Shown here: positions 1-64,000 of the stretch, one piece after another | Position numbering within the stretch: position 1 is the stretch's first letter | Layout: the number at the start of each line of letters is the position of its first letter | Source: an uncultured Candidatus Binatia bacterium | Lineage (GTDB): Bacteria; Desulfobacterota; Binatia; UBA9968; JAJDTQ01 | NCBI GenBank assembly: GCA_965242525.1 | Contig: OZ251459.1 | Coordinates: forward strand, 768,001 to 832,000 | Direction of reading: 5' to 3' | DNA: 64,000 nt | Notes under the pieces: generated by a model | Databases searched by the model: none | Seen by the model: the letters and a program-made list of their open reading frames with translations, nothing else | Told to the model about the DNA's origin: nothing | Program-made: the position numbers and the translations under genes

Positions 1-2328
<2,328 letters not shown>

Positions 2329-2370
2329 GCCCGTCTTCCCTCCCGACCCGCGAGCGCCGCCGCACCCTCC

Positions 2371-2419
2371 CGGAGCCGGACCGACGGAACCCGTCCGAGG
2401 CGGCGCCCGGCCGGCTCCG
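2371..2419 (+). terminator. GC-rich stem-loop downstream of nrdJ (possible terminator or stability element)
   Basis: CGGAGCCGG...CCGGCTCCG inverted repeat; no clear U-tract. Confidence 0.3.
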
Positions 2420-2488
2420 GCGGGTCCCCCGGCCTCGCCCGGCGCGGGACCGCCGCACCCCGGGGCATGGTCCAGGGAGGATAGCGTC

Positions 2489-5400
2489 TTGACCGAACCA
2501 TTCTTCGAGCAGCCGGTCCTCAACTCCCCCTACGAGCGCCCGAGCCGCCATTGGGAGCTGGACGAGGCCGGGCAGCCCACCCGGAAGGTCGTCGAAGGCC
2601 GCCGGCCGGTCCGGTTCTTCACGCCCATCCCGAAGCCGAAGAAGCGAAGGGGGTCGTCGGAAGAGCAGACCCCCCTGGTGTTCGACGAGGGGAAGGGGCT
2701 TTCCACCGCGGACCAGCAATACGAGCACACCGCGGTCATCGACGAGGCCCGCCGGCAGGTGGAGGGTTGGCGGAGTCTTCCGAGCCCGGAGCAATGGCAG
2801 GTGACGCCGGAGACCGCCCGCCTGCTCCGGCACTGGCGGGGCCACCGGTTCGGCGGCGTCCGCCCCTTCTTCTGCCAAGTCGAAGCGGTGGAGACCGTCA
2901 TCTGGCTCACCGAGGTCGCGCCGCGCGCGGGCCGGGTCGGCGGCAGGCTCCTCGGCCACCTGGCCAACGCCAACCACGACGCCAATTCCGACCTGCCCCG
3001 GCTGGCCCTCAAGCTGGCCACGGGCGCCGGCAAGACCACGGTCATGGCGATGTTGATCGCCTGGCAGACCCTCAACGCGGTCCGCCGGCCCCGGAGCCGC
3101 AGGTTCACCCGCGGGTTCCTGGTGGCCGCCCCCGGCCTCACCATCAAGGACCGCCTGCGCGTGCTGCAACCCAACGATCCGGACAGCTACTACCGGAACC
3201 GGGAACTGGTCCCCGGCGACCTGCTCCCCGACCTGGAAAAGGCCAGGATCGTGGTCACCAACTACCACGCCTTCAAGCGGCGCGACCGCCTGGAGCTTTC
3301 CAGGGGAGGGCGCGCCCTGCTCCGGGGACGGGGGCGAGGGGCCGGCGGCCCCGATACCCTGGAGACCGAGGGGCAGATGCTGCAACGGGTCATGCCCGAG
3401 CTCATGGGTCTCGGCAACGTCATGGTCCTCAACGACGAGGCGCACCACTGCTACCGGGAAAAGCCGGGCGAGCCGCAGGAGGGCGCCCTGAAGGAAGACG
3501 AGAAACGGGAAGCGGAAAAGAACCGGGAGGCCGCCCGGTTGTGGATCTCCGGGCTCGAAGCGGTCGGCCGGAAGCTCGGCCTCAACCGGGTGGTGGACCT
3601 CTCCGCGACCCCTTTCTTCCTGCGCGGTTCGGGCTATGCCGAAGGGACGTTGTTTCCCTGGACCCTGTGCGACTTCTCGCTCATGGACGCCATCGAGTGC
3701 GGCATCGTGAAGCTGCCGCGGGTTCCCGTGGCGGACAACGTCCCGGGCGGGGACATGCCCCGGTTCCGCAACCTGTGGGAGCACATCGGACGGAAGATGC
3801 CCCGGCAGGGGCGCGGGAAAGCCAAGGCCCTGGACCCCCTCAGCATCCCGGTGGAGCTCCAGACCGCGCTCGAAGCCCTCTACGGGCACTACGAGAAGAC
3901 CTTCGACCTATGGCAGGGGGCCGGCATCGCCGTCCCGCCGTGCTTCATCGTGGTCTGCAACAACACCTCCACGTCCAAGCTCGTGTACGACTACGTTTCG
4001 GGGTTCCGCCGCGGGAACGAAGACGGCTCGGTTACCGTAGAGCAGGGCCGGTTGCCGCTCTTCCGCAACTTCGACGAGGCCGGCGCCCCGCTCCCGCGCC
4101 CCAACACCCTGCTCATCGACAGCGAGCAGCTCGAATCCGGGGAGCTGCTCGACGCCAACTTCCGCAGGATGGCCGGGGACGAGATCGAGCGCTTCCGCCG
4201 CGAGATCGTCGAGCGCACCAGGGACCCGCGGCAGGCCGAGGGCCTCACCGACGAAGACCTGCTCCGGGAAGTGATGAACACCGTGGGGAAGGCGGACCGG
4301 CTCGGCGGCTCGGTCCGGTGCGTGGTCTCGGTGTCGATGCTGAGCGAGGGATGGGACGCGAGCACCGTGACCCACGTCCTCGGGGTGCGCGCCTTCGGCA
4401 CGCAGCTCCTCTGCGAGCAGGTGGTCGGGCGCGCGCTTCGCCGGCAGTCCTACGACCTGAACGAGGACGGCCGGTTCGACCCCGAGTACGCCGACGTGCT
4501 GGGCATCCCCTTCGACTTCACCGCCAAGCCGGTGGTGGTCCCGCCCCATCCGCCGCGGGAGACGGTGCAGGTGAAGGCGGTCACGCCCGAGCGCGACGGT
4601 TGCGAGATCCGCTTCCCGCGGGTCGAAGGCTACCGTGTGGAGTTGCCGGAGGACCGGCTGTCCGCGTCCTTCGACGACGACTCCACCCTGGTGTTGACCC
4701 CCGACCTCGTGGGGCCGTCCATCACCCGGAACCAGGGCATCATCGGCGAAGGGGTCGATCTGGACCTGGTCCATACGGGCGTCCTGCGGCGCTCGACGCT
4801 CCTGTTCCACTTGGCCAGGCGCCTGCTGGAAACCCGCTGGCGCGACCCGGGAGAAGGTCCGAAGCTCCACCTCTTCGGGCAGCTCAAGCGGGTCACCCGT
4901 CAATGGCTCGACGCCTGCCTCGTCTGCAAGGGCGGCGCGTACCCGGCCCAGCTCATGTACCGGGAACTGGCCGACGTGGCCTGCGAGCGCATCACCCGGG
5001 GCATCGTCGCGACCCGCATGGGCGAACGTCCGGTCAAGGCGGTGCTCGACCCCTACAACCCGGTGGGATCGACGGTCCACGTGAACTTCACGACCTCGAA
5101 GAAGACCCGGTGGGAGACCGACGCCCGCGTCTGCCACGTCAACCGGGTGGTCTGCGACAGCGACTGGGAGGCGGAGTTCTGCCGCGCGGTCGAGTCCCAT
5201 CCGCGGGTGCGCGCCTACGTGAAGAACCACAACCTGGGGTTCGAGGTCCCCTACCACTTCGGACCGGAGGCGCGGCGCTACCTGCCCGACTTCATCGTCC
5301 TGGTGGACGACGGCCGGGGCGGCGAGGACCCGCTCCACCTGGTGGTGGAGATCAAGGGCTACCGGCGCGAAGACGCCAAGGAGAAGAAGGCGGCCATGGA

Positions 5401-5566
5401 GACCTTCTGGGTCCCCGGCGTCAACCGCCTGGGATACTACGGCCGGTGGGACTTCGCCGAGTTCACGGACGTGTACGCAATGCAGGATGAGTTCGCCGCC
5501 AAGGTGGAGACCCTGGCCGCCGCGGGTCCGTCCCGAGGGGCGCACGGGTTGACGCCGCCGCGGTAA
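2489..5566 (+). CDS. Type III restriction enzyme Res-like subunit (SF2 helicase + C-terminal PD-(D/E)xK nuclease)
   Basis: LATGAGKT Walker A, NDEAHH Walker B, MLSEGWD, QVVGRALR, YLPDF...VEIKG; upstream of a Mod methyltransferase. Confidence 0.9.
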   Translation: MTEPFFEQPVLNSPYERPSRHWELDEAGQPTRKVVEGRRPVRFFTPIPKPKKRRGSSEEQTPLVFDEGKGLSTADQQYEHTAVIDEARRQVEGWRSLPSPEQWQVTPETARLLRHWRGHRFGGVRPFFCQVEAVETVIWLTEVAPRAGRVGGRLLGHLANANHDANSDLPRLALKLATGAGKTTVMAMLIAWQTLNAVRRPRSRRFTRGFLVAAPGLTIKDRLRVLQPNDPDSYYRNRELVPGDLLPDLEKARIVVTNYHAFKRRDRLELSRGGRALLRGRGRGAGGPDTLETEGQMLQRVMPELMGLGNVMVLNDEAHHCYREKPGEPQEGALKEDEKREAEKNREAARLWISGLEAVGRKLGLNRVVDLSATPFFLRGSGYAEGTLFPWTLCDFSLMDAIECGIVKLPRVPVADNVPGGDMPRFRNLWEHIGRKMPRQGRGKAKALDPLSIPVELQTALEALYGHYEKTFDLWQGAGIAVPPCFIVVCNNTSTSKLVYDYVSGFRRGNEDGSVTVEQGRLPLFRNFDEAGAPLPRPNTLLIDSEQLESGELLDANFRRMAGDEIERFRREIVERTRDPRQAEGLTDEDLLREVMNTVGKADRLGGSVRCVVSVSMLSEGWDASTVTHVLGVRAFGTQLLCEQVVGRALRRQSYDLNEDGRFDPEYADVLGIPFDFTAKPVVVPPHPPRETVQVKAVTPERDGCEIRFPRVEGYRVELPEDRLSASFDDDSTLVLTPDLVGPSITRNQGIIGEGVDLDLVHTGVLRRSTLLFHLARRLLETRWRDPGEGPKLHLFGQLKRVTRQWLDACLVCKGGAYPAQLMYRELADVACERITRGIVATRMGERPVKAVLDPYNPVGSTVHVNFTTSKKTRWETDARVCHVNRVVCDSDWEAEFCRAVESHPRVRAYVKNHNLGFEVPYHFGPEARRYLPDFIVLVDDGRGGEDPLHLVVEIKGYRREDAKEKKAAMETFWVPGVNRLGYYGRWDFAEFTDVYAMQDEFAAKVETLAAAGPSRGAHGLTPPR

Positions 5567-5580
5567 CGGGCAAGGCTGAA

Positions 5581-5719
5581 GGAACCACTGAACAATCGGG
5601 ACAGGAAGCATGAGCGCGTCCTTCGACTTCGCTTCGCTACGCTCAGGACGAACGGAGGCAGGGGTCGGGGTGAGGGAATCGGGGATTCCTCCCGGATGTC
5701 TCGATTGTTCAGAGCTTCC
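5581..5719. mobile_element. MITE-like element, subfamily alpha, complete with 4-bp TSD
   Basis: Ends GGAACCACTGAACAATCGGGAC / GTCTCGATTGTTCAGAGCTTCC; TGAA on both sides (5577-5580, 5720-5723); core GCGTCCTTCGACTTCGCTTCGCTACGCTCAGGACGAACGG. Confidence 0.8.
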
Positions 5720-5769
5720 TGAAGTATATGCCGAGTTCGTCAGGCATCCATTCCCGGCGGAGGTGAACG

Positions 5770-5859
5770 ATGTTCACGTGTTCGGTTTGCGGCGCCGGAG
5801 ACAGCCGCGAAGAACTGGTGGAAGATGTGGCGCTTCCAGCTTTCGAGTGGGTAGAATAG
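5770..5859 (+). pseudogene. Internally deleted YgiT/MqsA-type zinc-finger antitoxin remnant
   Basis: RBS GGAGGT, then MFTCSVCGAGDSREELVEDVALPAFEWVE*; first CxxC present, second absent. Confidence 0.5.
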
Positions 5860-5889
5860 GAGGAGAAGGGGAGCGACAGGGGTCAGGCC

Positions 5890-5985
5890 GTCATTCCCGC
5901 GAAAGCGGGAATCCACTTTCCAACCGGTGCATAGTGATGCCGCCATGGGGTGGAATGGATGGATTCCCGCTTTCGCGGGAATGAC
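5890..5985. repeat. Inverted pair of dRS3-like palindromes
   Basis: GTCATTCCCGCGAAAGCGGGAATCCA (5890-5915) and its exact reverse complement (5960-5985). Confidence 0.85.
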
Positions 5986-6099
5986 GAGGTGGGGCGTCCG
6001 CGGCGCCAAACCGAGGACGGCGTAGTCGGAACGAGTGGGAATCGGACTTCATCACGTGGGAAGGGATGGTCACAACTCACACGAATTCCTGAAGAGCCA

Positions 6100-6208
6100 G
6101 GCACCCTGAACAACGCTCTCCGTTCGTCCTGAGCGTAGCGAAGCGAAGTCGAAGGACGGGCCTTCCCATGGGAAGAGGGATCTCAAGCCGGGTTGGACCG
6201 GACGTTCC
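6100..6208. mobile_element. MITE-like element, subfamily beta
   Basis: GGCACCCTGAACAAC ... reverse-oriented core ... GGACCGGACGTTCC. Confidence 0.7.
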
Positions 6209-6232
6209 TCGAGGTTTCGGGAGGGACGAACC

Positions 6233-6448
6233 ATGAAACTGCACTATTATCCGGACACGGACAGCGTGTACGTGGAGCTCAAGGCAGGGCCTGGCGCGGA
6301 GACCCGCGAAGTGAGTGAAGGACTCAACGTCGATCTTGACGCCAACGGGGACGTGGTGGGGTTTGACATCGACCGCGCCTCCAAGCGTCTCGACCTTGCC
6401 ACACTGGAAACGGAGGCGCTGCCCGTAAGGTCGTACAGGGCGGGCTGA
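6233..6448 (+). CDS. DUF2283-like small protein (putative antitoxin, orphan)
   Basis: MKLHYYPDTDSVYVEL...NVDLDANGDVVGFDI pattern; RBS GGAGG. Confidence 0.8.
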   Translation: MKLHYYPDTDSVYVELKAGPGAETREVSEGLNVDLDANGDVVGFDIDRASKRLDLATLETEALPVRSYRAG

Positions 6449-6489
6449 CGGGCCGCAGCCCGACGAAAACCGGGAGGACGAGCAGACTC

Positions 6490-9400
6490 ATGGCGCAAAG
6501 AACCAGGAAAGCCCGGCAGGTGGAGACCCTGACCCACGATCAGGCGTCCCGGAAGAACATCCCCACGGCCGAGTACCAGTCGATGATGGCCAAGGACGAC
6601 CAGGACCCCATCGAGGTCGCCTACCAGCGCCGCAACCGGGACCTCGACCCGCAACTCGTCTGGCGCGGGAAGGACGTGCAGGACTGGTCGGACCTAGTGG
6701 TGCAGGCGCCGCCGCTCTTCATCCAGGAGAAGGTCCACCCCAAGGCGCTCATCGACGACCTGCTGCGGCGCAGCCAGGCCGACAGGGAGGCGGGCAGCGA
6801 ACAGCCCGACCTCTTCGCCGATTTCAACGGTCTGCCCAACGACAACGCCAGGACGGAGTTCTACCGGCACGACGCCAACTGGTCCAACCGCATGATCCTG
6901 GGCGACAGCCTGCAAGTGATGGCGTCCCTGGCGGAACGGGAGGGGCTGCGCGGCAAGGTCCAGTGCATCTACATCGACCCGCCCTACGGCATCAAGTTCA
7001 ACTCCAACTTCCAGTGGTCCACCACCAGCCGGGACGTGAAGGACGGCAACGCCGCCCACATCACCCGGGAGCCGGAACAGGTGAAGGCGTTCCGGGACAC
7101 GTGGCGGGACGGGATCCACTCCTACCTGACGTACCTGCGGGACCGGCTGGTGGTGGCGCGGGACCTGTTGAGTTCATCTGGCGGCATTTTCGTTCAGATG
7201 AACTCGGAAAACTCACATTACCTCAGAAATCTACTGGACGAGATATTTGGAAATACCAATTTCATAGCCGATATTTCTTTTCGCAAGAAGAGCATACCGT
7301 TAGGCGCAACTTACCTCGAGACGATGAATGACAACATTTTATTTTACGCGAAAGACCGAGGAAATCTCAAGTTTCATCACCTTTACGAGCCAAACGACGT
7401 CTCTCAAGTCTCATCTCACGGGCCGTATGCCATGTTTCCTGATGGTAGCTGGGAGAGGATACAAACGACGGACTTCAAGAGTCCTGCGCATCCCGCTGGA
7501 ACAAGATACTATCGACTTTTCTCTTTGCTCGCTCCTTCCTACTCTCCGAACACAATATATCAATTTGACCATGAAGGTCGTCTCTTCGACCCGCCAAGTC
7601 ACGGTTCTTGGGTTGTCAATGAACATAAACTCCGCCTACTTTCTTCCATAGGAAGACTCCAATCAGAAGGGCGGAGTTTGAGCTATCGTTTGTACTATGA
7701 TGATTTTCCATTTCGGAAGAGGACGAATCAATGGAATGACTCGCCAGTATCATACAAGAAGAGCTACGTTGTACAAACGGCGGAAGAGGCTATTTCTCGC
7801 TGCGTCCTGATGACCACCGACCCCGGCGACCTCGTCCTCGACCCCACCTGCGGCTCCGGCACCACAGCCTACGTCGCCGAGCAGTGGGGCCGGCGCTGGA
7901 TCACCATCGACACCTCCCGCGTGGCCCTGGCGCTGGCCCGCGCCCGCGTCATGGGCGCGCGCTATCCCTACTACCTGCTGGCGGACAGTCCCGAAGGGCA
8001 GCGGAAGGAAGCCGAACTCGCCGGCAAGGCCCCGTCCGAAGCGCCTGCCCACGGCAACATCCGCCACGGCTTCGTCTATGAGCGGGTGCCGCACATCACC
8101 CTCAAGTCCATCGCCAACAACGCCGAGATCGACGTGATATGGGAGAGGCGCCAGCAGAAGCTGGAGCCCCTGCGCCGGAAGCTCAACGAGGCCATGAAGC
8201 AAGGTTGGGAGGAATGGGAGATCCCCCGCCACGCAGAAGACCCGTGGAGTCCCGCGGCGCAAGCGCTCTTTTCCAGGCTCCGGGTGGAACTCGAACAAGA
8301 GCGGCTTGATCCCTCGCACGCGCAGCAGCGCCCTCCCTCCACCATCAAGACCGGCGACGGGCCGAAGCGCGGCGCCCCGCAAGCGCAACGGCTTCTGCTC
8401 GACCTCAACGCGAACCTCAAGCGCGACTACACCCTCGACACGCTTCCGCCCCGTCCCGCGGACCCCTGGCCGGAGGCCCCGGCCGCCCTGCACGTGGAGT
8501 GGTGGGAGCAGCGCATCGCCCGGCAGCGGGAGATCGACGCCTCCATCGCCGCCAAGGCCGATTACGAGTACCTCTACGACAAGCCTTGCGAAGACCGGAA
8601 CGTCGTGCGCGTGGCCGGGCCGTTCACCGTCGATAGCCTGTCGCCGCACCGGGTGCTTGCGGTGGATGAAGACGACGAGTTGATCGACCGCGCCGCGGAG
8701 TCCCGCGCCGCCTACGGCGAAGCCGGCGATTTCGCCTCCATGATCCTGGAGCAACTGAAGATGGCCGGCGTGCAGCAGGCCCACAAGGACGACCGGATCG
8801 ACTTCAACGCCCTGGCGCCGTGGCCCGGGGAGCTGATCTGCGGCGAAGGGCGGTACGTGCAGGACGGGGAGGGCAGGGAGCAACGCGCCGGCGTCTTCGT
8901 CGGCCCCGAGTTCGGCACCGTCGCCAGACCCGACCTGGTGGCCGCGGCCCGGGAGGCCGCCGACGCCGGTTTCGACGTGCTCATTGCCTGCGCGTTCAAC
9001 TACGACGCCCATTCGTCGGAGTTCGACAAGCTCGGACGCATCCCGGTGCTCAAGGCCCGGATGAACGCCGACCTGCACATGGCGGAGGACCTGAAGAACA
9101 CCGGCAAGGGCAACCTCTTCGTCATCTTCGGCGAGCCGGACATCGACATCCTCCCGGCGGAAGGGGACGACGAAGGCCGTATCCGGGTCAGGATCAACGG
9201 CGTGGACGTGTTCCATCCCAACACCGGCGAGGTGCGGAGCGACGGCCCCGAGGGCATCGCCTGCTGGTTCATCGACACCGACTACGACGAGGAGAGCTTC
9301 TTCGTCCGCCACGCCTACTTCCTGGGCGCCAACGACCCCTACAAGGCCCTCAAGACCACGCTCAAGGCCGAGATCGACCCCGACGCCTGGGCCACGCTCC

Positions 9401-9504
9401 ACAGCGACCTGTCGCGCCCCTTCGACAAACCGGCCTCCGGCCGCATCGCGGTCAAGGTCATCAACCACCTGGGCGACGAGGTGATGAAGGTGTTCCGGGT
9501 GTGA
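6490..9504 (+). CDS. Type III-like Mod subunit, N6-adenine DNA methyltransferase
   Basis: IDPPY catalytic motif, DPTCGSGTT SAM-binding motif (beta order); AT-richer target-recognition region ~7170-7800. Confidence 0.92.
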   Translation: MAQRTRKARQVETLTHDQASRKNIPTAEYQSMMAKDDQDPIEVAYQRRNRDLDPQLVWRGKDVQDWSDLVVQAPPLFIQEKVHPKALIDDLLRRSQADREAGSEQPDLFADFNGLPNDNARTEFYRHDANWSNRMILGDSLQVMASLAEREGLRGKVQCIYIDPPYGIKFNSNFQWSTTSRDVKDGNAAHITREPEQVKAFRDTWRDGIHSYLTYLRDRLVVARDLLSSSGGIFVQMNSENSHYLRNLLDEIFGNTNFIADISFRKKSIPLGATYLETMNDNILFYAKDRGNLKFHHLYEPNDVSQVSSHGPYAMFPDGSWERIQTTDFKSPAHPAGTRYYRLFSLLAPSYSPNTIYQFDHEGRLFDPPSHGSWVVNEHKLRLLSSIGRLQSEGRSLSYRLYYDDFPFRKRTNQWNDSPVSYKKSYVVQTAEEAISRCVLMTTDPGDLVLDPTCGSGTTAYVAEQWGRRWITIDTSRVALALARARVMGARYPYYLLADSPEGQRKEAELAGKAPSEAPAHGNIRHGFVYERVPHITLKSIANNAEIDVIWERRQQKLEPLRRKLNEAMKQGWEEWEIPRHAEDPWSPAAQALFSRLRVELEQERLDPSHAQQRPPSTIKTGDGPKRGAPQAQRLLLDLNANLKRDYTLDTLPPRPADPWPEAPAALHVEWWEQRIARQREIDASIAAKADYEYLYDKPCEDRNVVRVAGPFTVDSLSPHRVLAVDEDDELIDRAAESRAAYGEAGDFASMILEQLKMAGVQQAHKDDRIDFNALAPWPGELICGEGRYVQDGEGREQRAGVFVGPEFGTVARPDLVAAAREAADAGFDVLIACAFNYDAHSSEFDKLGRIPVLKARMNADLHMAEDLKNTGKGNLFVIFGEPDIDILPAEGDDEGRIRVRINGVDVFHPNTGEVRSDGPEGIACWFIDTDYDEESFFVRHAYFLGANDPYKALKTTLKAEIDPDAWATLHSDLSRPFDKPASGRIAVKVINHLGDEVMKVFRV

Positions 9505-9505
9505 T

Positions 9506-10459
9506 ATGGTGAACCCCATGAGTTTCCCAATGGATGAAGTACAGGCGGCATTCTACGGATTGCAATTTCATATCGCTTTTCTTGAGAAGAAAGGCGCCGA
9601 GTTTCAGGATTGGTTCGTAAAAATTGCCACCAGTGCGTATGGACCGGACTTCGAGGCGGTTCGTCCTTACGGCCGTCAAGGTGACCTCAAATGCGACGGT
9701 CGCCGGATCAGCACGAAAACCATATTTCAATGCTATGCTCCCTATCAGACGCGCGAAGCGCAATTGAACGCTAAAATCGAAAAGGACTTTCGCGGGGCAC
9801 ATGAGCACTGGGGTCGTGACATGTTGGAATGGGTCCTGGTGTACAACGACAATCATGGACTGCCACCGTCATCCAGTCAACTTCTCGATCGACTGCGGAA
9901 TGGTTACCCTGATGTCGGGATTGCGGTCTGGTTCGAAGCGTCACTCCGAGAACTCGCCAATGGCCTCTCGTTGGTTCATCAGCAGGCCATCTTCGGTTTC
10001 GCTCCGTCGAAAACAGGAATGGAGACGCTGATGCTGGAGGATATCCAACCTGTCATCGACCAGCTCGCCCGAGTCGATCCTGAACCTGGGCAGGAACCGC
10101 TGATGCCGCCATCACTGGAAAAACTACAGAAGAACTCGCTCTCGGACGATGCCGCTAGTCTGCTTCGAGTGGGACGTCGCAAGGAAGCGCTGGTCGACGC
10201 GTGGTTCAGAAAAAATCCCAGGGCCGATCTCGGAGAACGCATCGCGGAGGCGTTTCGCCATCGTTATGCGCGTTTGAAAGAAGAAGACCGGTCGCCGGAC
10301 GAAATCTTCGCACACCTTCAAGAATATGCTGGCTCCGGCCGGGAACCCGGGCGGGTGGCGGCGTCGCTGGCCGTTCTGTCCTATTTCTTCGACCGTTGCG
10401 ACATTTTCGAGGATCCGGAGGTTGGAGATGATCCTGCCGACCAAACACATTCGGCTTGA
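9506..10459 (+). CDS. ABC three-component (Lamassu LmuA-like) effector: N-terminal restriction-endonuclease-like domain + C-terminal domain
   Basis: FQDWF...GRQGDLKCDG...FQCYAP nuclease-like N-terminus; C-terminal YFFDRCDIFE; first of three overlapping genes. Confidence 0.75.
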   Translation: MVNPMSFPMDEVQAAFYGLQFHIAFLEKKGAEFQDWFVKIATSAYGPDFEAVRPYGRQGDLKCDGRRISTKTIFQCYAPYQTREAQLNAKIEKDFRGAHEHWGRDMLEWVLVYNDNHGLPPSSSQLLDRLRNGYPDVGIAVWFEASLRELANGLSLVHQQAIFGFAPSKTGMETLMLEDIQPVIDQLARVDPEPGQEPLMPPSLEKLQKNSLSDDAASLLRVGRRKEALVDAWFRKNPRADLGERIAEAFRHRYARLKEEDRSPDEIFAHLQEYAGSGREPGRVAASLAVLSYFFDRCDIFEDPEVGDDPADQTHSA

Positions 10460-10673
10460 TCGCGCCTTGATCGGTGAGGGTGCCAGTGTGCTCAGCGTCC
10501 TTGAACGACCGATGACGATTTCGAGACTTTGGGACGAGATCAGATCGCGCCGTTCCGTGGAGACTTCCGGACCGGTAATCGACTATCGGTGGTTTGTGCT
10601 TGCTCTTGATTTTCTCTACATGATAGGCGCCATCGAGTTCGAGCGTGGGCTGATCCGCAAGGCGAATCCATGA
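10428..10673 (+). CDS. ABC-3C middle component (LmuC-like)
   Basis: MILPTKHIRLDRALIG...FVLALDFLYMIGAI, 81 aa; overlaps both neighbours. Confidence 0.75.
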   Translation: MILPTKHIRLDRALIGEGASVLSVLERPMTISRLWDEIRSRRSVETSGPVIDYRWFVLALDFLYMIGAIEFERGLIRKANP

Positions 10674-12463
10674 TTCGGCGGCTGAGCAGCGACCTTGCGT
10701 CCTTCAAGACGCTGGAATTCGGTCCCGGACTCAACGTTGTTCTTGCCGACAAGAGTCAAGGGGCCACGGACAGGCAGTCGCGCAACGGTGCGGGCAAGAC
10801 CAGTTTCGTGGAGCTGGTTCATTTTCTGTTCGGCGCGGACGCCAGACCTTCCGGTATTTTTCGATCGGAAGCCTTGCGGGACTGGACGTTCAGCGCATCC
10901 GTCGACATAGAGGGACGAAACTGTTCGATCTCTCGTAGCGGCCAGAAACCGAGTCGTATAAGTGTCACCGGTGGCATTGATGATTGGCCGGCTGCGTCAG
11001 AGAACGAAAAGCGACTGTTTGACGAAAGACGCCTCGCTCCGATGCTTCCGAAGCAGCAGGAGTTTTCCAATGAGCAGTGGAAAAGCATCCTTGGAATTCT
11101 CTGGTTCGGACTGTCGCGTGACGGCGATGACGCGGAATCGTTTCGGCCGACTTTTCGCTCCCTGTTTTCCTTCGTTGCCAGGCGCCAAGAAGGCGGAGGA
11201 TTTCAATTTCCGATGCAGCATTCGACGATGCAGCAGATATGGGACAGGCAGGTCGTCATCTCGTACTTGATTGGATTGGACTGGATGATTCCGAGCCGCT
11301 TTCAGAAGTTGCGCGACGAAGAAAGGGTTGCAAGGGAACTTCGCAGGGCCGTCGAGTCCGATCAACTGAGACGTTACGTCGGCAATGCGGCGGAATTGCG
11401 CACCAGACTTGCGGTCGCTGAAGACCGGGCGGATCGACTACGCGAAAGGATCGAAGGCTTCCACGTCGTACCGGAATACAAGGAACTGGAAGTGGAAGCC
11501 ACTGAGATTACCATGAGGATCAATGATCTGAACGTCGAGAACGTCGTCGATCAGGATCTGATTCGTGAACTGCGCGCGTCACTGGACACGGAAGATCCGC
11601 CGGATGCGCAAAACCTGGTCACCCTGTACGACGAGGCCGGTATCGTGTTGCCGGATCTGCCTCGCCGTCGGATCGATGAAGTCGAGCGGTTTCATCGGAC
11701 GGTCCTGGAAAACCGACGTTCCCACCTTGGATCCGAGATCGAGAGCGCGGAGCATCGAGTTTCCGAACGGGATCGGCAAAAAAATCGCTTGGATGAACGG
11801 CGCGGGCAGATCATGGGGCTTTTGAGATCGGGAGGAGCGCTGGATCATTACACCAGTCTGCGCGAAGAGTTGGGGAGACACGAAGCGGATGTCGAAATGT
11901 TGAGGCAGAGGCTCGATACTGCCGAACGCCTTGCCAACACCAGGACGGAGATGGACATGGAGCGTACGCGTCTGCTGAAGGCGCTTCGGGACGACATCCA
12001 TGAGCGTGAGGGCATTGTGCGCGAAGTCATCCTGAACTTCGAGGAGCTGTCGCAATCACTTTACGAGCGTGCGGGAAGCCTGACCATCTCCGATACGCCG
12101 AACGGGCCGAAGTTCAATGTTCATATCGCAGCCGAACGCAGCAAGGGAATTACGAACATGCAGATTTTCTGCTTCGATCTGATGCTGACGGAGATCGGCG
12201 TTCGGCGCGGGCGATGGCCGGGGTTTCTTATCCACGACAGTCATCTTTTCGACGGAGTTGATGAGCGGCAGGTGGCCAAAGCCCTTCAGATCGGTGCAGA
12301 GCGGGCTGATGCCAATGGCTTTCAGTACATCGTTACCATGAATTCCGATTCTGTGCCGACGGAGGGATTCACGAACGGATTCGATCTTCAGAACTACGTC
12401 AACGAAACCAGACTGACAGACGCGACAGAGACAGGCGGGTTGTTTGGCTTCAGGTTCGATTGA
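10670..12463 (+). CDS. ABC/SMC-like ATPase, DUF2326-type (LmuB-like)
   Basis: Walker A NGAGKTS, long coiled coil, SKG signature, FLIHDSHLFDGVDERQ Walker B/D-loop. Confidence 0.85.
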   Translation: MIRRLSSDLASFKTLEFGPGLNVVLADKSQGATDRQSRNGAGKTSFVELVHFLFGADARPSGIFRSEALRDWTFSASVDIEGRNCSISRSGQKPSRISVTGGIDDWPAASENEKRLFDERRLAPMLPKQQEFSNEQWKSILGILWFGLSRDGDDAESFRPTFRSLFSFVARRQEGGGFQFPMQHSTMQQIWDRQVVISYLIGLDWMIPSRFQKLRDEERVARELRRAVESDQLRRYVGNAAELRTRLAVAEDRADRLRERIEGFHVVPEYKELEVEATEITMRINDLNVENVVDQDLIRELRASLDTEDPPDAQNLVTLYDEAGIVLPDLPRRRIDEVERFHRTVLENRRSHLGSEIESAEHRVSERDRQKNRLDERRGQIMGLLRSGGALDHYTSLREELGRHEADVEMLRQRLDTAERLANTRTEMDMERTRLLKALRDDIHEREGIVREVILNFEELSQSLYERAGSLTISDTPNGPKFNVHIAAERSKGITNMQIFCFDLMLTEIGVRRGRWPGFLIHDSHLFDGVDERQVAKALQIGAERADANGFQYIVTMNSDSVPTEGFTNGFDLQNYVNETRLTDATETGGLFGFRFD

Positions 12464-12695
12464 AATAGTCGTCGCTGCCGCCGCGAGGCTCTCCCTTCCC
12501 GCCAGGGCATAGCCCACCTTGCCTTCGGCGTCGGCGAACGGAGTTTCGTGATTCCTTTGGAGACTCTGGCGGTGTGTGAGAAAGGTAGGCCGTGCGAGCA
12601 GGGCGAAGGGAAGGAACAGGGCAAAGCCGTTGGCGAGGGCGAGGCAGTCCACCAGCGGCCAGGGGACGGGCTGGTAGCGCAGTAGATGGAACTCG

Positions 12696-13196
12696 ATGGG
12701 CCGGCCGTTGCATAGCCGTCAGCCCCCGGTCTGGGCCGCCGCGGTAGCCAGCGTCGGCGGCATCGGGTTCTGTCCGGTGGCGCCGGGCACGGTGGCCAGC
12801 GGGTTTGCCGCGGCCGTTTACTGGTTGGCGGAGCCGCTTCAGCACGCCGCGGTCCTCGTCCCGGTCGTCATAGCGGCCTTCGTGCTCGGCGGAGTCGGCG
12901 TGCGCGGGGTCTTGCGGCAGCGCGGCGAGGACGCGGACCCTTCCCACGTGGTGTGCGACGAGGTGGTGGGACAGTGGCTGGCGCTCCTGAGCCCTGCCTA
13001 CTCGGGCCGGTGGGAGCACGTGCTGTTGGCGTTCCTGTGGTTCCGCGTTTTCGACGTGCTGAAGCCGCCGCCCGCCTCGTTCTTCGACCGCCGCAAAGGC
13101 CCGTGGAACGTCATGATGGACGACGTGGTGGCGGGGGGCTACGCCAACCTGGCGAGCCATCTCTGCCTTGTCCTCGGGTCGGCTGCGTTTCGCTGA
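12696..13196 (+). CDS. pgpA: Phosphatidylglycerophosphatase A
   Basis: APGTVAS, DPSHVVCDEVVG, FRVFDVLKP, MMDDVVAG. Confidence 0.9.
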   Translation: MGRPLHSRQPPVWAAAVASVGGIGFCPVAPGTVASGFAAAVYWLAEPLQHAAVLVPVVIAAFVLGGVGVRGVLRQRGEDADPSHVVCDEVVGQWLALLSPAYSGRWEHVLLAFLWFRVFDVLKPPPASFFDRRKGPWNVMMDDVVAGGYANLASHLCLVLGSAAFR

Positions 13197-13274
13197 ACCC
13201 GCGGCTTCCGCGTCGGTCGTTCGTCTGTGGGGGCCGACTCCCGCCCGCGCATCCCCGGGGCAGGGAAGGCGCGG

Positions 13275-14192
13275 CTACTGCTCCAGTCCCAGCAGCCTGA
13301 CGGCGTTGCCGCCGAGGATCTTCTGCTTGTCCGCGTCGGACAGGCGCACGTCCCGGACCGCGTTGACCGAGCGCTCCAGGGGGATCGGCACGGGCGGGAA
13401 GTCGCTGCCGAACAGCACGTGGTCGGCGCCCGCGGTCTCCACCGCGCACATGACCGCGGGCGCGTGGAGGCTCACGGTGTCGAAATAGAGCTGCTCGATG
13501 TAGGTGCTCGGCGCCCGCGGCAGCACGTCGGGCTCCCAGGGGCCGAAGCTGTCGTCCTTGCGGAGCTCGTAGCCGAAGTCCAGGCGTCCGGGCAGCATGG
13601 GCAAGGCCCCGCCCACGTGGGAGCAGATCATGACGAGCTTCGGGAACCGCTCGAACCCGCCGGTGAGTATGAAGCGCGAGAGGGAGAGCGTGGTGTCGAA
13701 GGGCCGTCCGACCATCTCGGGCAGCCGGAAGATCTCCATGCGCTCCGCCCCGATGGTCACCCGCGGCGGGTGGACGAAGAGCGGCGCGCCAAGGTCGGTC
13801 ACGAGCTCGAAGAACGGTACGGCGTTGTCCGAGTCCAGGTACTCGCCGGCGACGCTGGAGTTGATCATGACGCCCTTGAGCCCGTACTCGCGCACCGCCC
13901 GCTCGGTTTCCCGGAGGAACCGCTTGTCGCCGAAGGGCATGGCGCACGCCAGTCCCAGCAGGCGGTCCGGATAGCGCCGGGTGGTCTCCGCGGCGAACTC
14001 GTTGAACTCCGCCACGATGTCGAAGGGGTCCTTGCCGGACGGCGTGCGGATCCAGTTGTTGCCGAATATGGTGAGATCGACCCCGGCGCGCTGCTGCTCT
14101 TCCAGCAACCCGTCGATGTCGAAAATGGCCGGAGGCGACTTGGGATGATACCAACCCTGGGGCACGAGATGAGCGTGACAGTCGATGATCAT
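13275..14192 (-). CDS. Amidohydrolase_2 family metal-dependent hydrolase/decarboxylase
   Basis: IIDCHAH, FVHP, SHVGG, LFGSDFP. Confidence 0.9.
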   Translation of the reverse strand: MIIDCHAHLVPQGWYHPKSPPAIFDIDGLLEEQQRAGVDLTIFGNNWIRTPSGKDPFDIVAEFNEFAAETTRRYPDRLLGLACAMPFGDKRFLRETERAVREYGLKGVMINSSVAGEYLDSDNAVPFFELVTDLGAPLFVHPPRVTIGAERMEIFRLPEMVGRPFDTTLSLSRFILTGGFERFPKLVMICSHVGGALPMLPGRLDFGYELRKDDSFGPWEPDVLPRAPSTYIEQLYFDTVSLHAPAVMCAVETAGADHVLFGSDFPPVPIPLERSVNAVRDVRLSDADKQKILGGNAVRLLGLEQ

Positions 14193-14315
14193 GGGAATGG
14201 GTAATTACTGGATCTCGCCCGCGCTTTCAAGCCTGGAACGCGGGAGGGCCGCGGCTTCCGAGGGTATCTTTTCCATGGGGAATCGCCTACGGTAGGCCCC
14301 GGGGAAACCATCGGT

Positions 14316-15323
14316 ATGAAGCTCGACATCGAGTTCAATTCGGGCGCCCAGCTTCCCATGCACGCGGTCCCCGAGCTCGCGGCGGCCGCGGAGGACAACG
14401 GGTTCGAAGGCGTCTGGGGCGGGGAGGCCAACAACAAGGATCCCACGGTCATGCTGGCGGCCGCGGCCGCGGTGACCCGGCGGCTCCGGCTCGGGACCGC
14501 GGTCTTCCACATGCTGGGCCGAACCCCCGTAAGCATGGCCCTCCACGCAGCCGGCCTCGACGAGTTGTCCCGCGGGCGTTTCCTGCTGGGGCTCGGCATC
14601 TCGAACCCCACCATAGCGGACTGGCACGGCGCGGCCTTCGACCGTCCGTTGGGGCGCATCCGGGAGTACCTGGAGGTGGTGAGGGCCGCCCTCCGGGGCG
14701 AGAAGCTCGATTTCCGGGGCGCGTTCTACCGCGCCCGCGGCTTCAAACTCGCCTTCGAGCCGTCCGGTCGGAGCATCCCCGTGTACCTCGCGGCCTTCGG
14801 ACCGCAGATGAGCCGACTGGCCGGCCGGTCGAGCGACGGCGTGCTCATCAACATGGCGGACCCGAAAGAGGTCCGCAGGATCGCCGACAACGCCCGGGAG
14901 GGGGCAAGGACGGCGGGCAAGGACCCGGACGGGCTGGAGGTCATCTGCAAGGTGCGCTGCTGCGTGGCCCGGGACCGGGATGCGGCGCGGCAGGCCCTGG
15001 GGCGTATCCTGACCTACTACGCCTTGGCGGACTATTACCGCGACCTGCTCGCACGCATGGGGTTCGGCGAGGAGGTGGCGGCCATCCGCCAAGCTTGGCG
15101 CGCGTCGGGCTTCCACGCCGCGGCCGCGCAGGTCACCGACCGGCTGTTCGACGGCCTGCCCGTGGTGGCCGCGGAATCCGTGGACGAAGTCATGGCCAGG
15201 GTGCAAGCCTACCAGGAGGCCGGCGCCACCCGCGTGATCCTTCCGTACGTGCCGTGCACCGACGACGCGGTGGGGGAGCTCCGCGAGTTCATCCTGGCGT
15301 GCGGCCGAAGACGGGGGACATGA
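14316..15323 (+). CDS. LLM-class flavin/F420-dependent oxidoreductase
   Basis: GFEGVWGGE, LDELSRGRFLLGLG, IPVYLAAFGP; stop codon lies at the start of the downstream repeat. Confidence 0.88.
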   Translation: MKLDIEFNSGAQLPMHAVPELAAAAEDNGFEGVWGGEANNKDPTVMLAAAAAVTRRLRLGTAVFHMLGRTPVSMALHAAGLDELSRGRFLLGLGISNPTIADWHGAAFDRPLGRIREYLEVVRAALRGEKLDFRGAFYRARGFKLAFEPSGRSIPVYLAAFGPQMSRLAGRSSDGVLINMADPKEVRRIADNAREGARTAGKDPDGLEVICKVRCCVARDRDAARQALGRILTYYALADYYRDLLARMGFGEEVAAIRQAWRASGFHAAAAQVTDRLFDGLPVVAAESVDEVMARVQAYQEAGATRVILPYVPCTDDAVGELREFILACGRRRGT

Positions 15324-15424
15324 GCGCGTCCTTCGACTCCGCTTCGCTACGCTCAGGACGAACGGGGATAGGAGTGTCAAGTTGAGGGAATCCACCCTGG
15401 AAATCTCGATTGTTCAGGGGTCCC
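15319..15424. mobile_element. MITE-like element alpha, left end missing
   Basis: CATGAGCGCG + core + TCTCGATTGTTCAGGGGTCCC. Confidence 0.7.
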
Positions 15425-15458
15425 GGAAGGGTCCGAAAAGTCACGGAGGAGGTGCGCC

Positions 15459-15860
15459 ATCGCTTTCGAACTGATCAATCCCGCGGGACTCGAGGATCCC
15501 GCAGGCTATTCGCACGTCGCCAAGGTTTCCTCGGGCAGGCTCGTGCTCGTGGCGGGGCAGGCGCCGTTCGACGCGGACGGGGAAGTGGTGGGCAAGGGGG
15601 ACTTCCCGGCCCAGTGCCGGCAGGTGTGGCGGAACCTGCGGTTGGCCGTCGAGGGCGCCGGAGGCCGTCCCCGGGACTATGCCGCCCTCACCATGTACGT
15701 GACCGACGCCAACGCCTACCATACCCACCGCAAGGAGATCGGCGCGTCTTACCGGGAGGTGTTCGGAAAGCATTTTCCCGCCATCACCCTGGTGCAGGTG
15801 GAGGCCCTCTACAACCCGGACTGCATGGTCGAGGTGTCCGGCCTCGCCGTCATCGACTGA
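15459..15860 (+). CDS. RidA/YjgF family protein, probable ATC start
   Basis: AFELINPAGLEDPAGYSHV...AGQAP...FPAITLVQVEAL...MVEVSG; GGAGGAGG 6 nt before ATC at 15459. Confidence 0.85.
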   Translation: MAFELINPAGLEDPAGYSHVAKVSSGRLVLVAGQAPFDADGEVVGKGDFPAQCRQVWRNLRLAVEGAGGRPRDYAALTMYVTDANAYHTHRKEIGASYREVFGKHFPAITLVQVEALYNPDCMVEVSGLAVID

Positions 15861-15861
15861 C

Positions 15862-15945
15862 GGAGCCTCTGGACGATCGGGGGAGCATGAGCGCGTCCTT
15901 CGACTTCGCTCCGCTACGCTCAGGACGAACGGGGATAGGAGGGTC
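15862..15945. mobile_element. MITE-like element alpha, right end missing
   Basis: GGAGCCTCTGGACGATCGGG + CATGAGCGCG + core. Confidence 0.65.
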
Positions 15946-15984
15946 AGGGGGGAGGGACAGGGTGGGGGGCGGTGTCGAGGCGGT

Positions 15985-16464
15985 TCAGGTCAGTTCGGCC
16001 TGGGGGTCGGCCTTGGCCAACAGGTCCAGCAGGGTCTGCTTGTGGCGGCCTTCCACCTCCACGAGCTGACGGAGCAGCCGGCTGTAGTCCGGCGCTTCCA
16101 GGGCCAGGTAGGCCATGTCGTCGAGGAGCTTGGCCTCCACCCGCTTCTGGTCCTCCACGTCCTGGCGGAGGCGCTCCCAGTGGTTCTTTCCGGACGGGAT
16201 GCTCGAATCGAACTTGGCCACCCGCGCGCCCAGGTGCTCGATGCCCTTGAACAGCAGCGCGATGTTCTTTTCCTTCTCCGCGGCCATCTGCCTCAGCCGC
16301 TCGACCACGAAGGGATAGGGGGCCTTTTCCGCGTGCAGCTTGAGCTGGTTGGCGAGCTTGGCGAGGTCCCGGTAGTCGTCGGCGAGCACGGTGCGTATGG
16401 TGCGCTCTTCCCGCCGCTCCCGGCCGCGTTGGAACCAGCCCGTGATGGTCTCCGTCAGCGCCAC
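15985..16464 (-). CDS. Helical protein, possibly ferritin-like fold
   Basis: Four-helix pattern with EKEKN and VEVEGRH (ExxH); GTG start directly behind a consensus promoter. Confidence 0.6.
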   Translation of the reverse strand: MALTETITGWFQRGRERREERTIRTVLADDYRDLAKLANQLKLHAEKAPYPFVVERLRQMAAEKEKNIALLFKGIEHLGARVAKFDSSIPSGKNHWERLRQDVEDQKRVEAKLLDDMAYLALEAPDYSRLLRQLVEVEGRHKQTLLDLLAKADPQAELT

Positions 16465-16470
16465 GATGCC

Positions 16471-16499
16471 AGCATAGGACCCCTCGCGGGTCCTGTCAA
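16471..16499 (-). promoter_or_regulatory. Sigma70-type promoter for the ferritin-like gene (likely leaderless)
   Basis: TTGACA-17nt-TATGCT, then 6 nt to GTG; spacer is a palindrome AGGACCC-N5-GGGTCCT. Confidence 0.7.
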
Positions 16500-17440
16500 G
16501 ATTTCATGGCCGACGTCATGTCCTCGATGTAGTCCTGGAACCCGCGTTCCACGCTGTACTCGGGATCCCAGCCGAGCATCTCCCTGGCCCGGGTGACGAC
16601 CATGGGCTGCTTGGACGAGCGGGGCGGTTTCCCGGGCAGGATCTCCACTTCCAGCTTGGGCAGGAGCTTCTGGACCAGCGCCACCAGGTCGTCGAAGGTC
16701 AGGAGCACGCCGGTGCCGATGTTGAAGGTGGTCTCGGCAGGGACCGGGACCGTGGCGGCCAGCTCGATGGCCCGGCCCACGTCCTTGAAATAGACGTACT
16801 CGAAGTCCCGCGCGGACTCCTGGGGGATGTTGGCCACGCCGCCCCGGATGCCGGTCTCCACCATGGTCTGGAGCATCTCGCCCCCCGCGGAGCCGCCGGT
16901 GAAGTGGCCGAAGCCGAACACGTTGGCCAGCCGCAGCACCATGAGCTCGAAGCCGTAGAGCCGCTGGTAGGCCTCCACCATGAGCTCCTTGGCCACCTTG
17001 GAGTTGCCGTAGGCGTTGCCGTCGCCGCGATGGAACCCTTCGTCGATAGGCGAGTCGCCCTCCATGCGGCGGTTATAGACGCCCATGGTGCTGATCTGGA
17101 TCAGCCGCCTGACGCCCGTCAGCCTCACCGCCTCGGCCACGTTGACCGTGCCCATGACGTTGATCTGGAGGCCGCTGTACACCGGGTTGGCCACCGCGCC
17201 GCCGATGAGGCCGGCGGTGTGCAGCACGGTATCGACTTGGTGGGTCTGCATGGCGTCGATGAGCGCCGGCAGGTCCCGGATGTCCCGCTTGAGGACGGTG
17301 ACCTGGGCCTTTCCCAGCTTCCGCTCCAGGAAGTCCATCCTGGGCGCCATGTCGAAGAACACGATCTTCTCGCCCCGCTGGAGCGCGCGTTGCGCGAACG
17401 CGGTGCCCACCAAGCCCACGCCGGTTATCAAAGTGCTCAT
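16496..17440 (-). CDS. NAD-dependent epimerase/dehydratase (extended SDR)
   Basis: ITGVGLVG Rossmann motif, YGNSK catalytic YxxxK. Confidence 0.9.
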   Translation of the reverse strand: MSTLITGVGLVGTAFAQRALQRGEKIVFFDMAPRMDFLERKLGKAQVTVLKRDIRDLPALIDAMQTHQVDTVLHTAGLIGGAVANPVYSGLQINVMGTVNVAEAVRLTGVRRLIQISTMGVYNRRMEGDSPIDEGFHRGDGNAYGNSKVAKELMVEAYQRLYGFELMVLRLANVFGFGHFTGGSAGGEMLQTMVETGIRGGVANIPQESARDFEYVYFKDVGRAIELAATVPVPAETTFNIGTGVLLTFDDLVALVQKLLPKLEVEILPGKPPRSSKQPMVVTRAREMLGWDPEYSVERGFQDYIEDMTSAMKS

Positions 17441-17468
17441 GGAGACTCCCTTCCGGTTTTCTTGCCAG

Positions 17469-17831
17469 GGAAATTCCGATCCATTCCGGCTTGAACTCCC
17501 TCTCCCTGTGGGAAAATGCGTCCTTCGACTTCGCTTCGCTACGCTCAGGACGAACGGGAGTAATGGTTCGGAGTTTTCCCGAGGAAACCCTGATCCATCG
17601 AGTCATGGATCGGGTATTCCCTCCCGTGGTCTTCCCGCCGACCAGGCAGGGGATTGGCTGTATCCTGATCGAAGCCGATGGTCATGGTTCGGGGGTTTCC
17701 CTCACGTGGCCTTCCTGCCCCTGTTCGTTTTGAGCGTAGCGAAGTGAAGTTTACCTCCGTTCGTCCTGAGCGTAGCGAAGCGGAGTCGAAGGACGCGCTC
17801 ATGCTCTCTGTCCCGATTATTCAGGGGTTCC
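17469..17831. mobile_element. Two abutting MITE-like elements (beta 17469-17579; alpha 17583-17831 with an extra partial core)
   Basis: Cores at ~17518-17557 (+), ~17723-17749 (partial, -) and ~17757-17800 (-); GGAA/TTCC ends. Confidence 0.75.
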
Positions 17832-17928
17832 CCGGGATGGAACAGGGTTTCCCCAAGTACCTGCACCAACCCCGGCCGCGTGTCAAGGCGTCCGGCGCCG
17901 CGGTCTCGGCTACGTCCCTCTCACGCCC

Positions 17929-18732
<804 letters not shown>

Positions 18733-18770
18733 TCCGAACGGTCAGCCTGGAAGGAACGGCAACGTGGGTC

Positions 18771-19760
18771 TCAACCACCGGAGGGCCGCCTCCTCGCGGC
18801 GATCCACGCGAATACCGGCGCTCCCAGCAGGGCCGCCACCACCCCGAGCTTGAGCTCGACGTCCGTGGGCGCCGCGCGCACGCCCATGTCCGCTGCCACC
18901 AGCATGAACCCGGCGAGCAGCGCCGACGGCGCCAGGGTCCGGGCCGGGTCGTGGCCCACCAGAGGGCGCACCAAGTGGGGGGCCACGATGCCGACGAAGC
19001 CGATGGCCCCGGCGATGGACACCGCGGCGCCGGTGGCCAAGCCCGCGCCCACCACCACCCGCCGCCGGGCCCGGCCGAGGTCCAGGCCCGCTCCCGCGGC
19101 CGCCTCCTCGCCCAGGGTCAGGGCGGCGAGGCCGCGCCGCTCGGCCAAAAGGACACCGAGGCCCGCCAGCAGGAAGGGCGCCGCGGGCGCGAGGTCGTGG
19201 AAACTGCGGTTGGCCACCGTGCCGAGCATCCAGTTCAGCATGTCCGACAGGGAAAAGGGGTGCGGCGCCAAGTTCATCAGCAACGCCATCAAGGCGCCGG
19301 CGAAGCTCGACAGCCCGACCCCCAACAGGATGAGCGTCACCACCGAGTCCACGCGCATGGCCGCCGCGGTCAGGAGGACGGTGGCCGCCAGGGCGCCGGC
19401 GATGGCGGCCAGGGGCAGGGCCAGGGCGCCGGCGTTGGCGAGGCCGTAGTAGATGACGAAGGTGGCGCCCAGGGCCGCGGTGGCGGACACGCCCAGGACT
19501 CCGGGCTCGGCCAGGGGGTTGCGCAGCAGCCCTTGCAGGGCGGCGCCCGACGCTCCCAGGGCCGCGCCCACCGCCAGCGCCGCCACCGCCCGCGGCAGGC
19601 GGATCTCCCACACCACCACGCGGTCCCCCGAGGACCCCCCGCCTAGGAGCGCCGCCAGCGCCCGCTCCACGCCCAGGTGGAAGGACCCCACCAGGCAGGA
19701 GGCGGCCAGAGCCGCGGCGACCGCGGCCGCAAGCACGATGGCGAGGCTCCGGTCGGTCAC
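18771..19760 (-). CDS. FecCD/BtuC family permease
   Basis: IRLPRA, LQGLLRNPLAEPGVLG, GAIGFVGIVAPH. Confidence 0.92.
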   Translation of the reverse strand: MTDRSLAIVLAAAVAAALAASCLVGSFHLGVERALAALLGGGSSGDRVVVWEIRLPRAVAALAVGAALGASGAALQGLLRNPLAEPGVLGVSATAALGATFVIYYGLANAGALALPLAAIAGALAATVLLTAAAMRVDSVVTLILLGVGLSSFAGALMALLMNLAPHPFSLSDMLNWMLGTVANRSFHDLAPAAPFLLAGLGVLLAERRGLAALTLGEEAAAGAGLDLGRARRRVVVGAGLATGAAVSIAGAIGFVGIVAPHLVRPLVGHDPARTLAPSALLAGFMLVAADMGVRAAPTDVELKLGVVAALLGAPVFAWIAARRRPSGG

Positions 19761-19825
19761 GGTTCCGCCCGGGTCGAGAGTGCGCGGTGGAGCGCCAAGT
19801 GGTTCCTATCTCGAATCGAGGACAA

Positions 19826-19955
19826 GGAAACCCTGAACGATGGAACCGTGGATGAGCGGTCTTCCCTCATGTGGCCTTCCTGTCCCCGTTCGTCCTGAGC
19901 GTAGCGGAGCGAAGTCGAAGGACGCGCTCTTCCTCCGGAATTGTTCAGGCTTTCC
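19826..19955. mobile_element. MITE-like element alpha inside the transporter operon
   Basis: GGAAACCCTGAACGAT ... reverse core ... ATTGTTCAGGCTTTCC. Confidence 0.75.
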
Positions 19956-19964
19956 ATGAAACGG

Positions 19965-20885
19965 TCACGGTCCTGTCCGGGTCGGGGGCGCGCGGCGGAG
20001 GGCCGCGAGCGCCTCTACCGCGTCGGCCAGGAACCACCCGCCGCAGGAAGTGGTGGCGCCGTCGAGGGCCGCGGCCGGAAGCGAGCGCAAGGCCCGCTGG
20101 GCCACGGGATGCCGGAACGGGGTCCACGCGTCCTCGTGGTCGTGGGCTTCGCCGAACGAGGCCACAGCCACGAGGTCCGGGCTCTCGTAGGCCAGGCGTT
20201 CGAGGGGGATGGGCCGCCATCCCGGCCGCGGCTGGAAGTTTTCGAGTCCCGCGGCCGCGAACAGGTGGTGCACGAGAGTGCCCGGTCCGGCCGTGAAGCC
20301 CGCCGGCGTCACGTAGAGCGCCCGCGTCTCCGGGTCATGGACCCGGGCCCGTTCCAACCGCGCGTCCATCTCCGCCACCAGCGCCTCGCCCCGTTCCGGC
20401 GCGCCGAGCCCCCGCGCGGCGTCCCGGACCACCGCCCGGGCGTCGTCGAGGTCGTCCACCAGACCGATTTGCAGCACCGGCACCCCCGCCCGCTCGAAGA
20501 ACGCCCGCGCCCGGGGACCTCCGCCATACGAGCGAACCACGAGGTCCGGCTCCAGCATCAGCACGTCCTCCGCCCGGGGCCGCACCGTGCGCAACCCCTC
20601 CGCGGCCGCCCGCATGTAGGAGAAGGCCGCGCCCGCGTCCGGCGACACCGCCAGTATGCGCCCGCGCTCCGCCAGCCCCAGCACGAACTGGTCGGCGCAG
20701 TAGTCCAGGCTCACGATCCTTCGGGCCGCCCCGGAGGGCTTGACCGGCCGCGGCTCGCATGCGGCGGCGAAGAGGCAGGCGGCGAGCGCGAGCATGGCCG
20801 CCTTGGCGCCTTGGCCGGTCTTGGCGCCGGGGCCGGTCCCGCGGCGCGCCGGTGTCCGATGGGTGGGTGAGTGGGGCATTTCCAA
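19965..20885 (-). CDS. Periplasmic binding protein (BtuF-like, cobalamin/Fe-chelate)
   Basis: RIVSLDYCADQ, AEDVLMLEPDLVV; lipobox-like AAAC; start uncertain. Confidence 0.85.
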   Translation of the reverse strand: MEMPHSPTHRTPARRGTGPGAKTGQGAKAAMLALAACLFAAACEPRPVKPSGAARRIVSLDYCADQFVLGLAERGRILAVSPDAGAAFSYMRAAAEGLRTVRPRAEDVLMLEPDLVVRSYGGGPRARAFFERAGVPVLQIGLVDDLDDARAVVRDAARGLGAPERGEALVAEMDARLERARVHDPETRALYVTPAGFTAGPGTLVHHLFAAAGLENFQPRPGWRPIPLERLAYESPDLVAVASFGEAHDHEDAWTPFRHPVAQRALRSLPAAALDGATTSCGGWFLADAVEALAALRRAPPTRTGP

Positions 20886-20958
20886 TCCGGTGGGTGACCA
20901 TCTTGGCGGAAAGTATCCGGATTGCCAACCTCGATAGCGGGCGGCGGCCGCGGCTTGA

Positions 20959-21191
20959 GGAACGTCTGATCGATTCCGGCTTGGACTCCATCGCCCTGCG
21001 GGAAAGCGCGTCCTTCGACTTCGCTTCGCTACGCTCAGGACGAACGGAGGACTCCGCTACGCTCAGGATGAACGGAGGACTCTGCTACGCTACGCTTCTT
21101 TCGACTTCGCTACGCGTCCTTCGACTCCGCTACGCTACGCTCAGGACGAACGGGGATTCAGGACGAACGGGGATAATTGTTCGGAGTTTCC
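20959..21191. mobile_element. MITE-like element beta with internally amplified core and 4-bp TSD
   Basis: TTGA|GGAACGTCTGATCGATTCCGGC ... TTGTTCGGAGTTTCC|TTGA; several reshuffled core fragments. Confidence 0.8.
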
Positions 21192-21239
21192 TTGACTGAA
21201 CCGGAGCTTTTTCGTATGGCTGACCGCAGGGGGAACGCC

Positions 21240-21548
21240 ATGCGCAGGACTCACGACATGGGCGGGGACACGGACGCCGGCCCCATCGACCGGTCGCAGC
21301 ACGAGATGGAGGACTGGGAGGTGCTCTCGGACGCGCTGAACCAGGTGCTGGGGGTCAAGGGCATCAAGCGGACGGACGAGACGCGGCGGGCGCGCGAGGA
21401 CATGGACTCGGATGAATACCTGTCCCTGAGCTACTACGAACGCTGGACCGCGAGCCTGGAGACCATCCTGGTGGAGAAGGGGTTCCTGACCCGCGAGGAG
21501 ATCGACAGGAAGGTGCGGGAGCTCGAAGAGCAGTGGGGCGGCCCGTGA
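21240..21548 (+). CDS. Nitrile hydratase beta N-terminal-like subunit (thiocyanate hydrolase beta-like)
   Basis: HDMGG, DETRRAREDM, YLSLSYYERW, LVEKG. Confidence 0.85.
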   Translation: MRRTHDMGGDTDAGPIDRSQHEMEDWEVLSDALNQVLGVKGIKRTDETRRAREDMDSDEYLSLSYYERWTASLETILVEKGFLTREEIDRKVRELEEQWGGP

Positions 21549-21877
21549 GCGCGACGCGGCAGGCAGGGTTCCGGGAAGGGGAGCGGGTGCGGGTGAAGTC
21601 GCACTTCCAGGCGGGGCATGTGCGCACCCCTTTCTACATCAAGGGCAAGACCGGCTGGGTGCAGGACTGCTGGGGCGAGTTCCTCAACCCGGAGTCCTTG
21701 GGACACGGCGGCGACGGACTGCCGCGGGTCCGGCTCTACCGGGTGGGCTTCCACCAGCGGGACGTGTGGGACCGCTACGACGAGGCCGCCCACGACAAGA
21801 TCTTCGTGGACATCTTCGAGCATTGGCTGGAGCCCGTTGCGGACGGGCCGGGCCCGCTCGGGTCGGAAGGAGGTTGA
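21545..21877 (+). CDS. Nitrile hydratase beta C-terminal SH3-like subunit (thiocyanate hydrolase alpha-like)
   Basis: FREGERVRV, GHVRTPFYIKGKTG, LYRVGF, DIFEHWLEP; GTGA overlap with the upstream gene. Confidence 0.85.
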   Translation: MSATRQAGFREGERVRVKSHFQAGHVRTPFYIKGKTGWVQDCWGEFLNPESLGHGGDGLPRVRLYRVGFHQRDVWDRYDEAAHDKIFVDIFEHWLEPVADGPGPLGSEGG

Positions 21878-21879
21878 CC

Positions 21880-22506
21880 ATGGCGCACGAACACGGCCCC
21901 GAGGGCCACGAGCCGGGACCTCGGCACGAGTTGAGCCACTGGGCGAAGCGGGCGTACGCCATGCGCGACCTCCTCATCGAGAAGGGCGTGGTGACCCGGG
22001 AGGACCTGCGGCAGCAGGCCGAGTTCACCGACTCCAAGACCCCGGCCAACGGCGCCCGGCTGGTGGCCCGGGCGTGGACCGACCCCGCGTTCAGGGAGCG
22101 GCTCGTGGCCGAGCCCAAGCAGGCCTGCGCCGAGATGGGCATCGACGCCGCCTCCCTCAACGAGTTCGTGGTGCTGGAGAACACCCGCGAGGTGCGCCAC
22201 GTGGTGGTGTGCACCCTGTGCTCCTGCTATCCGCGGCCCATCCTGGGCAGGCCGCCGGACTGGTACAAGAGCGCCAACTACCGCAAGCGGGCGGTGGTGG
22301 ACCCGCGCGGGGTCATGCGGGAGTTCGGCCTGGAGGTGCCGGACCACGTGGAGGTGCGCGTGCACGACAGCACCGCGGACATGCGCTACCTGGTCATCCC
22401 GGCCCGTCCGTCGGGAACCGAAGGGCTCGGAGTGGAGGAGTTGGAGAAGCTGGTGACCCGGGACAGCATGATCGGCGTCACCGACGCCCTGCCCGCGGCG
22501 CCGTGA
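21880..22506 (+). CDS. Cobalt-type nitrile hydratase alpha / thiocyanate hydrolase gamma-like catalytic subunit
   Basis: VVCTLCSCY Co-type metal motif followed by PRPILG; ARLVARAWTDPAF, LVTRDSMIG; RBS GGAGG. Confidence 0.92.
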   Translation: MAHEHGPEGHEPGPRHELSHWAKRAYAMRDLLIEKGVVTREDLRQQAEFTDSKTPANGARLVARAWTDPAFRERLVAEPKQACAEMGIDAASLNEFVVLENTREVRHVVVCTLCSCYPRPILGRPPDWYKSANYRKRAVVDPRGVMREFGLEVPDHVEVRVHDSTADMRYLVIPARPSGTEGLGVEELEKLVTRDSMIGVTDALPAAP

Positions 22507-22552
22507 ACGCGGCCGCCCTGCACGCGGGTTCCATCGACTGCTCCCGAGACCC

Positions 22553-23728
22553 ATGTTCCACGTTGACCTCTCTCCCTTTGGCGTGGACGTCGAACGCCTC
22601 CGGCGCGACCGCCTGCACCGTTTGCAGCGAGTCATGCGGGCGCACGGCCTGGGGGCGTTGCTGCTCACCGACCCGTTGAACATCCGCTACGCCACCAACA
22701 CGGTGCTGTGGCTCAACCTGCGGGCCACCGGCGTGCAGCGGTTCGCGCTGGCGCCGGCCGAGGGCAGTCCTGTGGTCTTCGAGCGGCTGTTCGGGAGCGA
22801 GCGCGCCGCGGGCCTCGAGAAGGAAGCCTCGGTCCGGGGTTTCGGATCGTACATGTTCGGCATGCGGCCGCCCGTGGCCACGGAGCATTTCGCCGACCTG
22901 GTGGCGGACGGGCTGGCGCAGATGGGCATGTCCGGGGAGCGGGTCGGGGTCGATGCGTTGTGCCTCACCGCGGTGGATCTCTTGCGCAACAAGGGCTTCG
23001 GTGTAGTGGACGGGCTGCCCGCGGTAGGGGAGGCGCGCCAGGTGAAGACCGTGGACGAGGTGCAGCTCATCCGCTGGACCACCCGCGCCAAGGAACGAGG
23101 TTACGACCTGGTGCGCGAGGCGGTCCGAAAGCCGCCGGTCCTGGAAGAGCGCCTCAGCCGCATGATGCTCGAATACCTGCTGGAACAGGGGTTCGAGGCG
23201 GGCAGCGAGTTCATCTCCATATTCGATTCCTCGCAGATGGCGGTCCGGCCCCACCGGGAGCCCATGGGCATGGACCTGGTGATGACCGAAGGCGATCTGG
23301 TCATCTGCGACGCCACCGTGGCCGGTCCCGGCGGCTACTACAGCGACTTCGCGCGGACCTTTTGCCACGGCGCCCCCTCCCGGGCGGACAGGGACCGCTA
23401 CGCGGAAGCGTACGCCACCCTGCAGGAGGCTCTGGACTACGTGGAGCCGGGTCCGTGCGCCGCGCTCTTCGAGCGCTTCGGGCGCGCCGCAACCGGCCGT
23501 CTGCCGGGCCTGGACGGCTTCCACGGCGTGGGGCTGTGCATTTACGAGGCCCCCTGGCTACGGGGATTCGACCCGCCGGAGTACCAGGTCTCCCTGGAGG
23601 AGAACATGATCCTCGCCCTGGAGGTCAACCACCACCCGGTGAAGCTCGAGCACCTGCTGCGGGTCACCGCCGACGGCGCCGAGGTCCTCTCCACCTACCC
23701 CATGGAACCCGAGCTGCGCCCGGCATAG
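22553..23728 (+). CDS. M24 family metallohydrolase (Xaa-Pro peptidase/creatinase fold)
   Basis: VKTVDE; candidate ligands in ICD, YSD, FHGVG, ALE, KLE. Confidence 0.85.
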   Translation: MFHVDLSPFGVDVERLRRDRLHRLQRVMRAHGLGALLLTDPLNIRYATNTVLWLNLRATGVQRFALAPAEGSPVVFERLFGSERAAGLEKEASVRGFGSYMFGMRPPVATEHFADLVADGLAQMGMSGERVGVDALCLTAVDLLRNKGFGVVDGLPAVGEARQVKTVDEVQLIRWTTRAKERGYDLVREAVRKPPVLEERLSRMMLEYLLEQGFEAGSEFISIFDSSQMAVRPHREPMGMDLVMTEGDLVICDATVAGPGGYYSDFARTFCHGAPSRADRDRYAEAYATLQEALDYVEPGPCAALFERFGRAATGRLPGLDGFHGVGLCIYEAPWLRGFDPPEYQVSLEENMILALEVNHHPVKLEHLLRVTADGAEVLSTYPMEPELRPA

Positions 23729-23831
23729 GCCGCTGTCGGCGTGCTCGTGGATATTGGCAAGGACAACCCGCGCTTCATTACCTGCTACGTCAAGAGGGGT
23801 TCTGTCGTACCGAAGAAAGAGGACGATTGAC

Positions 23832-24056
23832 ATGACTCATGGGCGACAACCCAAGCTGTTGGACGTTGTAGCGGTACTGCGCAGCTCGGAGGATCGGGAG
23901 ATCCAGGTGGGCGACGTGGGAACCGTGGTCGACCTGTCTCCTCTCGGCGGTCTGGAGATCGAGTTCCTGGACCGTGACGGTTGGACTCGACACGTTGGCA
24001 CGCTCTCCAAGGACGACGTCCTCGTTCTCAACCGGGAACGGACTCGCGTTGCATGA
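23832..24056 (+). CDS. DUF4926-like small protein
   Basis: KLLDVVAVL...GDVGTVV...EIEFLDRDG. Confidence 0.75.
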   Translation: MTHGRQPKLLDVVAVLRSSEDREIQVGDVGTVVDLSPLGGLEIEFLDRDGWTRHVGTLSKDDVLVLNRERTRVA

Positions 24057-24090
24057 GCGTGGCGGGCCGGGTGGGAGGGACCGCGACGGG

Positions 24091-25002
24091 CTACGGGTGT
24101 AGCGGCTTCAGCCAGCGCGCTAGCAGGCCCGGATGAATCCCTTGTAGCTCCTTGCGCTTCTGGATGTCCTGGACGTCCGCGGCCAGGGCGAGAGCGAGGT
24201 CGAAGGCGCGTTCGGGCGGGCTGGCGCCGCCTCGGGGGGCGGCGGCGCGGGCGATGCCCGGGTCCCGGAGCGCCATCCACGCCGGAAACCAGGGCGGGGA
24301 CATGGGCGGCTCCAGGTCCTCGTCCAGCGCCTTCCTCCAAGCCTCCTTCAGGGACTCGTCCGGGAACCCTTCCTGCTCCACCATCGTTTCGAAGTGCGCC
24401 GGCGCCTGCCAGCACAGCGTGAACCACAGCTCCAACGCGGCCGTTCGGCGGTGCAGCCGGTGTTCGGCTTCGGCGAGCCGGTGCAGCAGCACGGGCTCGG
24501 AGCGGGACCCGGCCGCGCTTCGCGCCGTGCGCCGGACGCTCTCCCAGTCCAAGCCCTTGCGGTAGGCCCAACTCGCATGGCGACGAGGCCGGTGCGGGTC
24601 GAAGGCGGCGCCTTCGAGGGCGTGGCCGACCGCGCGCCACAGGGGCGCCAGGAACTCTTCCGCGGCGTCCGGCCACAGGGCCCGCGCCGCGGGTTCCCAT
24701 GCCCGTTCCAGGGTATCGAGGCGCGCCGCGGCCTCGCTTTCGTCCCGGGGAGCGGGCGCGCTCAGGGCTTCGATCAACGCCGCGGCGCGGGGCAGCGCCG
24801 GGTGGCGCGGGTCGATGCCGCGCAGCCGTTCCCGCAGGGTCCCGGCCAAGGCCGCGTCGCCGCGCCACAAGGCGTCCCTCAGGTCGTTGACGGCCAGGGT
24901 CTCGGCGGTGTCGAGGAACAGGTCGAGTTGGGCCGGGTTCCCCGCGTCCGGGGCGGCATGGCGCACGGTCAACGTCTCAGGCGGTTCCACGCATTCTTCC
25001 AT
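24091..25002 (-). CDS. Hypothetical all-helical protein
   Basis: RBS GGAGCGG before ATG; long GC-biased frame directly downstream of lipA. Confidence 0.6.
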   Translation of the reverse strand: MEECVEPPETLTVRHAAPDAGNPAQLDLFLDTAETLAVNDLRDALWRGDAALAGTLRERLRGIDPRHPALPRAAALIEALSAPAPRDESEAAARLDTLERAWEPAARALWPDAAEEFLAPLWRAVGHALEGAAFDPHRPRRHASWAYRKGLDWESVRRTARSAAGSRSEPVLLHRLAEAEHRLHRRTAALELWFTLCWQAPAHFETMVEQEGFPDESLKEAWRKALDEDLEPPMSPPWFPAWMALRDPGIARAAAPRGGASPPERAFDLALALAADVQDIQKRKELQGIHPGLLARWLKPLHP

Positions 25003-25021
25003 GGCGCCGCTCCGTCCCGCT

Positions 25022-25930
25022 TCAACCGGGGGTGGCCGTATCCGTTTCCCCGCGGTGGGGAGAGAGGCCTTGCTCCACGAAGGACTCCGCGGCCCGGTAG
25101 GAGCTTCGGACCAGGGGGCCGGCGGACACGTGGCGGAAGCCGAGGCGGCGGCCCTGGTCGGCGTATTCCCGGAACCGGTCGGGGTGCAGGAACTCGGCCA
25201 CGGGGAGGTGCCGCCTGGTGGGCCGGAGGTACTGGCCCAGGGTGAGGATGTCCACGTCACGGGCGCGCAGGTCCTGCATGGCGGTGAGGACTTCCGCGGG
25301 GGTTTCCCCGAGGCCCAGGAGCAGGGCGCTCTTGGTGTAGATGCGCGGGGCCAGGGTCTTGACGTTCCGCAGCACCTGGAGGGTCTGCTCGTAGCCGCAG
25401 CGCGGGTCCCGGGCGTAGCGGGTCAGGCGTCGGACGGTTTCGAGGTTCTGGCCGACGACCCGGGGGGCTGCGTCCACCACTTTCCCGAGGGCGTGGATGT
25501 CGCCGCGAAAGTCCGGGACCAGGGCTTCGACCGTCAACTCCGGGCAGCGGCGGCGGGTCTCGCGGATGGTGTCGGCGAAGGCCCCGGCCCCCCCGTCTTC
25601 GAGGTCGTCCCGGTCCACGGAGGTGATCACCACGTAGCGCAGGTTCATGCGCGCCAGGGCTTCGGCCACCCGCACCGGCTCCTCCGGGTCGAGGGCCGCC
25701 CCGGTCCTGGCGGTCTTGACGGCGCAGAAGCGGCACCCCCGGGTGCATACGTCCCCAAGGATCATGATGGTGGCGGTGCCGGAACTCCAGCACTCGCCGA
25801 TGTTGGGGCACCGGGCTTCCTGGCAGACCGTATGCAGCCGGCGCCGCCGGAAGTCGTCCCGGAGGCGGCTGTACCCGGCGCCGGACGGGAGGCGGACTTT
25901 CAACCAGGGAGGCTTTGCGGCGGCGGGCAT
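25022..25930 (-). CDS. lipA: Lipoyl synthase
   Basis: [21 protein letters not shown] radical-SAM motif, RSSY. Confidence 0.95.
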
Positions 25931-25991
25931 GGGCAAGGACTACGAACCGTCGATGTTCGGGAGACTCCGGACGATCATCCCCGTTCGTCCT

Positions 25992-27281
25992 TCAAAAGAA
26001 CCCTCCGACGATGGCGTCGCGCCAGAGTCGGCACACCGGCGGGATGATGCCTCGGGGGAGGTCGTCTTCGGTCAGGGACCACGTGTGCACGCCGGCTCCG
26101 AGGGAGACGCAGGCCACCTTGGGGGGAGGGTCCATGGCCCGGAACAGCGCCAGTGAATCGCGGCACCGTCCGAGGGTGACGGTGTCGTCGTTGCGACCGT
26201 GGAGCGAGAGGAACGGGGGCACGGGCTTGACCCCGGGTCCGGACAGCTCCCGCAGGTAGCCCAGGTAGCGGGCCGCGAGCTCCGCTTCCTGGGCCGCGTC
26301 CATCCCCAGGCGGCGCGCGGTGACCCGGGCAGCCTGTTCCAGGGCCGCGGCGCCGTTCTTGTGGACGAAGTCCTCGGCCTTGAACTGGGCGCGCTTCTTG
26401 GCCGTTTCCCACTTCTCCAACGTCAACTCCATCAGCATGGGCAGGCCGTAGCCCTTGTCCTTCAGTCCCTCGTAGAGGTAGCGGGCGGTGTCGCGCCAGG
26501 TGCGCAGCCGCAGGTGGTTGAAGGGCAGGTTCCACTGGTCGCCGGTGACCGCTGTGTAGATGTAGCCGAAGGAGGACGAGCCGTAGCCCAGTATCCCGGC
26601 CACGTTGGCCACGCGCTGGGCCGCGATCATGGCGAAAGGCCCGCCGGTGGAATGGCCGTGGACGTAGAGGGCGTATTCCGGTTCGGGGAACTCCCGGCGG
26701 CAGCTCTCGCGCATGGCTTCGTCGAAGGCCACCGGCCACGCGGCCATGCGGTGGTAGAACTCGGTGCCTTCCCTGGCCACCAGCGACAGCACGGCGCCGT
26801 AGCTGGTCCGCCGGGAGTCGTCCCGGGCCACCTCGTACTGGTCGGGGGTGATGCGCGTCTCACGGGTCCACAGGGGCGTCCGGCCGGCGCCGTCGGCCTC
26901 CAGGGTGTCCCCGGGCCAGTCCCTGGAAGGGTCCGTCAGGTAGAGGCGTCCGGGGAAGGTCATCAGCGTCACCTTGAAGCCGAACTTCCCGGCCAGCATC
27001 CGCGCCACCGGGTCCAGGGACTTGTAGTCCGACGTGCCGCCGTGCAGCAGGAAGACGCCCGCGAGCCTTCCGTCCGGGGCCCGGGGCGCCTGCGCGGGGT
27101 CCGCGGGGACATGGGTCATGGTCCCGATGTCCCAGTCCATGTCCAGGGCGCGGATCCGGAACACGTCCTCCCGGCTCCGGATGGGCAGGTCGGGCAGGGC
27201 CAGGGTGCGCCGGGAAAGCTCCACCACCTCGTCACGGGAGAGGGTTTCGGGAGGAGTCCAGGAGTCGGTCCGCGGGGACAT
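25992..27281 (-). CDS. Alpha/beta-hydrolase-fold protein of unknown substrate
   Basis: LLHGG, GHSTGG nucleophile elbow, HGRNDD, GVH. Confidence 0.7.
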   Translation of the reverse strand: MSPRTDSWTPPETLSRDEVVELSRRTLALPDLPIRSREDVFRIRALDMDWDIGTMTHVPADPAQAPRAPDGRLAGVFLLHGGTSDYKSLDPVARMLAGKFGFKVTLMTFPGRLYLTDPSRDWPGDTLEADGAGRTPLWTRETRITPDQYEVARDDSRRTSYGAVLSLVAREGTEFYHRMAAWPVAFDEAMRESCRREFPEPEYALYVHGHSTGGPFAMIAAQRVANVAGILGYGSSSFGYIYTAVTGDQWNLPFNHLRLRTWRDTARYLYEGLKDKGYGLPMLMELTLEKWETAKKRAQFKAEDFVHKNGAAALEQAARVTARRLGMDAAQEAELAARYLGYLRELSGPGVKPVPPFLSLHGRNDDTVTLGRCRDSLALFRAMDPPPKVACVSLGAGVHTWSLTEDDLPRGIIPPVCRLWRDAIVGGFF

Positions 27282-27312
27282 GGAAGGGGCTCCGGGCGCG
27301 GGCGTTCGGGGT

Positions 27313-28611
27313 TCAGGTTCCGAGCAGCCCCGGTTGTCCGTGGTAGTAGAGTCCGGCCAGGGCGCCGGTCATGAGGGTCGCGAGGGTGGCGCCCACCAGG
27401 GCCGGGAGCCCCAACGACGCGAGCTCGTCGCGCCGGCCCGGGGCCAGGGCCGCGATGCCGCCCACGAAGATCCCCACCGAGGCCAGGTGGGCAAAGCCGC
27501 ACAGGGCGTACGACAGGATCAACAGGGTGCGCGGCGACACCGTTCCGGCCAGCTTGCCCAGATCCTGGTAGGCCACCACTTCGGTGAGGATCACGCGTTC
27601 CCCCAGGAGGCGGCCCGCGGCCACGGTGTCCGCGCCGTCCAGGCCCAGGAGCCAGGCCAGGGGCGTGAACAGCCATCCCAGGGCGCGACGCAGGTGGACG
27701 GGTCCGTCCAGGACCTCGCTCAGCGGGGCGGTGAGCTTGACCAAGCCGTAGTCCACCAGCGCCACCACCCCCAGCACCGCGATGAGCAGCGTGGCAATGC
27801 CCGCGGCCAGCTTGAGTCCTTCCCAGGAGCCGTCCATGAGCGCGGCCATGGTGTTCTGCTTGCGCGGTTCGTCGGACGCGGGGGGCACCGAGCCGCCGGT
27901 CTCCGGCGTCCGGGTCTCGGGCAGTATCAGCTTGGAGGCCAGCACCGCGGCCGGAATGGACATGACCGAGGCGGACACCAGGTGGCCGGCGATGAGCGGG
28001 AAGCCGTCCTTCAGGAACAGCACGTACAGGGCCAGGGTGGTGGAGGCCACCGTGGACATGCCGCAGGTCATCAGGGTGAGCAGTTCCGACCGGGTCATGC
28101 GGTCCAGGAACGGGCGCACGGTCATGGCCGACTCGACGCCGATGAAGATGTTGGACGAACCGGCCAGGGCCTCGGCGCCCGACAGCCCCAGGGTGCGGTG
28201 GAACAGCGCCGCGAAGGCCCTCACCACCAGTTGCAGGACGCCCAGGTGGTAGAGCGCGGCCATGAGCGCGGCAAAGAATATGACCGCGGGGAACACCTGC
28301 GCGGCCAGCACGAAGCCCACCGACTGGGCGCCGCCCGCGGTGGTCTGCCCCGGGTTGAGGGCCAGCGGGCCGAAGAGAAAACGCGCGCCCTCGTTGCCCG
28401 CGGCGAGCAGGGCGATGACCGCGTCGTTGATCCAGATGAGGGCGGTGCGGGTCCACGGCGCCCAGAACACCACCGCCCCGAGGACGAGCATGAGGCCCCC
28501 GGAGGCGAGCACCGGGCGCCAGGGAACGGGACGCCGGAACCCCCCTGCGGCCCAGGCCAGCAAGGCGAGCGCCACGAGGCCTGCCAACGAACCCAGGTTG
28601 AGCCAACTCAT
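27313..28611 (-). CDS. NupC/CNT family nucleoside transporter
   Basis: AGNEGARFLFG, NIFIG, TEVVAY, YALCGFAH. Confidence 0.9.
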   Translation of the reverse strand: MSWLNLGSLAGLVALALLAWAAGGFRRPVPWRPVLASGGLMLVLGAVVFWAPWTRTALIWINDAVIALLAAGNEGARFLFGPLALNPGQTTAGGAQSVGFVLAAQVFPAVIFFAALMAALYHLGVLQLVVRAFAALFHRTLGLSGAEALAGSSNIFIGVESAMTVRPFLDRMTRSELLTLMTCGMSTVASTTLALYVLFLKDGFPLIAGHLVSASVMSIPAAVLASKLILPETRTPETGGSVPPASDEPRKQNTMAALMDGSWEGLKLAAGIATLLIAVLGVVALVDYGLVKLTAPLSEVLDGPVHLRRALGWLFTPLAWLLGLDGADTVAAGRLLGERVILTEVVAYQDLGKLAGTVSPRTLLILSYALCGFAHLASVGIFVGGIAALAPGRRDELASLGLPALVGATLATLMTGALAGLYYHGQPGLLGT

Positions 28612-28805
28612 GTCAGTGTGCGGGCATCCGGTCGGGCCGCGGTATCGTATGAGAGCACGCGCAATGCACGGCGGGCCGCGGTTCCTCCTGGGGAAATACG
28701 CCGCACGCAAGTTGACCGCGCTTCGCGGCCGGCCAAGCTCCTGCGCGGAGGTTCGCCGCGGCGCCAGTCTGGATCGACTAAACAGCATGTCGCCGGCAAA
28801 GTCAA

Positions 28806-28875
28806 GGAACGTTCGATCGATTCCGGCTGGAATTCCCTCTCCCTGTGGGGAAGCGCGTCCTTCGACTTTGCTTGT
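28806..28875. mobile_element. Truncated MITE-like element beta
   Basis: GGAACGTTCGATCGATTCCGGC ... GCGTCCTTCGACTT, then breaks off. Confidence 0.6.
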
Positions 28876-28887
28876 TCGGTCGGGAAG

Positions 28888-30663
28888 TTACCAGACTACG
28901 CCCACGCCCCCGCGAACGCTCGCGTCGTCGCCGCTGGCAAGGGCTGCTCCCGCGTTGACGAACACGTGGCGCCCGACCCGGGCGCTCATGCCGATGGCCA
29001 GGGCCTGCTCGCTGTTGTAGTGGCCCGCGCCCACCCCAAGGAAGAACCGGTTGTCCCCCGGCACCACGTTGGGCAACGCGCTCAAGGCCGCTGACATGGC
29101 AGTGGCCTTGTTCAGCCGGTCGCTGAGCGAGGTCATTCGCTCCTCCACTCCCGCCAACCGCCGGTCCATTCCCGTCAGGTCACTGAAGTCCAGAGTGCGC
29201 AGGCGCACCGAGCCGTCCCGGTTGGTGTCCTGCACCACCACCCGCCGCTGTTCTGCGGTTTCCGGCGCCTCGGGACCCGAACCGATGGCGGGAGCCTTCT
29301 CGTAGTCGGCAGCGTCCGTCCGGGTCCCGAGGTCCCGGTTCAGGGGGGTCACCTCGGAGGAAAGCACTGCGGCGCCCCGCAGGGAGGCGCTCCGGGAAGG
29401 TTTCGGTACCTTGTCAGTGTCAGGGGAGGGTTCGGGGTCAGGGGAGTTGTCAGTGTCAGGGGAGGAGGTTGCGGCCTGCGTGGAGAGCCGCCCCTGGCTG
29501 TCCACGGTCACCACCCGGGTCCCTGAAGTGTGGGTGGTCTTGACCAAGCCCGGCAACTTGTAGGTATGCGTACTGGCGCCGACCACCACCTCGTTCAGTG
29601 CGGCCGAGACTCCCGAGCCGATGGCGATGCCCTTGGTCCCGGTAGCCCTCGCGTTCCGGCCGATGGCGATGCCTTCGGTCCCGGTAGCGGTAGCCGACGC
29701 GCCCCAGCCCAGCCCGATGCTGTCCGTGCCGGTAGCCGAGGCCGACCGGCCCACGGCGATACTGTTCAGGCCCGTAGCCCCAGCGTGTGCGCCCACGGCG
29801 ACGCCGCCGTTATGGGTGGCTCTGGAATAGCTCCCCAATGCCATGGCGCCACCGACTGAGTTAGCACGGTTGCCCAACGACATACCGCCATTAGCGTCAG
29901 AGAAGCGGCCCAAGGCGATTCCTTGCCCACGGGCTTGGGCGTTCCTTCCTATTGCAATCCCGGCGTTGGCGTTGGCGTCTGCGCCTATGGCTATGGACTT
30001 CCAACTGGAGGCTCGGGACAGCAGACCGATGGCGACGGTGCCCCGATCCGTTGCCTCGGCTCCATTGCCGATGGCAATGGCGTTGTACTCTGTTGCCTTG
30101 GCGTTCTTGCCCACGGCCGTATTACTGGTTCCAGGGGTCTTCTCTACAGGGTCTGGAAGGTTATCGTCACTCAAGGGGCTGGTCTCTGTGTTATGCTCTT
30201 CGAGATCGGTGACAAGGTACACCTTGTCCTTGTTCTCAAGGTAGGCATAGAGTCGGGTGGTGCGTCGCGAGACCGATTCGGCAAGATAGTCTGCAGCATC
30301 GTCATACGACTTGATCAGTTTTTCGTCGTTCAGGGTGTGGGTCCTATGGAACGTTTCCAGGTCCCTCCGCCTAAGGGTGTATTCTCCGATCTTGACGTCG
30401 ATGTAGCCATGGCGGTGCCCAGGCTTAACTTCAAGGTATTTGCCGACGTTGTCGAATTCCGGGGGGGAGGGCGTGTCATCGGCGCCTTCTCCGAGCTTGA
30501 GCGCCCAGGCCGGAGAGGCGGCGAAGCAGGAGAGGGCGAGCAGGAGGGACAGGACAGCGGCGGCAATGCGCCGGCGAGGCCGCACGGGGGTTGGACTTGG
30601 GAGGGGGATGCGGCGGTCAGGGGCTACACGGTCGGAATCATTCGTCATGTGCTTCGGGTGCAT
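28888..30663 (-). CDS. YadA-like trimeric autotransporter adhesin
   Basis: Signal peptide (...SPAWA), many AIAIG/A.A head repeats, coiled stalk, anchor ATAMSAAL...GVGAGHY...GVGVVW; RBS AAGGAGG. Confidence 0.9.
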   Translation of the reverse strand: MHPKHMTNDSDRVAPDRRIPLPSPTPVRPRRRIAAAVLSLLLALSCFAASPAWALKLGEGADDTPSPPEFDNVGKYLEVKPGHRHGYIDVKIGEYTLRRRDLETFHRTHTLNDEKLIKSYDDAADYLAESVSRRTTRLYAYLENKDKVYLVTDLEEHNTETSPLSDDNLPDPVEKTPGTSNTAVGKNAKATEYNAIAIGNGAEATDRGTVAIGLLSRASSWKSIAIGADANANAGIAIGRNAQARGQGIALGRFSDANGGMSLGNRANSVGGAMALGSYSRATHNGGVAVGAHAGATGLNSIAVGRSASATGTDSIGLGWGASATATGTEGIAIGRNARATGTKGIAIGSGVSAALNEVVVGASTHTYKLPGLVKTTHTSGTRVVTVDSQGRLSTQAATSSPDTDNSPDPEPSPDTDKVPKPSRSASLRGAAVLSSEVTPLNRDLGTRTDAADYEKAPAIGSGPEAPETAEQRRVVVQDTNRDGSVRLRTLDFSDLTGMDRRLAGVEERMTSLSDRLNKATAMSAALSALPNVVPGDNRFFLGVGAGHYNSEQALAIGMSARVGRHVFVNAGAALASGDDASVRGGVGVVW

Positions 30664-31019
30664 GGTTTCCTCCTTTTCGGAACACCTGGGTTTGTTCGAG
30701 ACCTCTGCATGAAGCGGGTCTCCTTCCGTTACTGTCAACCACGATTCTCCGGCTCCGGTGAACGGCGACGCCTCCTGATTTCGTTCATGGCGTCACCGCC
30801 ATTGTATGTTGTTGCGAAAGACGCCCTTGAGAATGGAATAGAGAGGTCCGGCCCGGGTTCGGCGCCGGGACCGGGGCGCGGAACCCGAGGTCGGACGGAG
30901 TCCGGGTTCGGAACGGAGCGGGACGAGGGCCGGAAAGGAGCGGCCCGGCAGATGGATAAGAGGGAAAAGGGTAGAAAAACCCTTGTAAGTCGAACGGTTA
31001 GAAGGTTTCCGGAAAATCC

Positions 31020-31035
31020 GGGGGGGGGGGGGGGG
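31020..31035. repeat. G16 homopolymer tract upstream of the adhesin
   Basis: 16 consecutive G read directly. Confidence 0.9.
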
Positions 31036-31140
31036 CAGGTTGCCTCTCGTGGAGAGCCATACGGTCTTGTGCGGGAGTGATCTTCGAACCTGTCATGGGT
31101 TCCGGTCGGGTTGCGGCAACCGACCTGAGCTTGCCGGGAG

Positions 31141-31170
31141 CATCTACACACAAATCCCGGCGGGTGTCAA
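31141..31170 (-). promoter_or_regulatory. Candidate promoter for the adhesin
   Basis: TTGACA-18nt-TAGATG on minus strand; -10 is imperfect. Confidence 0.35.
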
Positions 31171-31386
31171 GGGGAGATTCGGCCTGTGTGGGTCAGCGCA
31201 AGGTGGTCCGGCTTCGGTCAACCGGTGACGGCGAAGAAGGAGTGATTGTTTCTACGACTCCCTCCGGCGCCGAGGGAGGCTCTTCCGGGACGCCATCTAC
31301 TTCCTTTTCGGTGGCCTGGACGCCTACCCCAATGGCGTCGCTCGAAGACCGCTTGCCCACACGAATTCCTGGGGTGTCCGTCTTTC

Positions 31387-31415
31387 TTGACATCGCGCAG
31401 GGAGCCGGTTAATAC
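31387..31415 (+). promoter_or_regulatory. Candidate sigma70 promoter for the amidohydrolase
   Basis: TTGACA-17nt-TAATAC. Confidence 0.45.
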
Positions 31416-31493
31416 CCGGACGGAACGGGAGCCCGCGCATGGTCCGCGGGGCGTCCCGCAGGGTGCGCGGTCCCGCAACACGAGGAGGCAACC

Positions 31494-32573
31494 ATGGGAA
31501 ACAAGTACCGGATCATCGACGGCGACGGCCACGTGGTGGAGGACATGGAGGCCATCACCGGCCGCTTTCCGGAGGCGGTGCAGCGCCAGATGCGCTGGTC
31601 CAACCCGTTCCCCCCGTTGGACCACCTGCATTCCGCCAACGCCCACCAGCTTCCGCCGGGGTCGTTCCAGCAGGTGGGGTTCGACGGCTGGGTGGAGTTC
31701 CTGGAAGACGTGGGCATCGAGCGGACGGTGCTCTATCCCACCGTGGGCCTGTCGTACGGCAAGGTGGTGAGCCAGGACTGGGCCATCGACCTGGCGCGGG
31801 CCTACAACGACTGGATCGCCGAGAACTACGTGCAGAAGAGTCCCCGGTTCCAGGCTGTGGCGTTGATCCCCTTGCAGGAGCCCCGGGCCGCGGTGGCCGA
31901 ATTGCGCCGGGCGGTGGAGGAGTTGGGCATGTGCGGCGCCATGCTGCCGTCCACGGGCATCCAGTTGCACCTGGGCCACAAGTACTACTGGCCCATCTAC
32001 GAGGAGGCCGACCGCCTGGGCTGCTGCCTGGGCATCCACGGCGGCGCCCACGAGAACCTCGGCATGGACGACCTGCACCCGTATGCCCCGGTCCACGCCC
32101 TGGGCCATCCCTTCGGACAGATGATCTCCTTCGGCGGCATCGTCTTCAACGGCATCTACGACAAGTACCCCAACGTGCGCATCGGTTTCCTGGAGGGCGG
32201 GGTGGCTTGGCTGCTCATGTGCCTGGAGCGCTTCGACCGTTCCTACGAGACCCACATCCAGCACGACCCCCGGGGCGAGTTCCTGCAGCTCCGGGAAGGC
32301 GAGAGCGTCAGCCAGTACGTGAAGCGGCACATCAGGGAAGGGCGCATCTTCGTGGGCTGCGAGGGGCACGAGCCGGACCTGGCCCACGCCATCGAGACCG
32401 TGGGGAACGAGCCCTGGGTCTATTCCTCGGACTTCCCCCACGAAGTCAACAACGAGTTCTGCAAGGAAGAGCTGGGCGAGGTCATGGACAGCGGGGACCT
32501 CACCGAAGAGGACAAGACCGCGGTGCTGTCCCGCAACGCGGAGCGTTTCTACAACCTGCCCGCGGGGCTGTAG
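31494..32573 (+). CDS. Amidohydrolase_2 family protein
   Basis: IIDGDGH, GIH, FLEGG, SSDFPH; RBS GAGGAGG. Confidence 0.9.
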   Translation: MGNKYRIIDGDGHVVEDMEAITGRFPEAVQRQMRWSNPFPPLDHLHSANAHQLPPGSFQQVGFDGWVEFLEDVGIERTVLYPTVGLSYGKVVSQDWAIDLARAYNDWIAENYVQKSPRFQAVALIPLQEPRAAVAELRRAVEELGMCGAMLPSTGIQLHLGHKYYWPIYEEADRLGCCLGIHGGAHENLGMDDLHPYAPVHALGHPFGQMISFGGIVFNGIYDKYPNVRIGFLEGGVAWLLMCLERFDRSYETHIQHDPRGEFLQLREGESVSQYVKRHIREGRIFVGCEGHEPDLAHAIETVGNEPWVYSSDFPHEVNNEFCKEELGEVMDSGDLTEEDKTAVLSRNAERFYNLPAGL

Positions 32574-32610
32574 GCCCGTAGCGGCCCGGGAGTGGGGGAG
32601 GCCGCGGGAC

Positions 32611-32856
32611 TCACCGGTCCTGGAGGATCTTCTCTAGCTCCTTCCGCTCCGCGTCGGTGATGCCGCCCGGGCTCGGGGGCGGGGACTCCTCCGGGGCCGG
32701 GCGCCGGGTGAAGTCGATGCCGTCGAACCGGAAGGTTGCGAGGCCCACGATCTCGTCCCGATAGAGCCACCCGAGGATCACCGCCAGTATGACGAGGGGG
32801 ATGAGCAGCCAGCTTCGGCGGCTCTTCTTCTTGCGCGTTCGTCGTTTCGCAGCCAT
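32611..32856 (-). CDS. Small single-pass membrane protein
   Basis: Basic N-terminus, one hydrophobic helix, charged C-terminal helix. Confidence 0.6.
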   Translation of the reverse strand: MAAKRRTRKKKSRRSWLLIPLVILAVILGWLYRDEIVGLATFRFDGIDFTRRPAPEESPPPSPGGITDAERKELEKILQDR

Positions 32857-32878
32857 TCCGTGAAGTCGCGCCCGGAGG

Positions 32879-33814
32879 TCAGTCCGTCAGCAGCGCCAGC
32901 TTCCCTCTGGCATGGCCTTGCCGGCTGAGCTCGTGGGCCTTGCGGACCTCCCCAAGGGGGAACGCGGCGTCCACGTGGACCCGGAGGCGTCCGGCCTCCG
33001 CCAGTTCCGCGATCTCCCGAAGCTGGGTCCGGTCGGCGCGCACCGAGACGTGCTGCGCCCGAACCCCGCGGGCCGAAGCCTCATCTTCCCGCGGCCTCCC
33101 CCGGATGGAGGCCAGCGCGCCGCCGCGTTCGAGGACGCTCCAGGAGCGTTCCTGGGTCTCGCCGCCCACGCCGTCCAGCACCACGTCCACTTCCCCCGCC
33201 TCGTCCTCGAACCGGGTCTCGCGGTAGTCGATGAAGCCATCGACCCCCAGCTCGCGCAGGAACTCCCGGTTGCGGGCCGACGCCGTGCCGATGACGCGGG
33301 CGCCTTTCCACTTGGCGATCTGGACCGCCAGGTGGCCGACGCCCCCCGCGGCCGCGTGGATCAGGACCGTCTGTCCGGCCTTTAGGTCCGCGGCGTCGAA
33401 CAGGGCCTGCCACGCGGTCAGGGCCGCCAGCGGCAGCCCGGCCGCCTGCGGGTGGTCCAGGGGACCGGGCTTGGCCACGAGGTCCGCCACTGGCGCGGCC
33501 ACGTATTCCGCGTAGCCGCCGCCTCCCCAGGGCCACCGCACCATGCCGCAGACGGAGTCGCCGGTCTCGAACTCCGACACCCCGGGCCCCAGCGCCTCGA
33601 CCACGCCCGACACGTCCCACCCCGGAATGAAGGGGAACGGGTCCTCGAGCCGCTGCGCGATGGCCTCGCCCGCGCAGGTCTTCCAGTCCACGGGGTTCAC
33701 TCCCGCGGCGTGGATGCGCACCAGAACCTCGCCTTCCCCCGGCGCGGGCATCGGCGCGTCTTCGACCCTGAGGCTGTCGAGCCCGCCGAACTCGTGTATC
33801 CGTACCGCCTTCAT
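32879..33814 (-). CDS. NADP-dependent MDR oxidoreductase (quinone-reductase-like)
   Basis: MKAVRI, AAGVNPVD, HAAAGGVG, GHARGKL. Confidence 0.92.
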   Translation of the reverse strand: MKAVRIHEFGGLDSLRVEDAPMPAPGEGEVLVRIHAAGVNPVDWKTCAGEAIAQRLEDPFPFIPGWDVSGVVEALGPGVSEFETGDSVCGMVRWPWGGGGYAEYVAAPVADLVAKPGPLDHPQAAGLPLAALTAWQALFDAADLKAGQTVLIHAAAGGVGHLAVQIAKWKGARVIGTASARNREFLRELGVDGFIDYRETRFEDEAGEVDVVLDGVGGETQERSWSVLERGGALASIRGRPREDEASARGVRAQHVSVRADRTQLREIAELAEAGRLRVHVDAAFPLGEVRKAHELSRQGHARGKLALLTD

Positions 33815-33829
33815 GGTATTCCGGAACTC

Positions 33830-33962
33830 GGAACCTCTGAACGATCGAGACGGAGGCAAGAGCCCGTCCTTCGACTCCGCTTCGCTACGCTCAGGACGAA
33901 CGGGGACAGGACGGTCAGAGTGAGGGAATCCATCCCGGATTTCCCGATCGTTCAGATGTTCC
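33830..33962. mobile_element. MITE-like element alpha, both ends present
   Basis: GGAACCTCTGAACGATCGAGA / TCCCGATCGTTCAGATGTTCC around the core; no clean TSD. Confidence 0.78.
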
Positions 33963-34092
33963 TTCCACTATTGCCCGTAAGGGGCGTCCTTGGCAAGCCG
34001 ACGCCGGCGACCCGGGCGCCGGACCACTCCCGGCGCCGCGTCAGGACCGGCTCTCCTCGTCCCGGTCGAACATGCGCCGGCGCCGGGCGCGC

Positions 34093-35418
34093 TCAGTGCG
34101 CCCGGCAGGTCCAGTCCCGGCCGCCCCACAGGTCGGCGCCGCCCACGATGGCGTCCGCGGCGTCCAGGGTCATGGGGTCGAAGGCCGACACCACCGGGGC
34201 GCCCGGGTAGTTGAGGACCGGGAGCCGTTCGTACGCGCCCACCACCCGATCCGCGGCCGGCAACTCCAGGGCGCGGTCGCGGCTGCCGGTGCTCACCACC
34301 GCGTCCGCGGCTTCGTCGTAGAACAGGAGCGGCGAGTCCGCGCCGTCCTTGCCGCCGTACTCGTAGGTGACCAGCACGGTCTTGATGCCCCGCTGCTCGC
34401 AGGCGCGCACGGTCAGCATCACCTCCAGGAAGGCGTTGCCGGAGCCGAGCCACGTGAGCAGCGCGGCTTCCGCTCCCAGGGCATGGGCCACTTGCGCCGC
34501 GTTGTGGGCGGCCACTTCCTTTTCCCGGAAGCTCTCGAAGCGTATGCGCTGCAGGATGACGCCGGCGAAGTCGAGCCGGCGGCCGTGCTCCCGGGACAGT
34601 TGCAGGCACAGGGGCTGGTTCTGCCAGTCCCAGGTGGTGGGGTAGTAGGCCACGGTCTTCAGGGTGTTGCCGGTGACGGCGCCGTCGAGCAGCTCGTTGG
34701 GATGGACCACGGTGGAAAGGGACTCGCGCACCGGCAGTCCGTAGTACCCCAACCCCGAAGGCAGGTGCTCCGACTCGGTGATGCAGCCCACGATCACCAC
34801 CGCCCTGGGCAGGCCCGGGTTGCCGTGGGCCGCGCCGTGGGTGTCGATGCCCGCGGGCTCCGCGGCGAGGGTCGCCTCGGCAAGCCTCTGGGCCACCCGG
34901 TACTCCGCGGCCTGTATGGCTTGGTGGGCCTCGGCCTCCACGAGGCCCGGGGGGAGCCGCAAGGTCAGGACCAGGCCCGGCAACCGGCTGAACCCCGTCA
35001 ACTCCGCCCCTGGCCCCCACATGTCGAGCATGGCGCTCCGCTGGGAAGTGGTGCCGGTGCGGATGACGCCCTCGTACTCGGCGGTGGTGATGAGGGTCAT
35101 GCCCGACAGCCGGTGGGTGCGGCCGGCGCCCACGGGGACCACCGGATTGGTGACCCCCGGGAACACCTGGCCGGGGCCGTGGACCTTGACCCGGGGCTCG
35201 GCCACGTCCCGGACGCCGGTGACGCGGACGCGCTCCCCGGGCCGCACCGAGTCGAGCCGGGCGGAGAGTATCCGGGGGTCCTGCGAAGCGACCGCCGCCA
35301 GCTCCGCTTCGTCCGCTTCCAATGTGCGGCCGGCGTACCGCAACGGGCCGCCCAACCGAATCTCGTCCACCGGGAAGTGGGCCAGCTCCAGCGGGCCGGC
35401 GCGTCCGCCGCGGCTCAT
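34093..35418 (-). CDS. Glycine/sarcosine/betaine reductase component B alpha/beta-type (GrdE-like) subunit
   Basis: VRDVAEPRVK, VGAGRTHRL, HPNELLDGA, GIKTV...E, AVVSTG; ATGA overlap with the upstream grdB-like gene. Confidence 0.8.
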   Translation of the reverse strand: MSRGGRAGPLELAHFPVDEIRLGGPLRYAGRTLEADEAELAAVASQDPRILSARLDSVRPGERVRVTGVRDVAEPRVKVHGPGQVFPGVTNPVVPVGAGRTHRLSGMTLITTAEYEGVIRTGTTSQRSAMLDMWGPGAELTGFSRLPGLVLTLRLPPGLVEAEAHQAIQAAEYRVAQRLAEATLAAEPAGIDTHGAAHGNPGLPRAVVIVGCITESEHLPSGLGYYGLPVRESLSTVVHPNELLDGAVTGNTLKTVAYYPTTWDWQNQPLCLQLSREHGRRLDFAGVILQRIRFESFREKEVAAHNAAQVAHALGAEAALLTWLGSGNAFLEVMLTVRACEQRGIKTVLVTYEYGGKDGADSPLLFYDEAADAVVSTGSRDRALELPAADRVVGAYERLPVLNYPGAPVVSAFDPMTLDAADAIVGGADLWGGRDWTCRAH

Positions 35419-36743
35419 GGCGCGGGGTCCGGGGTGAACACGGTGCTCTCCCGCACCTCTTCCCCGAGGGCCTTCAGGGCGGTCTCGACGATGGACTTGC
35501 GCAGTTTCTCGTCCACCTCCGGCGGCAGGCCCGGGTCGCCGCAGGGATGGGGGATCTTGACGCCCTTGACGATGCGGCTGGCGCCCACCTGCTCGGCCAG
35601 GGGGAACATGGCGCTGATCATCGACACGGGCACGCCGGCACGGTCCAGTTCCTTGCTGATCACAGCTCCGCTGCGACTGCACGTGCCTCACGTGCTCACC
35701 AACAGCGCCGCGTCCACGCTGTTGGCCTTGAGCTCCGCGGCGATCTCCCGGCCTACCCGCCGCATGGCCGAGGGCGACCCCTGGTTGCCGGGGATGACGT
35801 AGTAGGCGGGGTAGAGGTCGTCGTACTTCCCCTCCCGCTGCAACTCCCGCAGGGCGTCCAGGGGGACGCCGTAGAGGGGGTTGGCGTTCATGTGGGCCAC
35901 GTTGTAGCCGCCGTGGACCGCCTCCCACACGCCGGGGTCCATGGTCTTCAGCTCGGCCACCGGATACTTGCGCCAGAAGGTGTTGCGGAACGTCTTGAAG
36001 CCGTCCGGGTTGCCCCAGGGCACCACGCCGCTGGTGGTCACCAGCGCCACCCGCGCCTTGTCCACGTGCCGGACCGCGGCCGCGGGCGCCACCCGGTCCC
36101 AGGTCTGCATGGGGATCTCGGTGGCGAAGGGCCGGCCCTGGAGCTTGTCGAAGAGCATGTCCAGGGCCCGCTCGGCCCCGGTCCGGCCGGCCCGCTCCTG
36201 CACCCGGATGCCCCGGGGCAGGTAGCCCTCGTCCGCGGCGGCGCCCATGGGTTCGCCCCGCAGCAGCTTGAGGACGAACCGGCCCAGGCGGTCGAGGGCT
36301 TGGCCCATGCCCGCGGCGGTCTCCGCGGTGGGCAGCAGGAAGAGCCTCGGGTCGTGGAGCTCCCGGTAGGCGTCCACCGCGGGGTTGTCCGGGTGCATGG
36401 CGGTCACGCACGCGCAACCGAGTTCGGCCGCGGCCGCATGGCCCGCCTCCACGCAGGCCAGACCGTAACGGCCGGCGCCGAACGCCGGCCCGAGCATCAC
36501 CACGTGGGGATCCACCGCGGCCAGCTCCCGCAAGAGGACGGCCTTGGCCTCGTCGGGCCGTTGATGGAAATAGTCGTCGCCGAAATAGAGGGTGGGAGCC
36601 ACTTCGGCCCGGTCCTGCAACAGCCGCTGCAACCCGCGGGACGGCCCGGCAAGGGCCGCGAGTTTCCCTGCGGCAACGTCCGCCCGGTCCTCGCCGCCGA
36701 TTCCGGCAAAGAACTGGTTGACCACGTGCGCCACACGTTTCAT
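35415..36743 (-). CDS. Glycine/sarcosine/betaine reductase selenoprotein B (GrdB-like), Sec at in-frame TGA 35688-35690
   Basis: VNQFFAGIGGE, GPAFGAGRYG, HGGY, LVST-U-GTCSRSGA; frame continues to PHPCGDP. Confidence 0.9.
35660..35676 (-). promoter_or_regulatory. Bacterial SECIS-like hairpin
   Basis: mRNA UCGCAGC-GGA-GCUGUGA starting 11 nt after the UGA, apical G. Confidence 0.7.
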
Positions 36744-36939
36744 GGTCGGCCTCCTTGGCGTGCTGTTTCGCGTTCCACCGGAACACGGTAGCGAAGACCC
36801 GGATTCCGCGCAAGCGTTGCTCGTGCCCGGAACAAGCCGGGGCGGCTGGCCGGCTCCGCGCACGAGCCGGCCACGGAAGGGCCGAAGAGCACAGCAAGGG
36901 TCGTCCCGGTTGACGAAGCACCGCCCCCAAGTTATGGAA

Positions 36940-37140
36940 GAAACCCTGAACGATCGGGACAAGAGGGCATGAGCGCGTCCTTCGACTCCGCTTCGCTACG
37001 CTCAGGACGAACGGGGATAGGACGCTTCACTACGCCCGGGACGAACGGGGATAGGACGCTTCACTACGCCCGGGACGAATGGGGACGGGAGGGTCAGGGG
37101 AAGGGAACCCATCCTCGATGTCTCGATGGTCAGGCGTTCC
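36940..37140. mobile_element. MITE-like element alpha with internal 34-bp tandem duplication
   Basis: GAAACCCTGAACGATCGGGAC ... core ... (GGACGAACGGGGATAGGACGCTTCACTACGCCCG)x2 at 37005-37072 ... GTCTCGATGGTCAGGCGTTCC. Confidence 0.75.
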
Positions 37141-37153
37141 GGAAATATCCAGC

Positions 37154-37240
37154 GCCGGGATGGTGGAACAGGTAGACACGCGGGACTTAAAATCCCGCGG
37201 GCGCAAGCCCGTGCCGGTTCAAGTCCGGCTCCCGGCACCA
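37154..37240 (+). tRNA. tRNA-Leu(TAA)
   Basis: Acceptor GCCGGGA/TCCCGGC+ACCA, anticodon arm CGGGA-CT-TAA-AA-TCCCG, long variable arm, GGTTCAAGTCC T-arm. Confidence 0.97.
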
Positions 37241-37366
37241 GCGCGGCGGCATCGATCTGGCACATGGACTCCGGTTCCTGCCCCAGCGCCGAAGGAAACT
37301 CTGAACAACCACTCCCCCGCACGCATGTGGATAGACCGGAGGCAAATGCCTGCACCGGCGCCCGAA

Positions 37367-37464
37367 GGAAACCCCGGACAACCACCCCGTTCGTCCTGAG
37401 CGTAGCGAAGCGAAGTCGAAGGACGCGCTTTCCCGAGGGAGACCCGGCATCGATCGAACGTCCC
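37367..37464. mobile_element. MITE-like element beta with 4-bp TSD; additional orphan end at 37294
   Basis: CGAA|GGAAACCCCGGACAAC ... reverse core ... GATCGAACGTCCC|CGAA. Confidence 0.75.
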
Positions 37465-37490
37465 CGAAGACGCCCGGTCGGTTCACGCCC

Positions 37491-38603
37491 TCAGCGCTGG
37501 GTCAGCGGCACGTTGCCGAACTTCTCGCGGATCTCCCGGGCGATGTGCTCCAGGGCCTGTTCGCGTCTGTCGTAGAGACGCTTCAGCGGGCGCGGCGGGT
37601 GTCGGTGGATGGCGTAGGCGGTCATCAGCGGCAGGGCGATGGTGCTGTCCACGTAGCACACCACGGAGTCGGGAAGCCGGTCGGGGTCGACCTTGCCCCA
37701 GCTCACCGCCTCCGCGGGCGTGGCCCCGGAAAGGCCCCCCGTGTCCACCCGCGCATCGGTGATCTGGACGAAGTAGTCGAAGCCCTTCTCCTCCAGCCCC
37801 AGCACCTCCTGGATGTGGGGCTCGGTCTGGAGCAGGAAGTTCTTGGGGGACCCGCCGCCGAGTATGACCGCGGCGCTCCGTCCTCCGGCGCGCTTGGCCT
37901 CCAGCACCAGGGCCGCGGACTCGTTCACGTCCCGGGACACGTCGAAGCGCAGCCCGTTGCCCTTGAGGGCCAGGGCGGCCACGTTCATGCCGATGGAGCT
38001 GTCGCCGGGCGACGACGTATAGACGGGCACCCCGCTGCGGTAGGCCGCGGCCAGCAGCGAGCGCCGTTCGAGCCCCAGGACCTGCTCCCGCTCGTGGAGG
38101 TACCGGCCCACCCGGTAGTGCATCTCCGCGGTCCCCATCTCCTTCTGGAACTCCGGGGCCTTCAGGACCTCGCGGAAGAAGTCGTCGGTGGAGATGAGCA
38201 CATCGTAGTCGAAGAAGATGTCGTAGATGCGCACCACGCCCTGTTCCCGCAGGTCCACGTCGTCGGCGTCGGGCTGGCCCCGGTGCATGGACAGGCCGAT
38301 GGCGAAGTGGGTGTCGTGGTACAGGTTCGCTCCGGTGCTGACGATCCAATCCACGAAGCCGTTCTCGATCAGCGGGATGAACGCGGTCATGCCGAGGCCG
38401 GCGGGCGTGAGCGCGCCGGTGATGCTCAGCCCCACGGTGACGTCGTCCGCCAGGATCTTCCGGGCGAAGAGTTGGCACGCCTCGCGCAGTCGTCCGCTGT
38501 TGTAGGAGACGAAGTTCTCGTCGATGAGGCCGGCGATGGTGGTGGCGGCGTCGATGGGCCTGGGGTCGATCTTCCGGCCCGAAAGGAGCGAGGGTTTGCT
38601 CAT
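37491..38603 (-). CDS. Deoxyhypusine synthase-like protein (likely homospermidine biosynthesis)
   Basis: [40 protein letters not shown] with active-site Lys. Confidence 0.9.
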
Positions 38604-39385
38604 GGCCGTTCCGGTCGGAGGACTTGGGGGGCCGACGCCCGGGCCTGCTCCAGCTTGCGCCGCCGGATTTGCAGGTAGGCGTTCCGCGCCGCGCCGTAGG
38701 GGTCGATGCTGCGCTCCAACTGCTCGAACGCTTCCCGGTTCAGGGCCCGGGCGTTCACGAGGCCGACGCCGCGGATGCTCAAGGGCACGTAGTAGGGAGT
38801 CAGCCACCTCATGGGGTTCATCAGGGAGTCCGCTACCGTTCCCACCCCGTCCCTTACGGTGGTCACCGGCAGCAGCGGCAGCACCAGGTAGGCGCCGTGG
38901 CCGAGGCCGTACAGGCCCAGGGTGGCGCCCATGTCCTGGTCGTCGGTCTCCAGTCCCAACCTCTCGGCCATGTCGAAGAACCCGGCCACGCCCAGGGTGC
39001 TGTTGACCACGAAACGGGCCGCCTCCCGGCCGGCCCCCACGGGTTTCCCCTGCAGCACGTTGTTGACCACTTTCCTCACCACGTCGAGGTTGCCGATGGC
39101 GTTGCGGATCCCGTTCTGCACCGGCGTGGGGACCACCGCGGCATAGCCCCGGGCCACGGGCTTCAGCAGGATCCGGTCGAACCCCCGGTTGAACTCGAAC
39201 ATCCTGTCGTTGAACGGCTCCAGCGGGTCGTAGGGGGCGTCCCGGGTCGTCGGCGCCGCGAAGCTCGGCCTATCGCCGTCCGGCGCTTGCGCGCCCGTGT
39301 TCCCCGACCCGTCCTGGGAATAGGCCGGTTGCAGCAGGGCCAAGTGGAACAGCAGGAACAGGAGCGGTAGAATCGGGGTTCGCAT
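38600..39385 (-). CDS. mlaA: VacJ/MlaA family protein
   Basis: [41 protein letters not shown]. Confidence 0.88.
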
Positions 39386-39452
39386 GGGTGTCGAGCGGTT
39401 CAAGGTTCCGCGCGGGATACCACCACAGCCCCGTGAAATCAACCGGCATCGT

Positions 39453-42610
<3,158 letters not shown>

Positions 42611-42614
<4 letters not shown>

Positions 42615-42793
42615 CGCGGTTCCTTACGGATACGGACGAACGGAATCTCGCGTCCGCGTCCGCGGCGATCGGGGATCTCGATTTCCGTTCCACGCGGGGC
42701 GTTTTCGACCAGCCACTTGCCCAGAGACTTGGGACGTGACTGCTCCTTCGTCTCCCGGACCTTGGGCGGGGAACACTTCGACGGTTTTCTCAT
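42611..42793 (-). CDS. Small basic protein resembling an antitoxin C-terminal segment (possible remnant)
   Basis: [21 protein letters not shown]...REIPF; GTGA overlap with hsdR start; start uncertain. Confidence 0.4.
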
Positions 42794-42939
42794 TATGCTG
42801 AGCAATGTTACTCCGCATGGCGAGCAGCGCAACCATTCCGTTCCGACCATCCGATTTCCTCATCCCTTGAGGGGGAGGGTCAGCCGCCGTCCCTTCCTTT
42901 CGCATAGCTTCGGTGATGCCGGTCACCGCTCCTCTCCGG

Positions 42940-44148
42940 TCATGGTTTCAGCCAATCTCCAACCGGCTTCGACAGGAAAGTTTCCACGTCGATGCCGTCG
43001 CCGCCCACCAGCAGTTTCCGCGTCGGTCGAAACGCCTCGGAAAAAGCGCCCATGCCGGCCAGTGTGTCCGCGGCGCGTCCGCTCTTTACCTCGATGGCCA
43101 CCAGCCTGCCGCCGGCGCGCACGACGAAGTCCACCTCGCGGTTGCGCTCGCGCCAGTAATGGACAGCGCATTCGCCCACGGCCGCGGCATTGGCCAAGTG
43201 GGCGCCGATGGCCGACTCCACCAGCCGCCCCCAGAACGTGCGGTCTTCGCGGGCCTGTTCGAGGGTCGTTCCCGCCTGGGCGGTGATGAGGGCGGTGTTG
43301 AACACCTGGAGTTTGGGGCTCGACGCCCGTTGCCGCGCCGCGCCGCCGGAGTATTTCTGCAAGCCGGTGACCAGCCCCGCGCCGGACAGCATGTCGAGGT
43401 AGTGCGCCAACGTGGTGGCGTTGCCGGCGTCCTGAAGCTGCCCCAGCATCTTGTTGTAGGAAAGGATCTGGCCGGAATAGGCGCACCCCAACTCCAGCAC
43501 CCGGCGCAGCAAGGCGGGCTTGTCCACGCGGGAGAGGAGCAGCACGTCGCGGGAGATGATGGGTTCGATGAGCGAGTCGCGGACGTAGCGCGCCCAGCGG
43601 TCCGGCTGCCGGACCAGCGGCGCTGCCCCGGGATAGGCGCCGTAGAAGATGTACTGGTCGAGAGACCAGCCGAACGCCGCCCGCATCTCGACAAAGCTCC
43701 AGTGCGGCAGACGCAGCATCTCGAAACGCCCGGCCAGGCTCTCGCCCAGCCCGCGCTCCACCAGCAGGGGAGCGGAGCCAAGCAGGACCACCTTGAGCGG
43801 CCGGCCCGTGCGGGTGTCCGCATCCCACAGGCGCTTGACGGTCTCGGACCAGCCCGTGACCTTCTGCACTTCGTCGAGAACGAGGAGCGCCCCGTCCGCG
43901 TCCGCCTCGTCCGCGAGGCTCCGCGCCGCCTCCCACTGCTGCTCGATCCACTGGACCCCGCGCAAGGTCGGCTCGTCCGCGCTGGCATACCGCGTCGGCA
44001 GGCCGGATCGCCGCGCCGCCCGCTCCGCCAGCGTCGTCTTGCCCACCTGCCGCGACCCGGCAACCACCTGGATGAACCGCCGCGGCTCCCGCAGCCGCCC
44101 GGCCAACTCTTGGGTCTGTGGCCGGGAATAGGTTGACGATTTACTCAT
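42940..44148 (-). CDS. AAA+ ATPase, AAA_14 + DUF4143-type C-terminus
   Basis: GSRQVGKTT, LVLDEVQ, LLGSA, ESLAGR, EVDFV...AIEVKSG. Confidence 0.9.
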   Translation of the reverse strand: MSKSSTYSRPQTQELAGRLREPRRFIQVVAGSRQVGKTTLAERAARRSGLPTRYASADEPTLRGVQWIEQQWEAARSLADEADADGALLVLDEVQKVTGWSETVKRLWDADTRTGRPLKVVLLGSAPLLVERGLGESLAGRFEMLRLPHWSFVEMRAAFGWSLDQYIFYGAYPGAAPLVRQPDRWARYVRDSLIEPIISRDVLLLSRVDKPALLRRVLELGCAYSGQILSYNKMLGQLQDAGNATTLAHYLDMLSGAGLVTGLQKYSGGAARQRASSPKLQVFNTALITAQAGTTLEQAREDRTFWGRLVESAIGAHLANAAAVGECAVHYWRERNREVDFVVRAGGRLVAIEVKSGRAADTLAGMGAFSEAFRPTRKLLVGGDGIDVETFLSKPVGDWLKP

Positions 44149-44187
44149 TAGGTTGAGTAATTTTACTCAAACAGGTGGGAAGTTCAA
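44141..44187 (-). promoter_or_regulatory. Promoter overlapped by palindromic operator for the AAA ATPase gene
   Basis: TTGAAC-16nt-TAAAAT; inverted repeat TTGAGTAA-TT-TTACTCAA (44153-44170) plus third half-site over the ATG. Confidence 0.7.
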
Positions 44188-44351
44188 GCCTCAGGGACAA
44201 CTTGAAGGCGGAACATGGGAACATGAGACCGCTGGCGGTTGCCTGCCCGGCATAGCTTCACCAGAAGCTACACGGTCTGCCTCCCTCGTCCCACGCCTGC
44301 TGCGGGTGCGCGGTCCATCTGGTAAACTGGCGAGGTTGAGATGGAAGACAA

Positions 44352-44477
44352 GGAAACTCGGAACAACGCCCCTCCCCCCGTTCGTCCTGAGCGTAGCGAA
44401 GCGAAGTCGAAGGACGCGCTTTTCCATAGGGAGAGGGAACGGGGAGGGAACTCAAGCCGGAATGGACCAGGAGTTCC
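44352..44477. mobile_element. MITE-like element beta
   Basis: ACAA|GGAAACTCGGAACAAC ... reverse core ... GGACCAGGAGTTCC|ATAA (flanks 3/4 identical). Confidence 0.72.
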
Positions 44478-44491
44478 ATAAGGAGGACGCC

Positions 44492-44860
44492 ATGGGGGAA
44501 CGACAGCCGCGTTACAGCAAAGAGGAGTTCGCCCGGCGCGGTCAGGCGATCTACGAGAAGCGCGTGAGGGCACGGGTGGAAGAAGGCAACCGCGGCAAGA
44601 TCGTGGCGATTGACGTGGAGACCGGGGAGTTCGAGGTGGGGGAGGACACGCTTACCGCCTGCGACCAACTCCTTGCGCGGTGTCCGGATGCACAGCCGTG
44701 GTTGGTCCGCATCGGGCGCCGTGCTGTACATCGGTTCGGGCACTCTCATGCCGGCAGCGCCGATAGGGAAGGGGTCAATCGCCGGCCGCTCGCGGTTGTT
44801 TGTGCTTACTCCAGATTTCCTCGATCTGCTCGTGCTCTAAGACCTTCTGGACTACCTTGA
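44492..44860 (+). CDS. Small conserved hypothetical protein (DUF5678-like, putative TA-type partner)
   Basis: RBS AAGGAGG; EEFARRGQAIYE...GKIVAIDVETG...RIG; C-terminus runs into the opposite-strand gene. Confidence 0.6.
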   Translation: MGERQPRYSKEEFARRGQAIYEKRVRARVEEGNRGKIVAIDVETGEFEVGEDTLTACDQLLARCPDAQPWLVRIGRRAVHRFGHSHAGSADREGVNRRPLAVVCAYSRFPRSARALRPSGLP

Positions 44861-45849
44861 TTGCCTTCTGGGAGTACCGTTTGTGCACTGTTTTGCCAAT
44901 TTTGATTTCCTTGTAGTAGTCAGGTTGAGAGCGAAGTTTTATATGGTCAATCACGGCAAGAACTTTTGGCATCGTCAGACCAACATGGTCGGCAAGTTGC
45001 TTAGCCCCAAGGTTATAGTAGTCGAGTTCATTTACACGTTTCACGGCAACCACGGGAGCGCCTGGAGTCCCTTCCTCAACAACTTGGATCGGCATACCTT
45101 TCTTTTTTTTCGAATCGGAGGGAAAGTTTGGGAGCAACTCCATCAGTGGTGATTTCGACCGCGGCCACGCCAGAAAATATATCACTCCAAGCTTTTCCAG
45201 TCATGAGATTCTCACCCAGCCGTCTGAGCTCTCGGTCACTAGGCTGACTATTTTCCCCACGAATGGCGCTGTCTAGGATTGCGAGAGGGCGCAATCTGGC
45301 TAAGGCTTCAATTTGACGCCGTCGGCCCGGGCTTAACAGTTTCTTAACCTCAACAAGCTCGGATTCAAAGAGGGTTATGAGATCGGTCGGAGGTGACGTT
45401 GAAACCGGAAGTATGCGTGAGGGTAGGTGGCTGGCAAGCTCTTGATCGAAGACGCTCTTCAAGAGGTCTCGGAACAGCGTCACCCCCGATTGGATATGGA
45501 CATAGAGTTGTCCCTCGGAGATGTCCAACAGGTAGTGTTGGGCGGCATCTCGAAGACAACGGATCGTCTGAAGTACAAGGGCTTGCGAGTCGGATAGGTA
45601 CTTGATCTTACCGTCGGTTAAAGACCGTCGTACGCAAACGTTGAAAACAATGGTTTCTTTGGCTCGCTTATCGCGGATCCTACCGCCCCGTTGTAGAATT
45701 GCAGCCTTCATCAGCATCTCGAAGCCATGATCGAGTTGGATAAGTGTGCTGCTGACCCGTCCCTGGTCGTGTGGTCGGTTGAAGAGCTCGATCGACAAGA
45801 CAAGAGCATCGCATGCTTTCGCAAGAAGGAGTTTTACTTCTCGTTTCAT
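44775..45849 (-). pseudogene. DUF3644-like protein split by a one-base frameshift at an A8 tract
   Basis: ORF 45076-45849 (SIELFNRP...LRDAAQH) and ORF 44775-45185 join at ...LRFEKK/KKGMPIQVV; T8 on + strand at 45103-45110. Confidence 0.7.
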
Positions 45850-46005
45850 ATGTGCACCCTCAGATATTTCCTTATTTTTACGGAGGCAAAGTTTGCAAGG
45901 TACTGATTTGCCCCATCTTTAACCGGACACCATTGATGGAACAACAAGTCATCAACAAGTCTTCGCCATCATCTAACCTTCAAAATGAGGAGGTATTTTG
46001 AGGTG

Positions 46006-46770
46006 TCATGCGGCAAGTTCCTCACGTGACTCATCCCGGGCTGACCATGGAATCGGATGCACGTCATAATTGCGCATGGCTGCGAGCACGTTTTCCGAAA
46101 TCGGGTTTTCCGTGTCGTTGAGGAGCGCATAGGCGCGGCAGTCCGGCGGACGCACCTCTTTCGTGTCAACCCATGAAAAGGCAAGCGCCTGTGCGGTATC
46201 GCGGCTTGGGCGGTTGATGGTCCGTAGAACCCGCTCCGGCTGGATCCTTGACTTGGGTATGACGAAGTCGAATCGATGATCGTAACCGCTCTTGCCGGAA
46301 AACTTGACGTTCGGCGCATATCGAATATCGGCAAGGTCCAGCCACGACACCACGTCTTCATAGAACAGGCTGGCGACGACGGGTGAAGCCAGGTAGAACA
46401 GGTCGCTGACGGCGAGCATCGCCTGTACCAGGTTGTGTTTGCGCAACGCAAAGTTGTCGGACGAAGCTCGAATTTCGAGGGTTTTTTCCCTCATCTGTAC
46501 GCCGAAACCGTTGAGGGTCGTTTTCAGCAGCTCGCGCCTCTTCCCGCCGTCGATCTTGCAGCCTGATTGCTCCATGTCGTTGACGATGTAGCCGTCGTCG
46601 GTCAATACGAATCCTCCATTGGAGCGTTTGGCGTAGATCTGGAGGCAATCGTTATGATGATCCAGGTACGGAGTGGTGATCTCGGTCCAGTCGCCGACCT
46701 CGCGGAGACTCGTTCGATCCCGCAGCCAGGCCCAATACCGATCCAGCAGGGATTGAATTTCGTCAGTCAT
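46006..46770 (-). CDS. DUF1828/DUF1829-like protein (C-terminal nuclease-like domain)
   Basis: [30 protein letters not shown]. Confidence 0.8.
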
Positions 46771-47000
46771 GTGAAGAGACCTCGTCGAATCACGGGCGGT
46801 TCCACGACGTGACAATACCGCATGAAGTCCTGGAGGGTTTGCCACGCGTCATGCAGGTTTGGAAAATCATCGTCGGGCACCGGGAGCGCCCATCTATCGC
46901 CAAACCCCTCACGGTAAAGGTGCAGGTGGGGTGACCGGATTTTTTCGCCGTCGGGGTTGCGGTGCGACACCCGGCCGAAGTCCAGCCGGGCAAGCACCAC
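46767..47000 (-). pseudogene. DUF6978-like gene, apparently 5'-truncated next to a palindrome pair
   Basis: LARLD...HRNPDGE...[15 protein letters not shown]; ATGA overlap with the downstream gene; no convincing N-terminus. Confidence 0.6.
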
Positions 47001-47042
47001 GATCTGCCGTCCCTGCCATCATTCCCGCAGACGCCCACCCCC

Positions 47043-47240
47043 GTCATTCCCGCGAAAGCGGGAATCCAGCATCATCGCTCTCGTTGTACCAACCTCTCCA
47101 GTTTTCCATGCCCCTTCCGCTTCCTGATCGCCTTTTCTCTACGGACAGCGCTTCCATGGATTCAGGAACCTCGTGCCAAACCAACCGGTGCCTGGATTCC
47201 CGCCCCCGCTTCAGCGAGGACATGCTTTCGCGGGAATGAC
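47043..47240. repeat. Inverted pair of dRS3-like palindromes (second copy has an insertion in its loop)
   Basis: GTCATTCCCGCGAAAGCGGGAATCCAG at 47043; CTGGATTCCC...GCTTTCGCGGGAATGAC 47192-47240. Confidence 0.8.
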
Positions 47241-47272
47241 AGGGCAAGTGTCCGCAACGCCTGCCTCCCGGC

Positions 47273-49132
47273 TTACTGTCTGCCTGCACCACGGCCGGAA
47301 GTTTCCTGTAGTTCTGCTCCCGGAATGCGGATTCGGCCGGAAACGAGCTCAGGCAGCAGGGTATCTCGCAGGGCGGCCAGAGTGCAGGACTCGCGTTGGT
47401 TTGCCTCTATTCGATCCAGAAACGGCCCGCATACCCTTCCGAAAGCGTCCCTTATTTTGCCAGAGGGCAGAGTGATCTCGGTTGCGCTCACAACCTGGGG
47501 CCGGACCGCGGGATACGCAGTCCCATCGGCCACATGGGCCAAGCGCCTGATGTTCTCAGGCGCCGTGGCGTAACCCCAAACCAGCGCTCGATCCCTCGGC
47601 AGGATCGGGCGTAGAACGGCGAAGCCCGTGCTTCCCGTCAGGCCATCCCTGCCGATGAAGGCATAAGACCCGTTTCCAGGTCGGACCGTCCCCAAGATCG
47701 TGTCCCCGGTTCTCAATACACGTTTCGCCCGGCTCGGGGCGTCTTGCCATTCATGGGTTTCGTACTTCTCTATGGTCCCCCATTTCGTGTTCGACAGATC
47801 GACGTAAACGATGGTTTCAGGGGCGTTTCGTGCGGTCCACGCTTCCGGATTCAGCAAAGCAACTGTACTGAGTGTCATCTCTTCCCATCCCTCCGGCATC
47901 ATCCTCCCCGACTCCGACGCCGCGAAGCTATCCGGGAACAGCGCCGCAATCTCCGGTTCCATCCGGTCCAGATACGCCCGAGCGCGCTCGGCTGTCCAGT
48001 CGCCCCCCTTGGGAAGGGGTAGTGGCGTCTGGTTTTCCCCCACCGGCTCAACTGCGGGCCGGCGCCCTTGTCTCGTTGACTCCCCCTCAAGGGATGAGTG
48101 ATCGGAGGGCGCAGCTTTTGTTGCTGGGGTGGAGTTTCCCCGAGGAGGGATCGGATCGGCGGCGTGACGTTTCAGGGCGGCCTTGGCTTGGACGGGATCG
48201 AAATCGACGAACCATGACTGGAACAGCGCCCGCGCCATGGATTCCAGTGTCTCGTTCATGCGCCGGTTCAACTCGATCTTGTCGTCCAGCGCGCCCAGGA
48301 TATGGGCGATGGCGCGCTGTTCGGGGAGAGGCGGAATCGTGACCACAAGATGGTCCAGGGCCTTGGTAGGTACTCTCTGGCGTCCAGATGTGCCGGTCAT
48401 CTGACCGATAGCGTAGTGGCGGACCTCTTCCCATTGTGTCAAATAGTAGGCAAACTCGTGGTCGGTAACGTCCGGGCGTCCTCGGATGACGATGAACTCC
48501 GTTGAGCCATGTGCAGGGTCCGTTGGATCAGGATCGCAGTAGCGGGCGATCTTGCCGTTCTCCAAGCAAGGTGTGATCCGGGCCATGAGGGTGTCGCCAC
48601 TCCGAAAGCGTGTCCCGCCGCCTGAGTAAACGCGTCGTTCCAGTGCATATGCAGACCGGGAACTTGCGTTGACGGTGGCCATGTCAACGAATGGATAGGC
48701 TTTCCCGCGTTCGAGACGGACCGGAGGATTGATCTGTACCGCGTCGCTAAACCGTATCATGGGCCACTCACTCGCGGCATCCCGCTTTTCCTTCTCTATC
48801 AACACCACATACCCCCGCTCGATCTCCGGATGAAAGCCCTTCGGCAGGCGTGCCCAGTCGTGGGCTTCCACCAGAAAGGGGATGTTGGACTCGCGCAGGG
48901 CTTCCCGGAAATCTGCCACCTGTCCGATTGGAATCTTTTGCAGGTCGGGGCTGCGCAAGACCAGGTCCAGGTCGCTTCCGTCATGGCTTTGGCCGTTCAC
49001 GCGGCTGCCGTAGGCCCATGCTTCGATGCCGGGCAGGTGTTCCCGCAGCAGGGCTACCAGCATTTCCCGATGCCGGGGCAATAGGTGCAGCCTGTCGGCT
49101 GGCAGGACCGGGTTGGTGTGCGGCTTACTCAT
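47273..49132 (-). CDS. hsdS: Type I RM specificity subunit fused to an N-terminal minimal nucleotidyltransferase (MNT) domain
   Basis: AYGSRVNGQSHDGSDLDL (GSx10DxD); PPLPEQRAIAHILGALDDKIELN, ARITPCLENGK, LAALRDTLLPELVSG. Confidence 0.88.
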   Translation of the reverse strand: MSKPHTNPVLPADRLHLLPRHREMLVALLREHLPGIEAWAYGSRVNGQSHDGSDLDLVLRSPDLQKIPIGQVADFREALRESNIPFLVEAHDWARLPKGFHPEIERGYVVLIEKEKRDAASEWPMIRFSDAVQINPPVRLERGKAYPFVDMATVNASSRSAYALERRVYSGGGTRFRSGDTLMARITPCLENGKIARYCDPDPTDPAHGSTEFIVIRGRPDVTDHEFAYYLTQWEEVRHYAIGQMTGTSGRQRVPTKALDHLVVTIPPLPEQRAIAHILGALDDKIELNRRMNETLESMARALFQSWFVDFDPVQAKAALKRHAADPIPPRGNSTPATKAAPSDHSSLEGESTRQGRRPAVEPVGENQTPLPLPKGGDWTAERARAYLDRMEPEIAALFPDSFAASESGRMMPEGWEEMTLSTVALLNPEAWTARNAPETIVYVDLSNTKWGTIEKYETHEWQDAPSRAKRVLRTGDTILGTVRPGNGSYAFIGRDGLTGSTGFAVLRPILPRDRALVWGYATAPENIRRLAHVADGTAYPAVRPQVVSATEITLPSGKIRDAFGRVCGPFLDRIEANQRESCTLAALRDTLLPELVSGRIRIPGAELQETSGRGAGRQ

Positions 49133-49258
49133 GGTCCGCTTCCTCGAGCGGGGCGGCAGATTTCGTAGGCGATCCCCTCTGCTTCGCCCCTTTCAAGGGG
49201 CTTGAAGGCGGCTTCCAGCGTGTCAATGCAGCGCCTCAGAGTCGGTGTCGATGGTCAT
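49129..49258 (-). pseudogene. HI0074-type HEPN (nucleotidyltransferase substrate-binding) gene remnant
   Basis: MTIDTD, frameshift, LRRCIDTLEAAFKPLERGEAEGIAYEICR, then joins the MNT-hsdS start; most of the gene missing. Confidence 0.6.
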
Positions 49259-49371
49259 GGCCGGCGTCAGGGCGTCGGTATACGGCTCATGTGCAACTAA
49301 CGATTCCTCGAAGCCCGACATGTCTCCTCTCCAATCGACGATACCGGACAACGGGAACCAGTGGATGGCTG

Positions 49372-49593
49372 TTACGGACCGGTCGGTTTGCCCTGTTTCT
49401 GCTGTTCCTTCTCCCACTGCTCAGCCGCTTGGGGGGTGGTACGATAGCCAACTTGCTTGATGTGTCCCTTCTCCCAGCCTTTCTTGCTCCGATGTTCCGC
49501 TTCGCGGCGATCAATGTCGTTGGTGATGCCCGCTTGGACAATCTTGTTGCCCAACTTGAAGTAATACTTGTACATGATCCTGTCGGTCGCCAT
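49372..49593 (-). CDS. Minimal GIY-YIG-like protein (73 aa)
   Basis: YKY...VQAGITNDIDRREAEH...AEQWE; RBS AAGGAGGT. Confidence 0.6.
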   Translation of the reverse strand: MATDRIMYKYYFKLGNKIVQAGITNDIDRREAEHRSKKGWEKGHIKQVGYRTTPQAAEQWEKEQQKQGKPTGP

Positions 49594-49604
49594 GCGACAC
49601 CTCC

Positions 49605-50081
49605 TTACTCAAGTTCTTTGCTCAAGGAATAACAACACCGTGCGAATCTGTCAAAGTCCAGTTCAGCACGGGTTGGCCGTGGATCAGTCTTTTGTTTTCG
49701 CGGTCTTCCTCGTATCGTGATCGTTCCTCTGTGGAACCCGTGGTCCGGGTCGTGCGGGACTATTTCCACAGCATGGATGATGGAATTACATGCCTGTCGA
49801 AACAGGAGGTTTTTTGCCTGCCCTGGATATGCCGGCCAGTATCGTCCACATCTTTCGTCGTTGATGAGGGCGGGTTTGAGGTCGAGAAACTGGCGTGTGG
49901 CGGTAGCGATCAAGATCAGTAGTCGGTTTACTTCCGTTTCATGGTTGATTTTCGATAGCTCTTTGAACTGTTCATCAGCGGCTACCTTTTCGTCAGCCAG
50001 TAACAAGACGATCAGTTGATACAGATCCCGGCGATAGGACAAGACGTTGACGAGTGTTTGCTCGTCATTGTGAACCGGCAT
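49605..50081 (-). CDS. Hypothetical protein with HEPN-like RxxxNxxxH motif
   Basis: LLFRQACNSIIHA; lower GC; directly after hsdM. Confidence 0.55.
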   Translation of the reverse strand: MPVHNDEQTLVNVLSYRRDLYQLIVLLLADEKVAADEQFKELSKINHETEVNRLLILIATATRQFLDLKPALINDERCGRYWPAYPGQAKNLLFRQACNSIIHAVEIVPHDPDHGFHRGTITIRGRPRKQKTDPRPTRAELDFDRFARCCYSLSKELE

Positions 50082-50091
50082 GGTGGTCCCT

Positions 50092-51669
50092 CTATCGTTG
50101 GCCGCCGAATCCGAGACGCTCCAGGTTCTCGGCGATGGCGGCGTCGAGCCGCGCGCCTTCGGGCTGCTGGGTGCGCAGGTCAACGGCCAGCCGCTTCATC
50201 TTTTCCTCGAACGGTTCGCCGTCGTCCTGCTGCGCTTCCGCGTCCACGTAGCGGCCCGGGGTGAGCACGTGGCCGTACCTGCGGACGTCCTCCAGGGAAG
50301 CGCTTTTGCAGAAGCCGGGGACGTCGGCGTAAGGGGGGATGTCGGCAGCCCCGCTGCGCCAGGCGTGGTAGGTGGCGGCGATGTGGGTGATGTCGTCGTC
50401 CGTCAGTTCCCGGTGGGTGCTATCGACCATGCGGCCGAGCTTGCGGGCGTCGATGAACAGGATTTCGCCCCGGCGGTCGCGGAACCGGCCGTTGCCGCGG
50501 TCCCGGGCCAGGAACCACAGGCAGGCAGGGATCTGGGTCGAGTAGAAGAGTTGGCCGGGTAGGTCGATCACGCAGTCCACCAAGTCGGCTTCGACCAGGT
50601 TCTTGCGGATCTCGCCTCCGCCGGGCTGTCCGGCCGACAGGGATCCCTTGGCGAGCACGAAGCCGGCCGTGCCCGCGGGCGCCAAGTGGTGGACCATGTG
50701 TTGCATCCAGGCGAAGTTGGCGTTGCCTATGGGAGGCGCGCCGTAACGCCAGCGCTTGTCGTCGGTGAGGCGCTCGCCGCCCCATTCCGAGACGTTGAAG
50801 GGCGGGTTGGCGAGGATGAAGTCGGCCTTGAGGTCGGGGTGGCGGTCGTCGTGGAAGCTGTCGCCGTGGGCGATCTGTCCCTCGATGCCGCGGATGGCGA
50901 GGTTCATCTTGGCTAGCCGCCAAGTCGTATAGTTGGACTCCTGGCCGTAGATGGAGATGTCGCTGTGTGTGCGGCCCCCGTTGCCGTTGCCGCTGGCGTG
51001 GGCGCGGATGAACTCCACCGACTGCACGAACATGCCGGACGAGCCGCAGCACGGGTCATAGACCCGGCCCCGGTAGGGCTCCAGCATCTCCACCAGCAGC
51101 TTGACCACGCAGCGCGGTGTGTAGAACTCGCCGGCCCTCTTGCCTTCGGCGCTGGCGAACTGGGACAGGAAATACTCGTACACGCGCCCGAGCACGTCCC
51201 TGGACCGGGCCTCCTGGTCGCCCACCCGGATGTTGCTGATGAGGTCGATCAACTGGCCGAGCCGCTGCTTGTCGAGGGCGGGCCGGGCGTAGTCCTTGGG
51301 CAGCACGTCCTTGAGAGCGGGATTGTCGCGCTCGATGCCGCTCATGGCCCGGTCCACGAGCTGGCCGACCGCGGCCTGCCGGGCCTGCGCCTTGAGTCGG
51401 GTCCAGCGCGCCTCGGGCGGCACCCAGAATATGTTCTCGGCGCGGTACTCGTCCGGGTCCTCCGGGTCGGCGCCCCCTGCCTTTTCGCCCACCAGGCGCG
51501 CGTGCATCTCCTCGAAGGCGTCGGAGATGTATTTCAGGAAGACCAGGCCGAGGACCACGTGCTTGTATTCCGCGGCGTCCATGTTGCCGCGCAAGGTGTC
51601 GGCCATGAGCCACAGCTCGGCCTCGTAGCCGGTGGTGGCGCCCTGGGTCGTGGTGTGCGTTTCCGCCAT
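50092..51669 (-). CDS. hsdM: Type I RM methyltransferase subunit M
   Basis: [19 protein letters not shown]. Confidence 0.95.
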
Positions 51670-51759
51670 GGACAGTCCTTTCGCGTTCCGGGCCTTGCGG
51701 CAGCGGAGAAGAGGCTTCGAGTCGTCGGGCCTGCTCGCCGCATAGGGCAGGTGCTTCGT

Positions 51760-51787
51760 AATATAGACTACGGGAGACTCTGTTCAA
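51760..51787 (-). promoter_or_regulatory. Candidate hsdM promoter
   Basis: TTGAAC-16nt-TATATT. Confidence 0.45.
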
Positions 51788-51789
51788 GG

Positions 51790-52032
51790 GCGCGTCCTTC
51801 GACTTCGCTTCGCTACGCTCAGGACGAACGGGGATGGACTCCCGCACGTCGCGCTGGCGCGTCGCGCCGAATGGGGATGGATTCCCGCTTTCGCGGGAAT
51901 GACGGAGTGGGCTTTTGCGGGAATGAGGGGGAATGACGGCGTGGGGTCTTGCGGGAATAAGAGGGTGGACCTCCGCCCTTGCTGGTGCGGATTGCCCTTG
52001 CTGGTGCGGATTGAGCGTGCCGGTGCGGATTG
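51790..52032. repeat. Repeat cluster: lone MITE core (51790-51832), dRS3-like palindrome (51878-51903) with degenerate partial copies, 19-bp tandem x3 (51976-52032)
   Basis: Direct reading; tandem unit CCCTTGCTGGTGCGGATTG. Confidence 0.75.
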
Positions 52033-52170
52033 GGCGCGCATTGAAAACCTTCGGTGGATCGGATAGTTTCCGTGGCGTTCCGTCCACTAGGAGTCGGAGA
52101 GCGTTCGTGGTGAAGCTGACGTGGTGGAACAACGCCGTCGTTCCGTCCATGATGAGTCGGGGAGCGTTCT

Positions 52171-53379
52171 GTGGAGAAGCCGAAGGTCGTTCTGGGGGTC
52201 GCCGGGGGAATCGCCTGCTACAAGGCGCTGGAGGTCGTGAGGCTCCTGGTGCAGGAGCCTTGCTCCGTCCGGGTGGTGATGACCAGGGCGGCTGCGGAGT
52301 TCGTCACGCCCCTGAGCTTCCAGACCCTTTCGGGGGAGCCCGTGGCCACCGACCTCTTCAGCCTGACCCAGGAGTCCGAGATCGGCCACATCCACCTGGC
52401 GGACAGCGCCGACCTGCTGGTGGTGGCGCCGGCCACCGCCAACGTGGTGGCCAAGCTCGCCGCGGGCATTGCCGACGACGTCCTCACCACCGTGGCGCTG
52501 GCCACCCGGGCGCCCTTGCTGGTGGCGCCCTCCATGAACGTGCACATGCTGGCCCATCCCATGGTGCAGGCGAACCTGGAGAAGCTCCGGAGCGTCGGCT
52601 GCCACGTCATGGAGGCCGGGGCCGGCTACTTGGCGTGCGGCTACGAAGGCAAGGGCCGTCTCCCGGAGCCCGCGGCCATCGTCGAGGAGGTGCGCCGGCT
52701 GCTCCGGCCCGGGGACCTGGCCGGCGAGCGGGTCGTGGTCACCGCGGGCCCCAGCCGGGAGCCGTTGGACCCGGTGCGCTTCTTCTCCAACCGCTCCTCG
52801 GGGAAGATGGGTTACGCCCTGGCGCGGGCGGCCGCCCGGCGCGGCGCCCAGGTGGCGCTGGTGAGCGGCCCCACGGCGCTGGCGCCTCCCGCGGGCGTCC
52901 GCACGGTGCCGGTGGTGACGGCCGACGAGATGCGCGAGGCGGTGCTGGCGGAGTTCGACGCGGCCACCGCGGTCTTCATGGCCGCGGCGGTGGCGGACTA
53001 TCGTCCGCGTTCCGCGTCGAAGCACAAGATGAAGCGGGGCGGCGAAGCCATCCGCGTGGAGTTCGTCCCCAACCCCGACATCCTGGCGGAACTGGGAGCG
53101 CGGAAACGGGGCCAAGTGGTGGTGGGGTTCGCCGCGGAGACCGAGGCGCTGGTGGAGAACGCCCGCTCGAAGCTCCACCGGAAGAACCTCGACCTGCTGG
53201 TGGCCAACGACGTCACCCGGGAAGACAGCGGCTTCGACGTGGACACCAACGCGGTGACGCTGCTGGACCGGGACGGGACCGCGACCCCCTTGCCTCTCAT
53301 GAGCAAGGACGCCCTGGCCGACCGGCTCTGCGACTGGTTCGTCGAGTACCGGGGCGACGCCCGGCGCCGCGAGGCCTGA
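52171..53379 (+). CDS. coaBC: Phosphopantothenoylcysteine decarboxylase/ligase
   Basis: GGIACYKA, APATAN, PSMN, LACG..GKGRL, SNRSSGKMG, GFAAET. Confidence 0.95.
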   Translation: MEKPKVVLGVAGGIACYKALEVVRLLVQEPCSVRVVMTRAAAEFVTPLSFQTLSGEPVATDLFSLTQESEIGHIHLADSADLLVVAPATANVVAKLAAGIADDVLTTVALATRAPLLVAPSMNVHMLAHPMVQANLEKLRSVGCHVMEAGAGYLACGYEGKGRLPEPAAIVEEVRRLLRPGDLAGERVVVTAGPSREPLDPVRFFSNRSSGKMGYALARAAARRGAQVALVSGPTALAPPAGVRTVPVVTADEMREAVLAEFDAATAVFMAAAVADYRPRSASKHKMKRGGEAIRVEFVPNPDILAELGARKRGQVVVGFAAETEALVENARSKLHRKNLDLLVANDVTREDSGFDVDTNAVTLLDRDGTATPLPLMSKDALADRLCDWFVEYRGDARRREA

Positions 53380-53564
53380 CGCGGCCGCGGTCCTGGCGCC
53401 CTGACGAGGCGCGGCGTCCGGGATGCGGGCAGGATGCCCGCGCTCCCAGGGAACCCTGGGTCCCTGGCGAGGCGCGGCAGTCCGCAAGGGGTCGTGGCAG
53501 CGCCAGGGGCGGGTGCTTCCGTGCTCTTGGCCAGACGTTGCCATGCCGCCGGTATTGTCGTAAA

Positions 53565-53673
53565 GGAAACTCTGGGCAACGATCCTCCGTTCGTCCTGAG
53601 CGTAGCGAAGCGAAGTCGAAGGACGCGCTTTCCCGGGGGAGAGGGACTCGAGGCGGAATGGACCGGACGTTCC
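53565..53673. mobile_element. MITE-like element beta
   Basis: TAAA|GGAAACTCTGGGCAAC ... reverse core ... GGACCGGACGTTCC|TGAA. Confidence 0.72.
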
Positions 53674-53731
53674 TGAACGAGGATCATCGGAACGGGGATC
53701 ATCGGAATCGAAGTTCGATGGCGTTACCGGC

Positions 53732-54499
53732 ATGAACACGCTACGGCAGCAGTTGGCGGTTGCGGCCGCGTCACTGAGAAGTTGCCTGGAGCAGCAGCAG
53801 GCCGCGGGGATCCACGTGCTGCCACCGGGCAGCCGCACCGGGGGCGCCGGGGCGCTGGCCCCGGAGTCCGGGGCGCCGGCCCCGGACTCCACGGCGCCGG
53901 CCCTGGAGTCCGCGGCTCCGAGGGATGAGACCCGCGCCGCGGCGAGCCTTTCGGAGCTTCGGGACGTGCTCGGCGACTGCCGCCGCTGCAAGCTGTGGCA
54001 GGGGCGCAGCCGCATCGTTTACGGCGTGGGCAACGCGGACGCCGACGTCCTGTTCGTGGGAGAGGGGCCGGGCAGGGACGAGGACTTGCAGGGGGAGCCT
54101 TTCGTGGGACGCGCCGGACAGTTGCTCACCGACATCATCACCAAGGGAATGAAGCTGCGGCGCGAGGACGTCTATATCGCCAACGTGGTCAAGTGCCGTC
54201 CGCCGCAGAACCGCGACCCGGAGCCCGACGAGGTGGCGTCGTGCGAGCCTTTCCTGGTGCGGCAGATCGAGTTGGTGAAGCCGCGGGTGGTCATCGCGTT
54301 GGGGAGGTTCGCGGTGCAGACCCTGCTGCGCTCCGCGGAGCCGGTCTCCCGGCTGCGCGGAAAATGGCACGACTACCGCGGCATCCGGCTGATGCCCACC
54401 TACCATCCGGCTTACCTGCTGCGGAACCCCGGGGACAAGCGGCTCGTCTGGGAAGACATCAAGAGCGTCCTGCGGGAGATGGGGACGGCGGTTACGTAA
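53732..54499 (+). CDS. Uracil-DNA glycosylase family 4
   Basis: [23 protein letters not shown]. Confidence 0.93.
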
Positions 54500-55834
54500 A
54501 TGGCGCGCATGCGGCCGAGGCCGGGCGTCCGGGTGTGGGCGCTGCTGCTCCTCATCGCGGGCGTCGGATGGGGGGCGTTCCACGCCGGCGGCTCGGTCCA
54601 ACCGTCCGGTCCCGGCTCCCACGTGAACCTCATCGTCGTGGACGGCGGCATCAACCCCGCGGTCAAGGACTACATCCGGGACAGCATACGGCAGGCCCGG
54701 GAGGGCAACGCCCGGGCCCTCATCATCCAGCTCGACACCCCCGGGGGACTCCTGTCCTCCACCCGCTCCATCGTCAAGGACCTGCTCAGCGCCCCGTTGC
54801 CGGTCATCGTCTATGTGGCGCCCAGCGGGGCCGGCGCGGGCTCCGCAGGGGTCTTCATCACCATGGCGGCCAACGTGGCGGCCATGGCGCCCGGCACCAA
54901 CATCGGGGCCGCCCACCCGGTGGCGGGCGGCGGCCAGGAAGTCGAGGGCGTCATGGGCGAGAAGATCGAGAACTTCACCGCTTCGTTCAGCGAGACCATC
55001 GCCGAACGGCGCGGGCGCAACACCGAGTTCGCCATCCAGGCGGTGCGCCGGAGCGTCTCCATCACCGACAAGGAGGCCCTGGAGAAGCGCGTGGTGGATA
55101 TCGTCGCGGTGAACCTGGGCGACCTGCTGAAGCAGGCGGACGGGCGCGAGGTGGACGTGGCCGGGGTCAAGCGCGTGCTCGACTTCGACGGGGTGTCGGT
55201 GGTGCGTTTCGAGATGGGGCTCAAGCTCAGGGTCCTCAACATCCTGGCGGACCCCAACATCGCCTACCTGCTGATGATGGCCGGCATCCTCGGACTCTAC
55301 ATGGAGTTCTCGAACCCGGGCGCGCTCTTCCCGGGCATCGCCGGCGGCATCGCGCTGCTGCTGGCCCTGGCGTCCTTCCAGGTGCTGCCCATCAACTATG
55401 CGGGCCTCCTGTTGATCGGCCTCGGCATGTGCCTGCTGGTGGCGGAGGCGTTCCTGCCGAGTTTCGGCATACTCGGCATCAGCGGGGCGGTGGCCCTGGG
55501 CCTCGGCTCGCTGCTGCTCTTCGACGCGGGGGAGACGGACCTGATGGTGGATCGGTCCATCGTGCTGGCCGCGGTGGGCACCTTGAGCGCGTTCGTGCTG
55601 GTGGTCACCTGGCTCGTGGTCAAGTCCCAGCGCAGGAAGGCGACCCTGGGGTTCGAGGGACTCGTGGGCGAGGTGGGCGAGGTGCGGGAGCGCCTGGACT
55701 TGAGGGGCAAGGTCTTCGTGCACGGCGAAGTGTGGAACGCGGAAGGGGCGGAGCCGTTGGAGCCGGGCGACCGGATCGAGGTGGTCGCACACGACGGGAT
55801 GACGCTCAAGGTCAAACGCGCGGCGGAGGTCTGA
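54500..55834 (+). CDS. NfeD family membrane serine protease
   Basis: LDTPGG, AGSAG, GAAHPV, C-terminal OB domain; paired with a slipin. Confidence 0.92.
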   Translation: MARMRPRPGVRVWALLLLIAGVGWGAFHAGGSVQPSGPGSHVNLIVVDGGINPAVKDYIRDSIRQAREGNARALIIQLDTPGGLLSSTRSIVKDLLSAPLPVIVYVAPSGAGAGSAGVFITMAANVAAMAPGTNIGAAHPVAGGGQEVEGVMGEKIENFTASFSETIAERRGRNTEFAIQAVRRSVSITDKEALEKRVVDIVAVNLGDLLKQADGREVDVAGVKRVLDFDGVSVVRFEMGLKLRVLNILADPNIAYLLMMAGILGLYMEFSNPGALFPGIAGGIALLLALASFQVLPINYAGLLLIGLGMCLLVAEAFLPSFGILGISGAVALGLGSLLLFDAGETDLMVDRSIVLAAVGTLSAFVLVVTWLVVKSQRRKATLGFEGLVGEVGEVRERLDLRGKVFVHGEVWNAEGAEPLEPGDRIEVVAHDGMTLKVKRAAEV

Positions 55835-55882
55835 CCGGAGGTCGAGACCCTCGGACCGGCCCCCGCGGCGCAGGAGAAACTC

Positions 55883-56650
55883 ATGCTGGAATTCGGACCC
55901 CCTGCCATCGTGATCATCATCGTCGTCGGGTTGGCCGTCAGCGGGATCAAGGTGCTCAAGGAATACGAGCGCGGAGTCATCTTCCGGTTGGGCCGCATGG
56001 TGAACTCCCGGGGGCCGGGGATCATCTACGTCATCCCCTTCATCGAGAAGATGGAGCGGGTGGAGCTCCGGACCGTCACCATGGACATCCCTTCCCAGGA
56101 CGTCATCACCCGGGACAACGTGTCGGTGAAGGTCAACGCGGTGCTCTACTTCCGGGTGCTGGACCCCAACCGCGCCATCCGGGAAGTGGCCAACTACCTG
56201 TTCGCCACGTCCCAACTGGCCCAGGTGACGCTGCGGAGCATCTGCGGCCAGGCGGAGCTCGACCAGCTCCTGTCCGAGCGGGAACGCATCAACGCCGACA
56301 TCCAGAAGATCCTCGACGAGCAGACCGACCCCTGGGGCATCAAGGTGGTGCTGACCGAGCTCAAGCACATCGACCTGCCCGAAGAGATGCAGCGCGCCAT
56401 GGCCCGGCAAGCCGAGGCCGAGCGCGAGCGGCGCGCCAAGATCATCCTGGCCGACGGCGAGTACCAGGCCTCCCAGAAACTCCAGGAAGCGGCTACGGTC
56501 ATCGCCAAGGAGCCCATGGCCATGCAGCTCCGGTTCCTGCAAAGCCTGCAGGAAGTGGCCAGCGACAAGAACTCCACCACCATATTCCCGGTGCCGGTGG
56601 ACCTCCTGACTCCGTTCCTCAAGAAGGCGGTCGGGGAGGAGGACGCTTAG
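55883..56650 (+). CDS. SPFH/slipin (stomatin-like) protein
   Basis: [30 protein letters not shown]. Confidence 0.93.
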
Positions 56651-56692
56651 GGGGACGCTTCCCCAGCGGCCTGCCCCCGGGCCTGCCTGTCC

Positions 56693-57730
56693 ATGCTGCT
56701 GGAAGAGCTGGCTTACGAACTTCCCGAAGCGCTGGTCTCCGCCTACCCCGCGGCGGATCGGACGTCGGCCCGTCTCATGGTGGTGGAGCGCCGCTCCGGG
56801 GACATGGCCCATTCCCGTTTCGCCTCCCTGGGGGAGTTCCTGGCGCCCGGGGACCTGCTGGTGCTCAACGACTCCCGGGTGATCCCGGCGCGCCTCGAAG
56901 GGCGCAAGGAGAGCGGCGGCAGGGCCGCGGTGCTGCTGGTGGAGCCCTTCGACGTCGAGCGCGGCCTCTGGCTCGCGTTGGCGGAGACCTCCGGCAGGCT
57001 GCGGGCGGGGGCGCGCCTCGCGTTCTCCCCGGAGCTCTCGGCCACGGTGGTGGGGGAGCTCGGGCAGGGCCGCTACGGACTCCGGTTCGAGCATCGGGGG
57101 GGCTTCCTGGAGCGGCTGGAGGAGCTCGGGGCGCCGCCCCTGCCCGGCTACATCCGGCGGGTGCGCGGAGTGGAGGAGGGGGACCGCGACCGCTACCAGA
57201 CGGTGTACGCCTCCGCGCCCGGTTCGGTGGCGGCGCCCACCGCGGGCCTCCACTTCACCGAGGCGCTGCTGGACGAGCTCGCGGGGCAGGGCGTGGACAG
57301 CGTGCGCGTCACCCTGCACGTGGGTCCGGGGACGTTCCGCCCGGTGCGGGAGGAGGTGGTGGAGGACCACCGCATGGACGGCGAGTGGTATTCGTTGACC
57401 GAGGCCGCGGCCGAGCGCATCCGCGGTGCCCGGGAGAGGGGAGGGCGGGTGGTGGCCGTAGGCTCTACGGTCACCCGCACGCTGGAGAGCATCGCCCGGC
57501 GCAGGGGCAGGGTGGCGGCCGACTCCGGCATCACCCGGCTGTTCATCGCCCCCGGCTACCGCTTCCGCGCGGTGGACGCACTCATCACCAACTTCCACCT
57601 GCCGCGATCGACCCCGCTGGCCATGGTGGCCGCCCTGGCCGGCCTCGACCTGGTGCGCCGCGCCTACGCCGAGGCCATCGAACGGGGCTACCGGTTCTAC
57701 AGCTACGGCGACGCCATGCTGATCCGGTAG
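56693..57730 (+). CDS. queA: SAM:tRNA ribosyltransferase-isomerase
   Basis: YQTVYA, AAPTAGLHF, TNFHLP, YSYGDAM. Confidence 0.96.
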   Translation: MLLEELAYELPEALVSAYPAADRTSARLMVVERRSGDMAHSRFASLGEFLAPGDLLVLNDSRVIPARLEGRKESGGRAAVLLVEPFDVERGLWLALAETSGRLRAGARLAFSPELSATVVGELGQGRYGLRFEHRGGFLERLEELGAPPLPGYIRRVRGVEEGDRDRYQTVYASAPGSVAAPTAGLHFTEALLDELAGQGVDSVRVTLHVGPGTFRPVREEVVEDHRMDGEWYSLTEAAAERIRGARERGGRVVAVGSTVTRTLESIARRRGRVAADSGITRLFIAPGYRFRAVDALITNFHLPRSTPLAMVAALAGLDLVRRAYAEAIERGYRFYSYGDAMLIR

Positions 57731-57758
57731 GGACCCACGGGACCGCGGCCGCCAAGCC

Positions 57759-58913
57759 ATGAAGTTCACGGTTACCCGCAAGGACCCGGACAGCCGCGCG
57801 CGGACGGGCCGGCTGGAGACCGCCCACGGAGCGGTGGAGACCCCGGCGTTCATGCCGGTGGGGACCCGGGGCGCGGTCAAGGGGTTGTCGCCCCGGGACC
57901 TCCGGGAGGTCTCGGCCCGGATGGTCCTGTGCAACACCTACCACCTCTACCTGCGGCCCGGGGAGGAGCTCATCAGGGACCTGGGGGGCCTGCACGCGTT
58001 CATGGGCTGGCAAGGGCCGATCCTCACCGACAGCGGCGGTTACCAAGTGTTGAGCCTCGCGGCCATGCGGAAGATCTCCGAAGAGGGGGTCTCCTTCCGC
58101 TCCCACCTGGACGGCTCGTCCCACTTCCTAACCCCGGAGAAGGTGGTGGGCATCCAGCAGGCCCTGGGCGTGGACGTGGCCATGGTGCTGGACGAGTGCA
58201 TCCCCTACCCGTCGGACCGGGACTACGTGGAGCGCTCCACCCGCCGCACCGTGCGCTGGGCGCGCCGGTCGCTGGAGGCCCCCCGGAACCGCGACTGCGC
58301 CCTGTTCGGCATCGTCCAGGGAGGCGTGTTCGAGGACCTGCGCGAGGAATGCGCGGCCCGGCTGCGGGACCTCCCTTTCGACGGTTTCGCCGCCGGAGGC
58401 CTGGGCGTGGGCGAGGGGCCGGCGCTGCTGGCGCAGGTGGGGAGCTTCACCGCGGGGTTGATGCCCGAGGACCGGCCGCGTTACCTCATGGGCCTGGGGA
58501 AGCCCGAAGACTTGATACGAGGGGTCCGTTCCGGCTATGATCTGTTCGATTGCGTTCTGCCGACCAGGAACGCGAGGAACGGTACGTTATACACTGCCGC
58601 GGGGAAGCTCAGCATCAAGAACGCAGCGTTCGCCCGGGACCCGCGTCCCGTGGACGAAGGCTGCCCATGCTACGGTTGCCGGCATTTTTCGCGTGCCTAC
58701 CTTCGCCACCTCTACATGGCTGGCGAAATCCTTGCGGCCCATCTGAACACGCTGCACAACGTCTGCTATTACCAGCGGTTGATGGCGGAGTTGCGCAGGG
58801 CCATCGGGGACGGGTCGAGCCTGGAGGACGCGGCCGGGGGCGGTCGGCGGCCCGCGGATGCGGCCGGCCGGGACGCGGGGGTTCCCGACGCAGGGCGTCG
58901 GGAGCGTGGTTGA
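57759..58913 (+). CDS. tgt: tRNA-guanine transglycosylase
   Basis: TPAFMPVGT, TDSGGYQ, DCVLPTRNARNG, CPCYGC...HN. Confidence 0.96.
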   Translation: MKFTVTRKDPDSRARTGRLETAHGAVETPAFMPVGTRGAVKGLSPRDLREVSARMVLCNTYHLYLRPGEELIRDLGGLHAFMGWQGPILTDSGGYQVLSLAAMRKISEEGVSFRSHLDGSSHFLTPEKVVGIQQALGVDVAMVLDECIPYPSDRDYVERSTRRTVRWARRSLEAPRNRDCALFGIVQGGVFEDLREECAARLRDLPFDGFAAGGLGVGEGPALLAQVGSFTAGLMPEDRPRYLMGLGKPEDLIRGVRSGYDLFDCVLPTRNARNGTLYTAAGKLSIKNAAFARDPRPVDEGCPCYGCRHFSRAYLRHLYMAGEILAAHLNTLHNVCYYQRLMAELRRAIGDGSSLEDAAGGGRRPADAAGRDAGVPDAGRRERG

Positions 58914-58946
58914 CGAGTTTCGAGCGTCGGAGTTTCGGAGGATAAA

Positions 58947-59279
58947 ATGTGGGACGTAGCCTACGCCCAGGCCGGGGGAGGCCCCAGCACCTTCATCAGC
59001 ATGTTGCCGCTGGTGCTCATCTTCGCGGTCTTCTACTTCCTCCTGATCCGGCCGCAGCAGCGCAAGGCCAGGGACCACAGGAACATGCTGGCCCAGCTCA
59101 AGCGCAACGACGAGGTCATGACCACCGGCGGCGTGTTCGGCAAGGTCCTGGGGTTGACCGAGACCGAAGTGACCCTGGAGGTGGCCCCCAACGTGAAGAT
59201 CCGGGTGAGCCGGAGCTACATCGCGCAGCTCTTCCGGCCGGACAAGCCCGGCGGGGCCAAGGAGGTCAAGGGCAAGTAG
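58947..59279 (+). CDS. yajC: Preprotein translocase subunit YajC
   Basis: FYFLLIRPQ, VMTTGG; tgt-yajC-secD-secF synteny. Confidence 0.95.
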   Translation: MWDVAYAQAGGGPSTFISMLPLVLIFAVFYFLLIRPQQRKARDHRNMLAQLKRNDEVMTTGGVFGKVLGLTETEVTLEVAPNVKIRVSRSYIAQLFRPDKPGGAKEVKGK

Positions 59280-59345
59280 GCGCCGCGGACGGCGCGGCCG
59301 GGAGGACCCGCCGCGGGTCCGGCGAACCGGTTCGGGAAACGAGTC

Positions 59346-60935
59346 ATGCGTCAAAGCCTGGTCATACGTCTGGTGCTCCTGGTGGTCTGCACCGCGGCGG
59401 CAGGGTTCTACCTTGCCCCGAGCTTCGTGTCCGGCCTGTGGTTCCTGCCCGAGGTGGGCATCCGCCTGGGCCTGGACCTGCAGGGCGGCTCCCACCTGGT
59501 GCTGGAAGTGGAGGTGGAGAAGGCGGTGGAGAACCGCCTGCGGCGGGTGCGGAGCGCCCTCCGCGACGAATTGCGGGAGCGCGGCATCGCCTTCGGCCGG
59601 CTGGAGATCGAGGACGCCCGGGAACTGGTGGTCACCGCGTCCCAGGACCAAATGCAACGGATCCGGGACCTGCTGTCCACCGAGTTCCCGCAACTGGAGG
59701 TTTCCGGATCCGGCGCGGCGGGTCAGGACGGGGCCGAGTTGCGGGCGGTTTTCAGCGCGCGGGAGCTGGAGGAGATCAGCGACTTCGCGGTGGACCAGAC
59801 CCTGGAGACCATCCGCAACCGCATCGACCAGTTCGGGGTCACCGAGCCGACCATCCAGCGCCAGGGCCGGCGGGACATACTCGTCCAGCTTCCCGGCATC
59901 CAGGACCCGGAGCGGGCCAAGGCGCTCATCGGCAAGACCGCGCTGCTGGAGTTCAAGCTGGTGGACGAGCGCGGCGACGTGGAGCAGGCGGTGCGGGCCG
60001 GCGCGCCCCCGGGCCGGGAGGTGCTGTTCGGCTACCAGAGCACGGACTCGCCCGGGCTGCGCCGGGACAAGATACCCTACCTGCTGGAAGCGCGCACGCT
60101 GATGACCGGCGACGCCATCGCCGACGCCAACGTGCGCCGGGGCGATCAACTCGAAGGGGTGTACGTGGAGCTCGCCCTGAACTCCGTGGGCAGCACCGCG
60201 TTCGACCGCCTGACCGCGGAGAACGTCGGGCGGCTGCTGGCCATCGTGCTGGACGGCCGGGTCTATTCCGCGCCGCAGATCCGCGAGCGGATCTCCGGCG
60301 GCGTGGCCTCCATCACCGGCAGCTTCAGCTTCCAGGAGGCCCGGGACCTGGCCATCGTGCTGCGGGCCGGCGCCTTGCCCGCGCCCGTGGAGATCCTCGA
60401 AGAGCGCACGGTGGGGCCGTCCCTGGGGCGGGACTCGGTGCGCCAGGGGGTGACGTCGTTCATCCTCGGCAGCATCCTCGTGCTCGTCTTCATGGCCGCC
60501 TACTACCGGGGCGCGGGCCTTCTGGCGGACGTGGCGCTGGTCCTCAACGTCTTCTTCATGATGGCGGTCCTCGCGGGCTTCGAGGCGGTGCTCACGCTCC
60601 CCGGCATCGCCGGCGTCATCCTGACCCTGGGCATGGCGGTGGACGCCAACGTCCTCATCAACGAGCGCATCCGCGAGGAGGTGCGGAACGGGAAGACCGC
60701 CCGGTCCGCGGTGGACACGGGCTACGAGCGCGCCATACCGGCCATACTCGACTCGAACCTGACGACGTTCCTGGCGGGCGTCATCCTGTTCCAGTTCGGC
60801 ACCGGTCCGGTGCGCGGCTTCGCCGTGACCCTGTGCGTGGGAATCCTGACCACGGTGGTGTCCGCGGTCTATGGGACCCGCATCTACTACGATTACCGCC
60901 TGGCTCGGCGGAACCTCGCCAGGCTGTCCCTGTGA
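59346..60935 (+). CDS. secD: Protein translocase subunit SecD
   Basis: LGLDLQGG, RNRIDQFGV, VGPSLG, GMAVDANVLINERI. Confidence 0.96.
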   Translation: MRQSLVIRLVLLVVCTAAAGFYLAPSFVSGLWFLPEVGIRLGLDLQGGSHLVLEVEVEKAVENRLRRVRSALRDELRERGIAFGRLEIEDARELVVTASQDQMQRIRDLLSTEFPQLEVSGSGAAGQDGAELRAVFSARELEEISDFAVDQTLETIRNRIDQFGVTEPTIQRQGRRDILVQLPGIQDPERAKALIGKTALLEFKLVDERGDVEQAVRAGAPPGREVLFGYQSTDSPGLRRDKIPYLLEARTLMTGDAIADANVRRGDQLEGVYVELALNSVGSTAFDRLTAENVGRLLAIVLDGRVYSAPQIRERISGGVASITGSFSFQEARDLAIVLRAGALPAPVEILEERTVGPSLGRDSVRQGVTSFILGSILVLVFMAAYYRGAGLLADVALVLNVFFMMAVLAGFEAVLTLPGIAGVILTLGMAVDANVLINERIREEVRNGKTARSAVDTGYERAIPAILDSNLTTFLAGVILFQFGTGPVRGFAVTLCVGILTTVVSAVYGTRIYYDYRLARRNLARLSL

Positions 60936-60994
60936 GCGGGGCCGCGGCGCGAGACCCGGGGCGCTGACCCGCCGCGGACCGGACTGCGAAAGAC

Positions 60995-61891
60995 ATGGAA
61001 ATCATCAAGCCGGGAACCCGGATACCTTTTCTGAGCTATCGCCGATGGGGCTTCGTGCTGTCGTCGGCGCTCATGGTCGGCGTGGCGCTGTTGCTGTTCA
61101 CCAAGGGGCCGAACCTGGGCGTCGATTTCGAGGGCGGCACCATGGTCCACGTGAAGTTCACCGAGCCGGTGACCATCGGGCAACTGCGCGGCGCCCTCGC
61201 CCAATCCACCCTGGGCGGGGTGGTGCAGGACTTCGGCGGGGGCGGCTCGGGCGAGTACCTGATCCGCATGGAGAAGTCGGCCGCCCGCATCGGCACGGTG
61301 GGCCGGGACATCCGGGAGGTCCTGGACGGGGCCTTCGGCGCGGGCGGCTACGAAGTGCTGCGAGTGGAGTCCGTGGGTCCCAAGGTCGGCGACGACCTCC
61401 GCCGCAGAGGCATCTTGTCGGTGATCTTCGCCACCATCATGATGGGCGCCTACATCTGGATCCGGTTCGAGCTGCGCTTCGGCCTGGGCGCCATCGTGGC
61501 CCTGATCCACGACGTGCTCGTGACCGTGGGGGCGCTGGTCATCGCCGGCTTCGAGTTCGACCTCCCCATCGTGGCCGCGCTCCTCACCATCGCCGGCTAC
61601 TCGGTCAACGACACGGTGGTGATCTGCGACCGCATACGCGAGAACATGCGCAAGCGCCGCCGGGACTCCATGGAGACCATCATCGACACCAGCATCAACG
61701 AGACCCTGGGGCGGACCATCCTGACCACCGTGACCTCGCTGCTGGTGTTGACGGCGTTGCTGGTGCTGGGCGGCGGGGTGATCCGGCCCTTCGCCTTCAC
61801 GCTGTTCGTGGGCTTCCTGTCGGGGCTCTATTCCACCATCTTCGTGGCCACGCCCACCATCCTCCTGTTCGAGAGGGGCAGGCGGCGATAG
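60995..61891 (+). CDS. secF: Protein translocase subunit SecF
   Basis: GVDFEGG, HDV, GYSVNDTVVICDRIRE. Confidence 0.96.
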   Translation: MEIIKPGTRIPFLSYRRWGFVLSSALMVGVALLLFTKGPNLGVDFEGGTMVHVKFTEPVTIGQLRGALAQSTLGGVVQDFGGGGSGEYLIRMEKSAARIGTVGRDIREVLDGAFGAGGYEVLRVESVGPKVGDDLRRRGILSVIFATIMMGAYIWIRFELRFGLGAIVALIHDVLVTVGALVIAGFEFDLPIVAALLTIAGYSVNDTVVICDRIRENMRKRRRDSMETIIDTSINETLGRTILTTVTSLLVLTALLVLGGGVIRPFAFTLFVGFLSGLYSTIFVATPTILLFERGRRR

Positions 61892-62006
61892 ACGGCCGTC
61901 CGCATACGGCGCCGGTGCGGCGGCGCGTCCGGGGCCGACGGGTCCTTCCCCGCCGACCGCGGGGCCGAGGGGGGCGAGGCTCCCGAGGGCTGACGGAAGG
62001 CTGACC

Positions 62007-63737
62007 ATGCCGCGCGACGTTCCCAGGCGCTGGGTCCTGCGAGAGGCCGACGAGACCGCGGCGGCCCGCCTGTCGCGGGAGCTGGAGCTCCCGCGGCTGT
62101 TGGCCCGCATCCTCGTGCAACGGGGCTTCGCCGACGCGGACGCGGCCCGGAGCTTCCTTTCCTCCAGCCTGGGCTCGGACCTGCCGCCGCCCCACCTGCT
62201 CGCCGGGATGGAGGACGCGGTGGGGCGCCTCCGCCACGCCCTCGACCGCCGGGAGCGGGTGGGCGTGTGGGGCGACTACGACGTGGACGGCACCACCGGG
62301 GCCGCGGTCCTGGTCTCGTTCCTGCGCGAGCTCGGCTGCGAGGCCACGTTCTACATCCCCCACCGCATCGACGAGGGCTACGGCATGAGCCGGCAGGGGA
62401 TCGAAGAGCTGCATTCCCGGCGGGTGACGCTCATCGTCACCGTCGATTGCGGCATCTCCAACGCCGAAGAGGTCGCTTTCGCGCGCACCCTGGGCATGGA
62501 CGTGGTCATCGTCGACCACCACCAGTTGCCCGGGCGCCTGCCGGACGCGGCGGTCGCGGTCATCAACCCCCAGCGGGCGGACTGCGCCTTCCCGGACAAG
62601 GGCCTCTGCGCCGCGGGGCTCGCCTTCTACCTGGTCATCGGGCTGCGGGCGAGCCTCAGGGAGTCGGGCCGGTTCGAGGCGGACGGCGTGCCCGACATCC
62701 GGCGCCACCTGGACATCGTGACCCTGGGCACCATCGCCGACATGGTGCCGCTGCGGGGCGCCAACCGGGTGCTGACCCGGAGGGGCCTGGTGGAGCTCGG
62801 GGATTCCACCCGCCCGGGCATCGTCGCCCTGCGGGAAGTGGCGGGGCTGCCCCCGGGCCCGGTGGACGCACGCGCGGTGGCCTTCCAGCTCGGACCGCGC
62901 ATCAACGCCGCGGGCCGCATGGACGCCGCGCGCAAGGTGGTGGAGATGCTGACCACCGACTCCCGGGAGACCGCGGACGAGATCGCCCGGGAGCTCGACG
63001 CCCACAACCGGGAGCGGCGGGAGACCGAGGCGCAGGTGCTCGCCGAGGCCCTGGCCCGGATCGAGGAGGGGCGCCTGCAGGAGCGCTGGTCCATCGTGGT
63101 GGGGGGTCGGGGCTGGCACCCGGGGGTGGTGGGCATCGTCGCCTCGCGCATCGTGGAGAGGTTCCACCGCCCCACCGTCGTGGTGGCGCTGGACCAGGGC
63201 GAGGGCAAGGGTTCCGGGCGCAGCATCCGCGGGTTCCACATGGTGCGGGCCATGGACCGCTGCGCCGCGCTGCTGGAGCGCTTCGGCGGCCACGAGCACG
63301 CCGGGGGCCTGAGCATCCGGGAAGAGAACCTGGAGCCCTTTGCCGAGGGGTTCGAGGCCGCGGCGCGGGAGTTCCTGAGCGAACGGGACCTGACGCCGTT
63401 CCTCGACGTGGACGCCGAGGTGGACTTCGGGCAGTTGAACCTGGGGCTCGCCCGGCGGATGCGGCTCCTGGGCCCCTTCGGCGTGGGCAACCCCGAGCCG
63501 GTGCTCCAGACCCGCGGGGTCGAGGTATGCGAGCGCCGGGACTTCGGCTCGGTGTCGCGTTTCCGGCTGAGGCAGGACGAGCACTCGGTGACCGCGGTGG
63601 CCTTTGGCGCGCCCGAAGGATACCCCGGCCAAGTGAACGACCGGGTGGACGCGGCCTACCGGGTGAGGGAGAACCAGTGGCGGGGGACCTGCGCCATGGA
63701 GCTCCGCCTGCTGGAGACGCGGCCCGCGGCCGTTTGA
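62007..63737 (+). CDS. recJ: ssDNA exonuclease RecJ
   Basis: GDYDVDG, TVDCG, DHH, PRINAAGR, GGHEHAGG. Confidence 0.95.
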   Translation: MPRDVPRRWVLREADETAAARLSRELELPRLLARILVQRGFADADAARSFLSSSLGSDLPPPHLLAGMEDAVGRLRHALDRRERVGVWGDYDVDGTTGAAVLVSFLRELGCEATFYIPHRIDEGYGMSRQGIEELHSRRVTLIVTVDCGISNAEEVAFARTLGMDVVIVDHHQLPGRLPDAAVAVINPQRADCAFPDKGLCAAGLAFYLVIGLRASLRESGRFEADGVPDIRRHLDIVTLGTIADMVPLRGANRVLTRRGLVELGDSTRPGIVALREVAGLPPGPVDARAVAFQLGPRINAAGRMDAARKVVEMLTTDSRETADEIARELDAHNRERRETEAQVLAEALARIEEGRLQERWSIVVGGRGWHPGVVGIVASRIVERFHRPTVVVALDQGEGKGSGRSIRGFHMVRAMDRCAALLERFGGHEHAGGLSIREENLEPFAEGFEAAAREFLSERDLTPFLDVDAEVDFGQLNLGLARRMRLLGPFGVGNPEPVLQTRGVEVCERRDFGSVSRFRLRQDEHSVTAVAFGAPEGYPGQVNDRVDAAYRVRENQWRGTCAMELRLLETRPAAV

Positions 63738-63762
63738 CACGGACGGCGTTCTCGGGTACAAA
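63734..63762 (+). promoter_or_regulatory. Candidate rplU promoter overlapping the recJ stop
   Basis: TTGACA-17nt-TACAAA, 11 nt before the ATG. Confidence 0.45.
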
Positions 63763-63773
63763 ATAACGCAGCC

Positions 63774-64000
63774 ATGGGACGTTATGCTGTCGTCAAGACG
63801 GGCGGGAAACAGTACCGGGTGGCCGAGGGCGAGTTGCTCGAGGTCGAGCGCCTGGGTGGGGAAGTGGGCGCCACCGTAACCTTGGACCAGGTGTTGCTGG
63901 TGAGCGGCGACGGCGACGACGGGGAGGCCAGGATCGGCACTCCGGTGGTGGAGCAGGCCCAGGTCACCGCGGAGATCGTCAAGCAGGGACTCGACCGGAA
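63774..64000 (+). CDS. rplU: 50S ribosomal protein L21 (runs off the window)
   Basis: [16 protein letters not shown]. Confidence 0.93.

Follow-up and report, generated by a model that had tools for sequence, protein, structure and literature searches.

IS5-type MITEs carrying one arm of a hairpin repeat linked to a small GIY-YIG nuclease gene in an uncultured Candidatus Binatia bacterium

The window analysed here, a 64-kb stretch from the genome of an uncultured Candidatus Binatia bacterium (4.2 Mb), contains a series of short elements that have a 40-nt core in common (Table 1). Fifteen matches to the core (up to 3 mismatches) were found in the window, with 0.00 expected from 100 shuffled sequences; their starts are those of the full cores listed in Table 1. 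The original prediction of about 15 core-sharing elements was thus confirmed and the starts that it gave for them agree with ours, except that the element at 28806 holds only a partial core and the one at 20959 has two full cores. According to crude gene calls the elements are mostly intergenic. No transposase is encoded within the window, as had been claimed.

Table 1. Elements with full or partial cores in the window, and the corresponding sites in the sister species G036.
Element	Position	Strand	Core, ends and flanks	G036
alpha MITE, 139 bp	5581..5719	+	22-bp TIRs; core 5616-5655; target duplication TGAA on both sides	orthologous site empty
beta MITE	6100..6208	-	core 6120-6159; ends by eye	inside a 657-bp stretch (5553-6209) missing from G036
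alpha MITE, left TIR unrecognisable	15319..15424	+	core 15326-15365; right TIR 15407-15424	
alpha MITE	15862..15996	+	left TIR 15862-15879; core 15893-15932; degenerate right end, by eye	
beta MITE, 111 bp	17469..17579	+	core 17518-17557	missing at orthologous site
alpha MITE	17583..17831	-	full core 17757-17796; extra partial core 17723-17750; inserted sequence	core also at orthologous place
alpha-like MITE	19826..19955	-	core 19886-19925	missing
beta MITE, 233 bp	20959..21191	+	full cores from 21008 and 21114; partial core 21052; target duplication TTGA	
truncated beta MITE	28806..28870	+	left arm, then a partial core (roughly its first 17 nt); genome positions 796806-796854	full cores at orthologous place
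alpha MITE, 133 bp	33830..33962	+	core 33864-33903	within a 2.8-kb stretch missing from G036
alpha MITE	36940..37145	+	full core 36975-37014, then tandem partial cores; right end approximate, tRNA gene (37154-37237) just after it	
short beta-like MITE	37367..37464	-	core 37387-37426; target duplication CGAA	
beta MITE, 126 bp	44352..44477	-	core 44378-44417; flanks ACAA/ATAA	core common to both genomes
core without recognisable TIR pair	51792..51831	+	weak TIR-like 18-mer at 51773-51790; followed by NTS/SRM-type hairpins	core common to both genomes
beta MITE	53565..53677	-	core 53587-53626; ends by eye	

Both of the subfamilies that had been distinguished originally exist. The two main forms, alpha (∼139 bp) and beta (∼110 bp), have consensus sequences with 22-bp TIRs, and the TIRs of both are of the same type (GGAACCTCTGAAC-type inverted ends). 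Ends of GGAA...GAAC type and 4-bp target duplications are typical of the IS5 family. Of 133 unique alpha elements, 55 have identical flanking 4-mers, compared to a mean of 1.75 and a maximum of 8 after shuffling; the corresponding figures for 114 beta elements are 38, 1.56 and 7. Flank classes were assigned using HMMs of the arms, and the alpha count refers to unique elements because the symmetric TIRs are detectable in both orientations. This signal is register-specific, since a shift by 1–2 nt leaves only 0–4 duplications. Within the window, the three exact 4-bp duplications (TGAA, TTGA and CGAA) were seen as predicted, together with a flank match at three of four positions (44352..44477). 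The assignment of the elements to IS5-type MITEs, made originally from their ends and a few such flanks, is therefore borne out above chance: they are true IS5-family MITEs with 4-bp target duplications.

A core is present in every alpha element for which both ends were called (133 of 133). Eleven loci were scored as a beta left arm followed by the core and an alpha right arm; about nine of these, which are longer than the main forms, were read as true intermediates. Given these intermediates and the common TIR type, it is more economical to assume that the core was captured once and that the elements were rearranged internally afterwards, and the proposal that the core was captured in two different chassis was overstated. 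Candidates for core-less copies of the chassis were nearly all artefacts of the reverse strand. The single true core-less element combines a beta left arm with an alpha right arm and may be a deletion product; capture of the core by the MITE is the presumed direction.

An autonomous IS with matching ends had been suggested as something to look for, and it was found intact in G036 and decayed in the genome studied here. The IS of G036 is 1230 bp long and carries a frame with DUF772 and a full DDE_Tnp_1 domain; two copies of it are 99.7% identical and one is bordered by a TTGA duplication. The relics of the transposase in our genome amount to one remnant of 866 bp, with a right end matching the IS of G036 and a CAAA duplication, and two fragments. 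Perfect 4-bp duplications were present at only two of the four IS copies examined. Over their first 16–17 nt, the alpha and beta ends are identical to the right end shared by the 1230-bp IS and the local remnant. Searches with the TIR 22-mer (up to 3 mismatches) resulted in 293 hits in this genome, 19 in G036 and one in another species (G005), and none in the remaining 25 genomes of the genus. Empty sites in relatives, also sought at the suggestion of the original prediction, were found in G036 at three of the three loci examined in detail, and over 47 kb of syntenic sequence about 10 loci are occupied in this genome only, 4–5 in both and two in G036 only. These observations support the view that the MITEs have been mobile recently. 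One of the elements missing in G036 (19826..19955) is flanked on either side in this genome by a duplicated stretch of ∼45 bp from the target.

Throughout the genome, 587 matches to the core were found at up to 4 mismatches, and nhmmer retrieved 868 hits in 599 loci. Most copies reside in the MITEs. The core is not confined to the two MITE forms, however: 108 core loci in this genome are without any recognisable TIR, and in a third context, gamma, the core accompanies eight of eight arms. In many copies partial cores also occur as internal tandem units (233 direct adjacencies). When 69 alpha copies were collected using only their arms, the core had an identity of 0.972 to the consensus; the two TIRs reached 0.915 and 0.940, and the inner arms 0.884 and 0.832. 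The core is thus the best-conserved part of the alpha elements, as claimed, albeit moderately so. Selection on the core had been proposed on this basis; the data agree with it, though the margin in conservation is moderate. By itself, a single core is a weak palindrome with a 6-bp stem (CGTCCT/AGGACG), lacking the 5' half of the canonical 10-bp stem. Of the core loci, 134 lie inside predicted ORFs, which are probably called too long. In addition to the core, which is a separate motif, the genome contains 227 copies of SRM-type hairpins.

Core counts range from 0 to 588 among the 27 other species, and copy number from 0 to 757 among the species of the genus. Of 94 loci scanned in relatives, 23 contain inverted core doublets with neither TIRs nor target duplications; in this genome there is no pair of plus and minus cores with a gap below 80 nt. 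The decisive check, also suggested originally, was for GIY-YIG genes flanked by the core, and such genes were found. A small, UPF0213-like GIY-YIG gene bracketed by the core (class 1) is present in 7 of the 28 genomes of the genus and is intact in G036, where it encodes 99 aa. At all seven class-1 loci a core lies 14–51 nt upstream of the start, and at four of them a second one follows just downstream. The five most core-rich genomes all have the class-1 gene (one-sided Mann-Whitney p 0.0005, related genomes being non-independent). The association is not strict, for two genomes have 134–135 cores and no detectable class-1 gene (G007 and G008), and another has the gene and just 15 cores (G010). 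In the genome studied here the gene is dead, with two in-frame TAG stops and its 3' end lost, so a present-day interaction between nuclease and core is unlikely in this bacterium. The transposase and nuclease genes have both decayed here.

The linkage extends beyond the genus. At loci of metagenomic homologues the generic motif was found in 61 of 77 cases, on both sides in 24, compared to 0 of 77 for a reversed control; UvrC control loci gave 0 of 15. The motif flanks four of the five closest homologues from other families of the phylum. Those UPF0213 homologues of the phylum that are more distant, with identities of at most 44%, mostly lack it; 3 of 24 have it, as single hits only. The best solved relative of the class-1 protein is UPF0213 BH0048 (1zg2, E 3.9e-17). 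A separate GIY-YIG gene of the genus, class 2, encodes an Ssn-like protein and is flanked by SRM-type hairpins; the proteins of the two classes are 32% identical, and NCBIfam has no family for either. Judging from these comparisons, the class-1 protein probably belongs to a branch other than Ssn.

A widespread hairpin, with TCGACANGCTC as its loop, has a covarying stem to which the CGTCCT/AGGACG pairing of the core corresponds; in this genus the loop is ∼11 nt larger. Across 34 instances, 79.1% of the stem cells were paired compared to 65.7% after shuffling, and the covariation score was 0.358 compared to 0.134 after shuffling, with none of 500 shuffles reaching the observed value. Within the genus covariation is weak, consisting mostly of G-T wobble with few compensatory changes. 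It is therefore the covariation in the wider family, rather than that within the genus, which supports the hairpin. The core, then, represents one arm of a hairpin repeat, and this repeat is linked to a small gene for a GIY-YIG nuclease.

We consider it probable that the elements are IS5 MITEs mobilised by a DDE enzyme and carrying this nuclease-associated hairpin arm, a reading that builds on the anatomy of the MITEs and their duplications, the matching IS, the insertion polymorphism, the linkage of motif and gene, and the covarying stem. An IS5-group DDE transposase, supplied in trans, would move the MITEs by recognising the inverted ends and making a 4-bp staggered cut at AT-rich targets. 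The 40-nt core would be a passenger of non-IS origin, namely one arm of a genus-wide hairpin repeat that elsewhere in the genus exists as inverted doublets without TIRs and brackets the UPF0213-like gene. The ride on the MITE would have multiplied the motif to ∼600 loci in the lineage comprising this genome and G036. By analogy with Ssn/NTS we infer that the GIY-YIG protein might bind or cut the hairpin in single-stranded DNA, and either this putative interaction or a need for the core during proliferation may keep the core more uniform than other parts of the element.

Several other origins of the core were weighed against this one. That it is a REP or REPIN spread by a RAYT (HUH Y1) transposase and later caught in the MITEs, as the original prediction implied, would agree with the inverted doublets without target duplications in relatives and with the presence of a Y1_Tnp gene in 24 of the 27 other species of the genus. 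However, no match to Y1_Tnp (PF01797) was obtained in this genome, which is 98.96% complete, nor in G036, and these two are the most core-rich genomes; neither the core 20-mer (with up to 4 mismatches allowed) nor the generic motif occurs within ∼1.5 kb of any of eight Y1 loci in relatives; and the orientation of the core along the chromosome, in bins of 200 kb, is without replication-strand bias. A RAYT-type origin is accordingly very improbable. Alternatively, the core could be native to the IS5 element or MITE, for example as an internal site bound by the transposase or a host factor during transposition, in which case its occurrence in every two-ended alpha element and its conservation above that of the TIRs would be expected. 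Yet no core was detected in the full-length IS of G036 even at nhmmer E-values up to 10, as many as 25 other species without the MITE TIR have the core in abundance, and in this genome it also resides in the gamma context and at the TIR-less loci, which together render a native origin improbable.

Nearly as improbable, in our judgement, is that the core is kept by the host, as an RNA hairpin in UTRs (terminator or stabiliser) or as a site for a nucleoid or repair protein, and that its link to GIY-YIG genes is incidental. The strong conservation across species and the mostly intergenic location of the elements would suit such roles, which the available part of a 2026 preprint proposes for E. 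coli REPs. Nevertheless, the core shows no preference relative to neighbouring genes (104 co-oriented, 119 anti-oriented, from crude GC3-based calls of 2946 genes at 82% coding). No Rfam family matches it at the gathering threshold, where the sole match was to a tRNA, and the folding energy of the core alone does not exceed that of shuffled sequences (z 0.16 and -0.34). The linkage of gene and motif is moreover strong and directional, and the range of copy numbers within the genus is easier to reconcile with selfish spread than with a housekeeping function.

Beyond the preferred reading of a DDE-mobilised MITE with a nuclease-associated arm, a more specific one can be put forward tentatively, as a joint proposal that we rate as possible without favouring it. 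The core might be the working site of recognition and cleavage for an undescribed branch of UPF0213-type (Slx1-like) nucleases acting on single-stranded DNA; this branch might be a sister system to Ssn/NTS, present in many environments; lodged in an IS5 MITE, the site might have spread to ∼600 copies independently of the nuclease; and repair triggered by the nuclease, or dependence of proliferation on the hairpin, might keep the core more uniform than even the ends bound by the transposase. If the core is indeed a cleavage site, loss of the nuclease gene could be what the most core-rich genome paid for hundreds of sites at which it would cut itself. The two sister genomes amount to a dated natural experiment, with the transposase and the nuclease intact in G036 and both dead here, where most copies are found. 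Proteins of the UPF0213-like branch are mostly annotated as hypothetical, and its hairpins may create spurious ORFs in many genomes. Should the nuclease cut its hairpin in single-stranded DNA, new sequence-specific tools for such DNA could follow, as the available text on Ssn proposes for that enzyme (PMC11893778).

Among described elements, BrickBuilt of Porphyromonas gingivalis (PMC4596501), as far as the accessible part of its description goes, resembles the present MITEs in being short and gene-less, with inverted ends, a transposase acting in trans and an internal tandem array, the units of which are partial cores in our case. It differs in that the internal module here is not derived from an IS and is also found apart from the MITE throughout the genus, and in copy number, which is far higher here (∼600 loci compared to the 19 copies reported for BrickBuilt). 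With REP/REPIN-RAYT systems and BIMEs/NIMEs the hairpin repeat shares inverted doublets (in relatives) with a more variable spacer and no target duplication, intergenic mosaics with other repeats, and a link to one dedicated gene; unlike in those systems, no HUH Y1 gene accompanies the core and the linked gene encodes a GIY-YIG nuclease. Di Nocera et al. (2013; PMC3733652) described CGTC-tagged REPs which, from the portion accessible, are of the dRS3/NTS type and unlike the core.

A close parallel is the Ssn/NTS/SRM system (Chenal et al., Nat Commun 2025; PMC11893778), the available text of which describes a stand-alone GIY-YIG gene of ∼95–100 aa with inverted hairpin repeats on either side, a repeat scattered genome-wide in tens to hundreds of copies, a copy number that varies strongly between species, and a gene that is usual, not constant, in repeat-rich genomes, all as found here. 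That text contains none of the terms UPF0213, YhbQ, cd10456 and MITE, and in the literature, as covered mainly by search listings, we found no description of the present pairing of GIY-YIG gene and hairpin or of a MITE carrying the motif. The differences begin with the nuclease, which among solved proteins is nearest to UPF0213 BH0048 and is only 32% identical to the class-2 protein. The motif differs as well: its loop is TCGACANGCTC, compared to ATTCCCGC-N4-GCGGGAAT in NTS as given in the accessible text, and neither the core nor its canonical form fits the NTS/SRM consensus (CGTCATTCCCGCG...GCGGGAAT), both stem and loop being different. Our observations add evidence that the Ssn principle, in which a small GIY-YIG nuclease has a dispersed hairpin of its own, reaches a second branch, which is UPF0213-like and has another, very widespread motif. 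Finally, one arm of the repeat has here been taken over by a DDE MITE. The jumping part of these elements is ordinary. The merger is not: since the MITEs carry a motif that brackets a GIY-YIG gene in relatives, two kinds of selfish DNA have come together, and the cut-and-paste ends of a DDE element are fused in one element with a GIY-YIG-linked hairpin.

Allowing up to 3 mismatches, the window contains 15 copies of the 40-nt palindromic core, in which CGTCCT pairs with AGGACG, where 0 copies are expected from 100 dinucleotide-preserving shuffles. With 15 copies in 64 kb, the window is only ∼1.6-fold denser in cores than the genome on average. In the 4.23-Mb source assembly (G000), whose segment C1:768001-832000 is the window, a tolerance of 4 mismatches gives 587 matches, of which 250 are exact and all lie on the main contig, and a profile search with the core (E ≤0.01) returned 868 matches, which correspond to 599 loci. 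The original prediction had listed the window elements correctly overall, but two entries need small corrections: the element at 28806 is reduced to the left arm and ∼17 nt of core, and that at 20959 carries one partial and two full cores. For several elements of the window, the end positions were set by eye.

Flank alignment defined the alpha and beta forms of the MITEs (see the table). Both alpha arms are present at 142 of the 599 core loci, a single alpha arm at 84 and the beta left arm at 159, while 168 loci match no arm profile (60 flanked on one or both sides by a TIR-like 18-mer, 108 without one). The combination of beta left arm, core and alpha right arm was scored at 11 loci, ∼9 of which read as clean intermediates; the two left arms occur together at one locus, and cores lie on both strands at 34. 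A third context, 'gamma', has 8 occurrences, with the core in every one, and the genome contains only one core-less element made of MITE arms. Partial cores often form tandem arrays, with 233 direct adjacencies genome-wide. Two elements closely flank the tRNA gene at window positions 37154–37237: on one side an alpha MITE (36940–∼37145) in which partial cores stand in tandem, on the other a short beta-like MITE (37367–37464). At 17584–17622, a 38-bp mini-palindrome present in both G000 and its sister species (G036) consists of abutting left and right IS5-type TIRs and nothing else, and may be an extreme deletion derivative.

Features of the MITEs, the IS5 remnant and the GIY-YIG genes in G000
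Feature	Location	Length	Description
Alpha MITE		∼139 bp	22-bp left TIR beginning GGAACCTCTGAACAATCG, 13 nt, core, ∼38 nt, inverted TIR
Beta MITE		∼110 bp	left end related to that of alpha, 27-nt C-rich arm, core, few bases, right TIR of the same type
IS5 remnant	C1:2465162-2466027	866 bp	codes for residues 1–160 of a transposase of IS5 type (DUF772)
Class-1 GIY-YIG gene	C1:3870133-3870372		two in-frame TAG stops, 3' end lost
Class-2 GIY-YIG gene, Ssn-like	C1:3303736-3303954		flanked by NTS/SRM-type hairpins

The alpha and beta elements were moved by an IS5-family DDE transposase, which recognised their ends and duplicated 4 bp of target. After deduplication, applied because the symmetric TIRs cause detection in both orientations, the flanking 4-mers were identical in 55 of 133 unique alpha elements and matched at 3 of 4 positions in 37 more. 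Shuffled pairings gave a mean of 1.75 identities (maximum 8), and with the right flank displaced by 1 or 2 nt the number fell to 0 to 4. For beta, 38 of 114 elements have identical 4-mers (shuffle mean 1.56, maximum 7). The duplicated 4-mers are AT-rich although the genome has 67% G+C, often with C before and G after them.

A domain search of G000 yielded a single partial DDE_Tnp_1 match, located in the IS5 remnant. The remnant finishes at its right end in ATTGTTCAGAGGTTCC, as does the alpha MITE, and has CAAA on both flanks; the other matches in G000 are two shorter fragments. Around the remnant (locus L001, G000:C1:2464191-2467319) lies a low-G+C stretch with AT-rich ORFs, probably a foreign island. 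The sister species, 85–96% identical to G000 at the DNA level over syntenic blocks, contains a 1230-bp IS with an open frame encoding DUF772 and a full DDE_Tnp_1 domain. It is present in four copies: a pair sharing 99.7% identity, one at 95.8% and one that is partial. A TTGA duplication marks one of them, and no core was found inside the IS. The 22-nt TIR (at most 3 mismatches) occurs 293 times in G000, 19 times in G036, once in G005, another genome of the genus, and nowhere in the remaining 25.

All three window sites examined closely (5553–6209, beta 17469–17579 and alpha-like 19826–19955) are empty in the sister species. Along 47 kb of syntenic G036 sequence, ∼4–5 core places are common to both, ∼10 loci are specific to G000 and 2 to G036; at four of the G000-specific loci the counterpart is other sequence of 177–412 nt and not a clean empty site. 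These empty/occupied differences indicate that elements moved after the species split, despite which G000 now lacks an intact transposase. Two structural differences accompany the comparison. In 19740–20020, a ∼45-bp stretch at a gene 3' end, single in G036, is present in G000 as two diverged copies that bracket an inserted MITE and are far longer than the 4-bp transposase duplication. The 10.3-kb segment at 2386–12694 is inverted and located elsewhere in G036 (around G036:C1:2462470-2468802), where the flanks (1–2385 and 12695 onward) adjoin each other, and is therefore a rearrangement or an island.

Within the alpha elements, conservation is highest in the core. Among 69 copies picked by their arms alone, identity to the consensus is 0.972 in the core, 0.915 and 0.940 in the TIRs, and 0.884 and 0.832 in the inner arms, a pattern that uniform post-insertion decay cannot produce. 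Either proliferating lineages may need the core, or it may have been homogenised, for example by nick-induced repair. Core orientation is unbiased both along the chromosome and relative to neighbouring genes (104 vs 119, with crude gene calls), which argues against a strand-specific RNA role.

The core is also found without the MITEs. Public contigs matching it carry record titles of uncultured Candidatus Binatia; two further contigs with exact 35-nt matches (loci L098 and L107), labelled Dyella sp. and Acidimicrobiia, are either mis-binned or cases of rare transfer. Its 23-nt 3' part is present in 0 to 588 copies per genome in 27 other species of the genus. Outside G000 and G036 the core stands mostly in inverted doublets (core, 14–17-nt looser spacer, reverse core), 23 of which were seen among 94 scanned loci; the palindrome reaches a few bases into the flanks, with neither IS5-type ends nor a visible target duplication. 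G000 has no such short-spacer doublets.

The original prediction had associated such REP-like hairpins with RAYT enzymes. PF01797 (Y1_Tnp) is matched in 24 of 27 relatives, but this link is rejected for the core on the absence of any match in G000 (98.96% complete) and G036 and on eight fetched Y1 loci of relatives, none of which has the core 20-mer (at most 4 mismatches) or the generic motif. The Y1_Tnp-domain gene of the relatives (loci L008–L015), an open frame of ∼340 aa with no flanking core, is missing from G000, G036, G002 and G005.

GIY-YIG genes, by contrast with the Y1 loci, are associated with the core, as the check suggested in the original prediction revealed. The PF01541 search of the genus returned small genes (∼100 aa) of two classes, whose proteins are 32% identical. 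Class 1, with UPF0213 protein BH0048 as best solved relative (E 3.9e-17), occurs in seven genomes (G000, G036, G032, G012, G003, G009 and G010), and in 7/7 a core on the opposite strand precedes the start by 14–51 nt; in 4/7 cores are also found just downstream. The frame is open in G036. Genomes with the gene hold 757, 588, 494, 279, 191, 143 and 15 cores, those without it at most 135 (median 14; one-sided Mann-Whitney p 0.0005, for a sample of relatives that are not independent). Class 2 looks Ssn-like: ATTCCCGC-N4-GCGGGAAT hairpins lie within ∼1.5 kb of the gene at 6 of 8 class-2-like loci examined, adjoining it at L149, L151 and L168 (the G000 copy) and on both sides only at L149 and L168. 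These NTS/SRM-type hairpins form a second repeat family, with 227 in the genome, interleaved with the MITEs (in the window at 5890–5990 and ∼51870–51960). A further dispersed motif (...CTTCAGGAATTCGTGTG...GTTGTGAC..., window ∼6040–6100) recurs beside MITEs at several genome positions as a repeat family without classification.

The association extends beyond the genus. In other families of the phylum, 4/5 of the nearest class-1 homologues have a shorter hairpin with loop TCGACANGCTC in inverted copies on their flanks. Among 80 metagenome loci encoding 59–69% identical homologues, the gene was located in 77; the generic motif lies within 700 nt of it at 61/77 and on both sides at 24/77 (reversed-motif control, 0/77), upstream copies being on the minus strand in 52/64 cases and downstream copies on the plus strand in 26/33. 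Over 34 instances, 79.1% of the 10-bp stem is paired (65.7% in shuffles), and its covariation score of 0.358 compares with 0.134 for shuffled sequences, 0/500 shuffles reaching it and slid controls giving at most 0.157. The three pairs beside the closing T-A pair change cleanly among C-G, G-C and U-A. CGTCCT/AGGACG of the Binatia core corresponds to the six innermost pairs of the stem; the outer 5' half is missing and the loop is ∼11 nt larger, which explains why a core by itself does not fold better than shuffles and pairs fully only as a doublet.

The core is not a component of the IS but of a repeat family with linkage to a GIY-YIG gene. By analogy with Ssn and NTS, the GIY-YIG protein would recognise the hairpin in single-stranded DNA. 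One repeat arm may have entered a MITE a single time, and transposition would then have amplified it; the beta–core–alpha intermediates are more in keeping with a single capture and later internal rearrangements.

The MITE component is an ordinary representative of a known class of element. The Ssn work of 2025 (PMC11893778) had already described the principle of a small GIY-YIG gene paired with a dispersed hairpin of its own, but in the class-1 case the motif differs, and so, probably, does the protein branch. UPF0213, YhbQ, cd10456 and MITE do not appear in the text of that paper, although its supplementary tables might include proteins of this sort. Di Nocera et al. reported CGTC-tagged REPs (PMC3733652), which match the dRS3/NTS type. 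In the literature searched, we found no description of the core-type hairpin, its link to a UPF0213-like gene or a MITE carrying the hairpin. To these systems the present analysis adds the explicit link of a MITE core to the class-1 nuclease gene, with quantitative tests, the decay of that gene in G000, and the finding that in the sister species both the IS and the nuclease gene are intact.
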